A stretch of 64,000 bases of DNA. It comes from Octopus bimaculoides (lineage: Eukaryota). Shown piece after piece: positions 1 to 64,000 of this stretch. Where the stretch lies: NCBI RefSeq assembly GCF_001194135.2, contig NC_068991.1, positions 5,825,984 to 5,889,983 of the forward strand, read 5' to 3'. Both the position numbers and the translations under genes were made by a program. Within the stretch, counting starts at the first letter, position 1. Every line of letters begins with the position of its first letter. Under the pieces are notes generated by a model that made no database searches, had not been told where the DNA came from, and was given only the letters and a program-made list of their open reading frames with translations.

Positions 1-43
<43 letters not shown>

Positions 44-77
44 CATACACAAATACATAGAAACGCACGCAAACCTA

Positions 78-110
<33 letters not shown>

Positions 111-375
111 TCATACATATACAGTATATACGCGTATTTCTGTATGTATAAATATATTTGTATTTTCCTTGTCTTTTTCTGTCTTTACTTTTCCCTATCC
201 TGTCTGTCGGTTCGTCCGCCTGTCAGTCTTCCTCTTTATCTGTCTGTCTGTCTGTCTGTCTATCTCTCTTCTCTCTGCCTTTCTCTCACTGTCTCTCTCT
301 CTCGCTCTCACTCTTTCTCTTTCTCTATATCTCCACCTATATCCATATATATATCTATGTATGTATCTATATGTA

Positions 376-435
<60 letters not shown>

Positions 436-664
436 AATATGAGAGAGACAATGTGTACGAGACAGAGATGAAAGGGAGAAAGAAAAGGCGTAAAAACAGA
501 GGCAGATGTTTATAAAATCTTTTCTTTAAAATAAATATATAAGCACATCTTATTGGCGTGTTGTATATTCTTTTTACACTTATATTCTTTCCTCATTCAC
601 ACAAACATGTCTATCTATCCATCTTTCCCTCAATATCTATCTTTCTATCAACATAGTTTGCCAG

Positions 665-709
<45 letters not shown>

Positions 710-742
710 GTATATACATATAACTATATGTGTGCATATATA

Positions 743-1136
743 TTCTTTTACTCTTTTATTCTTTTACTTGTTTCAGTCATTTGACTGCGGCCATGCTCGA
801 GCACCGCCTTTAGTCGAGTAAATCGACCCCAGGACCTATTGTTTGTAAGCCTAGTTCTTAGTCTATCGGGGACGTAAACACACCAGCATCGGTTGTCAAG
901 CGATGTTGGGGGGACAAACACAGACACACAAACATATACATATATACACACAAACATATACATATATATGTACGACGGGCTTCATTCAGTTTCCGCCTAC
1001 CAAATCCACTCACAAGGCTTTGGTCGGCCCGAAGCTTTAGTAGAAGACACTTGCCGAAGGTACCACGCAGTGGGACTGAACCTGGAACCATGTGGTTGGT
1101 AAGCAAGCTACTTACCACACAGCCACTCCTGCGCCT
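743..1136 (-). mobile_element. tRNA-derived SINE family A, near full length
   Basis: Head GGCGCAGGAGTGGCTGTGTGGTAAG...GGTTCAGTCCC with A/B-box-like motifs, CORE-like GGCAAGTGTCTT block, internal TA/TG microsatellite and AAAAGA tail. Further copies at about 4499-4660, 7185-7373, 12490-12700, 19150-19330, 23800-24000, 26840-27125, 28560-28710, 34790-34932, 35140-35480, 37970-38260, 41945-42240, 42270-42438, 52310-52790, 56330-56480 and 63595-63690. Confidence 0.9.
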
Positions 1137-1806
1137 AGAATAAAATTTGGTATATTTTTAATATATATATTTTTACCAAATTTAACCAGTCTTCTGTTTT
1201 GGAATATAATTATTCAACAAACCGAATACATCAAAAAATTTCAATCGCTACGTATATCACTTTTAAAATAAAGCATCTGTATACATGTTTTAGATTAAAG
1301 TGAACATGTATACACATGTTTTATTTTATGCATACATTCATCCATTTTATTCAAGTCCTAAGTAATAGCGCGATTAAAAGCCTTCTCGGTGTGGATAGTT
1401 AAAGAGGATGCTCAGATGCAAATGAAATACTAACGCAGAATTGATAGTAGTCCGATGCATGGTTGAGAGCGGATTTTTATTTTTGTTTCTATGAAAATAT
1501 AATACATTAACATTTAGACAAAGTGACCATGCCTGTATGTACATCAGTGTTGGCTAAAAATATACGCTATATATTTCTGTATAATATTGGTTTCAAATTT
1601 TGGCACAAGGCTAGCAATTTCGGTGAAGGGATAAGTCGATTATATTGACCCCAGTGTTCAACTGGTGCTTATTTTGTCGACTCCTAAAGAATGAAATGCA
1701 AAGTCAACCTCGGTTAAATTTGAACTCAGAACATAAAGCCGGAATAAATGCTGCAAAGCATTTTATCCGGTGCGCTAACGATTGTACCATCTCGCCAACA
1801 TGTCTG

Positions 1807-2030
1807 ACCCTTTAGTATTCAAATTATTCTGTCAAATGTAATGCTTATTTATCCACATTATTTTTGAATTAATCCTGCATTATTTCGTAGCTTTGAGATT
1901 TCAACGATGTGGTTGTTTATTTTTAGAACAACATTGCAGGATAGGTGTAAGAGGCCAGATCTGGCTGGTTTCAATATAAAAAAGGTTTGAATATTTGGGC
2001 CAAATGCGGTCGATTTAAATGTTGAAGGAC
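1807..2030. mobile_element. Degenerate piggyBac-type MITE (second family)
   Basis: CCCTTTAG start; about 110 bp shared with 55180-55295, which ends AAAGGGTTA. Confidence 0.6.
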
Positions 2031-2725
2031 AAAGTAATTATACTTGATGTTAATAGAGGGAACACGTTTGTTCATAAATCTGCAGATGCTGGATTTACAA
2101 GGAGCTAAATAACTTAAACAACAAAAGACAATAAAAACAATGCAGCACAACTCGGCACCATTCAACAAGAGAGCTATGCCTGAGCGCTTGATCTACTAGA
2201 AATAGCAGCCAAATCTCACTGATATCACGTCCTATCGCCTCAAATGCAAATGGATATCTAGAATGATGTCGTCCTAAAAAATCTTGGAGAGGCTATGAAA
2301 GGTTTTTTTTATTTACAGATCTGCAACGATCAGAGCTCGCCTGAGACTAAATAACGCCAGCAACGGCAACAACAACAACAACAACACGATATAATTCTAT
2401 GATTAACCAATAGACAATACACATACCAAGCGCCGCAGCCATACACCAGCACAACATTACATTACTCTACATTACACGTCACTAATTTCTATAGAAGCGA
2501 CACTAAACTTCAATAATTCTACATGCTGCCACACTTCCCTATATTTCATTACCTCTTGTCACACAAAACAAGGAAATATTTCATCCATTTCGTTTTTAGA
2601 AAACTGTTTATAACTGCAGCAAGATTAAGAACAACAACACTAGCAAGTAAAACAACAAGCAAAAACAGAGCAGACAACAAAAGAAATTTAGTTGCTCTTA
2701 TCCTTTCATTATTATTATTAGTAGT

Positions 2726-2796
<71 letters not shown>

Positions 2797-3440
2797 GTTT
2801 TTCTTTTCGTCTGCCATTTGAATTGCCGCCTTCTTTCATTCGTCTGCTCATTGAATTGCAGTCTTCTTTAATTCGTCGTCTGTTGTATCAATGGCCGCGC
2901 TTCTTCAATTCAAGTCCCGTTCGTTGTCCTACACTCCAGCTCCGTTAGCTGGCTTTTCTTTCCGGGATATAATAAATAAAGCCAAATCTCCTGGTCGAAA
3001 TTGAATTAGCGAAATCTGAATCGATTATTATTAACTTCGGTCGAAACAAGATCTCGATAAACGTTGGCTTGGCTTTCATTTCTTCTTTACTACTCTCATT
3101 CTTTTGTGCCTCCATTTATCATCGTCGTCGTAACTGTGATCACTATGTTGTTGTTGCTGTTGTTGTTGTTGTTTGTAGTGGTAGTGGTAGTGGTGGTGGT
3201 GGTGGTGGTGGTGGTGGTGGTGGTGNNNNNNNNNNNNNNNNNNNNNNNNNNNNNNNNNNNNNNNATCATCATCATCATCACCACTACCATCATAACCTCC
3301 TTAGTCATCATCACCACTACCACCATCGCCACCACCACCACCATCACCATCATCATCATCATCATCATCACGCCTCGTTATCATCATCTTCACTAATACC
3401 ACGTTCATCTTCGCCCCCATTGCTGTTGCAGTTGTTGTTC

Positions 3441-3472
<32 letters not shown>

Positions 3473-6400
3473 ATTTTTGTCATTGTAGTTGTTATTGATG
3501 TTGCTGTGATTGTCGTTGTCGTTGATGTAATCTAATATAATTTTTGTTATATGTTTTCATTGAGAAATAACCAGAATTTAAAAATTTGAAAGAAAAAAAA
3601 TCTAAAAGACCGTTTCCACAAGTTTTTCTTTCATTTCTGTCCGACAATGGGAATCTTTAAAAGTCACTCTTTCTCTCCTTTCTTCTTTCTTTCTTTCTTT
3701 TCCTTCTTTCTGTCTGTCTGTCTTTATCTTACTTTCTTGCAAAACTTTTTCTTTTATTCATTTTCTGTCTTTCTTCCTTTCTTTCTTTCTTTCTTTCATA
3801 ACTTTTTCTTTCATTCCTTTTCTTTCATTCCTTTTCTTTCTTTCTTTCTTAATTCTCGTTCATTACTTCCTTCATTCTTTCTTCCATTCTTCCTTCGTTG
3901 TTTTTTTTTCGTATGTCCTTCATTTCCTCACTTCATTCTTTACTCCTTGCTTTTCTTCTGGTCACTTTCGTTCTTTGTCTTTCTTTCTTTCTTTCTGTCT
4001 TTCTTTCTTTGTCTTTCTTTCTTTCTTTCATAACTTTTTTCTTTCATTCCTTTTCTGTCTCTCTTTCTTTCTGTCTCTCTGTCTTTCTTTGTTTCGTTCT
4101 TTCTTTTTTCTTTCTTTCTCTTTATTTTTCTCTTTGTTTCTTTTTATCTTTCTTTCTTTCTTCTCTCTCTCTTCAATTCCTTCACAACTTTCCACTACTA
4201 ATCACTATTCCTCCCACCACAACTCATTACCTTCTTCAAGCACCTCTCACAAAACACCCACCATTTCTCGTCTCGGCAAACCTTTCCGTACTTTCCAATC
4301 ATCATCAGCCAATTTCATATTTACAAACGGATAAATAAAAAAAAACTACTTCACTCGTAATACAGGCATAATAATTGATTGGTGATCTTTCGGAAAAGCT
4401 ATCTCTACCTCTTGGAGAAGGAAAACAGACAAGGAATTGAGGGGATTGTTTTCTTCACTGAAAGAATTAAAATTTTGTTGTTTTTTTTGTCCAAAATATA
4501 GGTGTAGGAATGACTGTGTGGTAAGTAGCTTGCTTACCAACTACATGGTTCTGGATTCAGTCCGACTGCATGGCGCCTTGGGCAAGTGTCTTCTATTATA
4601 GCCTCGGGCCGACCAAAACCTTGTGAGTGGATTTGGTAGACGGAAACTGAAAGAAGCCTTCTCATCATTATCATCATCACTACCATCATAACCTCCTTAG
4701 TCATCATCATCATCATCATCATATATTCATCATCCCCATCATCATCATCATCATCATCATATATTCATCATCATCATCGTCATCATCACCATCATAAGTC
4801 GATTATATCGACCCCAGTGCACAACTCATTCTTATTTCAACGATCCCCGAAAGGACGAAAGAAAAAATCGACCTCGACGGAATTTGAACTCAGAATGTAA
4901 AGACGGATGAAATGCCGCTTAGCATTTTGTTCGGAATGTTAACGATTCTCTCAATGTTTTAATGCTTTAATGATCATTTTTGTTTTTGTTTTGTTTTTTG
5001 TTTTTTTGGGTATTTTTCCTCCCCTAAATATTCGCTGCCGAAATTGGGTTGCTTCTAATAAACCCATTTAGTCTTTAATGCCACTAAATACGATAAACCA
5101 TCACTGGAAGCAGCGCAGCACCAGCAGCAGTAGCAGCAGCAAGATAAAATGAATGAGTTTTTCACCATCTTGAATTACTGAACCTTTTATGTGTACGAAG
5201 AAGGCAAATGGAAGCCATTGCAATGTTAGAAAAACTGGGTTTTTTAATAGTGTATCCCAACAATCTACTAGAATTACAGAACAAGCCAAGCACCAAGGTA
5301 GCGTGCATTTTTGATCAGCTTCATTGTGTCGGATATATTTATTCCATACTGTATTTTCTCTGCGTTCTCTCGTTTAAAGAGTGGGTCGATGGAGCTTGTT
5401 TTATAAACTAGTCGTTAGAATAGTAACCGGAAGTGAAGAAGTTTCTTCTCCATTTCCTTCAACTGTTTGTAATAGAAGACATTATCAATTTCCGTTACCG
5501 CTGATAACTAAGTTGGACAAGAAGGAATCTGACAGCTGACATTTAGATGGACATTTAGAATTACAGACGGCGCAGATACCGGACAGCCAGGAGTTACACA
5601 TACATTCAAATATACACATACACACATACACACAAACATATATATATATATATATATATATATAAACACACACACATACACAAGCAAAGATATGCACACA
5701 CATGCACCCAAACACTGACAAACACACATATACACTTTAAACAATTAAATTTGCTCATAAATACAAGCATGAATGCACATATGCACACATGCCCTTATGC
5801 ACGCACATTCACACACTCGTGCGAACGTACAGAGAGGCGCACACAAACACAAACACACATACATGTAAGTATACAACCACACAAAGATATGCAGAAACAC
5901 GTACATGCACACACAGGCATTAACCAATTAATCCCACACATAAATATAAACATGAATGCATACACACACGCATGCGCGCGCGCGCACATACACACACATA
6001 TACACAGACATGTGCACACGTACAGATATACGCACACACGAACATACGCACGTACACACACATACACAGACATACGGACACACACACACGAACACACACA
6101 TACACAGACATACGCACACAGAAACACACACACACACACACACACACACGAACATACAAAAACATGTCAGCAAACACACATGCACAGACATGCAAAAACA
6201 CGAACAAGGACGCACACATTATGTATTAAGTGTACGTGTAAATACGAACACAAATGCACATATGTACACATATTCACATACGCTGACAGACGCGCACACT
6301 TATACACACACATACACACACACATATATACACACATATACACAGGTTGACAGTGCTAAGTGTAAATCCAAATATAGAAGAGTTATGATGAGAAATAAAT

Positions 6401-6699
6401 TTCAATGTTAGACAGTAATTTAGAGAAGCGGTAAGATTGTATAAGAAATGAGGAGGAAGGGGAGAGGGGGAGAGAGAGAGTGGAAGTGAGAGAGAGAGTA
6501 TGTATGTATGGATGGATGGATGGATGGATGGATGGATGGATGGGTCCAGATAGACGATACAGAGAAAACAAGGACGGGTCATTCGGAGTTTTCTTTCCTC
6601 AGTCGAGTTCCAGATTATCTTTGCAATTTTGGCTGGTTACAGTCGAGATTGCTCCAATCTGGCCAGCCCCAAAGAAAAACTAAGCTAAAAGCATTAGAC

Positions 6700-7100
6700 T
6701 CTTTGGAAGAAAGCAGCGAATATATACGAAAACAAGGGCGGAAAAATCGGAGAAGGTTACACAAATACAAATAACAGGACATAACAACAGGTGTCTTTCG
6801 ACTAAGGACGAGTTAAATTAAGCTGGCGTGTGTGGAAGTAAAGCCTTACGGCAGGGATACATGATTTCACAGGCCCAGGGAGAAGTATAGATGTTGCACG
6901 AACGGCGGAACGTTTCGGAACACTATGAACCACTCGAGCAAAGAATTGTTGTTCTCTGAGATGTGTCCAGTCGATGGCGGTTTGTCTGATACTTCTTGGA
7001 GGAATTTTTCCAGGTACCGTTTTAATGTTGCGGTGTCTTTTTTTGTGCCTTAGTTTCTTTCAGGTTAGTGGCTTCGAAGTTACATTCACCGCTCTTTTTG
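6700..7100 (-). mobile_element. CR1-like LINE 3' end remnant
   Basis: Minus translation TATLKRYLEKFLQEVSDKPPSTGHISENNNSLLEW resembles the FK..LDKFL..IPD.P....NSLL C-terminal motif of CR1-group ORF2. Confidence 0.5.
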
Positions 7101-7840
7101 AAAAATCAAAATAGATATACTCTACAAAATGTATTGAGTACTACAAAACTGTTAGTATTACAACTCAACATAAAATCATCTTAAAAAACTTGCTTCCTAA
7201 CCACATGGTTCCGGGTTCAGTCCCACTGCGTGGCACGTTGGGCAAGTGTCTTCTACTATAGCCTCGGGTCGATCAAAGCCTTGTGAGTGTATTTGGTAGA
7301 CAGAAACTGAAAGAAGCCCGTCGTGTATATTTGTATGTATGTGTTTGTTGTTTCTGTCTGTATCTGTCACCCCNNNNNNNNNNNNNNNNNNNNNNNNNNN
7401 NNNNNNNNNNNNNNNNNNNNNNNNNNNNNNNNNNNNNNNNNNNNNNNNNNNNNNNNNNNNNNNNNNNNNNNNNNNNNNNNNNNNNNNNNNNNNNNNNNNN
7501 NNNNNNNNNNNNNNNNNNNNNNNNNNNNNNNNNNNNNNNNNNNNNNNNNNNNNNNNNNNNNNNNNNNNNNNNNNNNNNNNNNNNNNNNNNNNNNNNNNNN
7601 NNNNNNNNNNNNNNNNNNNNNNNNNNNNNNNNNNNNNNNNNNNNNNNNNNNNNNNNNNNNNNNNNNNNNNNNNNNNNNNNNNNNNNNNNNNNNNNNNNNN
7701 NNNNNNNNNNNNNNNNNNNNNNNNNNNNNNNNNNNNNNNNNNNNNNNNNNNNNNNNNNNNNNNNNNNNNNNNNNNNNNNNTATATATATATATATATGCA
7801 TACATGTATATAAGTGTGTATGTGTATGTAAATATATGTA

Positions 7841-7899
<59 letters not shown>

Positions 7900-8294
7900 G
7901 TGTGTACCACAACATTGAGTTTATGAGCTCCAAATTGTATGAGCTTATTTCATCGTAATTTCTTATATATATACACATACATATATATATATACAGAGAG
8001 AGAGAGAAGGGGTGCGAGAAAGAGAAAGAGAGAAGTCAGTGTGTGATGATAATCATATTACAATTAAGAGATGTGACAGTGCAATTGTCAATGGCTGTTC
8101 TGACCGGAAGTTTAACACACGAGCTAGATCGGAAGTGGAGCATGTGTGAAACAAACGATGTAGTTTGAGCGAGCTGTTGGAGAGATTTCTGTCGGAAGAA
8201 ACGCTATTTGGAAGCGGAACCAGCGTCCAAGGTATGATTATAGATTGCGTCTTGAAACATCCGGTTAGAATGACAGCAACTGTATCATTGAAGA

Positions 8295-8610
8295 TAAAGA
8301 GAAGAAGAAGAAGAAGAAGAAGAAGAAGAAGAAGAAGAAGAAGAAGAAGAAGAAGAAGAAGAAGATGATGATGATAATGATGATAATGATGATGATGGTG
8401 ACTACGACGACGACGACGACGGCGATGATAATGATGATGATGGGGGAAGAAGAGGAGGAAGATGTTGATAATGATGATATCACTGATGATGGTGTTAGTG
8501 ATGGTATATGGCGATGAGGATGAAGAAGATGGCGATGAAAGCGAAGCAAAAATCAAGATGAAAGACTTACGAAGTAGTAGTAGTAGTGGTGGTGGTGGTG
8601 GTGGTGGTAT

Positions 8611-8641
<31 letters not shown>

Positions 8642-8700
8642 AAGAAGAAGAAGAAGAAGAAGAAGAAGAAGAAGAAGAAGAAGAAGAAGAAGAAGAAAGC
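8295..8700. repeat. Compound (GAA)n/(GAT)n/(GGT)n trinucleotide block
   Basis: Seen directly. Other large simple-repeat tracts at 1-430, 2715-2795, 3140-3480, 3660-4150, 5620-6345, 9235-9430 and 57975-58400. Confidence 0.95.
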
Positions 8701-8778
8701 GAAGAGAAAGGGAACAATGGCAGATATTTTGATGGTGTCTGAATTTTCAGTGACCATCCCCATCCCCACACCGTTTCC

Positions 8779-8819
<41 letters not shown>

Positions 8820-9433
8820 ACAAACACGCTCCCAACACACACGCACATATACACACATAAACGTAACCACAGGAAGACAGACACCCATAGAAACACAAAG
8901 CTATGCACGCATTCATAACCTCCTCCACCCAACCCATACAGACATTTCGCTGATAAGGTCCAATAAATTCGAAACTAGCCTGGATTTGTCATGATAACGC
9001 CAACATCAGATCTACTGCCACTACACTGAACAGATTATTAGTTTCCATGAATTTTAATTAATTAAAATTCTTTGGTTGTCTTTTCTGCTTTCTTCGTTAG
9101 TCTTAATAATGATTCTTCCTCCTCACATCACGAGAGTTAAATTGTTTAAAATATTTTGGCTCACAACATTATAACTGATGTTACTGTTTGGTTTTCATGC
9201 AGAGCATGTCCCTGAGTATTTTTTGTAAGGTTTTATATATACGTATGTATGCGTGCACGTATGTATGTATGCATGGATGTTTGTGAGCATGTATGCATGT
9301 ATGGATATATGTATGTATGTACGTATCTATGCATGTATGTATGAAGGTATGTATGTATGCATGTACGTACGTATGTATATATGCATACACGTATGTATGT
9401 ATGTATGTTTGTACGTATCTATGCATTATGTAT

Positions 9434-10215
9434 CGGAAAAGTCAGCAAATTGAGTCAATGGGTTCCTCACAAACTTTCCGAGTCTAATCGCGCACAGAGA
9501 GTGAATGTGTTCTCTTCTTTGTTGTCACGTCTCATGAGTGAACCTATTTTGGACCGAATAGTGACTGGTGACAAGAAATGGGTTCTCTATAAAAATGTCA
9601 AGCGCCGAAGACAGTGGGTATGAAAAGGAGAAACACCGGCACCCCAGGATAAAGGTCTTCGCCCACGTAAGGTGTTGTTATCTGTTTGGTGGGATATGAA
9701 AGATTTAGTCCACTTTGAACTTTTAAACCCAAACCAAACGTTAACAAAGGAGATCTACTGCGAGCTGCTTGAGCAGCTTAAGTCAGCGCTAGAAGAAAAA
9801 CGACCATCTTTGGTTTCTAGAAGTGTGTTCTTCTATCAGGATAATGTTCGGCCACATACAGCGAGGATGACATTCGAAAGGCTGGAGCAGTTTGAATGGG
9901 AAACGATGCTCCATCCACCATATTCGCCGGATATTGCCTCATATGATTATCATTTAATCCACAGTCTTCAAAAATCATTTGGACGCAAAATACATGAATT
10001 CTATAGACAAGGCCAGACTAGTACTAGAAGAGTATTTTTCGTCAGAGACAAATGAATTTTGGGAGAGGGTCCTTGCAAGTCTACCAGGTAGATGGAAGAG
10101 TATTGTAGAAAATGAAGGAGAGTATATTTTAGATTTAAAAAAAGAACTTTGTTTATCTTAATTTTGAAAAATAAAAGAAGTATAAAAAAACCGCATTATT
10201 TATGGAATGATCCAA
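9434..10215 (+). mobile_element. Mariner (DD34D) transposon, 3' part with right TIR; pseudogenised
   Basis: WVPHKL, VTGDKKW, QDNVRPH and HPPYSPDIA motifs; stop at about 9621 and a frameshift near 9975; TIR AAAACCGCATTATTTATGGAATGATCCAA followed by TA. Confidence 0.93.
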
Positions 10216-10759
10216 TATATGTATGTATAATGTATGTATATCTGTATGTAACTATCGTATCTATGGTATCTATCAAGTTTTTCCCAGCAGAATATTTCTC
10301 TTTATGCGTATGATGAGAAAATGTTTATGTCAGTCACGCTCAATGAATTCTAATCTCTTATTCTCTCTCATTCTCCATTAAGTCATGGATTTATTTTTGT
10401 CAAAAGGCGGTATAATGGTATTACAAAAAGTGTCTATCCTGGTAAAATGCTAAAACGCCTGGAATTTAAGAAATGAATTGTAGCGGTAGAAGATCTCGGT
10501 GATAATGTCAGCAACTCATCCTCAAAATGCATCAATAATTACTGAAAGAATTAGATTCTTATCTCAACAAACATCAAATGTGGAGAAAAAATAATCAGAA
10601 TCAGGCAGAAGTTTTTTGGGGTTTTCTGTTATTTTTGTTTTTTTCAGTTACCTTCATTTTTTTGTAGATTTACAAAATCAACAAAAATGGTTTAGGAAAT
10701 TAGAAAAAAAAAACGATAAGATTCTGCGAGTGTTTATGACATTGGCATAAAAATCCTAC

Positions 10760-11150
10760 ACTGATCGATGTTAAGCCCAATAATGTTATCGTTAAGATAC
10801 AAGTTGACACAGGCAGTCAGGTAACTATAATTCCGCAGAATTTTTAGATGGATTTGAATAAAGCAAAGTTTAAAAACTGTGAACTCAAACTAAAACAATT
10901 TGATGGATTACTCATTGGAATTTATGGAGGGTTTTATGTATTAATGGAAACTGATAAGAGAATAGATGTTTTGAGTGTTATTGTCACTACATCTAAGAAA
11001 AAATAATGGCTTGTTTGGTAGAGAAGAAGTAAATATTGATAGTTCAACGTTAATTCATAAGATTGAAGTTCCAGGAAAAGTTTTGCAGATCAATAGGGTT
11101 TAAAGCTAAAATTCCTCTCAAAGAAAATACCCAGCAATGATATTTTGGTT
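10760..11150 (+). mobile_element. Gypsy-type LTR retrotransposon aspartic protease remnant
   Basis: VKIQVDTGSQVTIIP (DTGS at 10806-10817), downstream LKLKQFDG and GLFGRE; interrupted by stops. Confidence 0.7.
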
Positions 11151-11484
11151 ACAGGAAATTTGGCCGTAAACATTTTGCTGTAGAAATTTCGTTTTAAATT
11201 ACCTCATCGCGTTTTTTTTTTTAATGTTTGACATTCAATAAAGACTTGTTTGTTATTTTGAAGCAAGATTGTTACTAATTCACATTAAGTCCTCGGTCAT
11301 AACATATCTGAGGAAACTAATTTATGAAATTTAAAAAAAGAAAAAAGGTTCCTCATGGAAGGGTGAGAATGGTTATCTCTTTTAGTTGTTGTACGAAAGG
11401 TGCACGAAGATCTAAGAATATGCGAAGTCCATAAAGTGCCACCTCTCTCTCTCTCTTTCTCTCTCTCTATCTCTCTCTCTCTCT

Positions 11485-11530
<46 letters not shown>

Positions 11531-12192
11531 NNNNNNNNNNNNNNNNNNNNNNNNNNNNNNNNNNNNNNNNNNNNNNNNNNNNNNNNNNNNNNNNNNNNNN
11601 NNNNNNNNNNNNNNNNNNNNNNNNNNNNNNNNNNNNNNNNNNNNNNNNNNNNNNNNNNNNNNNNNNNNNNNNNNNNNNNNNNNNNNNNNNNNNNNNNNNN
11701 NNNNNNNNNNNNNNNNNNNNNNNNNNNNNNNNNNNNNNNNNNNNNNNNNNNNNNNNNNNNNNNNNNNNNNNNNNNNNNNNNNNNNNNNNNNNNNNNNNNN
11801 NNNNNNNNNNNNNNNNNNNNNNNNNNNNNNNNNNNNNNNNNNNNNNNNNNNNNNNNNNNNNNNNNNNNNNNNNNNNNNNNNNNNNNNNNNNNNNNNNNNN
11901 NNNNNNNNNNNNNNNNNNNNNNNNNNNNNNNNGAGATGATAATCTATGAATTGGTGCTAAAGCTGTTGAAAGTCTACATATCAAGGTAAATAAAATGATA
12001 GAAAGGCTGGAATTATCAAGCAAGGTTTTCAATCGAGGTGAAAGCGCGTGGCCTAGTGGTTAGGGGTGTTACACTTACGATCGCAAGATGGAAGTTTCGA
12101 TTTCCGGACCGGATGATGTGTTGCGTTTTTTGTTTTTTTTGTTTTTTTTCTGTTTTGTTTTTTTAGCAAAGACACTTCATTTCACGTTCCTC

Positions 12193-12241
12193 CGTCGTAT
12201 CCTAGCGTCGTATCCTAGCGTCGTATCCTAGCGTCGTATCC
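12193..12241. repeat. 13-bp tandem repeat inside a SINE
   Basis: CGTCGTATCCTAG x3.8. Confidence 0.9.
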
Positions 12242-12863
12242 AGGGAGAATTATGTGATCTCTGTCACTTATATGCCATCGAAACTGGGCAACCGACTCTG
12301 TGGGTCATAAGACTTAGGCAGTAATGTTCAGAGATTAATGATTGATAATAATGATGATCGATCAAGGTAAATTTGATTGATGAATTGTTCTTAGTGTGGG
12401 GTGGGGTATGGATAGACGAAGGAGGTGGGAGTATATCAGCCGATCCGTTTAGAAGTGAGAAATATGAATGCATAACCATTAAATCTTTTATCTTTTGCTT
12501 GTTTCAGTCATTGAACTGCGGCCATGCTGGGGCATCGCCTTGAAGAATTTTTCGTTGAATAGTGGTTATTCTATCGTTCTCTTTTGCCGAAGCGCTAAGT
12601 TACAGGGACGTAAAGACAAGGTACCGAACAGTGAGATTGAACCCGAAACCACGTGGGTGTCGTTACAAAACGAGCTTTTTAACTCCACAGTCATTCCCGG
12701 AAGGTGTTCTCGACTCTATTAATAAGGGTCGTGGCTTGACAACTGATACGGATGCAAACGTTGTTAATGACGTTAGACGCAGTTCTCGAGTAACGAAAGC
12801 AATTAAACCGATTTATTTCCCGGAGATGTGATACCATTGTTATGCTAATATTATTGTAGCGTT

Positions 12864-13233
12864 AAGGCGGCGAGCTGGTAGAAACGTTAGCACGACGGGC
12901 GAAATGCTTAGCTGTATTTCGTGTATCTTTACGTTCTAGGTTCAAATTCCGCCGAGGTCGACTTTGCCGTTCATCCTCTCGGGGTCGATAAATTAAGTAC
13001 CAGTTGCGTACTGGGGTCGATCTAATCGACTGCCCCCCCCCCACTCTCCCAAAATTTCGAGCCTTGTGCCTGGAGTAGAAAAGAATATATTACATTTCTA
13101 GGGCAGCGAGTTGGCAGAAACGTTAGCATGCTAGGCAAAATGCTTAGCTGTATTTCGTCTGTTTTTACGTTCTAGGTTCAAATTCCGCCGAGGTCGACTT
13201 TGCCGTTCATCCTCTCGGGGTCGATAAATTAAG
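12864..13233 (+). mobile_element. tRNA-derived SINE family B, tandem pair
   Basis: AAGGCGGCGAGCTGG.AGAAACGTTAGC head, GTTCAAATTCC B-box-like motif, GGTCGACTTTGCC.TTCATCC.TCGGGGTCGATAAATTAAGTACCAG core. Other copies at about 1585-1795(-), 4795-4950(-), 20950-21125, 32660-32837(-), 35013-35135, 49040-49250, 49400-49620 and 50765-50940(-). Confidence 0.88.
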
Positions 13234-13982
13234 NNNNNNNNNNNNNNNNNNNNNNNNNNNNNNNNNNNNNNNNNNNNNNNNNNNNNNNNNNNNNNNNNNN
13301 NNNNNNNNNNNNNNNNNNNNNNNNNNNNNNNNNNNNNNNNNNNNNNNNNNNNNNNNNNNNNNNNNNNNNNNNNNNNNNNNNNNNNNNNNNNNNNNNNNNN
13401 NNNNNNNNNNNNNNNNNNNNNNNNNNNNNNNNNNNNNNNNNNNNNNNNNNNNNNNNNNNNNNNNNNNNNNNNNNNNNNNNNNNNNNNNNNNNNNNNNNNN
13501 NNNNNNNNNNNNNNNNNNNNNNNNNNNNNNNNNNNNNNNNNNNNNNNNNNNNNNNNNNNNNNNNNNNNNNNNNNNNNNNNNNNNNNNNNNNNNNNNNNNN
13601 NNNNNNNNNNNNNNNNNNNNNNNNNNNNNNNNNNNNNNNNNNNNNNNNNNNNNNNNNNNNNNNNNNNNNNNNNNNNNNNNNNNNNNNNNNNNNNNNNNNN
13701 NNNNNNNNNNNNNNNNNNNNNNNNNNNNNNNNNNNNNNNNNNNNNNNNNNNNNNNNNNNNNNNNNNNNNNNNNNNNNNNNNNNNNNNNNNNNNNNNNNNN
13801 NNNNNNNNNNNNNNNNNNNNNNNNNNNNNNNNNNNNNNNNNNNNNNNNNNNNNNNNNNNNNNNNNNNNNNNNNNNNNNNNNNNNNNNNNNNNNNNNNNNN
13901 NNNNNNNNNNNNNNNNNNNNNNNNNNNNNNNNNNNNNNNNNNNNNNNNNNNNNNNNNNNNNNNNNNNNNNNNNNNNNNNNNN

Positions 13983-14016
<34 letters not shown>

Positions 14017-14563
14017 GCACATGTATGTGTACATGTGTATATATACGTATTAATTCATTAAAAGGTTAGTTTAAATCTTTAATGTAGACTTTTTTCTATT
14101 TATAATTACATTTTCACAATAAAAGCTGTCCTAATTACATTTCTTTTCGTAAATTTAATATAATTTTCTTTATCGCGGCCTTATTGCATTACACTTAGTT
14201 CAAAGCAGCATTCGAATATAAAGAATGATGCCCGTCTATGCTCAAGGGAATGGTCATAATCGATGAAATCGATCCCAATAAATGATTTGTATTTGTTGTA
14301 TTGATACAAGAAAGATGAAAAGTAAAGTCTACGCCGGTGGAGATTTAATTCAGAATGGAGATGGACGAGATTAAAAACTGTGAGTTAAAGTCTGTCGTTC
14401 GACAAACTACCAAGTCAATACCAGGCTTGGATAGCTGTTCATTTGGTAATCGGGTTGTTCTTGTTTCGATCTCTCTGCTCGGCACCTGGGGCTAATGTCT
14501 CCTGGGGGTCGGAGAGTGTCTTGTGTATGAAAGTTGGCAGACGGAAATGACACAGAGACTCGT

Positions 14564-15031
14564 CGCATGTACTTCGCAATCACGTTGTTCGTAGTTCGAT
14601 CTCTCTGCTCGGCGATGCTGAAGTCTATCGTATATACTTCGCAGTCACGACGTTCGTAGTTCGATCTCTCTTCTCAGCAGCATAGAAATCTATCGCATGT
14701 ACTTCGCAGTCACGTTGTTCGTTGTTAGATTTCTTTGCTCAGCAGTACAGAAATATATCGCATGTATACTTCGCAATCACGCTGTTCGTAGTTCGATCTC
14801 TCGGCTTGGTAAAACAGAAATCTATCGCAAGTACTTCGCAATCACGATGTTCGTAGTTCGATCTCTCTGCTCGGCAGCATAGAAATCTTTCACATGTACT
14901 TCGCAGTCACGTTGTTCGTTGTTCGATTTCTTTGCTCGGCAGTACAGAAATCTATCGTATGTATACTTCACAATCACGCTGTTCGTAGTTCAGTCTCTCT
15001 GCTTGGCAGTACAGTAATCTATCGCATGTAC
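14564..15031. repeat. 65-67-bp minisatellite, 7 units, 197-bp higher-order period
   Basis: Unit starts at 14564, 14629, 14694, 14759, 14826, 14891, 14956 (15023). Confidence 0.92.
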
Positions 15032-15316
15032 TGGTGGTGGTGGTGGTGGTGGTGGTGGTGGNNNNNNNNNNNNNNNNNNNNNNNNNNNNNNNNNNNNNNN
15101 NNNNNNNNNNNNNNNNNNNNNNNNNNNNNNNNNNNNNNNNNNNNNNNNNNNNNNNNNNNNNNNNNNNNNNNNNNNNNNNNNNNNNNNNNNNNNNNNNNNN
15201 NNNNNNNNNNNNNNNNNNNNNNNNNNNNNNNNNNNNNNNNNNNNNNNNNNNNNNNNNNNNNNNNNNNNNNNNNNNNNNNNNNNNNNNNNNNNNNNNNNNN
15301 NNNNNNNNNNNNNNNN

Positions 15317-15375
<59 letters not shown>

Positions 15376-15724
15376 TCTCTAGACATATTTTAAAAAATTC
15401 TTAAAGTTTAAGTTTTGATTTCGTTTCGTTTTTCATTTGTTTATCTATTTTATTTTTATTTTTATTTTATTTTTGTTTTATTTTTATTTTATTTATTTAT
15501 TTGTGTCTTTAACATTTGATCAAAGGAAAAGAAAACAAAAAAAACGAAAAGGAAAAAGAAAAAAACTTCACCGTGAACGGGCAGACAAGCAGAAAGTCAG
15601 AAATAATAATGGTCGATGGAAATGATCCATACAAAGGGCAGACGATTTATATTAAGTAAACAACATCAACAACAGCGGCATCGACAACAACAACAACAAC
15701 ACAAACAACAAAAACGACAACAGC

Positions 15725-15755
<31 letters not shown>

Positions 15756-15984
15756 GTTAAATCTTGTGTAAATTCCGCTTGTTTAAGACTGTTCCCGCTC
15801 ATGTGAAATGGAAAGAAGAAGAAAAGCGATTTACAGTTAATTGGATTTTTTGTTCGTTTGCTTTGTTGTTCTTTTCTTGTTGTTGTTGTTGTTGTTGCTG
15901 TTTTGTTTGTTTGTTTTTTCTCCCGGCTATCCAGGCAACACGGTATATGCAGAGTTTTATATAAATGTACAAACATACCCCGTC

Positions 15985-16358
15985 ATCGTCGTTCGTGAGC
16001 ACCGTCATTGCCGTGGTCGTCATCATCGTCGTCGTCATCATCATCATTATCATCCTCATCATCATCCTCATCATCATCATCGTCATCATCCTCATCATCC
16101 TCATCATCATCCTCATCATCATCCTCATCATCATCATCATCATCATCATCCTCATCATCATCCTCATCATCATCCTCATCATTATCCTCATCATCATCAT
16201 CGTCATCATCCTCATCATCATCATCCTCATCATCCTCATCATCATCCTCATCATCATCCTCATCATCATCCTCATCATCATCGTCATCATCATCATCGTC
16301 ATCATCATCATCCTCCTCATCATCATCATCATCGTCATCATCATCATCGTCATCATCA
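15985..16358. repeat. Compound (CAT/CCT/CGT)n trinucleotide array
   Basis: Seen directly; runs into an N gap. Confidence 0.95.
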
Positions 16359-17125
16359 NNNNNNNNNNNNNNNNNNNNNNNNNNNNNNNNNNNNNNNNNN
16401 NNNNNNNNNNNNNNNNNNNNNNNNNNNNNNNNNNNNNNNNNNNNNNNNNNNNNNNNNNNNNNNNNNNNNNNNNNNNNNNNNNNNNNNNNNNNNNNNNNNN
16501 NNNNNNNNNNNNNNNNNNNNNNNNNNNNNNNNNNNNNNNNNNNNNNNNNNNNNNNNNNNNNNNNNNNNNNNNNNNNNNNNNNNNNNNNNNNNNNNNNNNN
16601 NNNNNNNNNNNNNNNNNNNNNNNNNNNNNNNNNNNNNNNNNNNNNNNNNNNNNNNNNNNNNNNNNNNNNNNNNNNNNNNNNNNNNNNNNNNNNNNNNNNN
16701 NNNNNNNNNNNNNNNNNNNNNACGCACACACACACAGCAGATACACTCACACACACATACATACACAGTAGACACGCACTCACACATATACAGTAGACAC
16801 ATACAGTTATACACACTAAATAGCAATAGACAGAAGGCTCAACTAAAATAAAAGACACAACAAAAAATACACACGCACACGCACATACAAACAAACACAC
16901 GCACACACATACACACAGCAAGGACTCAAACATACACACATCCACCTATCAACAGTAATACGACCACAACCAACCCATCAAAGCATACTTAACACGCGCA
17001 CACACATATATATACACATACACCCACACACATACACACGCAAACACACATGCATTTCGGCAACATACATTCTAGTTCCTGCACACACAAAGTTTAAACT
17101 TCACACACACACAAATGAGCATGCA

Positions 17126-17159
<34 letters not shown>

Positions 17160-17604
17160 CATACATACAGACATACAGACATACATACATACATGTTAAT
17201 AATAGCACGTGAAGCAATCTCACATACAGCCGCATACACGTTCACAAGCACATACACAAGTGCACACGTAATAGTTACACGAAAATTACCTCCCCTGGTG
17301 CTCTTGTACGTATGACACCTCAGTCCTTCTGGTTCACTGCCGGTCATTCGACCGTTATTTCCAACATAAATTGAAACAAAACAACGCCTGATTCTTTCTT
17401 TCTCCCATTTTCTTTCCTTCCTGTACACTTCTTCTCTACATAACATCCTAACTTTTGCAGAAAAGCTCCAACTCGAAAAATCAAAGCGCCATCTTTGGAC
17501 TATTTCATTAACCGTTAGATTAATAATTACACCGTGTTTTCACTGCCTTTTGTGTTCTTATTTTCACCGTAATTTTGAATGTGTGTGTGTGTGTGTGCGT
17601 ACGT

Positions 17605-17637
<33 letters not shown>

Positions 17638-18649
17638 CGTATGACGAGGCGTAGCCTACTGGTTAGGACGTTCCACTCACGATCGCATGAGCGTGATTTC
17701 GATTCCCCAGACAGTCGGTGCGTTGTGTTCTTGAGCAAGACATTTCATTTCATGTTGCTCCAGTACACACAACTATAAGCGGGTTACTCTGCGACGGACT
17801 GGGTTCCCGTTCGGTGAGAACGTTTGACTACCCGCCAATCAAGTGCGGTGGCTTCATTCAAAAGCCACAATAATGTGAAGAAGCGCATTGTAACCAGTGA
17901 CGCGTAACAACATCCGAGTATCAGGTCGATACAATGATATACGTATTGATCTGTATTGTTATTATTATTATTATTATTATATAAAGAATCGAGGTAACTC
18001 CTCCAGAAGATATAGAGTCAAAATTAAAAGAAGAGTGCCATTGTCTTCTACTGAACGATATTTCGACATCTTGTGTATCTTCAACGGGTTCAAAAAATAA
18101 TTTTGTCAATCTACTTCATTTTGGTTAATACATAAAAGATTGAGGTAACTCCTCTAGAAGATATAGAGTCAAAATTATATACACGTCACTGGTTACAATA
18201 CGCTTCTTCAACTAGAACATGTTGAAGAGACACGAGATGTCGAAATATCGTTCACTAGATGACAATGGTGCTATTATTGAATTCATTTAGACACCTGTTT
18301 TGACAATATAGCATGTTCTCAGAATTCATTATTATTATTATTATTATTCACTTAGATCTTATTTATATATATATATATATATATATATNNNNNNNNNNNN
18401 NNNNNNNNNNNNNNNNNNNNNNNNNNNNNNNNNNNNNNNNNNNNNNNNNNNNNNNNNNNNNNNNNNNNNNNNNNNNNNNNNNNNNNNNNNNNNNNNNNNN
18501 NNNNNNNNNNNNNNNNNNNNNNNNNNNNNNNNNNNNNNNNNNNNNNNNNNNNNNNNNNNNNNNNAGAGGGAGAGAGAAAGAGAGAGAGGGGGGAGGCACA
18601 TGCGTGGCTGTGTAGTATGAAGTTTGCTTCGTACTGCTCACCTTCGTTT

Positions 18650-18913
18650 CCAATCAACAGAACAACCTGCTCGTGAAATTAACACAGACACGTGTACCCT
18701 TAACGTAGTTCTCGGGGTGATTCAGCGTGACACAGAGTGTGACAAGGCTGACCCTTTGAATTACAGGCACAACAGAAACAGGAAGTAAGAGTGAGAGAAA
18801 GTTGTGGTGAAATAGTACAGCAGTGGAGTTTTAAGTGCTTTCCCTCAATAATCGAAACCGCGATCCTATGAGCGCGAGTCCGCTGCCCTAACCACTGGGC
18901 CATTGCGCCTCCA
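18650..18913 (-). mobile_element. tRNA(Arg)-like-head SINE
   Basis: Head GGAGGCGCAATGGCCCAGTGGTTAGGGCAGCGGACTCGCG..GGTTTCGATT with A/B boxes; same head at 55081-55180(+), 47290-47584(-) and 47635-47803(-). Possibly one of the OR1/OR2 octopus SINEs (unverified). Confidence 0.8.
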
Positions 18914-19336
18914 CGAATACTCTACACTATATGTCTAATAAGAGTCGGGTGGTTAAAGAAAGAAACTCACTAACATAATCATCGTAGCTTTTGATCCGTC
19001 TCTTAAAATAAACGATGTCTGAAGGTGATTTTATTGGCAATTAAAACCGTAGATAAAAATATGATGTTTTTGAGGCCTTAACTCATAAATATTTTATACA
19101 TTTTTAACTCCAAGTTTAATTATTTTTAAAGGCTATATTTTTAAAAGTTGTCTCTGTCTTGTTTCAGTCATTAGACTACTGTGGCCATGCTGGTGCACCG
19201 TGCTCGCTTTCCATCCACATGGTTCCGGGTTCATTCCCACTGCATGGCACCTTGCGTGTCTTCTACTATAGCCTCAGGCCGACCAAAGCCTTGAGTGGAT
19301 TTGGTATACGGAAACTGAAAGAAACCCGTTGTATAT

Positions 19337-19380
<44 letters not shown>

Positions 19381-20220
19381 NNNNNNNNNNNNNNNNNNNN
19401 NNNNNNNNNNNNNNNNNNNNNNNNNNNNNNNNNNNNNNNNNNNNNNNNNNNNNNNNNNNNNNNNNNNNNNNNNNNNNNNNNNNNNNNNNNNNNNNNNNNN
19501 NNNNNNNNNNNNNNNNNNNNNNNNNNNNNNNNNNNNNNNNNNNNNNNNNNNNNNNNNNNNNNNNNNNNNNNNNNNNNNNNNNNNNNNNNNNNNNNNNNNN
19601 NNNNNNNNNNNNNNNNNNNNNNNNNNNNNNNNNNNNNNNNNNNNNNNNNNNNNNNNNNNNNNNNNNNNNNNNNNNNNNNNNNNNNNNNNNNNNNNNNNNN
19701 NNNNNNNNNNNNNNNNNNNNNNNNNNNNNNNNNNNNNNNNNNNNNNNNNNNNNNNNNNNNNNNNNNNNNNNNNNNNNNNNNNNNNNNNNNNNNNNNNNNN
19801 NNNNNNNNNNNNNNNNNNNNNNNNNNNNNNNNNNNNNNNNNNNNNNNNNNNNNNNNNNNNNNNNNNNNNNNNNNNNNNNNNNNNNNNNNNNNNNNNNNNN
19901 NNNNNNNNNNNNNNNNNNNNNNNNNNNNNNNNNNNNNNNNNNNNNNNNNNNNNNNNNNNNNNNNNNNNNNNNNNNNNNNNNNNNNNNNNNNNNNNNNNNN
20001 NNNNNNNNNNNNNNNNNNNNNNNNNNNNNNNNNNNNNNNNNNNNNNNNNNNNNNNNNNNNNNNNNNNNNNNNNNNNNNNNNNNNNNNNNNNNNNNNNNNN
20101 NNNNNNNNNNNNNNNNNNNNNNNNNNNNNNNNNNNNNNNNNNNNNNNNNNNNNNNNNNNNNNNNNNNNNNNNNNNNNNNNNNNNNNNNNNNNNNNNNNNN
20201 NNNNNNNNNNNNNNNNNNNN
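19381..20220. other. Assembly gap (largest of many N runs)
   Basis: Other gaps include 7374-7780, 11531-11931, 13234-13982, 29799-30118, 34529-34783, 40639-41089, 44467-44696 and 61019-61581; small exons could be hidden in them. Confidence 0.99.
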
Positions 20221-21590
20221 GGTTTCTGTTCCAAAGATACGATGATGGGGTGGGGGTAGAGATTTGGAAACATTTAGATTAAAAAGTTTTATTTTAAAGA
20301 AAGTCCGCTCGTGAATATTTTGAGACGTGGGATACTTGTGAAATGTGGAAAAATGCCGAAATCAATCCGAGACATTCCGATTTACGCAAGACAGCTATTC
20401 TGAAAGTTTGACAAATATATAATTAAATGCCGTTTCTTTTTGTTTGTTTTGTTTTTTGTTTTGTTTTTTTTTTTTAGAAAATTCGTAATGATAGAGTTTG
20501 TAAAATTTAAATTTGAAAAAATTGTCGAAAATACCGAAAAATCAGGAAAAAATGGGTTGGTAAAATGACTACCTCCAATTGGAACTTCACTAAGTAACGT
20601 TGTGTGCTTCCTTCGATACTTCACTAATTCTAACAAAATTATACTAATTAATATTTATAATAACTGCTATTTTAATGAATGCATGAGTCTGCTGAATCAA
20701 GCCTATATTTAAAGCAAATGTACGAAGACAAATTTGAAAGTTTAATACTGAAAGTTTATAAGCTTTATATAATTTTTGTAAACCAATCTTTACTTAGAAC
20801 AAAAGTCAAAATACCAATTATGGAAGATATGAGGAATTGCTTACTTTTACCTTCAGAATAGGAACTCACTAGGGCGGCTTTTAAGCTAGCTCCTATAGAG
20901 GGCTCTTCATTAGGCCTTGGGCCCAACAATGACACTTCATGCATTTCGCCTGCTAACGTTTCTGCCAGCTTGCTGCGTTGACCAATTTCAAATTTTGGCA
21001 CAAGGCCAGCAATTTCAGAAGAAAAGATAAGTCAGTTATATCGACGCCATTACTTGACTGGTACTTTATCAACCCCCAAAAAAGGACAAAAGGCAAAAGT
21101 TGACCCTAGTAACATTTGAACTCAGACTGTAATAATAACAATTTCTTTATTCAAACAAGGATGATGAATGGGGGTACATTACAAAAATGGATAAGAAAAC
21201 AACAGGGATTTACATAGAATGAGAGACAAAGACCTGATGAAATAACATGCAATACAGAAACAATGGTTGTCTCAATGGCAACTATAACCAATCAAGGAAT
21301 TCTACAGGTCTAAGAATTCCTACCAATTATCAAAGGCAAATGCCCCTCTTTCAGTTGCCGTTTCTGTCCTACAAACGGCCAAATGTTCAGTGAGGGCCCA
21401 TAACCCTAGGCCACACTAACCTGTTATTCTTGTTTAGGCTTTTGTAATTGTACAGTTCTATATTTAAGAGATGAGGAATTATGTACATTATTTACATTTA
21501 ACAAACAAGATGAGGACAAATATCTGTCAAATGTAAATAATGTAGATAATTGTAATTGTGGGGTAGCTATTGGTAGGTTCTTTGGTTCCT

Positions 21591-21623
<33 letters not shown>

Positions 21624-22010
21624 CCACCACAAGTCAAGTTTTGCAGGTCATGAGCAATGATCAACTATGTCCGTTCTTTCATTCTTAGACACCATTGATC
21701 TACAAACCCCACCCCACTCCCTCTAACACCTTTACTTTGCTTGGTAAGATGTTGGAGTTAAGTAAAAACATAGATGTGTTTTTGTTTTTGTGTGTGTATG
21801 TAATGTTCATGCTGGAGCTGTTTCAAGGGAGAGGACATACCAGTAAGGTTTCTTGGGTCTATGATGGTTAAATCCTTTTAAGATATTCCAGCTATGGTTT
21901 AGTTAACAGTTGTTGTTGAATTTATTGTTGTAGTTGGTGCTGACAGCCAACATGGGCCTTCTCTCTCTCTTTTTTTTTGCTGCAGGCAATGGGCTCCTTT
22001 AAAATTGACA

Positions 22011-22360
22011 TTACCCACCATTCTGAACCTTTGGAAATATTACTTCCACCTCAACATCTAATTCGGGTCCAGTTGACAGAATTATCCGCTCGGGAAGATT
22101 TTCCAGTTCCTCCTGTGTGATCCGCATATGTAGTTCCATACCAAACCCCCAAATTGTTCGAGGATATCGATTCAATTCCAGAATCTCCCCTCCTTCGGGC
22201 AACACTGCCGCCACTAACCACAGGATTTCAATTTCTGGTGGCACATGCATCACCTTCACCTTCACTACCTGCTTTTCCATGGTGCAAATATGAGAGCAGA
22301 CTCCTTTACTTTTGCACAAAGTAATGGATGCTCCTTGGTAAAGTTGTTTAAGCTCTTGTT
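22011..22360 (-). mobile_element. Probable LINE ORF1 (gag-like) remnant
   Basis: Non-repetitive ORF VKVMHVPPEIEILWLVAAVL...GFGMELHMRITQEELENLPERIIL resembles ORF1 of octopus Tx1-like elements as I remember them; no database check. Confidence 0.4.
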
Positions 22361-22500
22361 GCTGATGATTGTTGTTGTTGTTGTTGTTGTTAGTGTTGGT
22401 AGCTGTCAGTTGGAGAGTGACTGTTCAAGCAATCTTCTCAGTCACAAATTTATTTGTAGCAACTATGGTTGTATTGGTGCTGTGACCACTATCAATAATG

Positions 22501-22506
22501 TTTATT
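22501..22506 (-). terminator. Candidate polyadenylation signal of ERH
   Basis: First AATAAA I found on the minus strand downstream of the stop codon (about 570 nt). Confidence 0.25.
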
Positions 22507-23077
22507 GCTATTGGTGATGGGGTTTTTTACCCGAAATTTCTGGAGTGCTAATGATATAAGGTTTCTATACCAAAGACAAATAATAATAATAATAATAATA
22601 GTAGTAGTAGTAGTAGTAATTTCATGCAGTGATGTATATACAATAAGTAAAATCAAACTGAGTCCAGTACACTTACTAATTATACAATCAATCCTCTGAC
22701 AAGAAAAGGCTAAGTCAACCTTGGCAAGATTTTGACAGAGATTCAATAATTTCAAGACAGCAACCTAATTATTTTAAAAATATAATACTGACTTCTGCTG
22801 CAAGCATTTGTTGCGTTTTTTTTTTTAAACTTCAGAAACTGTTTATAAATTTCCTGATAAAATGTTTTGTCTGTATATCACAATATTCTAACAATGTTTC
22901 TTTGGAATGAAAGAAGAAAGCTCAGTGCAGAATTTTGTGCTGCAATAATAATGTTGAAGTCACCACTGCATAAATATTAGTGTCCTGCCAAAGTAAGCGG
23001 CGTGTGCATGAGAAAAAACAATTCCTTTTTTTTCTCTCCACTCTCTATCCAGCCGTCTATGTACGTCCACTTTTTCC

Positions 23078-23171
23078 TTATTTTCCAGCTTGTTTTCTCA
23101 ACATATGATAGATACGCTCCTTTAACCAGCTTTGATTGTGAGGGATGTAGGTTTTTGTGCTTTTCTGAAAT
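23078..23171 (-). CDS. ERH: Enhancer of rudimentary homolog, last coding exon
   Basis: Acceptor ATATTTTGCAG| then 1 nt + FQKSTKTYIPHNQSWLKERIYHMLRKQAGK* (TAA at 23080-23078). Aligns by eye to the ERH C-terminus (human [28 protein letters not shown], from memory). Phase matches the preceding exon. Confidence 0.96.
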
Positions 23172-26028
23172 CTGCAAAATATTTTTAAAAAGGGGGAGAA
23201 AATAACAATGACAAAATATAAAAGCAAAAAGAATTTGGATGAGAGATAATAAATTTTATACCATCATATTAACATTTCTGTAATCGACTAGCCCCTAATT
23301 TCAAGGCCTTCGGTAGAAAGGACTATTATTGTTGTTATCTTTGTGGTTCTTCAACATGTTTCTTGAAAATACATCGGAAAGGAATATTTAATATGTTGTT
23401 CTTCGGGTGTCGCAGCTAGACAGATTAGGGATAACCAAATTAAGAATCCACACACTAACCATATAACACGACGCAAATTGAAGAGTTGCCTTCCTTGGAA
23501 AATAATGGTTAATAAAGTTACCTCCCTTAGATTTAACGGACGCACGTAATCGAAAAATTCTTCGTGGTCGTTCGATCAGCTAAAGATAATACCTTTTAAT
23601 CGCTATAAGTTTCGACCTCCAAAGGAGCCAGCCTTGTCACATTGTGTATCAATGCTGAATCTCCTCGAGAACAATGTTAAGGATATGTGTGTCTGCTCAT
23701 CACGTTTATTTGACGAGAAAACCGTTGTGAGTTATGACGAGTAAGCCGTTGTGACGAGTGAGTTATGTGTCCACACACACACACACACACCAAACCAACA
23801 CTGTTCGTCAGTGTAGGTACACACACACACAAAAACGATGGGCTTCTTTCAGTTTCTATCTACCAAATCCATCCACACGGCTTTAGTCGACCAGGAGCTA
23901 TAGTAGGAGGCAGTTGGCCAAGGTGCCATGCTGTGAGAATGAACCTATAACCATATGGTTGAAAAGCAAACTTCTTAACCACACAGCCATGCAGGCGCCT
24001 AAATTCGGGAGTTGTCTACCTTAGCATGTATATTCAAAGGAGTTGCTTCCCATTGAAGAAATAATTTCACACAGTGAGCGCTATCGTATAGAGCCAGGTC
24101 AGGCTCTAAACGAGAGGTTCTCAAACTTTTTGGGTCACCGCCCCTCATGGCTACATAATACCCTCAGCGCCCTCACCCCTATTTTTATGTATAAATAAAT
24201 ATTTTATATTTTATTAATTTATATATACTATGAATCATTTTATCATCATCATTTAACGTCCGCTTTCCATGCTAGCATGGGTTGGACGATTTGACTGAGG
24301 ACTGGCGAATCAGATGATTACACCAGGCTCCAATGTGATCTGGCAGAGTTTCTACAGCTGGATGCCCTTCCTAACGCCAACCACTCCAAGAGTGTAGTGG
24401 GTGCTTTTTAGGTGCCACCGGCACGAGGACCAGTCCAGCGGCACTGGCAACGACCTCNNNNNNNNNNNNNNNNNNNNNNNNNNNNNNNNNNNNNNNNNNN
24501 NNNNNNNNNNNNNNNNNNNNNNNNNNNNNNNNNNNNNNNNNNNNNNNNNNNNNNNNNNNNNNNNNNNNNNNNNNNNNNNNNNNNNNNNNNNNNNNNNNNN
24601 NNNNNNNNNNNNNNNNNNNNNNNNNNNNNNNNNNNNNNNNNNNNNNNNNNNNNNNNNNNNNNNNNNNNNNNNNNNNNNNNNNNNNNNNNNNNNNNNNNNN
24701 NNNNNNNNNNNNNNNNNNNNNNNNNNNNNNNNNNNNNNNNNNNNNNNNNNNNNNNNNNNNNNNNNNNNNNNNNNNNNNNNNNNNNNNNNNNNNNNNNNNN
24801 NNNNNNNNNNNNNNNNNNNNNTAAAGTCAGTCACTACATCAAAGTGGCTGCTCCATGCTACTACTAGTTTAACCCCAGGCAGACTTTCTGCCAGCTGGTC
24901 ATCGGTGCGACACTGCACCCGTTATATACAATATATGTTGTTAGCAGGAGGACTGAGCCCCTACCAACCTCGAGCAGGTAACAGGATCATGAAATTGACT
25001 CAGATTCAAGCTATTTGGCTCATCCTCAGTCACAAGCCTCTGTCTGCCAGAACGATAGCCAGCGTTTGTTTCAGCCAACAATATATTGTAAACAAAGTGA
25101 CCATCGGTCACTAATTTGCAACAAGCAAAGTAGTCTGACTGGCTATTGCAAGCAAATGTAAACATTGAGAAAAAAAAACGCATTTTGCCAAATTTGGACA
25201 TCCGACAGTTTAACATAACAACGATATAAGTGTGTGTGTGTCTGCGTGTGTGTGCGCGCGTGCGCGCGTGGGCACTTATTTTCTTCCTAATTCTTTTAAT
25301 TGTTCTATCGTATAATGGAGGAGTTCTCTCCCTTCCATTAAACTGGTTACTGTGTTGGTGCATAAAATCTTTGGAATATGGATTTATTACTTCTTAAGAC
25401 TCAACGAAATAAAACATTGACAAATTCAATCAGCTTCGACCTCCTCACAATTCAAACACGAGTCAAAAACACTGACAACTAATTTTCTTCCCAGTATTCT
25501 TATTTTCTAAGGCGGTGAGCTGGCAGAATCGTTAACAAACCGGGGGAAATGCCTAGCAGTATTTATAACTCATTTATAACCCCCATACGTTGCCTAGATA
25601 AACGTACACACAGACACATCCACGAATGCCTGTAAACATGCATGCATTCATCCATAAAGGAGCACTCCGTCGGTTACGACGACGAGGGTCCCAGCTGATC
25701 TGATCAACAGAACAGCTTGCTCATGAAATTAACATGCAAATGGCTGAGCACTCCACAGACACGTGTACCCTTAACGTAGTTCTCAGGGAGATTCAGCATG
25801 ACACAGAGTGTGACAAGGCCAGCCCTTTGAAATACAGGTACTACTCATTTTTGCCAGCTGAGTGGACTGGAGCAATGTGAAATAAAGTGTCTTGCTCAAG
25901 GACACAACACATCGCCGGGAATTGAACTCACGACTTTACAATTGCAAGCCAAATGCCCCTAACCACTAAGCCACACACCTTCACCATTCATATAGATGGA
26001 CAGACAGATTAGATAGAAGGCTACTTAC

Positions 26029-26149
26029 ACCAGGCAGTTGATGTCATTTAAGCGATCGATGAAGTCAAATAATTGGTTAATATCATAAATCACAGTGGGA
26101 GAGTTTGGGTTTTTCCGCTTCAAATGCTCCTCGTAAATTTTACAAACAC
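26029..26149 (-). CDS. ERH: Enhancer of rudimentary homolog, internal exon (121 nt)
   Basis: TTTTGAAAG| ... |GTAAGT; encodes (G)[39 protein letters not shown](V), the ERH core. Confidence 0.97.
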
Positions 26150-26304
26150 CTTTCAAAAGATTAAAGAGAAAAAAAAAAAGAAAGAAAAGAACATGGATTC
26201 AGTTTTGATTTGTATTTCTGAAACAAGACTAAATTGGAGAAATAATTTGTAAATGACAATATTCAAAAACAAAAAAAAAACAAAAAAAAAAATCATTAAC
26301 TAAC

Positions 26305-26392
26305 CTTCTAGACATTCACCAAGACTATCATAATCTGAATATGTTCGAGTATCTGGGCTCGACTGAACTTGTACAAGCAAGATGGTATGTGA
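26305..26392 (-). CDS. ERH: Enhancer of rudimentary homolog, exon of 88 nt
   Basis: Polypyrimidine tract + CCATAG| ... |GTTAGT; encodes [29 protein letters not shown](G), phase 0 start. SHTILLVQ is the ERH N-terminal signature. Confidence 0.97.
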
Positions 26393-26674
26393 CTATGGAG
26401 GGGAAAAGAGAGAAAGAAAGAGACACTATGGTTTCAATTATATTTGGATTATGTTGACAGTTGTATTGAACAGACAAAGGTCAGTGAAGCACCAAAATTT
26501 GTCTTTGTGCAAATATGGCTGGAATAAAGCTCGCTTTTTCTATTATGTATATTTTTGTTTTGTTTTCTGTAAGGGTGAAGCAATAGTGTCGTTGGTTACA
26601 GGTTCCCAACAGATCCATCACTGGTTCACTGCATTTCTGAAGAGGAGAGCGGCAAGGGAGTGTCTATAACTTGA

Positions 26675-26738
26675 TGCAGAACTAATATCTCAAGAGACTC
26701 AGTGCAGAACTAATATCTCAAGAGACTCAGTGCAGAAC
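26675..26738. repeat. 28-bp perfect tandem duplication
   Basis: TGCAGAACTAATATCTCAAGAGACTCAG x2.3. Confidence 0.9.
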
Positions 26739-27747
26739 AACAGACATCACAGAGGATTCGCTGGTTTTACGGGCTTTGACAACATTCATCGGCAAAACAT
26801 AAACTCAATCATACACACAACACATAAAGATTCTTTTATTTGTTTTAGTTATTTGTCTGCAGCCATGCTGGAGCACCACCTTTAGTCAAACAAATCCACC
26901 TCAGGACTTATTCTGTTGGTCTCTTTTGTCGAACCACTAAGTTACAGGGACATAAACACACTAACATCGGCTGTCAAGCGATGGTGGGGGNNNNNNNNNN
27001 NNNNNNNNNNNNNNNNNNNNNNNNNNNNNNNNNNNNNNNNNNNNNNNNNNNNNNATATATATATATATATATATATATACGACAGGCTTCTTTCAGTTTC
27101 CATCTACCAAATCCATTCACAAGGAAGGGCATCCAGCCGTAGAAAACTATGTCAAATCAGACTGGAGTCTAGTGCAGCCTTCCAGCATGCCAGCCCGGTC
27201 AAACCGTCCAGCCCATGCCAGCATAGACAACATCCGCTTTCCATGCTGGCATGGGTTGGACAGTTTGACTGAGGGCTGGCAAGCCAGGTGGCTGCACCAG
27301 ACTCCAATCTGATCTGGCAAGGTTTCTACAGCTGGATGCCCTTTGTAACACCAACCACTCCAAGAGTGTAGTGGGTACTTTTTATGTGCCACCAGCACAG
27401 GAGCCAGTCAGGCAGCACTGGCATCAGCCATGATCAAATGGTGCTTTTTACATGCCACCAGCTTGGATGCCAGTCCAGCGGCACTGGCACTGGCCACGCT
27501 TGAATAGTGTGTATATGTATGTATATATATAGTTAGAATTAACAAAAAAACAAAAGACGAAGACAGGTGTATGAACAACAAACAGGCTTATTAGTTTAAC
27601 ACTCGGGAAGGTGAGAAAGTCTTATGTTTCAAATCTACGCTCTTCAACAGAAAAGAATACAAGAAAATAAACAGAGAGAGAATAAAAAAAGCTTTAGTGG
27701 CTAGCGGTCAATCGTGGCGATATACATACATGTATATATATAATATA

Positions 27748-28093
27748 CAGGGCAATTTAAAAGTCTCCATACATAGGAAAATTTTATTTTTTATTAAGAA
27801 ACAACTTATAGATCCCCTGATCTGACCCCTCTTGATTTCTATCTTTTGGTCATTTGAAAGGCATGGGGTATCGCAAAAAGATAAAAAGACATAAATCATT
27901 TGAAGGAACATATCACCAGATGTGCTATTACGAGTTCACAATGAATGGGGTAAACGTATTGCAATGTGTATTCAAAACAATGGTAATCATATAGAGAGCC
28001 TGTTAAATATTTTTTTTTAAAAACTGTTTTTATAAACTGTTTCTTATAAAAAAAATAATTGTTCCTATGTATGGCAACTTTTGAATCACCCTG
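27748..28093 (+). mobile_element. Non-autonomous Tc1/mariner-superfamily element
   Basis: About 30-bp TIRs CAGGG..AT.TAAAAGT..CCATACATAGG flanked by TA; interior encodes SPDLTPLDFYLLGHLKG, a transposase C-terminus. Confidence 0.85.
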
Positions 28094-28873
28094 TATATTT
28101 GTCAATCTTTGGCCACTCTGATTTGATTAAATACAGACGTTTGGAGATGTACTTGTCTGGCAAGTGGCCTGATCTGGGACAGTTTGTTGAAAGTAAAGCA
28201 ATTTGAGCAGAGAATTCACACATAAACCATTCAAAAACACACAAAGACTGAACTTCACTTAAACATTTACTAACGAGTATCAAAATATTCATGGCACCAA
28301 CTGTGACCTGGTTGTAGTTCCAATGCGTCTCATTTCATAGAATAATAACAGGACATCACAAACGGACATCACATGAAATATGAAAACAAATAAGTTGAAT
28401 ATGCAAACGAGAAAAACAAATGGAAAACAGGACAAGTAACATAAAGAACGACCCTTCATCAGTTGTTGGCTGCCTATTTACTCTTTGCCCTGTTTATGAC
28501 ATCCTGTACCCATATATATATGTATGTGTGTGTATATATATATATATATAATTATATATATATATATGGAGAGATTCCATACAGTCTCCGTTTACCAAAT
28601 ACATTCACAAGGCGTTGGTGAGTCCAGAAATATAGTAGGAGTCACTTGCCGCCCATGGTGCTGCACAGCGGGTTTGAACCAGAAACCATGGGTTGCAATG
28701 CGAGCTGCTAAATCACACAGTTCTCCTCTCGAATGTGACACAAGTGATTAAGTGTGAATCAAGACAAAATCACTTTCATGCTGGCAGACGATGGCAATGT
28801 TTTCGCAAAGAAACATTTAAATTTTGAGAAAAGACCCCAACATAATTTTTTTTTTTTTTTTTGTTATAAATAT

Positions 28874-29124
28874 TAGACATGGTGGAAAAGTAATTTCCTA
28901 CCATGTCTTATGATAATGAGAAAATCATAAAAATGAAGAATTTCTATTAAAAAAACTTCATTTTTGTATTATGATTATTCATGTCCCAAATTTAACGTGA
29001 GGTAAACTGGGACAAAAATATACGTAATACAGAAATGAATATTTTTTTAAACAGAAATTCTTAATTTTCATGACTTTCTCATTATTATAAGACATGGTAG
29101 GAAATTAATTTTCCACCACGTCTA
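28874..29124. repeat. Fold-back element/MITE with long imperfect TIRs
   Basis: TAGACATGGTGGAAAAGTAATTTCCTACCATGTCTTAT... is reverse-complemented at 29050-29124. Confidence 0.85.
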
Positions 29125-30356
29125 TTTTTTTTTTTATTCAATTTTATGGGGTGGGGTAAAAAAAGGAAATATTTCCAGTCTTTGATAAACAATATGTTGA
29201 AACGTAAAGAAATAATAGAGATATTGTACATGTATTCACCTATTCATATTTTCTTCCTTTATCTCCATTTATTTTGTTAAATTTTGACCTGCTGGGTAAT
29301 AACGAAGAAGCTTCTACAAAGGTTTGTATTCATAAATGCGAGAAAATCATTACAAGACATTTATGCATATTTTCAAGAACTTCAAGGAAGTACAAAGTGA
29401 AAATGAACCTGGGGGGCACAGGTTCGTAAATTGACAAAATACCTGCAGTGTTGAGTTAGGTACTCTGTGTTTAGAGTTCAAATCTTATCGAGATCAGGTG
29501 TCTTTTTTGTTATTGGGAAATCGATGAGAATATAGTTTTATCGCAAAAAAACCACCCCAGGAAAATGTTTTCGATCAAGATGTAAGGGAAGATAACTCTT
29601 ATTACAGTAAATAATAGACATGACATCCGAGATGGAATTGGAAATTCTTACTCCTATTCTTTAACTCAACCTACACACACACACATTCACATTTTTACAC
29701 GAGGTAACGAGAAGGATTTCACAAGGTTACACGACATGCTAGGAATAGCAGCCTAATTTTCTTGGGGGAAAAAAATGAATAATATGCGAAGGGCGGACNN
29801 NNNNNNNNNNNNNNNNNNNNNNNNNNNNNNNNNNNNNNNNNNNNNNNNNNNNNNNNNNNNNNNNNNNNNNNNNNNNNNNNNNNNNNNNNNNNNNNNNNNN
29901 NNNNNNNNNNNNNNNNNNNNNNNNNNNNNNNNNNNNNNNNNNNNNNNNNNNNNNNNNNNNNNNNNNNNNNNNNNNNNNNNNNNNNNNNNNNNNNNNNNNN
30001 NNNNNNNNNNNNNNNNNNNNNNNNNNNNNNNNNNNNNNNNNNNNNNNNNNNNNNNNNNNNNNNNNNNNNNNNNNNNNNNNNNNNNNNNNNNNNNNNNNNN
30101 NNNNNNNNNNNNNNNNNNTCCTCTTCTATGAGGCACGGGACTTCGTTTGACGGGGAAACAGCTATTCCAAAACTCCGCCGCAAAAAAATTGGGGGCGTGG
30201 GTCATGGTTGGATCGCTTTTGACCGTAAGTTTGTTGGACGAGGACTGAGTCTGGGATAATCTAGAGCTAAAAAAACACACACACTTTAGAAATAACGAAA
30301 TAAAATACATTAAATTAAGAGAGTACTGTAGTTCGCTTGAAGCATTGTGTATTGTT

Positions 30357-30651
30357 TGTAAAGAATAAAAAGTTTAGAATGGTACAACAATGCACTATAA
30401 AACAAAAAATTGACTATATACCTGTTGTAATTTAGTTATCTATAGTCCGATGATATTTCGGAATTACAAGATCTTCTTAGATGGAGTCTCTGCTATAGTA
30501 CCGTTTATAACAGGAACTCCAAGAAGATCTGAAGGAATTGTAATTCCGAAATATCATCGGACTATAGATAACTAAATTTCAACAGGTATATAGTCCATTT
30601 TCTTGTTCTATAGTGCATTGTTGTACCATTCTAAACTTTTTATTCTTTACA
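30357..30651. repeat. 295-bp near-perfect palindrome
   Basis: Arms of about 115-135 bp (TGTAAAGAATAAAAAGTTTAGAATGG... / ...CCATTCTAAACTTTTTATTCTTTACA). Confidence 0.92.
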
Positions 30652-30850
30652 TTAAATTAAATTATAACGCTAATCACGGAAGCATCCGAAAGGAAACGAC
30701 GCTTTCGCGTAGCCATGTGTGCGTATTTATATATTTCTGTTTACATAAAGGTCATGCAAGAAACACCGACTGACGATTTTTAATTCAATAAACAAAAGCC
30801 AAACTACATATATATACACATGTGTAAAAACATAAAATGTGTAAGCTTAC

Positions 30851-30913
30851 ATTGGTTTTTAAATTTGGATTAAGATAATGATATTTGTCGCTGATGCGAG
30901 GATGTCCAGCCAT
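30851..30913 (-). CDS. Candidate first coding exon of ERH (MAGHPRISDKYHYLNPNLKTN)
   Basis: AAGATGG start context, in-frame TGA 10 codons upstream, phase-0 donor |GTAAGC at 30850 compatible with the phase-0 start of exon 26392. Pyrimidine-rich acceptor (TCTCCATGTTGACAG|) at 30980 and a CpG-rich setting. No transcript evidence. Confidence 0.45.
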
Positions 30914-31695
30914 CTTCCACCGGGATGGGTGGTTGTCGGCTCACCTGCTAATTCTTTGAATTATCACACTATGTTCCTACTGTCAACATGGAGATAAAAT
31001 GGAAATAGAATTTGATATGATTGAGATAGATCGTGTGCTGCTGCTTGCTAGGAGCTAGGAGCGATAAGAACAACCATCCATCAAGTCGATGTTTAAGAAC
31101 GACATAAATAAACAGTGACGGAAAAACAACGGGAAAAACAGAAACGTGGAAATCTCGTTGATTCGAGAGAGAAAGACAAAAATAAACATTATTTTTTAAA
31201 TGTGTAAAATTTCGATGCGAAATATTTTTGTTTTAGATTGGATTTTTGTTATGTATTTCTTTCTTCTTTTATTTATTTCTAAATTAGATTAATATTTATA
31301 GTTTTTTTTTTCTCTGCGTAGCGAGATTTTATATTTCCGTCCTATCGAAGAAGTTCCGATGTTATCAGACCTGATAGAAATAGCAGTCTAATCTCCCTCA
31401 AATCCAGGAGTGCCAATTTATTTTCGACTAGGACTACCTATTTTCAGAATAGTCTAGTTCCTAAACTAGTACTTCTTACAGATAGCTTGGAATTTAACGT
31501 TATTTTCAAGATATAGTAGCGGGTTTTAGTGGAGGTTTTTTTTTTAATATGATAATTTTATATTTGAAAATACAAATGCAATTATAATAAAATGTGAAGA
31601 AATATTTCGATGATAGTCTAGGTTTGCACACACGTCACAGTTTCGCTCCTAGAGTATTTCGCTTTTCACCAAAGCGACTCCGCATTTTTGCTTAC

Positions 31696-31790
31696 CTTGT
31701 CAACCTGTAGTACCGTGTACGTGGCTTCTCATAGCAGCCAAAACTCTCTCGGTAAATAGTAGACATGCAATCAAGTAACCAACTCATGCC
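31696..31790 (-). other. Candidate non-coding 5' exon of ERH
   Basis: Strong minus-strand donor CAAG|GTAAGC at 31695 in CpG-retaining sequence; the 5' boundary is a guess. Confidence 0.3.
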
Positions 31791-32840
31791 TTGGTTGGGG
31801 AGGGAAAGATTCTTTCGTTTTAAGTACATGTATCTGCGTGAAATAAAAATAATCGGATGGGGAGAGATACAAAATTGAACTTGGATATTCTGATTAAGCG
31901 GAACGAATACGTAAATGCTTATGTGTCACTTATTGGTAGTTAATTTAATATTTTCTCAAGTTAGATATTTTCTAGTTCATTTTTATAACTTCCTTGGAAT
32001 ATTTTGTCATTATTATTATTGTTTCGGGGTTGTTTTATTGGTAATCCTTCCGATTAACGATTGTTTTATTACAGAACCGATTTGTAACGTGTTTATATAA
32101 GTGTAGCAGTGTGACTATTATTTTGCGTAGTTCTTTCGAAGTTATTTTAATAGCTTCGTCATTAAAGTTAAAATGAAAGTGTTTCCATTTAAAAAGTTAA
32201 ATCTTTTAATAAATACAAATAAAAAATTAAATACTGACGGGTTATTAAACAGATTACTTAGTAAGTGACTTCAAAGTATTTACATATTCGTTTTGGTTAA
32301 TCGGGATATCCAGATCTATTTTTGTGTTTTCCCGAACTGTTTTGGTATTCCGCAGACACACGCAGACACATGCATTTTTTGAGTACTTTTTGGTTATCTC
32401 ACTCCCTTTAAAAAATTACCTTTAAAAATTTGGGCTATCTCCCCACTGAGTTGATTTTATGTGGTGACAAAAGTTTGAATTAAAAGAGATACTTTTGATT
32501 CAATACTTCAGCACATTGTTGTCTTTTGCCCCCCACCCCACCCCAATAGGAATGATATGATTTGTTATAAAAATGTTATTAGATTCGATAAGATGTTTAA
32601 TTTTTCAGTTTTCATGTTTATTGTTTTTTTTCAGTTTTGCATGATTTGTTATAAAAATATTCTTTTCTACTCTAGGCACAAGGCCCGAAATTTGGGGGGA
32701 GGAGGCATGTCGATTAGATCGACCTCAGTATGCAACTGGTACTTTATCAACCCCGAAAGGATGAAAGGTAAAGTTGACTTCGGCGGAATTTGAACCCAGA
32801 ACGTAGTGACAGGCGAAATACTGCTTAGCATTTCGCAAAT

Positions 32841-34330
32841 TTTTTTTTTTTTTTTTCCCCACAAGGGGACAACAAAGAGGGGACAGTACAATCTGATATG
32901 GGGTCAGATTTCACGTATGAATTAACAAAAAGATGAATTAAAAAATTTTACATAAATATGAATAGTTCGAATGATGACATATACAAGACAACATTACAGA
33001 ATGATGTGGGGAGGCGGGATATGCTCGGACCCCACGAGCCCCGTCTCACCACTGATGCTTTGGGTTCGTCCTGCGTTGTATTCATGCGGTTCCACCCATA
33101 CGCAACATTCGTGCGACATTCTTCCATCGATGTTGGAACATTTTCTCTAACCCTATTTTCCTCCTTAGGTGGAAGGTGAAGAAATTCACCAAGCCAGGGC
33201 CAGATATAAAAATGCCTGTTATTAACCCTTTCGGCCCGAATGTACGTTGGAACAGACTGGCTGGCTGGCTATCATCGAGACCCAGGGCCTCCCCCAAGGT
33301 AACATCACATTTCGCCTCTACCAACCCTCTATAGAAGAATGTGGTAGAACCACTACCGCAGGCGTTGCCCGAGAGATGGAATATCCGGAGAACCTTACGA
33401 CACTCCGTAAACTTCGATCTACGATAGAACCAGGTATCCAGTCTACCGAACTAGTGAACTTGGGAAACATCTGTTTCGCCAGCGGAGACCACACCCGATC
33501 ACCATCAAGATGGAGCCACAAATGCCTCAACCTCAGCGCATCATCAGCCAAGGCATCCCTAGCCCACCCTTTAACGGTTGTTGGCAGCAAATAGATCGTC
33601 TCACAAGCAGATTCGAGCCCTTCCACAAGAAGCAGAAGAGCTGTCTTTCCAGCTTGCTCGACCACGAATCAGGGCAGAGAAGGACGGTTAGGCGGTAGGT
33701 GATGACCGATGCGATGAACACATTGGCCACCTCCGCTCACCCTTTCAGGGATAGCCACCACCAAGATCAGGTCTTGGCTATGTGGGCTACCCTGCTCGCT
33801 ACCTCAGCCCAGTTCTTCTCTATTTGGAGGCCTGGTCCAAACCAGACTCCTAGCAACTTAATCGGGCCCTCCGTCCAACGTCCCACGACGCTGTCAGGTG
33901 GCATTGACTTGCCTCTCCAGGTGCCGAGCTGTAAGCCGACTGACCTTTCACGATTAACCTTTGCTCCTGCCACCGTCTCGTATTCCTCAATGGCCTTGCC
34001 TACCCTCTGTAGGTGATCCATTTCGGTTACGATGATGGTGATGCCGTCCGCGTACGCTGAAACCGACTCTCCACAACTTGGTTGTCTCGGGATATCGCTC
34101 AATTTTCGCCGCAATGGCTCAAGAGCGATTACATATAAAAGCGGGTTTCCGTAGCAACAATGACATCCAAATTGCGCCAAGTGATGTCATTAAGGAAGCG
34201 ACCTTGCTTCCAGCTTGACCCCAGGCCACGCACATTCAAACAACCATCTATCTACAAGCTATCTACTTACCTTGGCATCGGTGGCTTTCGGCCTTGTCCT
34301 TTTCCTTTACCCGGGCTCGTGAGGTGGTTT
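32841..34330 (-). mobile_element. Tx1/L1-clade non-LTR retrotransposon, internally deleted, with poly(A) tail
   Basis: Endonuclease N-terminus GCLNVRGL...LDVIVATETR (about 34250-34142), RT motifs PLLYVIALEPL, AYADG, KLLGVWF and KGGLGMP; ORF2 end at 33082; T16 run at 32841-32856. Confidence 0.9.
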
Positions 34331-34980
34331 GACATAGGTCCTCGTACATGGACTTACTGAAGTCCAACCTCGGTGGGGCTTATGATTTTAATATTGCCAG
34401 GTTCATATCGTCTATTTGTATTATAAAAATTCCTTCTGGAATGTTCTTTGAAGATTTCTGCTGTAGGAATATTTTTAATTCTAGCTGTCAATTGTTCCTT
34501 CGTGGCATTTATTGCCACTAATAGTAACNNNNNNNNNNNNNNNNNNNNNNNNNNNNNNNNNNNNNNNNNNNNNNNNNNNNNNNNNNNNNNNNNNNNNNNN
34601 NNNNNNNNNNNNNNNNNNNNNNNNNNNNNNNNNNNNNNNNNNNNNNNNNNNNNNNNNNNNNNNNNNNNNNNNNNNNNNNNNNNNNNNNNNNNNNNNNNNN
34701 NNNNNNNNNNNNNNNNNNNNNNNNNNNNNNNNNNNNNNNNNNNNNNNNNNNNNNNNNNNNNNNNNNNNNNNNNNNNNNNNNNNTATATACACACACGACG
34801 GGCTTCTTTCCGTTTCCGTCTACCAAATCCACTCACAAAGGCTTTGGTCGGCCCGAAGCTATAGGTGGGACTGAACCCGGAGCCATGTGATTGGGAAGCA
34901 AGACTCTTACCACACAGCCAAGCCTGCGCCATATGCAAAAATAATTCAAATCGTGTTAATTCCTAGCTGAAAACTCAGCT

Positions 34981-35015
<35 letters not shown>

Positions 35016-38000
35016 TCGACTTTGCCTTTCATCCTTTCGGAGTCGATAAATTAAGTACCAGTTGCGTACTAGGGTCGATCTAATCGAGTGGCCCCCTCCC
35101 CCAAAACTTCGGGCCTTGTGCCTAGAGTAGAAAAGACATCTTGGGCAACATCTTCTGCTTTACCTCCGAGTCAGCCGATGCCTTGAGAGTGGATTGATTT
35201 GGTAGATGGAAACTGTGTGAAACCCGTTGTATTTATATTTGCGTGTGTGTCTGTGTTTGCACGCAAGCACACACACACACGTGCGCGCACACAGAGTGCT
35301 GAACAACTTGTGTCTGTTTGTTTACATCTCTATAAACTAGCGGTTCGACAAAAATGACTGATAGAATACGTACATGGGACAAAAATTAAGTAGCGAGGTC
35401 GATGTGTTCGACGAGAGCCTTTCAAGGCGGTGCTCTAGCATGGCCGTACTCCAACGACTGAAGCAAGTAAAAGAAAAACGACAAAAGATATTTTTTTCTT
35501 CTTCTTCTTCTTCCTATTTCGTTTCCCATAAAGTACGAGAGATAATTCCGGTCATATTTAAATTTTATTTTGACGCCATGAGTCTACTTTAATTTTGCCG
35601 AAACTGTTATGGATGGAGGTTCGGAATTATTTAAGCTCTAAATAAACGGTTGTATTTACATTTCCGCAAAAATATATGATAAACTCGAGTTAAGTATATG
35701 TCAACATTGTTTAGAGCCATAAACGGGGTGAAAAAGAATATAATAAATAAAACAATTAGTTGATAAGGCGAATATTATTATTATTATTTTTTTCAATATA
35801 TTTTGTTCTCGGCATCTACAAAATATTCCTTTCTCTGTGCGCAAGACTTTATAGTTTTAGGAAAGCTTTTTGAGGAAAAACATATTCTAGAAATACTTAT
35901 TTATGTATTTATTTAATGTTGATATTATTTGACAGCTTAAGCAGAAGATATTTTAACAACCAGATATGAATTTTTTAAAATCGTTTTGCTATAAAATTAA
36001 AGCTAACTATAATACATATATTTTAATGTTTGAAATATAATTATATTGTTATTTAAAACATTACACTGAAATTTTAACATTAGAAGGAAAGCAATTCCAA
36101 AACAGAAAAACCTGAATTTATTTTTTTATTTATTTAAAAAATATTTTTTTTATTTTTTGCAAACGTTTACAACAGCAAAATATAACGTTGGAACATAATA
36201 TTAAAACGTGAAAACCGTTCCATACAAACATAGAATTAAAAAGAAAACATTCACGTTCGTTTAAAAACCTGACAAGTTTGCAAATTTCTCTTTATATCTC
36301 ATGGTTTATAATTTCAAGCATGAAATAAAATTATATAAATCTATTCGTTCAATGTATAAACAAAAATTTCGAGTTTTCTTATGACAAAAGAGTTTTCTTT
36401 ATCTATTTTTTTTTCAACAGCTTTTTTTCTTGTTTACAATCAAATATAAAACAAGCAATATGAGAAAAAATACAAATATTTAAAACAGTTAAATTGATTT
36501 TTTTAAATGTTTACTGCAAACCATGTGAATTACATTTTCATGGCACACACGCATTCTCACACACAAATACGTATGTATATGAATATATGAATGCCTGTGT
36601 ATGTATGTGGGGTGTACACATACACACGCACGTGTTGATTTTTAGAGAATGGAAGAAGTAGTATTCTGTTCTCTGTATAGATATAATAGCATATATATCA
36701 ATCTGTAGCGAACAACTACAGAATTCCTTACCTAAGATTTGAAAGCGAATCCATGTTTTCCACATTGTTCTCGGCCTATTGTTTTAACCTTTCAGCACCG
36801 AGGTTAATAAGAATGAATTGGTCTCTTGGTCCTTTTTCAAGACATTCATCAGTCAAACCTGATATAGTGAAAAATCCGAATGTTTTCTGTTAACCTAATT
36901 AAATTACGAAGACTATAAATATGCAAGCAAATATCAGTTGATCTCCTTTGGTAATTCGGCATCTGCCAATAAGCTTGGCTATCTTCTCGTCTCAGGTATG
37001 CCCTATCTTGACCCTGAAAACACATCAATACTCAATCTGTCTGCATACTTTACTTTTACTGTCTTTATCCCAAACTGTCACAGAGAAGAACTTACTCGGG
37101 ATTTCTACAAGTTGTGTACACACAAACAACTCGACAAAGTTGTATATTTCTTATGCATTGTAACGACTGATATTATAATCAACTTAATAAACGGCCACTT
37201 GATAATTATTTAATATTGTTCCTCATTCATTTCTCCTGATGCATCTTCACACTAACATTACGTCGTTATACACACACACATGTAAACACCATTATATATG
37301 TGTGTGTGTGTGTGTGTGATGCACGAGCACATGCGCACTTGAAAAGTTAACGATATCACCCACCTGATAGCAAACAGGATTCGTGGGGATCGGTTAGTGT
37401 GTGCATATGTGCTGCAAAACCGGAATGAAGTCCAGGCAGGGATTAACTTTTTAATTACATGAGATATATATTCAATTCTTTTTATTATATACTTTCTACA
37501 TGAAATAACTTCGAATACAAATTTTTTTATCTGTTCTATAAAACAAAATATACAAATATACGAAGTTTGAAAGTGTTTCGGTATCAAAAACACTACATAA
37601 AACATAAATGAAAAATGTTGCCCGTCAAACCAAAAAGATCCAAGAAAGTTTAAAGACGTTTGAGACATATTCGAAAGCCATTCACTGCATTTTGTCACAG
37701 AAAAAAAAATTTTTCGCGGTAAACACACCAGGTCAGTTCGGAGCGCCCGCATGCATTTCGGAGCAGTTATCTCCTCTTCGGCAATGAACGCTGGGAAGAG
37801 AGGCAACTCTGAACTGACTACAAGAGACCAGGTCTCTCTCATTAGATTCCAGTCAAAATACTGTCACCGGTTCCGCTAATCGGTGGGCCACCGTAGTGGA
37901 ATATGGATTAGAATCGCTAAACACTGATTTACACAAATATAAACTTGTTACTAATTCAGAGACGGTTCTTTTATTTCTTTCACTTGTTTCAGTCATTTAA

Positions 38001-38261
38001 CTGAGGCCATGCTGGAGCACTGCCTTTTAGTCAAAGAAATCGACCCCAGGGCTTATTCTTTGTAAACCTGGTACTTATTCTATCGGTTTCTTCTGCCGAA
38101 CCGTTAAGTTACAGGGACGTAAACACATCAACATCGGTTGTCAAGCGATGGTGAGGGAGGGACAAACACAGACACAAAGACATGCACATAAGAAGTGGCT
38201 GTGTGGTAAGTAGCTTGCTTACCAACCACATGGTTACGGGTTCAGTCCCACTGCGTGTCAC

Positions 38262-38850
38262 AGATCGCATGCAACACAACAAAGTCTGGTTGATGAAGGT
38301 GTTATCGTATTGAAAGATTGGTCAGTTCGTAGCACTGACTTAAATATCATCGAACAAATGTGGACAGAGCTAAAGAGAAGAATTCTTCAGAAGAATCCCT
38401 GCAATCTTGAAGAGTTGTGGGAACTCAGCCTCAGAGAATGGCATCTCATGGTGAAGGATTTGTACGCATCTCTTCCCCGGCACATTGAAGCAATTATTCA
38501 AGCTAAGGGAAGCCACACAAAATATTAACAATGTACAGTAACTTCTTGAAATGAACATTATGTAATAAATTTTCATTATAGACATTTTCCTGTTTTAAAA
38601 CACTACATCATGATTCGTTTTATGTGAGGTGGCCAAAAACCTTTGCACAGCCATTTTTAGTGGTCGTCTCGCATCTGCCCCTCTCATTCAGAACCCCTAC
38701 GACAAAATATAATGATTAAGTATGGAAATGACTCCAACAGGGCCAACGTTTCATCTGTAAAAAACGCAATGCGAAACATCTACTTTTCAGTTGGCTATTA
38801 ATAGAAATTTACAATAGTTTAAAGTGGCCAAAGACCTTTGCACAGTGCTG
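38262..38850 (+). mobile_element. Tc1-like transposon 3' end with IR/DR-type terminus
   Basis: WSVRSTDLNIIEQMWTELKR...LPRHIEAIIQAKGSHTKY*; 22-bp direct repeats GTGGCCAAARACCTTTGCACAG at 38629 and 38824, ending CTG followed by TA. Confidence 0.88.
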
Positions 38851-39391
38851 TATGTGTATGTGTGTATACACATGCATATGTTTACATGTACATGGGTATG
38901 TGTGCGCACGCGCGTTATTGGATGTGTTTAATGAAGTGTACACTCACTCTATTTATTGTATTGAGTACTTAGTTAAATGTAGTTTATACCAACCTCTTGG
39001 CTTGTAGCACCCTATCTGTTTATATTTCTGTCTACCTGTCTGTCTGTTTGTCTATACGTGTATGTGACTTTCTATATCAATTTATATATTGGGAAGATAG
39101 ATAAGATTTTGATATGTATCAAATAACATTGAACTGTGTGAATATCTCTGAAAACAAAGTTAGAGAACAACACCTGCTTTGTGTTCTTCTTTGTCTTTCA
39201 GCTCTTTGTGGAACACGGGCCATTGATATACACCTCCCAAGTCCTACTGGTATGTTGAATCCTTTCTTTTCCTATCAGTTCTTTGATTGCCTTGTTCATC
39301 TGGAAGGAGTTCGACGAGAGAATGTCTTATTCAGTGGCGGCTCGTGTATAGGAACAGCAGAACTGCAGCACCCCCTATTTCCACTCGATAT

Positions 39392-39504
39392 TATCGATAA
39401 CAGGCTGGTCCTACACTCCCGCTCACGTGATCCTGCCTCCCATCGCTCCTTGTCTTCTGGTAAGGACCGTCAGCTGTTGACGTTACCGACCCTATACTTC
39501 CGGT
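39392..39504. promoter_or_regulatory. Housekeeping-type promoter motif cluster between ERH and ZIP9
   Basis: TATCGATA (DRE-like) 39392-39399, TCACGTGA E-box 39423-39430, ACTTCCGGT ETS motif 39496-39504, plus-strand donor CTG|GTAAGG at 39460, high CpG density. Confidence 0.4.
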
Positions 39505-40045
39505 TCACCTCATCCCCTTAATATCATAACAAGTAATACCACTCAGTACAGCAGTAACCAAACCACTAAACTTGAAGCAGATTTGATGGCGATAACCTAT
39601 GTGGAGCTTTTTAAGTCAACAGTAGCTGTTGTACTTCAAACTGTATACACAAGACAAACTATAAACGTTATCATTCATTTATTTATTGAATTGTAACTCA
39701 AAACCTGGTCTTGTCAGAAAGCTTGTAACAAAGTGTATTACTTATGCTGAACCCGTGATAAGATTACGTATTTTATAAATCATGATAAATATAACACTGT
39801 AAGTGTAGACGGTTATCACTTTTGGACTCTTATAGTGAAATGATTATATCCTGTAGAAAGTATGTTATTACGAATAGCATATTTCAATTTTATTTTCTTT
39901 CGAATCAACTGTGAAGTTGTTTATTTTGGTCGCGAGAGTTGCTATACAGGATGTAACTCTCGTATTTCTGGATCTTCTCAACATTCGTGATTGGTCACAA
40001 GAGCGGTGCACCCATTACTATGACTTTGCTGTTTAATATATATAT

Positions 40046-40470
40046 ATAGATCGCTGACCACAACATTCAAATGTTTTTCTCCGTGTTTTTCTCCTTATTC
40101 TTTCTGTTGAAGAGCGTAGCTCGAAACGTTAAAGACTTTCTCTATTCCCGAGCGTTAAACTAATACATCCTTTTGTTGTTTACACCACCTGTCCTCGTCT
40201 GTTGTTGTTTTTTTCGTAAATTCTCCCATTGTTTACACCACCTGTCCTCGTCTGTTGTTTTCTTCGTAAATTCTCCCATATATATATATGGGAGAATTTA
40301 CGAAAAAAACAACAGATGAAGACAGGTGGGGTAAACAACAAAAGGATGTATTAGTTTAACGCTCGGGAATAGAGAAAGTCTTTGACGTTTCGAGCCTATG
40401 CTCTTCAACTGAATGGAACACAGAAAGAAACAAAGAGAAAAAAATATAAATGTAGTGGTCAGCGATCTAT
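40046..40470. mobile_element. Inverted pair of Penelope-like terminal repeats centred on (AT)n
   Basis: Arms 40046-40277 and 40290-40470, each with TGTTGAAGAGC.TAG.CTCGAAACGT; decayed copy at 27540-27710(-). Confidence 0.7.
40099..40135 (+). ncRNA. Minimal type-I hammerhead-ribozyme-like motif (A6U core variant)
   Basis: TCTTT-CTGTTGA-A-GAGC(GTA)GCTC-GAAA-CGT-T-AAAGA: stem I, core, stem II, GAAA and palindromic ACGT stem III. Confidence 0.45.
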
Positions 40471-41189
40471 CATGGTGAATGCTGGACAGAAGGAACATGT
40501 ATAAACATATAATTTAAATATAGGATAAAATCTTTATAAGATTTTATCAAGTAGTTAGCGTGAAAAACCTTCAAAGGGAAAAATTTATATATGTATAAAT
40601 AACTATATTATATTATTAATATCAATATAAATATATATNNNNNNNNNNNNNNNNNNNNNNNNNNNNNNNNNNNNNNNNNNNNNNNNNNNNNNNNNNNNNN
40701 NNNNNNNNNNNNNNNNNNNNNNNNNNNNNNNNNNNNNNNNNNNNNNNNNNNNNNNNNNNNNNNNNNNNNNNNNNNNNNNNNNNNNNNNNNNNNNNNNNNN
40801 NNNNNNNNNNNNNNNNNNNNNNNNNNNNNNNNNNNNNNNNNNNNNNNNNNNNNNNNNNNNNNNNNNNNNNNNNNNNNNNNNNNNNNNNNNNNNNNNNNNN
40901 NNNNNNNNNNNNNNNNNNNNNNNNNNNNNNNNNNNNNNNNNNNNNNNNNNNNNNNNNNNNNNNNNNNNNNNNNNNNNNNNNNNNNNNNNNNNNNNNNNNN
41001 NNNNNNNNNNNNNNNNNNNNNNNNNNNNNNNNNNNNNNNNNNNNNNNNNNNNNNNNNNNNNNNNNNNNNNNNNNNNNNNNNNNNNNNNNTCGGGGTGTCA
41101 GTTGAGAGACGTGCTTTCCAGTAAGTAAATTAACATCTCAGGGCTGCACTACGTAGTATGTAATTACTATAATTCGTACATTTGAAACA

Positions 41190-41495
41190 GTGAAAGCACG
41201 TGGCTTAGCGTTCGGGGAAATTCGAAAGGTCGTGAGTTCAGTTCCCGGCGACGCGTTGTGTCCTTGAGCAAGACACTTCATTTCATGTTGCTCCAGTTCA
41301 CTCAGCTGGCAAAAATGAGTAGTACCTTTTTTTTTTCAAAGGGCCAGCCCTATCCTATTCTGTGTCACACTGAATCACCCTGAGGACTACGTTAAGGGCA
41401 TGTGTGTCTGTGGAGTACTCTGCCACTTGCATGTTAATTTCACGCGCAGGCTGTTCCGTTGATCGGATCAACTGGAACATTCGTAACCGACGGAT
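41190..41495 (+). mobile_element. SINE with GCGTGGCTTAG head, CORE-like TTGAGCAAGACACTT block and GTAACCGACGGA tail
   Basis: Related copies at 12040-12300, 17645-17820, 25645-25982(-), 46592-46863(-), 47895-48118 and 60170-60335(-). Confidence 0.8.
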
Positions 41496-41555
41496 TGTCA
41501 GTTACATTTGAAACAGTCCAATGCATAAAAATAAATAACATGACGTAACAGAATA

Positions 41556-41940
41556 TGTAGCGAGCATGTTTCCAGTTTGGCTTTTTACCGTTAAGTACCC
41601 ACGTTTTGGCTCATCACATGATGGTCAAGTCTCTCTAGCTTTACGCGGGTTGTCCACCCAACCACATGATAGACCAGCCAAGCGCATTACCCTAAACCAG
41701 CCGAGCACGTTACCCTCAGCTATATAAGGAATCTTTTCCTGCTATTTTCTCAGTCAGGCGGGTTTTGCACGATCGAGTTTGGATCTTCGGCAGAGAGCAA
41801 TTGTTTTACAGGCATCCTCAGCTATTCCTTTGACGCGTACATTTGTTCTTGTCCTCGAGCAGAAGTTATGTCTCGTATTTGTTTCTCCTGTTCTCTCCAG
41901 CACACATCATCATCATGTACCAACTGCATGTTAAACCTTT
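41556..41940 (+). mobile_element. Possible solo LTR
   Basis: Starts TGTAG, contains TATATAAG at 41721 followed by a pyrimidine tract and CTCAGT; boundaries and TSD not demonstrated. Confidence 0.35.
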
Positions 41941-42437
41941 GTGTCTATATTTGGTAGACGGAAACTGAAAGAAGCTTGTCGTATGTGTGTGTGTGTGTGT
42001 GTGTGCGCGTGCGCGGGTGTGTGTGTGTATGTCTGTGTTTGTCCCCCACCATCGGTTGATAATTGATGACGGTGTGTTTACGTTCCTGTAACCTTGTGGT
42101 TCGGCAAAAGAGATCGATAAAATAAGCGTTAGACTTCAAAGAATAAGTCCAGGGGTTGATTTCTTCGACTAAAACTTTTTAAGGCGGTACTCCAGCGTGA
42201 CTGCAGTCAAATGAGTGAAACAAGCAAAAGAATAAAAGAAAACACACACACATATATATACATACATATATATACGGCAGGCTTCTTTCAGTTTCCGTCT
42301 ACCAAATCCACTCACAAGGCTTTGGTTGGCCCGAGGTTATAGTAGAAAACACTTGCCTAAGGTGCCATGCTGTGGGATTGAACCCGGAGCCATGTTGTTA
42401 GTAAGCAAGGTACTTACCACACAGCCACTCCTGCGCC

Positions 42438-42501
<64 letters not shown>

Positions 42502-42808
42502 GATTCGTCTAACATAGGAAAGAATTTCAGAAGTACATGTGTAATAAAAGATTTTCGGTATGTAATAGCAATCCAAGAGTCTAGAAAGTTGCGACCCAAA
42601 TTAGGTCATGGCATAATTCTGAATGGGTCGCAAAGTCAGAAATATTTACTTTTGCGTTATTCTATACAATGTAAATGTTCTTTAATATCTTGTACATAGA
42701 TTTAGGCTAAGAGACACACCACGATATTTGCAGAAAGCTAAAACTGGGAGAATATCAAATGTTATCTTTTATTCAGTTTAAACAAAAGAAAAAAAAATTG
42801 TTTTCTAT

Positions 42809-43480
42809 AGGTGCAGGTATGACTGCGTGGTTAAGAAGCTTGTTTCGCAACCATGTGGTTTTGGGTTCAGTCCCACTGCGTGGCACCTAGACCAAGTGTT
42901 TTCTACTTGAAGCCCCGGGCCGTCTCACGACTTGTGAGTGAATTTGGTTGACGGAAACGGTGAAGCCCGTCTATACATACATACATACATACATACATAC
43001 ATACATGTATGCATGCATACATACACACACATACATACACACATACATACATAAATGCATGCATGCATACACACATACATACATACATACATACATACGT
43101 ACGTACGTACGTACGTACGTACGTACAGACATGCATACATACATGCTACATAAATACATACATACATACATGCATACATATATGCATACATGCGTACAGA
43201 CAAGCATACATGCATACACACACACATACATACATACATACATACATACATACATACATACATACATACATGTCTGTGTGTTTGGCCTGAACCGTGTGCT
43301 TAGCAATCGGTTTGTTTACGTCCTCGTAACTTAGCGGTTTGGCACAAGAAGCCGATAGAATAAAAAAAAACAAGCTTTAATATAATAAAAGTACTGAAGA
43401 TGGATCGATCTATTCGACTAAAAACATTTTCAAAGCGGTGCTCCAGCATGACCGCAATCCAATGGGTGAAACAAGTGAAA
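42809..43480 (+). mobile_element. SINE family A copy with expanded internal (ACAT)n/(ACGT)n array
   Basis: Intact head at 42809 and tail at 43300-43480 separated by about 300 bp of tetranucleotide repeats. Confidence 0.88.
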
Positions 43481-43559
43481 AAATATCGGAGAGAACGTAT
43501 CTATTTCGGCGCCTCTAATGCCAATAATAACAACAACAACAATATAGTACCAACCAACA

Positions 43560-43670
43560 AACAGTAAATGCGGCCAGCCTGGCGGTTAATCGTCAACAGG
43601 TTAACTAGACACATCATCCCCGCCTAAGCTGACAGCAAGCGTTCGGTAATCATCGGCAAAGTCCGGAGTG
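43560..43670 (+). other. Candidate non-coding 5' exon of ZIP9
   Basis: CpG-rich unique sequence ending in donor GAGTG|GTGAGT at 43671, about 1.2 kb upstream of the ZIP9 ATG; start uncertain. Confidence 0.35.
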
Positions 43671-44300
43671 GTGAGTGCTCGTTGTCGTGTGGTTTATCTC
43701 CCTTAGATTAGATTCTCGTTATGGCTGGCTGGCCTGAAACATCCCTAAGTACCAGCCGCCTCTTGTCTACTGGAAAGGCAACAACACCATAAACAAAACA
43801 TTATACACCAAACAGGAGGCCTTAGACACAGGCGAAAACATATTCCTACCATCCACACAAACATCAAGGTATCCAATCATTCTATTATTGTTAAAATATA
43901 ACTAGAGCAATGCTCTGACTACCCAAACGGCAACAATAATAACAAGAAGTGGACGTATATAAGTTAATAACGTCAACAAAATCCATACAGTATATAATAT
44001 ATTTGTATTATATATAATAATAGTTAAGCTTGGCATTAGCGTTGAAGGATCTGTGCTATTTTAGATTGTAATTCCTGGTGTTAACTATTAGATTAATAGA
44101 CACACGCACATATATATATATATATATGTTGATGAGAAATGCAATTAAGTTAAGGTGCTTCCTGGAAACAGCATCTCGAACCTATTTTCTACCACTTCCT
44201 CTTCGTCTTTAATACTGTATACACACACAGTTTTCTGCTCAATTGTAAGTTTATTTTGTTTATTTAATAACTTGTCTTTTTGTATGTTTTTTTAGCTACT

Positions 44301-44336
<36 letters not shown>

Positions 44337-44696
44337 GCACACGGACAGATAGATAAATTCTGTAGTCATTACATACACATGTACTTCAATTTATATCATC
44401 GTTACACATTGTCAAACATACATAAACACATAACAATTGTATAGAGTAGCTGCTCTTATTTACGTANNNNNNNNNNNNNNNNNNNNNNNNNNNNNNNNNN
44501 NNNNNNNNNNNNNNNNNNNNNNNNNNNNNNNNNNNNNNNNNNNNNNNNNNNNNNNNNNNNNNNNNNNNNNNNNNNNNNNNNNNNNNNNNNNNNNNNNNNN
44601 NNNNNNNNNNNNNNNNNNNNNNNNNNNNNNNNNNNNNNNNNNNNNNNNNNNNNNNNNNNNNNNNNNNNNNNNNNNNNNNNNNNNNNNNNNNNNNNN

Positions 44697-44741
<45 letters not shown>

Positions 44742-44873
44742 TACGCCAAGTTCTTGACTGGTGTGGTCGTGTCAGCGTATATATATATATATGTTTAGGA
44801 CAGCATATATAACTGACAACTTGCTTTTGGCTAACTTCTAAAGAAGAAGGCAAAACAGCTGGACATTACCGAC

Positions 44874-44969
44874 ATGGATAATACCTGGACTTTACTCATT
44901 CTTTCTTTGGCCATGCTACTAGGATGTTATATATCTGGCGTTATACCGTTGGCATTCCATTTCACAGAG
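44874..44969 (+). CDS. SLC39A9: Zinc transporter ZIP9, first coding exon (96 nt)
   Basis: GACATGG start; encodes MDNTWTLLILSLAMLLGCYISGVIPLAFHFTE then phase-0 donor |GTAAGT. Matches the ZIP9 N-terminus (human [32 protein letters not shown], from memory). No exon-2-like sequence found up to 64000. Confidence 0.95.
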
Positions 44970-47900
44970 GTAAGTGATCAACGTGGGACATTCAGTAGAT
45001 CCCATTTGCACCTTGGACTTCATTATATTTTGTTTTTAACGTAATCTAATCTGTAAACAGTCTGCTTTACCTATATGAATTCTTTTTCTTCTCTCTATTT
45101 CCTCATCGCTTTAATTTTGTCTTTTTCCTTGCATGCCCGTCTTGTGTCTCTTGTGTGATCATGTCCACACGTTTATGTTAATCTGTAAGTTAAATTAATG
45201 TATTTTGTTCAGTCCTGACAATCTCTCTAGTGTGTATATGTTATTGTACTGGTATGTTGGTGTACCATGAACAGAAATGTCTTAATATATTCAGATCTTT
45301 CAACGAGTCTTGCTTGTAAACATTATCTCTGGTCCCCTTCATGTCCAGTGGCCATCCTGCATATCAGTCTTCCCTACCTGTGAATCGATACTTTCCAAAC
45401 TCCACTACATCGATCGCACCTATCCACAACACCACAAACTAACCAGGGATCCCCTACGTGATCGCTCAACCTGCAAGAAATCGAAACTATATCTCCTTCA
45501 AATCATATTCAATCGTTTTAAAACGGATACGTTGGATAAAGATAGTTGTCAGCATACTTATATCTTAAAATAAGACTCAATGATCACGGCTGGAACGTCT
45601 TTCACCATACGTCTGCTCAATCAGAGCTAATCTGCAATTAAACTTCAATAACAACCGGTGCCATCTTTCTGGTATGGGAACATCATCACAAAATATTGGG
45701 CCAGACTATTCTGGTTTTAGTAATCCTCCTATGTATATATTTTGCTATATGTGTAAATATATATGCACGCGTGTATATAAATGTGTGTGTGTAAAATACA
45801 TGAATTTTCTTTTTAGTGTTATTTATTTTATTTTTTTCATATTAATATAGGTTGGCTAGGTCTGCAATGCAGCATTTTATCCATTTTAACGCTCCTCTCA
45901 TTTCCGAGACCACACGTTCTCAAATCCAGTTTATTTAAACGCCAGTCTTTCTCAGACAACAATCAACTCTGCATCAATCAACAATGGTCAAAAAATATTC
46001 AATAAGTTCAATAATTTCCCAGTGTTTTCGCTGTAGAATCTATTGACTATCGCAAAAATGACAACACCATGTATTTGTCAATTTCTTTCTCAACCAAACG
46101 AAGAATAAGAGAATGGATTCTTCACCACTCGTGGCAACTGAAATCATTAAACGTTTCCCTCGTCTCTCCTGTATACAGACCATTGTCGCTAATTCAGGCC
46201 ATCACCATCTCTATTAATAACTCTCTTGTTTTCAGAGCAATGAAAACTGTCTAGTCATCCTTAAGGATGACTGATGGCTTGCACACTGACTTTGGTTAAG
46301 GTGAAGAAGGGTCATGCACTGTCAGTTTTACTCACTCATCCATGACCATTTTTAGTCCAGTAGCAAAACCAGGTCAAGACAATTGGGGGATGGAGACAAA
46401 TGCACTGGATGACCAAGATGTCTTTTGTGTTTCATCTTGCTCTCTGCTCTCCACAATGTGTGGCTGCAGCAGTTTTCCCTTCTGCTGAACCATGAAGGTT
46501 CTTGCCACAGAATCTGCTGGATCCAGTTTTCATGGGCCCTCATATGCTAATTAACTGATAGCTGGGACCCCTGACAGGTGCTATTACTCTGGGTCAGAGC
46601 AGACCCAGTACGGTAAAGGTAAAGTTACTGTCTCGAGTGATGCTGATTCACAAGGGGCCGGTTCCCCAGTTTCTTTGGCATATATATCCCACACCTGGAC
46701 AGGAGGCTGGTCCATCACAGGGTTACCCATTTTTGCCAGCTTATTGGACTGGAGCAACTTGAAATGAAGTGTTTTGCTCAAGAACACAACGCATCGCCCG
46801 GTCCAGGAATCAAAACCACAATCTTACGATCAGGATGCTGACACCCTAACCACTAAGCCACACGAGTGAGTAAGGTTGACAGTGCACGACCCTTCTTGAC
46901 CTTAACCAAAGTCAGTGTGCTAGTCATCAGTCATCCTTAAGGATGACTAGATGGTTTTCAATGCTCTGATGGATGAACATGAGAGTTATTAATGAATGGT
47001 GATGGTCTGGATTAGTGACAATAATCTATATGCAGGAGAGATGAGGGAATAATAAGGGCTAAGAGTTAGTTCCACACTCCTCAAGACCCTGGAACTATCG
47101 AGCCAGGGCCCACTACCAGGTGCAGTTTGGGGTCATACCCATGACTGTCCCCAACTCTAATTATCAGCTAACAACACCCAAGAAGAAAACTAATAAATGC
47201 CTAAAATTCACTGATGCTGAAGAAACAGAAGCCTGGTCAGATGCAGTTTAGCCCAAAGCTGTTTATAAATGACCCTAAGCCTGAACTGTTGTTGTTTGTT
47301 CTTTCTCAAGCCATGCCTGGCTCATAAGCGGTTTCATTGGCGCATAGATTCCCCACCTGGACGGGACGCCGGTCCGTCGCAGGTGAGCTACTAGATGCAG
47401 GAGGAAAGAGTGGGAGAAAGATGTGGCGAAAGAATCAACAGAAGTTTGCCATTACCTTCTGTCGGAGCTGCATGGAGCTTAGGTGTTTCGCTCATAAACA
47501 CACACATCATCCGGTCTGAGATTCGAACCCATGATCCCTCGACCGCAAGTCCACTGCTCTAACCACTAGCCCATGTGTCTCCACAACTACCTAACCGGGT
47601 GTATCATATTTGCTCTGCTTTTCTAATTTGTGTTGCTTATGAAGAATGTTATTTGTTCCTTCTCGAGCCATTCTTGGCTCATAAGGGCTAGTTTTCCTGG
47701 TTTCATCGGCGTATAAGTTCCCCACCTGGACGGGTCTGAGATTCGAACTCATGATCCCTTGACCACAAATCCACTGCTCTAACTACTAGGCCATGTGGCT
47801 CCACTAAACCTGAACTAGTTCACCCAAAATACTTTCGTTTTCTGTATAGCATCCAAACAATCATTAAGCTGAAAGCCGTCCTCCTATATTTTGCAGTGAA

Positions 47901-48212
47901 GGTGCATTGTTTAGTGGTTAAGGTGTTGGACTCATGATCAAAAGATTGTGGTTTCAATTCCTGGACCAGGCAATGGTTTTGTGCTCTTGAGCCAAACACT
48001 TCATTTCACGTTGTTCCAGTTCACTCAGCTGGTAAAATGGAGTAACCCTGCAACAGACTAGTGTCCCATCCAGGGGGAAAATATACGCACCACAGAAACG
48101 GGGAAAACTGGCCCATTGACTGTATATGACTATGGAAGGATCTTTGTCCTGTCTTTTTTTATATCTTACATCTTACAACAACCACAAGAGTGTTCATTTG
48201 AATATTTAAAGC

Positions 48213-48420
48213 AGTGGTTCTCAAAGTGGGCAGTAGAGCCCCCCCCCCCCCCCCNNNNNNNNNNCCCCCCACTGGGGGGGAAAGGTCCAAGGGGGCATTG
48301 AAGAAAAGTGGGGCGATGATAGGGTAGCGATCCATGTAAAAATTAGGGAAATAATGGAGTGGAAATTCATGTGAAAACAAACAAAATAATGGGTTCATTA
48401 GGTTAAGTTTTCCAACTAAG
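48213..48420. mobile_element. hAT-like MITE fragment
   Basis: Starts CAGTGGTTCTCAAAGTG, a Charlie-like terminus; related GGTTCTCAAAC start at about 24115. Confidence 0.5.
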
Positions 48421-48733
48421 GTTTAGTGTGCATGTTTCTTTATTTAAATTCTGTGCAATCAAAGATGATCCAGGGGCAGGGCTTGTGAAATTAGGTTTCT
48501 GTTAGAGGTGAAGGTGTAGGAATGTGGTTAAGAAATTTGCATCCCAATCACATGGTCTTAGGTTCAATTGTTGTTACAATGATGCTGTCTGGACAATCCT
48601 TTGTCCTTGGATCACTATACAATCAAGTTCTAATACAGAGATAGTTCATGTTATGAGTAAGGGCTTTTAATGAGGAATACCCTGTAGGTCTGTGGTAAAA
48701 CGGGTTAAAGATTATAACAATTGTAGATCATTA

Positions 48734-48917
48734 TTTACATTTGACGGATATTTGTCCTCATCTTGTTTGTTGTTAACACAATGTTTCCCCAAGACACCTG
48801 ATGAAGGCTGGAAGATATATCAGCCAAAACATTGTGTTAACAACAAACAAGATGAGGACAAATATCCGTCAAATGTAAATAATGTACATAATTCCTCTTC
48901 TCTTAAATATAGAACTG
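48734..48917 (+). mobile_element. Penelope-like hairpin element with 15-bp target duplication
   Basis: Perfect 57-bp inverted arms (48730-48786 / 48827-48883); AATTGTAGATCATTA repeated at 48719 and 48918; fragment of the same family at 21450-21545. Confidence 0.75.
48793..48838 (+). ncRNA. Decayed minimal hammerhead-ribozyme motif
   Basis: GACAC-CTGATGA-A-GGCTG(10 nt)CAGCC-AAAA-CAT-T-GTGTT; the GAAA and ACGT positions show CpG-type G>A changes. Confidence 0.5.
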
Positions 48918-50139
48918 AATTGTAGATCATTACATCCTTCTAGGTCATGTTGTGAATTGGGTCATTTTGCTATTCAAAACCCTCTGTATTCTGCCAAGTG
49001 TGTCCATGACATTAATATTTAAAGTATGACTAAGGCAGTGAGCCAACTGTATGGTTAGTGTGCCAGGCAGAATACTCAGTGGTATTTTGTTCGTCTTTAC
49101 GTTCTGAGTTCAAATTCCACTGAGGTTCACTTTGCCTTTCATCCTTTCAGGGCCAATAAAATAAGCACCAGTTGAGCATTGGGGGTCGATGTAATCAACA
49201 TACTTCCACCCCCTGGAATTGCTGGCCTTGTGCTAAAATTTAAAATCAATATTAAAGGTGTGAGTCCTAAACTGCCTGACAACCACAAAGGGATTTTGAA
49301 TATTGATTGTACAGAAAATGATAATTCATACCAGGTGAATTGTAAATTGAATGAAGATTCAGTTTAAAAAAGCAATTAAACACGTGCCATACTTCCTTAC
49401 TCTAGCGGTGAGCTGGCAGAATCATTAGCATGCTGAACAAAATGCTTAAAGGTATTTCACCCTCGCTATGTACTGAGTTCAAATTCCACCGAGGTCGACT
49501 TTGCCTTTCATCCTTTCGGGGTCGATAAATTAAGTACCAGTGAAACACTGGGGCCGATGTAATCAACCAGTCCCCTTCCCTGCCAAATTTCAGGTCCTGT
49601 ACCTATAATAGAAAGGCTTATTCTAGCTTTCACCATTAACTCTTTACCTGTATTACCTGTGTTGTACAGGATATATTTCCCTGGCGATATACATTACCCA
49701 TTTTTTTTCAGCAACCAGACTAACTTAGGACTTATGTAAGGAAAGCTTTATGTTGCTCAGAACATATAAAGCGAGCCCTGACTAAAACTCTGCGAACAAG
49801 CACTGGGTTTTAGGACAAACATGTAAAAATTCATTGGGACAAGCAAAAAATGAAACAAAATTTTTAATCATCAACCTTACAGGTAGACATTTAATTTATG
49901 TTAGCTCTAAACTAGAGATAGTTGATACTACAACAGCTTTTGTTTGGTTTTAAAGATACACCAGCTCTTCAGTTTTATTGTGGTTAACAGACCTTATTAA
50001 CACCAATTTAATTGGTGCAGACATTCTGAAGAAGTAGATCACGTTACAATGTTTCTGAATATTTACCATTTAAATAAAAGATTATATTGATTAAATTCCA
50101 GTGTTGGTTACAGTTAAACATAAATTTATTCAGCAGATC

Positions 50140-50580
50140 AAGTTGTATCTAACCAGCCAGCCAGCTAGCTAGCCATTTTCTCTGTTTGCTATTCCTGGGA
50201 GGGTAATGGAGTAGAATCTTCAAGCACTTCCTTGACCAGTGTCCAATCAGAAGCAACCGTTATTACACTTTCCTGTTGGATTCCTTAAAGGTGACTAACT
50301 GAAATTGTGGATATTGTCCAAGCGTCTTATTCTTGCTCTGCCCCTGGGTCTCCTGCCAGTTGGCTCAGCTTGAAAAATCCATCTTGAGACTCATTGTCCA
50401 CATTACCAGAGCTGTAGCCTCTTAGTGTGGAAAAATAGTGGCTCCACCTGGATAGACTCCCTTATCTCTAAGCTAAGAATCCTGTAGAGTAACATTCCTC
50501 CAGAGATCCTTCAGAGGAACCTCATTTCAGGCACTTGTATTCAGATCATACTCATTTGGTCATTGTCCAGTTGTAGTACA
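50140..50580 (-). mobile_element. Degenerate RTE-like LINE 3' fragment (second family)
   Basis: Minus-strand translation IQVPEMRFL*RISG..LEIRESIQVEPL...LQLW with a (GGCT)n-type tail at 50150-50170. Confidence 0.7.
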
Positions 50581-50994
50581 TATTAAAAACAAAACCTAAA
50601 CAAAATAATGTAAAAAGCACTGCTAACACAGTAGGACATGGTGTTGACTTATAAAAACATTTGATATACTTTATAGACTATTATGGTTGCATAATGAAAT
50701 ACCACATGCCTGCAAATCATTAGATGAAAGTTAAATTCATAATCTTGAAGTAACTGGAATTATAATTCTTTTCTACTGTAGGCACAAGGCCTGAAATTGT
50801 TTTTTTTTGGTGGGGGGGGCAGTCGATTAGATCGACCCCAGTATGCAACTGGTACTTAATTTACTGACCCCGAAAGGATGAAAAGCAAAGTCGACCTCGG
50901 CTGAATTTGAACTCAGAACATAAAGATAGATGAAATTCAGAAAATGCAATTATTGCTACGTTGCAAAGAACCATTGTATTAATTAACCTAAATA

Positions 50995-51302
50995 CAAGGT
51001 CCAGTCAAAAAGCATCAGGACTGGTGCTACAAAAAGAAAACTACAACCTAAAGCAGTTTGGCATTTAATCTCCTTTGAAGTAGTCCCTTTCTGAAGCCAC
51101 TCACTTTATCCAGCATTGTTCCATTGAAGGAATGCATTCCTGGAACTCCTTTTTTTTAGGGATAGTGAGCAGCTGCCTCGTTGCATTCTTTTGGATTTCC
51201 TCAGCATCTTGAAATCTTGTTCCTTTTAAGTGGGATTTGATTTTTGGGAAGATTTTTGGCTAAAATAACCTTAAAGCCATGTCTCTTTCCACACATGCAC
51301 TT

Positions 51303-51333
<31 letters not shown>

Positions 51334-51553
51334 TCTGCCATTTTCACTAATGGAGCCTCTGTGGTGTGGTTAGATGACCACACCCTACACACTTCACTTC
51401 CAAACACTGTTATAAACCACGGAAGCGAGGGAGAACCTTATAACTGTGCATGCGCAACAGAGTTCAAGGCCATGCTGTGCCAAGCAGCTTCACACTGCGT
51501 ACTTTAGCTCTGTTACCATAGCAACAGCCCCAATATTTTTTGATCAAGCCTCA
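50995..51553 (-). mobile_element. Internally deleted mariner element
   Basis: Imperfect TIRs (CAAGGTCCAGTCAAAAAG / TTTTTGATCAAGCCTCA) with TA flanks; minus-strand transposase C-terminus EFQEC..W...VASERDYFKG. Confidence 0.75.
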
Positions 51554-51620
51554 TAAATTCATTAATTATATGTCATCCATTGATTTGATAAAAATTAATA
51601 TTTCAAAGAATTGAGATTAA

Positions 51621-51842
51621 CCCTTTCGTTACCAACCTGGCTGAAACCAGCTCTGGCCCTGTAGTACAAATGTCTTGTTTTCAAAAGTTCTAAGTTAAAA
51701 TTTTCCACCAAACTTTAGTCACAATTTATGTTCCTAACACTAGCTGAATGATAACAAAATTATTTTACTAAATTCTTTGTTATATTTAAAATTAATTAAA
51801 AGAAACACAGAGCATCTCAAAATAAATACGGTAACGAAAGGG
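51621..51842. mobile_element. piggyBac-type MITE
   Basis: Perfect 13-bp TIR CCCTTTCGTTACC / GGTAACGAAAGGG with TTAA target duplications at 51617 and 51843. Confidence 0.92.
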
Positions 51843-52499
51843 TTAAACCATGCGATATAATATTAGTCTTAGAGACAAGATGTAACGTATTAGTGCTCCT
51901 ACATGAAAGAAAGTGCTTGGAAAATATTCCTAATTACTAAACCATTATCACTAGTTTGTACCAAGATTTACAGATGTAGCTGAAATTCCTTTTGCAACAA
52001 AAGCAATGTCTTAACTTCACACAGCAAGAAAAGGTTTTTAAGAAAACAACTTTCTCACACAATATCCTGTTTTGGCAACATTTTTTTATTGAGTGTGAGA
52101 GAATGCAAAAAAAAAAAAAAAAAAAAAACCCCATAATACTTCTGACTTTGAAGTCACAGGAATAAATGAGTCAGAATGGAAACTCCATAACATGTTTTAG
52201 TCAAATGCCTGATGGTACTCAGAGAAACTGGAGCAACATTAGATGTGAAACCTGTATGGTGACATGGTCTTTTTTGAAGGATTGACATATTTTCTCTTGG
52301 CTTCTTTTATCTTTTACTTGTTTCAGTCATTGGACTGCAGCCACGCTGGGGCACTGTCTTGAGGGGTTTTAGTCAAACAGATCAATTTCTTGCTGGACCA
52401 CTAAGTTATGGGGATGCAAACAAACCAACACCAGATGTCAGGCAGTGGTGGGGAACACATTCAAGCACTCACATGTATACATATATATATATGTATGCA

Positions 52500-52564
<65 letters not shown>

Positions 52565-53620
52565 ATATATGTATATATATATATTTATGTGTTTGTGTTT
52601 GTCGTCCACCACCTCCACCTCACAGCCAGTGTTAGTTTGTTTATGTCCCTGTAACTTAGTAGTTCACCAAAAACGACTGATAGATTAAGTGTCAGACTTT
52701 TATAAAATAAGTAATGGGATTGTTTCGTTCAGCCAAAACCCTTCAAAGCCATGCCCCAGCATGGCCACAGTTCAATGGTTGAAACAAGTAAAAAAAAAAA
52801 AAAAAAAGAGAGAGAGAGAGAAAAGAAAAACGAAGTATAAATATTATTTTAATGAGACATTTAAGTCTGTTTTGATTCCACAAGCTTTTAATATTTGGAG
52901 ATAAATTTGTTGAATTTTAATATTTGGAGTTTAAATTAGTTTATGATGAGAGCATCTGAGAATTCTTCAAATTTGAATCAGTCGATCGTGACTTCATTTT
53001 GGTCTTTTTTTTATCAGTTTCATGAATGGATGTGTTTATTCACATTTGTATGCCGTTCCAAAATGGCAAATGTCACTGGGAAAATTTTATTAGTTCTGAG
53101 AAACGGTCACAGAATACTGAGCATCAGATATTAATCATTCCAACACCATTTGGAACTGAGGGCAGCTCATCCAATTTCATTTTCAGTCGAATCACTTAAT
53201 TGTCAACACAAATAGCACTTAAAATTCCTTACATCTATCCTCAATGAATAATGGTTTCAAATTTACAGAAGGAAGAACAAATATCTAATGCACATTGTAA
53301 AATGGTAAGCATCAGGAAGGGTGCCAAGCCCTAGAAACCACGTGCAAGATGACATTGGGGTGCAGCTGGTGCAGCTCTGTTTGGTTGGGTCCTGTCAGAC
53401 TGTCCAACCCATGCCAGCATGGAAGATGGATATTAAATGATGATGACGACCACGATGAGGAGACTGGGGCAAAAATAACTGAAGTGATGGATGTAGTAGC
53501 CTTCAATTCATGGCTATAATAACGAATTAGTTTCCTAATTATTCATGGTAATGCTTTGTGCATCAGTGTTTTGTTGGATGGTGTTGAAGAACAAAGACAG
53601 AATGGTAAATGGGAGAAAGG

Positions 53621-53654
<34 letters not shown>

Positions 53655-56483
53655 CTGATAATATATCAAAAAGGTATTTTAAATCATTAAGTAATTTGGT
53701 AAGTAAACTAATGACAGACTTCAATCAAAACATAATTGTGACATTCTCTCTGTTGCTGACAATGTTCCATACAAACACCACTAATAAATACAATAAAGGA
53801 AAATGGTTTTAGAACCAAACAAAATAATTAGCTGATGTTGCTATTTCGTTTCATTTATATCCACTAATAGCCTTGGTAAAAAAAAATATTATATCACAAG
53901 GTTAATTTCCCCTTCCCTTTAACATACTCACCAGTGTTATTTGTTGCCAGAAACCATCCCCATTACAGATCTGTTGTTTCATCTAAATCAGTTCTCGCAA
54001 GAATAGACTTCTGGTCAAAAACAAACCATTCCATCCATGACTATCCATGCTTGTTTTCAGACATTGTCTATCTAGGATTCTATTATCCAGTGTGTATCTT
54101 CCATTTTTTTTAAGATAACAGGATATAATTTTAAAGATTTGACAGCTGTTCTTGGCAGTCTGAGTGATTACATAGAGTGTCGCTGTTGTTGTTTAGACCT
54201 AGGTTGGCCTTGATTGAGTAGGCCTATGATCAAAAGCATTCTAGTTTTAATATACCTATGACTGTACCGATCAATATGTCCTTAAATACTCTTTATAACA
54301 GTTACAACAGGAAGCAACAATCGTGGTCAGCCATGTGCTATATAATAGAAGATACATATCTAAGATGCCATACCAAAGGACTGAACCTGAGACCTCATGT
54401 TAAGACGCTCACTTTCCAGCACTCAACCATGCCTACATGTGAATGTATGACATTTAATAATTAGCCGTGTTCTCTAATGTTAAATGTTAAATACTTACTA
54501 CATGTGAACGCACGTCTTCAAGTTCTTGACTTCTTGGACTCGTTTCAACATTACGAAAGTAATTAGAACATTCATTATAAATCTGGTCGCATTGTTCATT
54601 TTCATTTCAAGTTTCTTTCGGTGGAAGTGGCTGTCTTTGAGTGCTTCCTTGCCACACATATCTGCTTTCTCAAGTAGACACATGAATTAAAATAATGAGT
54701 TTGCAGACATTCCTGGCAGATGCAACATTGTGCCGATACAGTTGTCCATATTAATTGTGTTGTATTGTAGTACGACTTGATGTGACGCATGCCTGGCATG
54801 GATAATGATAATCGACTTTCAAACTGTGACTCCTCCCCTTCATAGTCATAGTTGTCATCATCATCATCATCATCCCATCATCATTATCACCATTATCATC
54901 TTCCTCAGCATTATTACATTCATTGTCCTCATCCTTATTGTCGTCGTCCTTTTCATCATCATCGCCACCATCATTATCATCATCACCACCATTTTATGTC
55001 TGTTTGCCATTGTGGAATGGGTTGCATAGGCCTCGCAGTGCCATGGCACCTTTTTATCGTGGTGCCTACATAGGAAAGAGTGGAGGCACAATGGCCCAGT
55101 GTTTAGGGCAGCGGACTCGCGGTCATAGGATCGCGGTTTCGATTCCCAGACCAGGCGTTGTGAGTGTTTATTGAGCGAAAATTTCAATGATGTGATTCTT
55201 TATTTTTAGAATGACATTGTAGGGTAGGTATGAGAGGCTGGATCTGGCTAGTTTGATTGTAAAACAAGTTAGAATATTTGAGCCAGATTTGACTGATTTA
55301 AATTGTAAAGGGTTATGGGCTTACTCAAAGAAATCACTCCTTGTTCTTAATTTTTGAGGTCTAGTATTTATTTTATTGGTCTCTTTTGCCCAACTGCTAA
55401 TTTACAGGGTTGTAAACAAACTAACACCAGTCGTTAAGCAGTATGGGGAACAAACACAGATATGTTGGCAGGGGGGGGTCTGTGAGTGGCCTTCATCCCA
55501 AAGCCATTCTGTGACTAATTAACCCATTGTTGGAACCTTGGCAGGTCCTTCTAGAGCAGACATGGAAACGATGATGGCTAAGCAAGGATTCCATGATTCC
55601 ACACTCCTCAAAACCTTCAAACACCCAAACCAGGACCCTACTACCAGATGCAGTTTGAAGTCATATCATATTCGACAGTAAGGCCTTAGGTATTGCTGAA
55701 GAGACAGGATAATCGTGGCTGGGATGTTTTGGCCATATATTTGCTCGACTAATGTTCACCTGAGCTAAATAACAACACCAACACACACACACAGACACAT
55801 GTGCGCGCACACACAAGAAATTCTACGTTGGCCGAGTTTACACACAGCCTGTCCACACTGCTGCTGCAGTAATGTGTTGTATCATGGTTGACACAATGTA
55901 AATATTTACAAGTAATGTGACTTGTTTGTCTCGATTTCTTGACAAAATAATAATAGTTTAGGTTTTAATTCATCAGAAACTGCTAAATAAAATATAGAAC
56001 AAAACAAAACAGAAAAAAAACAATGAATTTCTTTTGGTTTTGGTGATGAATTTCCAGTTAGTCCCACTTTGTGGCACCTTAAGCAAGTGTCTTCTGCTAT
56101 AGCTCCAGGCTGTCCAAGTGACTGCCCCCAGAAAAGAGATACAGAGATCAGTTGAAGAAAATTCTTCACCTTTCTCCCAGCTTTGAGATCTTCCTCCCAA
56201 AAAGGTTAGTAACATCCTGATAAAAGATTTTATAACTTTTTTTAAAAAACGATTTTTTAAAAGAATATCCCCTTTACTCTTAAAAATTATCTTAAGTAAT
56301 TCTTTGTAAAGGCTTTCAAATATATCAGGCATAGGCGTGGCTGTGTAGTAAGAAGCTTGCTTCCTAACCACATGGTTCTGGGTTCAGTCCCACTGCGTAT
56401 ACATCTTAAGCAAGTGTCTTCTACTACAGCCTCGGGCCGGCCAAAGCCTTGTGAGTGGATTTGGTCGATGGTAACTGAAAGTT

Positions 56484-56781
56484 CACAACATTCCTTTCAC
56501 CAGACAGAAAGACTTGGTGCAGCATTTACGACAAAGAAGTCAAAGACTTCAAGCAATGTTGACGCTACCATTTTGAGGGAAAACGACTATGTTGGCATGA
56601 ACTTTATCTCTGCTCTCATTCGAAGGTGGAGCATTGCTATTGAGAGAAACGGTGACTATGTTGAGAAGTAGGGATGTGATCCTACAGAGGACCAGCTTCA
56701 TTTTGATGTATGGTACATGTTCCTCTGTTAGTAATTTTACCTGTCCTAAACAAAATAGCATTACTTTTTGACTCAGCCTCG
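56484..56781 (+). mobile_element. Mariner 3' remnant
   Basis: LIRRWSIAIERNGDYVEK* followed by TIR CATTACTTTTTGACTCAGCCTCG and TA. Confidence 0.75.
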
Positions 56782-57199
56782 TATTATATTTGGATAGTGT
56801 ACAAGATGCACTTTTCCTTTTTAAAAAAAATGCGATTTAGATGAGAAATTAGAAATTTAATATATCATACACCACTGAGAGGCATGACCACACAGCTGAA
56901 ATTGGGGTATGGTTAATGTGGCTATGTGTTTTTAACGCCATCAAATACAGGGTGTAGACTGCATTTGTCATGCACCTTTTTCTTTCTCTTTATTGTTATT
57001 GTTAACCACATGTGATGTACAAATGTACTCAGACCTGCTTTTACTACATTCTTTGTGAAGGTGGGAGGTGGGGGGCTGGGAGTGTAGTGAGGGAGGACGT
57101 TTGACTGAGAGCATTGGCCCTGTTTTGTATGTGGGTTAGCACACAATCAAGTTCAAATGCTGCACTGTAAACAGACAGACACAACCTAGGACAAACGTG

Positions 57200-57975
57200 T
57201 GAACAACAGTAGAACATGCTTAGGCTCAAAAGAAATGAAGCTAGCATGATCCGCTGGATGTGTAATGTCAGTGTATACACACGACAGAGTGTACGCGCCC
57301 CAAGAGAAATGTTGGACATAAGAAGCATCGGATGTGGCGTGCAAGAGAGACGTTTGTGCTGGTATGGTCATGTATGAGGATGAGGAGAGCTGTGTGAAGT
57401 GCTACTCCCAAACAGTAGAAGGAATCTGGGGTAGAAGGAGACCCAGGATGACATGGGATGAGGTAGTGAAGCATGACCTTCGAACATTGAGCCTCAAAGA
57501 GGCAATGACAAAAGACAGAGACCTCTGGAGATATGCTGTGACTGCGAAGACTCGGCAAATAAAGTGAGTTCACGGCTGTATCCTACACCAGTGTCGCATA
57601 ACCAGCCCCAGCCCATTCAAATGTACCTTGGATCGTAGGGCGACCTGCTGTGCTTGAGGAGACCTATTGAGTCAAGTACATCAACATCAAAATGAAAATC
57701 AAATGGAAATTGTAGTTGTGATACCCGTGTCGGTGGCACATAAAAAGCACCATCCGAATGTGGCCGATGCCAGCGCCGCTTTGACTGGCTTCCGTGCTGG
57801 TGGCATGTAAAAAGCACCCACTACACTCATAGAGTGTTTGGCGTTAGGAGAGGCATCCAGCTGTAGAAACGCTGCCAGATTAGACTGGAGCCTGGTGCAG
57901 CCTCCTGGCTTCTCAGACTCCGGTCGAACCGTCCAACCCATGCATGCATGGAAAACGGACATTAAACGATGATGA
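57200..57975 (+). mobile_element. RTE-clade LINE, 5'-truncated: ORF2 C-terminus, 3'UTR and (GAT)n tail
   Basis: Frameshifted translation NEASMIRWMCNVSV...QERRLCWYGHV...GRRRPRMTWDEVVKHDL, typical of RTE ends. Its 3'UTR is the same sequence as the dispersed repeats at 24243-24457(-), 27125-27500, 53310-53460, 59800-60147 and 63003-63143(-). Confidence 0.88.
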
Positions 57976-58005
57976 TGATATATATATATTTATATACACA
58001 TACAT

Positions 58006-58040
<35 letters not shown>

Positions 58041-58883
58041 NNNNNNNNNNNNNNNNNNNNNNNNNNNNNNNNNNNNNNNNNNNNNNNNNNNNNNNNNNNN
58101 NNNNNNNNNNNTATATATACACACACACACACATACATGCATGCATATATGTATATCATGCTAGCATGGAAAGCGGACGTTAAACGACGATGATATTATA
58201 TATATATATATATATATACACACACATACACACACATACATATGTATATCATCATCATTGTTGTCATTGCTTAACAGTCTGCCTTCCATGCCATGCTACT
58301 ATGGGTGGGACATATATACATATGTGTATATATCTATATCTATATATATATATATATGTTTGTGTGTGTGTATACAGAGAGATAGAGAGAGAGGCATGTG
58401 TATGTTGACCTGATCTAGATAAGCTCAAGTCACTTCCACAATCATGGAGGAGCCAGTTCCACATTTACTGAAGTAATGCGAAGGAAGTGACAGGTTATCA
58501 TGGCCTGTCTTTACTACGATGATGGTGACAAAGGCAATAATAATATTTAATGGTACACCACCACCTCCAGCTATTTCTCTCTTTTCTTGTAATTATGTCA
58601 CCCCGGCCTCTTTCTTCCCCCCTCTCTCTCTCTTCCCCTCTTCCTACACCTCCTCAACGCCAGCGCCATTTCCTTTCTTGGTAGTTTCATGTCTTCTTAT
58701 GTCACATTGTCACAACTTGTTTAAGACATTTAGCGATGCTTCTGACATGTGTACACCATCTGTGAGCATATACATATACACTCACCAGATTATATATATA
58801 TACACTAGCAGAGCTTGTGTTTGTGTCTTCTTACACACATGCACACATTTATATATCTATGTTCTTACATCCTTATAATAGCA

Positions 58884-58923
<40 letters not shown>

Positions 58924-58982
58924 TATATCATCATCATCGTTTAACATCCACCTTCCATGCTAGCATGGGTTGGATTTATATA

Positions 58983-59018
<36 letters not shown>

Positions 59019-61633
59019 GGNNNNNNNNNNTATATATAGAGAGAGAGAGAGAGGGGGGGGGAAGACAGATAGATAGATAGATAGACACACACACACACAC
59101 ACACACACTGGATGTATCTACCCAGCCACACCCTTGCAATTAAAAACACTTGCCTTCAAATCTTGAAACAAAATCTGATTATTTGCTCTGTGTCTTGGAC
59201 TGTGTGCATGTGTGTGTTTGAATGTGTGTGTTTGTATCCAACTTACAATTGTCCTGACGATTTGATGGTTCATAATGCTGTTTCATACACAAATACACAC
59301 ACGAATGCATACACGCACACACACACACACACACACATGCTCTGTCTCTCCTTTTATTTTCCATTCCCTCTTCCCCACCATCCTTTTCTCTTCCTCTCAC
59401 ATTTCCTCTCTTTCACTTTTTACTCTATCAATATCTTCCTTTCACTCACTCTGTTTCCTTTTGCTTTTCTCTTCCCTCCCTCTCTCTCTCTCTTCTTTTG
59501 TCTCTCTTGACCTCGTTTTCTTTTGATTTGTTTTGGAATTTTTTTTTGTCCTCCTGCTCTGTATTTTTTCCTTAGTTTCAGTTATTTCACTGCTACCATG
59601 CTCTGGTACCCCCACCACCACCACCAGACCCTCAACTGCACAAGGGGTGGGGGGGGACTCTCCTTTTCACTAACTTTTACCCACTCCAACAAAAATATAA
59701 ACACAACCACCACCACCACCACATATGACACTGTAGTCTCTCTCCTTCTCTGTCTCTGTCTGCATATCTCTCTCTCTCTCTCTATTTATATATATATATC
59801 CATGCCAGTGGCATGTAAAAAGCACCATTTGAGTGCAATCGTTTCCAGCTTCGCCCTACTGGCACTTGTGCCGGTCGCATGTGAACAAAACATTGGACTG
59901 ACTCCTGTGCAGGTGGCATGTAAAAAACACCATTTGAGCGTGGCTGTTGCCAGTACTGCTGGACTGGCCCTCGTGCCAGTGACGCATAAAAAGCACCCAG
60001 TACACTCTGCTGAGTGGTTGGTGCTAGGAAGGGCATCCAACTGTAGAAACTCTGCCAGATTAGATTGGAGTCTGGTGTAGCCATCTGGTTTGCCAGTCCC
60101 CAGTCAAATCGTCCAACCCATGATAGCATGGAAAGTGGACGTTAAATATATAAAGCAAAGGGGCCAATACAGCTCAGCACCAATGATGTCACAACTCATT
60201 TCTATAGCAGAGTAAACTAGAGCAACATGAAATAAAGTGTCTTACTCAAGAACACAACACACAAACCAGTCCAAGAATCGAACTCACTACCTCATGATTA
60301 TAAGCCTGACACACTAACCACTAAGCCATGTGCCTTCTTTTAGAGATTGCACCTAAAAAGTTCCCCCTCCAAGGCACAAGTCCAAGCTAGCTTGCTTATG
60401 GAAGACCAGCAGTCACCGATGCATACTAACCAAATTTATGAAGATGCTTTGGACAAATAAAGGGTTAAAAAGAGGGGAAAAGACAGCTTAGATACCTAAG
60501 TGATAGATATACCAAAAGAAAGGATGATCACTGCTTGATTAGGGCAGACCAGCCAAGTAAGGGAGCAGGGATGCTAAACAACAATAACAAAACCAGATTA
60601 ATGTCATTAAGCTAAATTCCAGAAGAAACAGATTAGCCTAATTTTTTTCACAATAATGGAAATATTAATCCTCTGTAAAATGGCTAAAATACTGTTGACA
60701 TGCGTCTTATATATCTTGTCTTTAACCCATAAAGCTCTGCATGGAAAGCAGACATTAAACGATGATGATGATGATGTTTCATACAGGCATGGATTAGGCA
60801 ATTCAGCATGGACTGCTTAGCTCCAGTATCTACTTTGGCATAATTGCTGCTGCTAGATGCCCTTCATAATAGCGACCACTTCACAGAGAGTAGTGGGAGC
60901 TGCACTGGTGAGGTCACCAAGTAACTTACAAGACAAGACCCCCCCCCCCGCCTTAACTGAGAGGGGTTTAGTATTAAGGGAAATGAAAGTATGATCGACG
61001 GACAAAAGAATATCTCATNNNNNNNNNNNNNNNNNNNNNNNNNNNNNNNNNNNNNNNNNNNNNNNNNNNNNNNNNNNNNNNNNNNNNNNNNNNNNNNNNN
61101 NNNNNNNNNNNNNNNNNNNNNNNNNNNNNNNNNNNNNNNNNNNNNNNNNNNNNNNNNNNNNNNNNNNNNNNNNNNNNNNNNNNNNNNNNNNNNNNNNNNN
61201 NNNNNNNNNNNNNNNNNNNNNNNNNNNNNNNNNNNNNNNNNNNNNNNNNNNNNNNNNNNNNNNNNNNNNNNNNNNNNNNNNNNNNNNNNNNNNNNNNNNN
61301 NNNNNNNNNNNNNNNNNNNNNNNNNNNNNNNNNNNNNNNNNNNNNNNNNNNNNNNNNNNNNNNNNNNNNNNNNNNNNNNNNNNNNNNNNNNNNNNNNNNN
61401 NNNNNNNNNNNNNNNNNNNNNNNNNNNNNNNNNNNNNNNNNNNNNNNNNNNNNNNNNNNNNNNNNNNNNNNNNNNNNNNNNNNNNNNNNNNNNNNNNNNN
61501 NNNNNNNNNNNNNNNNNNNNNNNNNNNNNNNNNNNNNNNNNNNNNNNNNNNNNNNNNNNNNNNNNNNNNNNNNNNNNNNNNGGTGAGATGTCAAGATTTC
61601 TCGACATAGACACTACAATATTTCCTCATAAAA

Positions 61634-62015
61634 AAGCAGCGAGCTGGCAGAAACGTTAGCACGCCCGGCGAAATGCTTAATGGTATTTCATCTGTCTTTA
61701 CGTTCTGAGTTCAAATTCCGCCAAGGTCGACTTTGCCTTTCATTGTTTCGGGGTTGATAAATTAAGTACCAGTTGCATACTGGGGTCGATCTATTCGACT
61801 GGCCTCCTCTACAAAAATTTCAGACCTTGTGCCTAGAGTAGAAAAGATTATTTTATTTGGAACTTTACATTCTGAGTTCAAATTCTGCTGAGGTCGACTT
61901 TGCCTTTCATCGTTTCAGGGTTGATAAATTAAGTACCAGTTGCATACTGGGGTCAATCTAATCGACTGGCCTTTCCACAAAAATTTCAGGCCTTGTGCCT
62001 AGAGGAGAAAAGAAT
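61634..62015 (+). mobile_element. SINE family B, tandem pair
   Basis: Same consensus as 12864-13087; full copy 61634-61849 plus a 5'-truncated copy 61862-62015. Confidence 0.88.
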
Positions 62016-62037
62016 ATATATAAAAAGCTAAGTCATA

Positions 62038-62256
62038 AGCGCAGGAGTGGCTGTGTGGTAAGTAGCTTGCTTACCAACCACATGGTTCTGGGTTCAGTCC
62101 CACTGCGTGACACCTTAGGCAAGTGTCTTTTACTGTAGCCTCAGGCCGACCAAAGCCTTGTGAGTAGACAGAAACTGANNNNNNNNNNACTGTAGCCTCA
62201 GGCCGACCAAAGCCTTGTGAGTAGACAGAAACTGAAAGAAGCCCGTCGTATATATG

Positions 62257-62287
<31 letters not shown>

Positions 62288-62495
62288 ATGTTTGTGTGTC
62301 TGTGTTTGTCCCCCCCCAACTTCGCTTGACAACCAATGTTGGTGTGTTTTCGTCCCTGTAACTTAGCAGTTCGGCAAAAGAGACCGATAGAATAAGTACT
62401 AGGCTTACAAAGAATAAGTCCTGGGGTCGATTTGCTCGACTAAAGGCGGTGCTCCAGCATGGCAGCAGTCAAATGACTGAAACAAGTAAAGGAGT
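62038..62495 (+). mobile_element. SINE family A, full length
   Basis: Highly similar to the reverse complement of 743-1136. Confidence 0.9.
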
Positions 62496-63142
62496 ATGTG
62501 TCATTTTTTTTCTTTTTCCTTTTTTTTTTTTTTGTTTTCTTGTGCTGAAGCAGCAGTGTGAAAGTAGGAGACTTTCAAAAGGCAGTGAGTGAGTGACAGT
62601 AAGAGAATTAAAATGAAAATGAGTGGAAGGATGAGGTGTTGATTACAGACTTGAATCTCAAATGACAAAGAGAGAAAGAGTGGGAGCGGGACGAGAGTAG
62701 CAGGCTAATAAATGAGAAAGAGGGGAAACTTAACAAAGATTCCTATTTCAAAACAAGCCAACCAGGGTTAAAATATAAAAGACAGCTAAGTCCTTTGATG
62801 TCATTTAGAGTTCAACTAACTAAGCAGCCTGCCACCTGCTTTAACGTTACAGATTGAGGATTACAAAGGTTAAAGAAAACACATTGAATCAAATATTTTA
62901 GCAAAGAACTTTGTAACTTAGGAAAAAAACTCAATGAACTCTGACGGCCCATTTATTCAAGATGAAGATTTCAAGACCTAAACAGAAGACATGTTCAGAA
63001 GATCATCATCATCATCATCGTCGTCGTTTAACGTCCGTTTTCCATGCTGGCATGGGTTGGAAGATTTGACTGGGGACTGGCAAGCCAGGAGGCCGCACCC
63101 GGCTCCAATCTGATCTGGCAGAGTTTCTGCAGCTGGATGCCC

Positions 63143-63594
63143 TGAACAAAGTTGGCTGAGATCTCTTACCCCATCCACCATATTCTCATGATATTGTGCC
63201 ATCCGGCTACCACTTGTTTTTGTCTCTTCAGAACTCGTTGCAAGGAAAAACATTTGACAATTTAGATGGAGTCAAATGCATCTACAGGGTGTCCACAAAG
63301 TCTGGGTACACAGGGATTAACACATACTTTAAGAAATTATTATTTCTTATATTTAATTGTTTATGTTATGATTTTATTTACTCCATGTACCCAGACTTTG
63401 TGGACACCCTGTAGATAACTTTTTTTTTTCTTCGAAACCAGTCAAATTTTATGCTGATGGAATATTTAAATTGCAAAGGTCATTAATAATAATGGAAATG
63501 ATTTCGTTGAATAAAATTTATTGAAAGGGTGAATATTTATATCCCTTTTTTGCATATTAAAAGAAAAACACTCGGAACTTTCCAAACAACCTAA
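63143..63594 (+). mobile_element. Mariner 3' remnant interrupted by a MITE
   Basis: LLPHPPYSHDIVPSGYHLFLSLQNSLQGK; terminal GGAACTTTCCAAACAACCTAA followed by TA. Confidence 0.85.
63285..63411. mobile_element. 127-bp Tc1/mariner MITE
   Basis: 26-bp perfect TIR CAGGGTGTCCACAAAGTCTGGGTACA with TA duplications. Confidence 0.92.
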
Positions 63595-64000
63595 TAGAAG
63601 ACTCTTGCCCAATGTGCCATGCAGTGGGACTGAACCCGGAACCATCTGATTGGGAAACAAGCTTCCTACCACACAGCCACACCTGCGCCTATGACATCTC
63701 TTAATGAATAAAAGCCCTGCTGTTAGGATAAAGAAGAAAAAGGCTCTCAACACCAAGAAGTCCACACGTAGGACATTTGTAAGACACACAGACATCAGAA
63801 AACAACAACAAAAGAAATAAACAAATAAACTCCTCATTTATCTTTTGTATTGCAAATATACCAGAGTGTTATTTAAAGGTCTTCTCTCAAGTCTGTTGCC
63901 AGGTAGAGAGAGAAGGATTCCTGCGACAGCTGGGTCTGTTGGTAAGGAATTGGCAGATGGTCTTATTCATTGTAACATTTTAACATTACACGGCAGGGAG

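Follow-up and report, generated by a model that had tools for sequence, protein, structure and literature searches.

ERH and ZIP9 as an ancient head-to-head gene pair kept in octopods, with ERH duplicated

ERH and ZIP9 (SLC39A9) are a true ancient bilaterian head-to-head gene pair that has been kept in octopods, since the two genes lie head to head in mouse, amphioxus, oysters, the gastropod Pomacea, the brachiopod Lingula, the annelid Owenia and Argonauta. As conserved gene order goes, the octopod pair is genuine but fairly ordinary. We studied it in a window of 64,000 nucleotides from Octopus bimaculoides (chromosome CM046611.1, 5,825,984-5,889,983), the features of which are collected in Table 1. 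A sequence-only reading of this window had proposed such an ancient bilaterian microsynteny, which is borne out here, and had read its retention as a sign of cis-regulatory constraint, which retention by itself does not establish.

Table 1. Features of the ERH/ZIP9 locus in the O. bimaculoides window (a slash marks an exon end)
Feature	Position	Strand	Details
ERH-A last coding exon	23078..23171	-	includes TAA stop, 23080-23078
ERH-A exon 3	26029..26149	-	121 nt; same size in mouse, oyster, Pomacea, Lingula, Owenia, amphioxus
ERH-A exon 2	26305..26392	-	88 nt; same size in mouse, oyster, Pomacea, Lingula, Owenia, amphioxus
Alternative first coding exon MNILIL (doubtful)	28275..28292	-	predicted RefSeq isoform X2; exact N-terminus match, GT donor
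CpG-undepleted patch, ERH-A exon 1 and upstream	30000..32250	.	observed/expected 1.0-1.6 vs window mean 0.71
ERH-A first coding exon MAGHPRISDKYHYLNPNLKTN	30851..30913	-	100% tblastn to XP_014781498.1 N-terminus; end ACC AAT/GTAAGC
Intergenic spacer, start codon to start codon	30914..44873	.	13,960 bp; 936 N in three gaps
Degraded reverse-transcriptase ORF (retroelement remnant)	33770..34180	-	Pfam RVT_1, E=1.8e-5, under gathering score
Single-copy conserved non-coding element	43642..43801	.	~1.1 kb upstream of ZIP9 ATG; colinear in Argonauta, 71% identity
ZIP9/SLC39A9 first coding exon MDNTWTLLILSLAMLLGCYISGVIPLAFHFTE	44874..44969	+	96 nt, ATG start, then GTAAGT donor

The ERH identity and its minus-strand position are confirmed. 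The spliced CDS translates to XP_014781498.1 with 100% identity, and the Pfam ER profile (PF01133) spans the full length of the protein (E=9e-44, residues 2-99 against profile positions 1-98 of 98). We call this gene ERH-A. It follows the metazoan ERH exon plan (an ATG-only exon 1, then 88 and 121 nt) with a modified exon 1. In all other ERHs examined, exon 1 ends in ATG/GT, whereas in octopod ERH-A it ends in AAT/GTAAGC: the ATG and the donor share bases, and translation begins farther upstream, although this argument for a shifted start codon rests on an AT dinucleotide at the exon end, with a chance of about 1-in-16. Comparison of exon-1 ends across species makes this exon the positional homologue of the ancestral ATG/GT exon 1, and it is kept in O. 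vulgaris, O. sinensis and Argonauta. The alternative MNILIL exon lies outside the blocks that align to O. vulgaris and O. sinensis.

ERH-A has 120-121 aa, including an N-terminal extension of 20-21 aa. A typical ERH is 100-110 aa long and single-copy (PMC10605862), whereas ERH-A is longer and octopods have two ERH genes. This departure in length and copy number is variation inside the ERH family and does not exclude the gene from it.

The plus-strand exon had also been recognized correctly as the first ZIP9 coding exon. An annotated 325-aa Zip-domain gene in Argonauta hians, an orthologue that carries PF02535, begins with a stretch 91% identical to this exon, and a 322-aa Zip-domain protein shows 65% identity to it at its N-terminus. 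The identity of the octopus exon to the same 96-nt exon in mouse, oyster, Pomacea, Lingula, Owenia and amphioxus is 50-63%, and the 96-nt length and the GT of a phase-0 donor occur in all ZIP9 first exons compared. Judging from these alignments, the exon is orthologous to ZIP9/SLC39A9 (ZIP subfamily I). The window holds exon 1 alone of this gene; the remainder would lie past position 64,000. A Pfam search with the 32-aa exon by itself gave no match, and a word-index search with it found no annotated protein, probably because the tool handles short queries poorly.

ERH and ZIP9 are adjacent in chordates (mouse, amphioxus), molluscs (oysters, Pomacea, octopods), a brachiopod and an annelid. Their orientation is 5′-5′ in every species that has the pair, and the neighbouring Zip genes were confirmed exon by exon as ZIP9 orthologues. 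The pair was absent in the sampled ant Harpegnathos and sea anemone Exaiptasia. Measured from start codon to start codon rather than between transcription start sites, the genes are separated by 325 bp in Owenia, 345 bp in Lingula, 515 bp in Pomacea, 566-638 bp in three oyster assemblies, 419-461 bp in three amphioxus assemblies and 1114 bp in mouse. The corresponding distances in Argonauta and O. bimaculoides are 4854 bp and 13,960 bp. Bidirectional promoters are delimited by less than about 1 kb between 5′ ends; the range of 325-1114 bp falls within or near this bound, whereas both octopods lie far beyond it. The octopus spacer is 10-40 times larger than those elsewhere.

Human ERH and SLC39A9, which we take to be paired at 14q24.1, had been the original point of comparison. 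Their adjacency was checked indirectly, through the mouse Erh-Slc39a9 pair (chr12, GRCm39 80.67-80.70 Mb) and through chicken, in which one 1-Mb interval lists both genes; for the human locus itself the claim stands only by way of these two species. The claimed match in exon sizes was likewise verified in mouse in place of human: the plan of 3/88/121 nt for ERH and 96 nt for ZIP9 holds there.

The Octopus species examined and Argonauta each have two ERH paralogs, located on the same chromosome or contig. ERH-A, the copy in the window, is divergent and faster-evolving and occupies the ancestral site. ERH-B is the conservative copy and lies 17 Mb from the ERH-A locus on the same octopus chromosome. 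Identities to outgroup ERHs are 63-74% for ERH-A and 68-82% for ERH-B. Both paralogs have the 88- and 121-nt exons, and therefore neither is a retrocopy. Strong purifying selection acts on ERH-A (dN/dS of 0.03 between O. bimaculoides and Argonauta, and 0.013 relative to O. vulgaris); for ERH-B, dN=0. ERH-B is head to head with MED6, at 464 bp in Octopus and 432 bp in Argonauta, and PIGH adjoins. A MED6-ERH-PIGH block is reported for the squid Euprymna, listed as common to it and Octopus only (PMC9023564, Supplementary Dataset 1, block 14147). The existence of two octopod paralogs, with the conservative one now paired with MED6, had escaped the sequence-only reading.

The earlier impression that no gene separates ERH and ZIP9 withstood each scan. 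The GenBank record calls no gene within 10 kb on either side of ERH, and the Argonauta annotation calls zero genes between ERH-A and ZIP9. An ORF/Pfam scan of the spacer recovered a reverse-transcriptase fragment only, situated in a G+C-rich patch (G+C 0.51-0.55), and Rfam and tRNA scans of the spacer found no family and no tRNA. At least 20% of the read bases in the spacer are interspersed repeat, and microsatellites are also present. CpG-undepleted patches occur separately, one at the 5′ end of each gene, with depleted DNA in between. The patch that includes ERH-A exon 1 is a candidate ERH-A promoter region, as its base composition suggests. The single-copy element shared with Argonauta is a candidate regulatory element, either of ZIP9 or of both genes, and may leave space for a continuing regulatory link.

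We consider it likely that the locus is an octopod version of the ancient pair with a duplicated ERH, a spacer grown by repeats and probably separate promoters, which survived because it was a small target. The ancestral start codons would have been ~0.3-1 kb apart, and the spacing in seven other lineages indicates that the ancestral genes almost certainly shared a bidirectional promoter region. ERH would then have been duplicated at the DNA level, with its introns kept, before the split of octopus and squid, a date that depends on parsimony and one supplementary table. ERH-B would have gained its new compact head-to-head partner MED6, beside PIGH, and ERH-A would have remained next to ZIP9, evolving faster under strong purifying selection. 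At some point the original start codon of ERH-A was presumably lost, its final G becoming the first base of the splice donor. The present start, 60-63 nt upstream, probably lies in former 5′ UTR, giving rise to the N-terminal extension. Repeats would have inflated the spacer from about 0.5 kb to 4.9 kb in Argonauta and ~14 kb in Octopus, and today each gene most likely has a promoter of its own. The survival of the pair is most likely due to the very small ancestral intergenic target, in which any break would have been damaging.

Why the pair was kept can be explained in more than one way. Among the alternatives to this account, the one with the best prospects, to which we give close to an even chance, is purely passive retention: no breakpoint fell in a small interval, and the pair has no present function as a pair. 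An ancestral interval of just ~0.3-1 kb is a very small target, and 14 kb is still modest for a genome of such size. This historically tiny target explains retention without selection. Moreover, hundreds of ancient blocks persist in cephalopods (PMC9023564), and the pair is dispensable, since the ant has lost it and it is unseen in the sea anemone. However, six phyla-level lineages have kept one orientation and a sub-kilobase spacing for >500 million years, which is more than drift normally leaves behind (PMC3514665), and the octopod spacer holds a conserved element.

Active cis-regulatory constraint, in which shared enhancers or a regulatory domain cause breaks to be selected against in octopus, is possible but rather unlikely. 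Orientation and adjacency survived heavy octopod genome reshuffling and have lasted throughout the separate history of Argonauta and Octopus, and the single-copy non-coding element is conserved between the two. Ancient head-to-head pairs are generally enriched for co-expression (PMC3514665), and in cephalopods co-expression is higher within ancient blocks than within simulated microsyntenic ones (PMC9023564). Against this, the spacer is greatly lengthened and contains repeats and a retroelement remnant, and the CpG-undepleted patches are separate. A start-to-start distance of 14 kb (4.9 kb in Argonauta), compared to 0.3-1.1 kb elsewhere, argues against a present shared core promoter. In addition, ERH dosage or housekeeping control need not rely on the ERH-A locus, because the conservative copy has left the pair. 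Retention thus does not establish the constraint that the sequence-only reading drew from it. Its premise that retention is remarkable in reshuffled coleoid genomes is also weakened, given that Euprymna still has 275 ancient metazoan microsyntenic blocks, versus 216 in a scallop (PMC9023564).

A more elaborate version strikes us as improbable. In it, an ancient coleoid duplication was followed by a handover of the ERH housekeeping role to the relocated ERH-B, which would now have a compact promoter region in common with MED6, while ERH-A, with its N-terminal extension, took on a specialised role and is still tied to ZIP9 by a shared regulatory element. If it were true, C. elegans ERH-2 would have an invertebrate parallel in ERH-A, and the division of a bidirectional pair between paralogs would amount to a natural experiment.

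It is very hard to believe that a lineage-specific ERH paralog moved beside ZIP9 independently, making the likeness to human coincidental: although two paralogs do exist and the window holds the more divergent of them, remaking adjacency and orientation with the single ancestral partner among many thousands of genes is extremely unlikely, ERH-A has all ancestral intron positions and an exon 1 where the ancestral ATG/GT exon would be, and it is the ERH-B neighbours, MED6 and PIGH, that are not beside ERH in any outgroup examined (mouse, amphioxus, oysters, Pomacea, Lingula and Owenia). The synteny is not refuted by paralogy, because of the two copies ERH-A is the one that remained in the ancestral position.

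Equally implausible is a scaffolding artefact of a gap-rich assembly. Six assembly gaps occur in the ERH-ZIP9 range, none touching a coding exon, and two of those in the spacer (40639-41089 and 44467-44696) could not be bridged. However, the gap at 29799-30118 is cleanly bridged by O. vulgaris, with 296 bp there, and O. vulgaris and O. sinensis have colinear blocks on both sides of the gaps at 24458, 26991 and 34529; both species are colinear with the window over 20.3 to 39.4 kb. The independent Argonauta hians assembly supports the gene order, with ZIP9 exon 1 and ERH-A head to head in an identical arrangement with colinear landmarks.

The pair resembles the roughly 600 published conserved ancient microsyntenic pairs (CAMPs) of Irimia et al. 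2012, specifically the 5′-5′ co-regulated class such as HSPE1-HSPD1 (PMC3514665), in that unrelated, divergent, adjacent genes keep their orientation across deuterostomes and lophotrochozoans, mostly <1 kb apart. In octopods, by contrast, 5-14 kb separate the two genes, and one of them is a duplicated copy that has diverged. Mouse Erh-Slc39a9 has the same genes, orientation and exon plan, but with starts 1.1 kb apart versus ~14 kb in octopus, and mouse and human have a single ERH gene, unlike the two of octopods (PMC10605862). The cephalopod-specific MED6-ERH-PIGH block (Schmidbaur et al. 2022, PMC9023564) similarly contains a compact head-to-head ERH on the same octopus chromosome; unlike the window pair, this block involves ERH-B, lies 17 Mb away in a derived position and represents a new arrangement of cephalopods, not the ancestral one.

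ERH is normally single-copy and its duplication is rare (PMC10605862). C. elegans ERH-1/ERH-2 is likewise a lineage-specific duplication with one strongly diverged copy (PMC10605862). The octopod duplication is independent of it. ERH-2 is a subunit of the PETISCO/PICS piRNA complex. Any specialisation of ERH-A akin to that of ERH-2 would be speculation by analogy. In a recent ERH review, C. elegans and Physcomitrella are the only species said to have two ERHs (PMC10605862), and the octopod duplication is missing from its list.

The octopod locus adds one further well-documented example of an ancient head-to-head gene pair that survives. The more useful result is the asymmetry between the paralogs: ERH-A, at the ancestral site, has diverged and acquired a different start codon, and the relocated ERH-B is conservative and has a new compact head-to-head partner. 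The locus is a clean test case for whether such pairs are retained from present regulatory need or from history alone.

ERH and ZIP9 (SLC39A9) stand head to head in this region, and the pair is both real and ancestral: ERH-A, the minus-strand ERH of the window, is the copy that never left the site beside ZIP9. Taking ERH orthologues as anchors, we inspected the genes called up to 10 kb away. Each of the paired species listed below has, as the head-to-head neighbour of ERH, a gene for a Zip-domain protein of 312-339 aa, bearing out the ancient arrangement proposed by the sequence-only reading. The start codons are 566-638 bp apart in oyster (three assemblies), 419-461 bp in amphioxus (three assemblies), 345 bp in Lingula, 325 bp in Owenia, 515 bp in Pomacea and 1114 bp in mouse. 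By tblastn, the orthology of these neighbours to ZIP9 extends along their length, each exon being 48-85% identical to human ZIP9. The pair is absent from the ant Harpegnathos, where the ERH neighbour is PRKCSH-like, and the DNA up to 10 kb from ERH in the anemone Exaiptasia yielded no ZIP9. Given its presence in distant bilaterians, the arrangement is at least as old as the bilaterian ancestor, and some lineages have lost it.

All bilaterians tested also share the ERH exon plan 3/88/121. In Exaiptasia ERH (locus 10733-10939), the third intron is missing, with exons 3 and 4 fused, and the first two introns are kept, in agreement with the intron-loss pattern in a recent ERH review (PMC10605862). 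Judging by the further neighbours, the conserved block may be larger than two genes. A GALNT-type glycosyltransferase gene directly follows ZIP9 in amphioxus (locus 1-2871) and Lingula (locus 1-4064), the chicken genes GALNT16, ERH and SLC39A9 fall within one 1-Mb interval, and oyster and Lingula have CRIPT downstream of ERH. CRIPT was not found in the octopus window.

A vertebrate ERH query, 100% identical to the mouse and other vertebrate entries, detected three minus-strand ERH exons in the window (tblastn). Since exon 2 opens directly at Ser2, the start codon must be upstream, and the first coding exon was assigned by its match to the RefSeq N-terminus (see table). The assembled coding sequence gives a full-length Pfam ER match (E=9e-44). 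XP_014781498.1 of O. bimaculoides has the same sequence as its spliced product, and the gene maps to CM046611.1 of GCA_001194135.2, which places the window at 5,825,984-5,889,983 of that chromosome, in unchanged orientation.

Features of the ERH/ZIP9 region, in window positions
Feature	Position	Strand	Remarks
ERH-A first coding exon	30913-30851	-	exact match to 21-aa RefSeq N-terminus MAGHPRISDKYHYLNPNLKTN, then GTAAGC
Predicted second ERH-A isoform start	28292-28275	-	outside blocks conserved with other Octopus species
ERH-A exon 2	26392-26305	-	88 nt, AG before, GT after (sequence reading)
ERH-A exon 3	26149-26029	-	121 nt (sequence reading)
ERH-A last coding exon	23171-23078	-	TAA at end
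Reverse-transcriptase fragment	33770-34180		in spacer; sole protein signal there (Pfam)
Conserved non-coding element	43642-43801		single copy; 71% identical to Argonauta; ~1.1 kb upstream of ZIP9 ATG
ZIP9 first coding exon	44874-44969	+	ATG start, 96 nt, then GTAAGT

The ZIP9 exon matches human ZIP9 at E=0.002 (tblastn); by itself it is too short to give a Pfam match. An exhaustive HMMER search with its 32-aa peptide gave 18 matches at E <= 1e-3. Seven were retrieved, five of them scanned with Pfam. One is a full-length ZIP9, a 322-aa Zip-domain protein; the other six are short ORFs reading into the intron, and their similarity drops directly past "SE", the ZIP9 donor position. An annotated 325-aa Zip-domain gene in Argonauta hians opens with a peptide 91% identical to the window exon, and in mouse, oyster, Pomacea, Lingula and Owenia the first coding exon of ZIP9 is exactly 96 nt and is followed by GT. 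A word-index search with the exon padded by intron read-through returned zero candidates, which we read as a limit of the tool because the Argonauta protein, with many shared 5-residue words, was also not returned. No further ZIP9 exons were found by tblastn up to 64,000; the remaining gene lies beyond the window. Both gene identities proposed from the sequence hold, and the exon sizes likened there to human ones (88, 121 and 96 nt) are the same in mouse.

Between the two start codons lies a spacer of 13,960 bp, 936 of them N. Neither the O. bimaculoides annotation, at least up to 40.9 kb, nor that of Argonauta places a gene there, consistent with the earlier claim that no gene intervenes. Nine of ten ORFs scanned were without a Pfam match, the tenth being the reverse-transcriptase fragment, and neither Rfam families nor tRNAs were found in the spacer. 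At least 20% of its read bases recur elsewhere in a small octopus DNA sample, a lower bound for interspersed repeats. Several microsatellites are present, and the output of tblastx of the window against all loci compared was dominated by repeats. The conserved element upstream of ZIP9 is the only non-coding stretch of the spacer that aligns between Octopus and Argonauta. We considered a non-coding ZIP9 exon ending at 43671 and did not call it, since the donor-like GTGAGT at that point is not conserved in Argonauta. Elsewhere in the window, the longest gap-free ORF (8053-8937, minus strand, 294 aa) was rejected as a low-complexity artefact and is no gene; it consists of poly-F, poly-L, poly-P and His/Arg runs on simple repeats.

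The window has 19 N runs; six gaps fall within the range of the finding, and none touches a coding exon. The gap at 29799-30118 (320 N) has clean flanks and corresponds to 296 bp in O. vulgaris. Those at 24458-24821, 26991-27054 and 34529-34783 have repeat flanks; the blocks on either side of them are colinear in O. vulgaris and O. sinensis, with matching orientation. Two more (40639-41089 and 44467-44696) are unbridged, lying past the reach of the O. vulgaris and O. sinensis DNA compared. The independent Argonauta assembly has the ERH-A exons, the conserved element and ZIP9 exon 1 in the same order.

An intronless 89-aa ORF (MEKQVVKVKVMHVPPEIEIL...VQNGG; 22011-22280, minus strand like ERH-A) follows the ERH-A stop at a distance of about 800 nt, with AATAAA before it at 22506 and 22454 and after it at 21926. 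The O. vulgaris and O. sinensis versions show 14-15 synonymous changes and 0 non-synonymous ones, the protein being 100% identical; the Argonauta protein is 74% identical (dN/dS 0.07), and only there is the ORF called as a gene. No match was found in Pfam, NCBIfam or PDB sequences. A single-sequence AlphaFold model (pLDDT 74) has a small alpha/beta fold and no significant match in the PDB. The ORF also has a non-significant resemblance (E=1.7) to the 'GxGxLHxEI' motif found in domain III of LepA/EF-G, which serves as a lead only.

Homology searches also gave a second octopod ERH cluster, only ~70% identical to ERH-A. This more conservative copy, ERH-B (102 aa), is present together with ERH-A in Octopus and Argonauta hians; O. 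bimaculoides, O. vulgaris and O. sinensis all yielded ERH-A and have ERH-B entries as well. One chromosome or contig carries both copies, with 17 Mb between them in O. bimaculoides and 3.4 Mb in Argonauta. ERH-B is head to head with MED6, the start codons being 464 bp apart in O. bimaculoides (CM046611.1 23.08-23.11 Mb) and 432 bp in Argonauta, and PIGH follows. It is very unlikely that the window gene is a lineage-specific paralog that moved beside ZIP9: there are indeed two octopod ERHs, but the ZIP9 site of the window copy is common with the outgroups.

A Euprymna block of ABHD18, presenilin, WD40, MED6, ERH and PIGH is common only with Octopus (Schmidbaur et al. 2022 supplement, PMC9023564), so the position of ERH by MED6 predates the squid-octopus split. 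Because the ZIP9 site is common with outgroups and the MED6 site is older than that split, both were occupied in the coleoid ancestor, and by parsimony we infer that the duplication is as old as that ancestor. Both copies have the ancestral introns, and the duplication was therefore DNA-based. Human 14q24 presumably holds MED6, PIGH, PSEN1, ERH and SLC39A9. Given this common location, the cephalopod MED6-ERH-PIGH block looks like a reshuffle inside one ancestral linkage group, not a transfer between chromosomes. The DNA upstream of ERH-A shows no similarity to the ERH-B/MED6 spacer. A neighbour-joining tree of ERH proteins places ERH-A on a long isolated branch, the alignment of ~100 aa being too short to date the duplication.

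Identity to outgroup ERHs is consistently lower for ERH-A (63-74%) than for ERH-B (68-82%). Of 48 outgroup-invariant positions, five are altered in ERH-A and two in ERH-B, whose protein shows no differences between Octopus and Argonauta. To judge from its low dN/dS (0.03 against Argonauta, 0.013 against O. vulgaris), ERH-A is clearly functional. The dS between O. bimaculoides and Argonauta is 1.8 (saturated) for ERH-A and 0.63 for ERH-B, roughly a threefold contrast. Possible reasons are regional variation of the mutation rate or, if ERH-B is highly expressed, constraint on its codon usage.

In all other ERHs examined, ERH-B included, the end of exon 1 is exactly the start codon (ATG|GT). Octopod ERH-A exon 1 instead ends ...ACC AAT|GTAAGC; the ATG persists, with its G as the first donor base. 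AT would occur at an exon end by chance in about 1 in 16 cases. On the simplest reading, a one-base change at the junction would have taken the old start out of the mRNA, and an upstream in-frame ATG would have been recruited, turning former 5′ UTR into 20-21 codons. The extension exon is also constrained (dN/dS ~0.075). Such a start shift would imply that ERH-A exon 1, and hence the promoter, is still at its ancestral place. The CpG observed/expected ratio is 1.0-1.6 over 30.0-32.25 kb versus a window mean of 0.71, a level consistent with promoter-like, unmethylated DNA.

Any genome browser shows ERH next to SLC39A9 in vertebrates. The sub-kilobase spacing seen in seven lineages fits an ancestral bidirectional promoter for ERH and ZIP9, and conserved 5′-5′ gene pairs are a well-described class (PMC3514665). 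The octopod pair is spaced too widely to count as sharing a bidirectional promoter, and the conservative ERH-B is now at another compact head-to-head site. The earlier suggestion that retention signals a cis-regulatory constraint is not established. The small ancestral target can explain retention, and ancient blocks are about as numerous in a cephalopod (275 in Euprymna) as in scallop (216) (PMC9023564), so the survival of one pair is unsurprising. A residual shared regulatory element may be present in the octopod pair.

Literature searches on ERH and SLC39A9 with microsynteny or bidirectional found nothing specific, and SLC39A9 is unmentioned in the recent ERH review (PMC10605862). Ancient, conserved head-to-head pairs are an already familiar class, and the octopod finding is sound but modest. 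Because that review lists two ERHs for C. elegans and Physcomitrella alone, and gives a length of 100-110 aa throughout evolution, the two octopod paralogs, with an ERH-A of 120-121 aa, add a little to the known picture of ERH.
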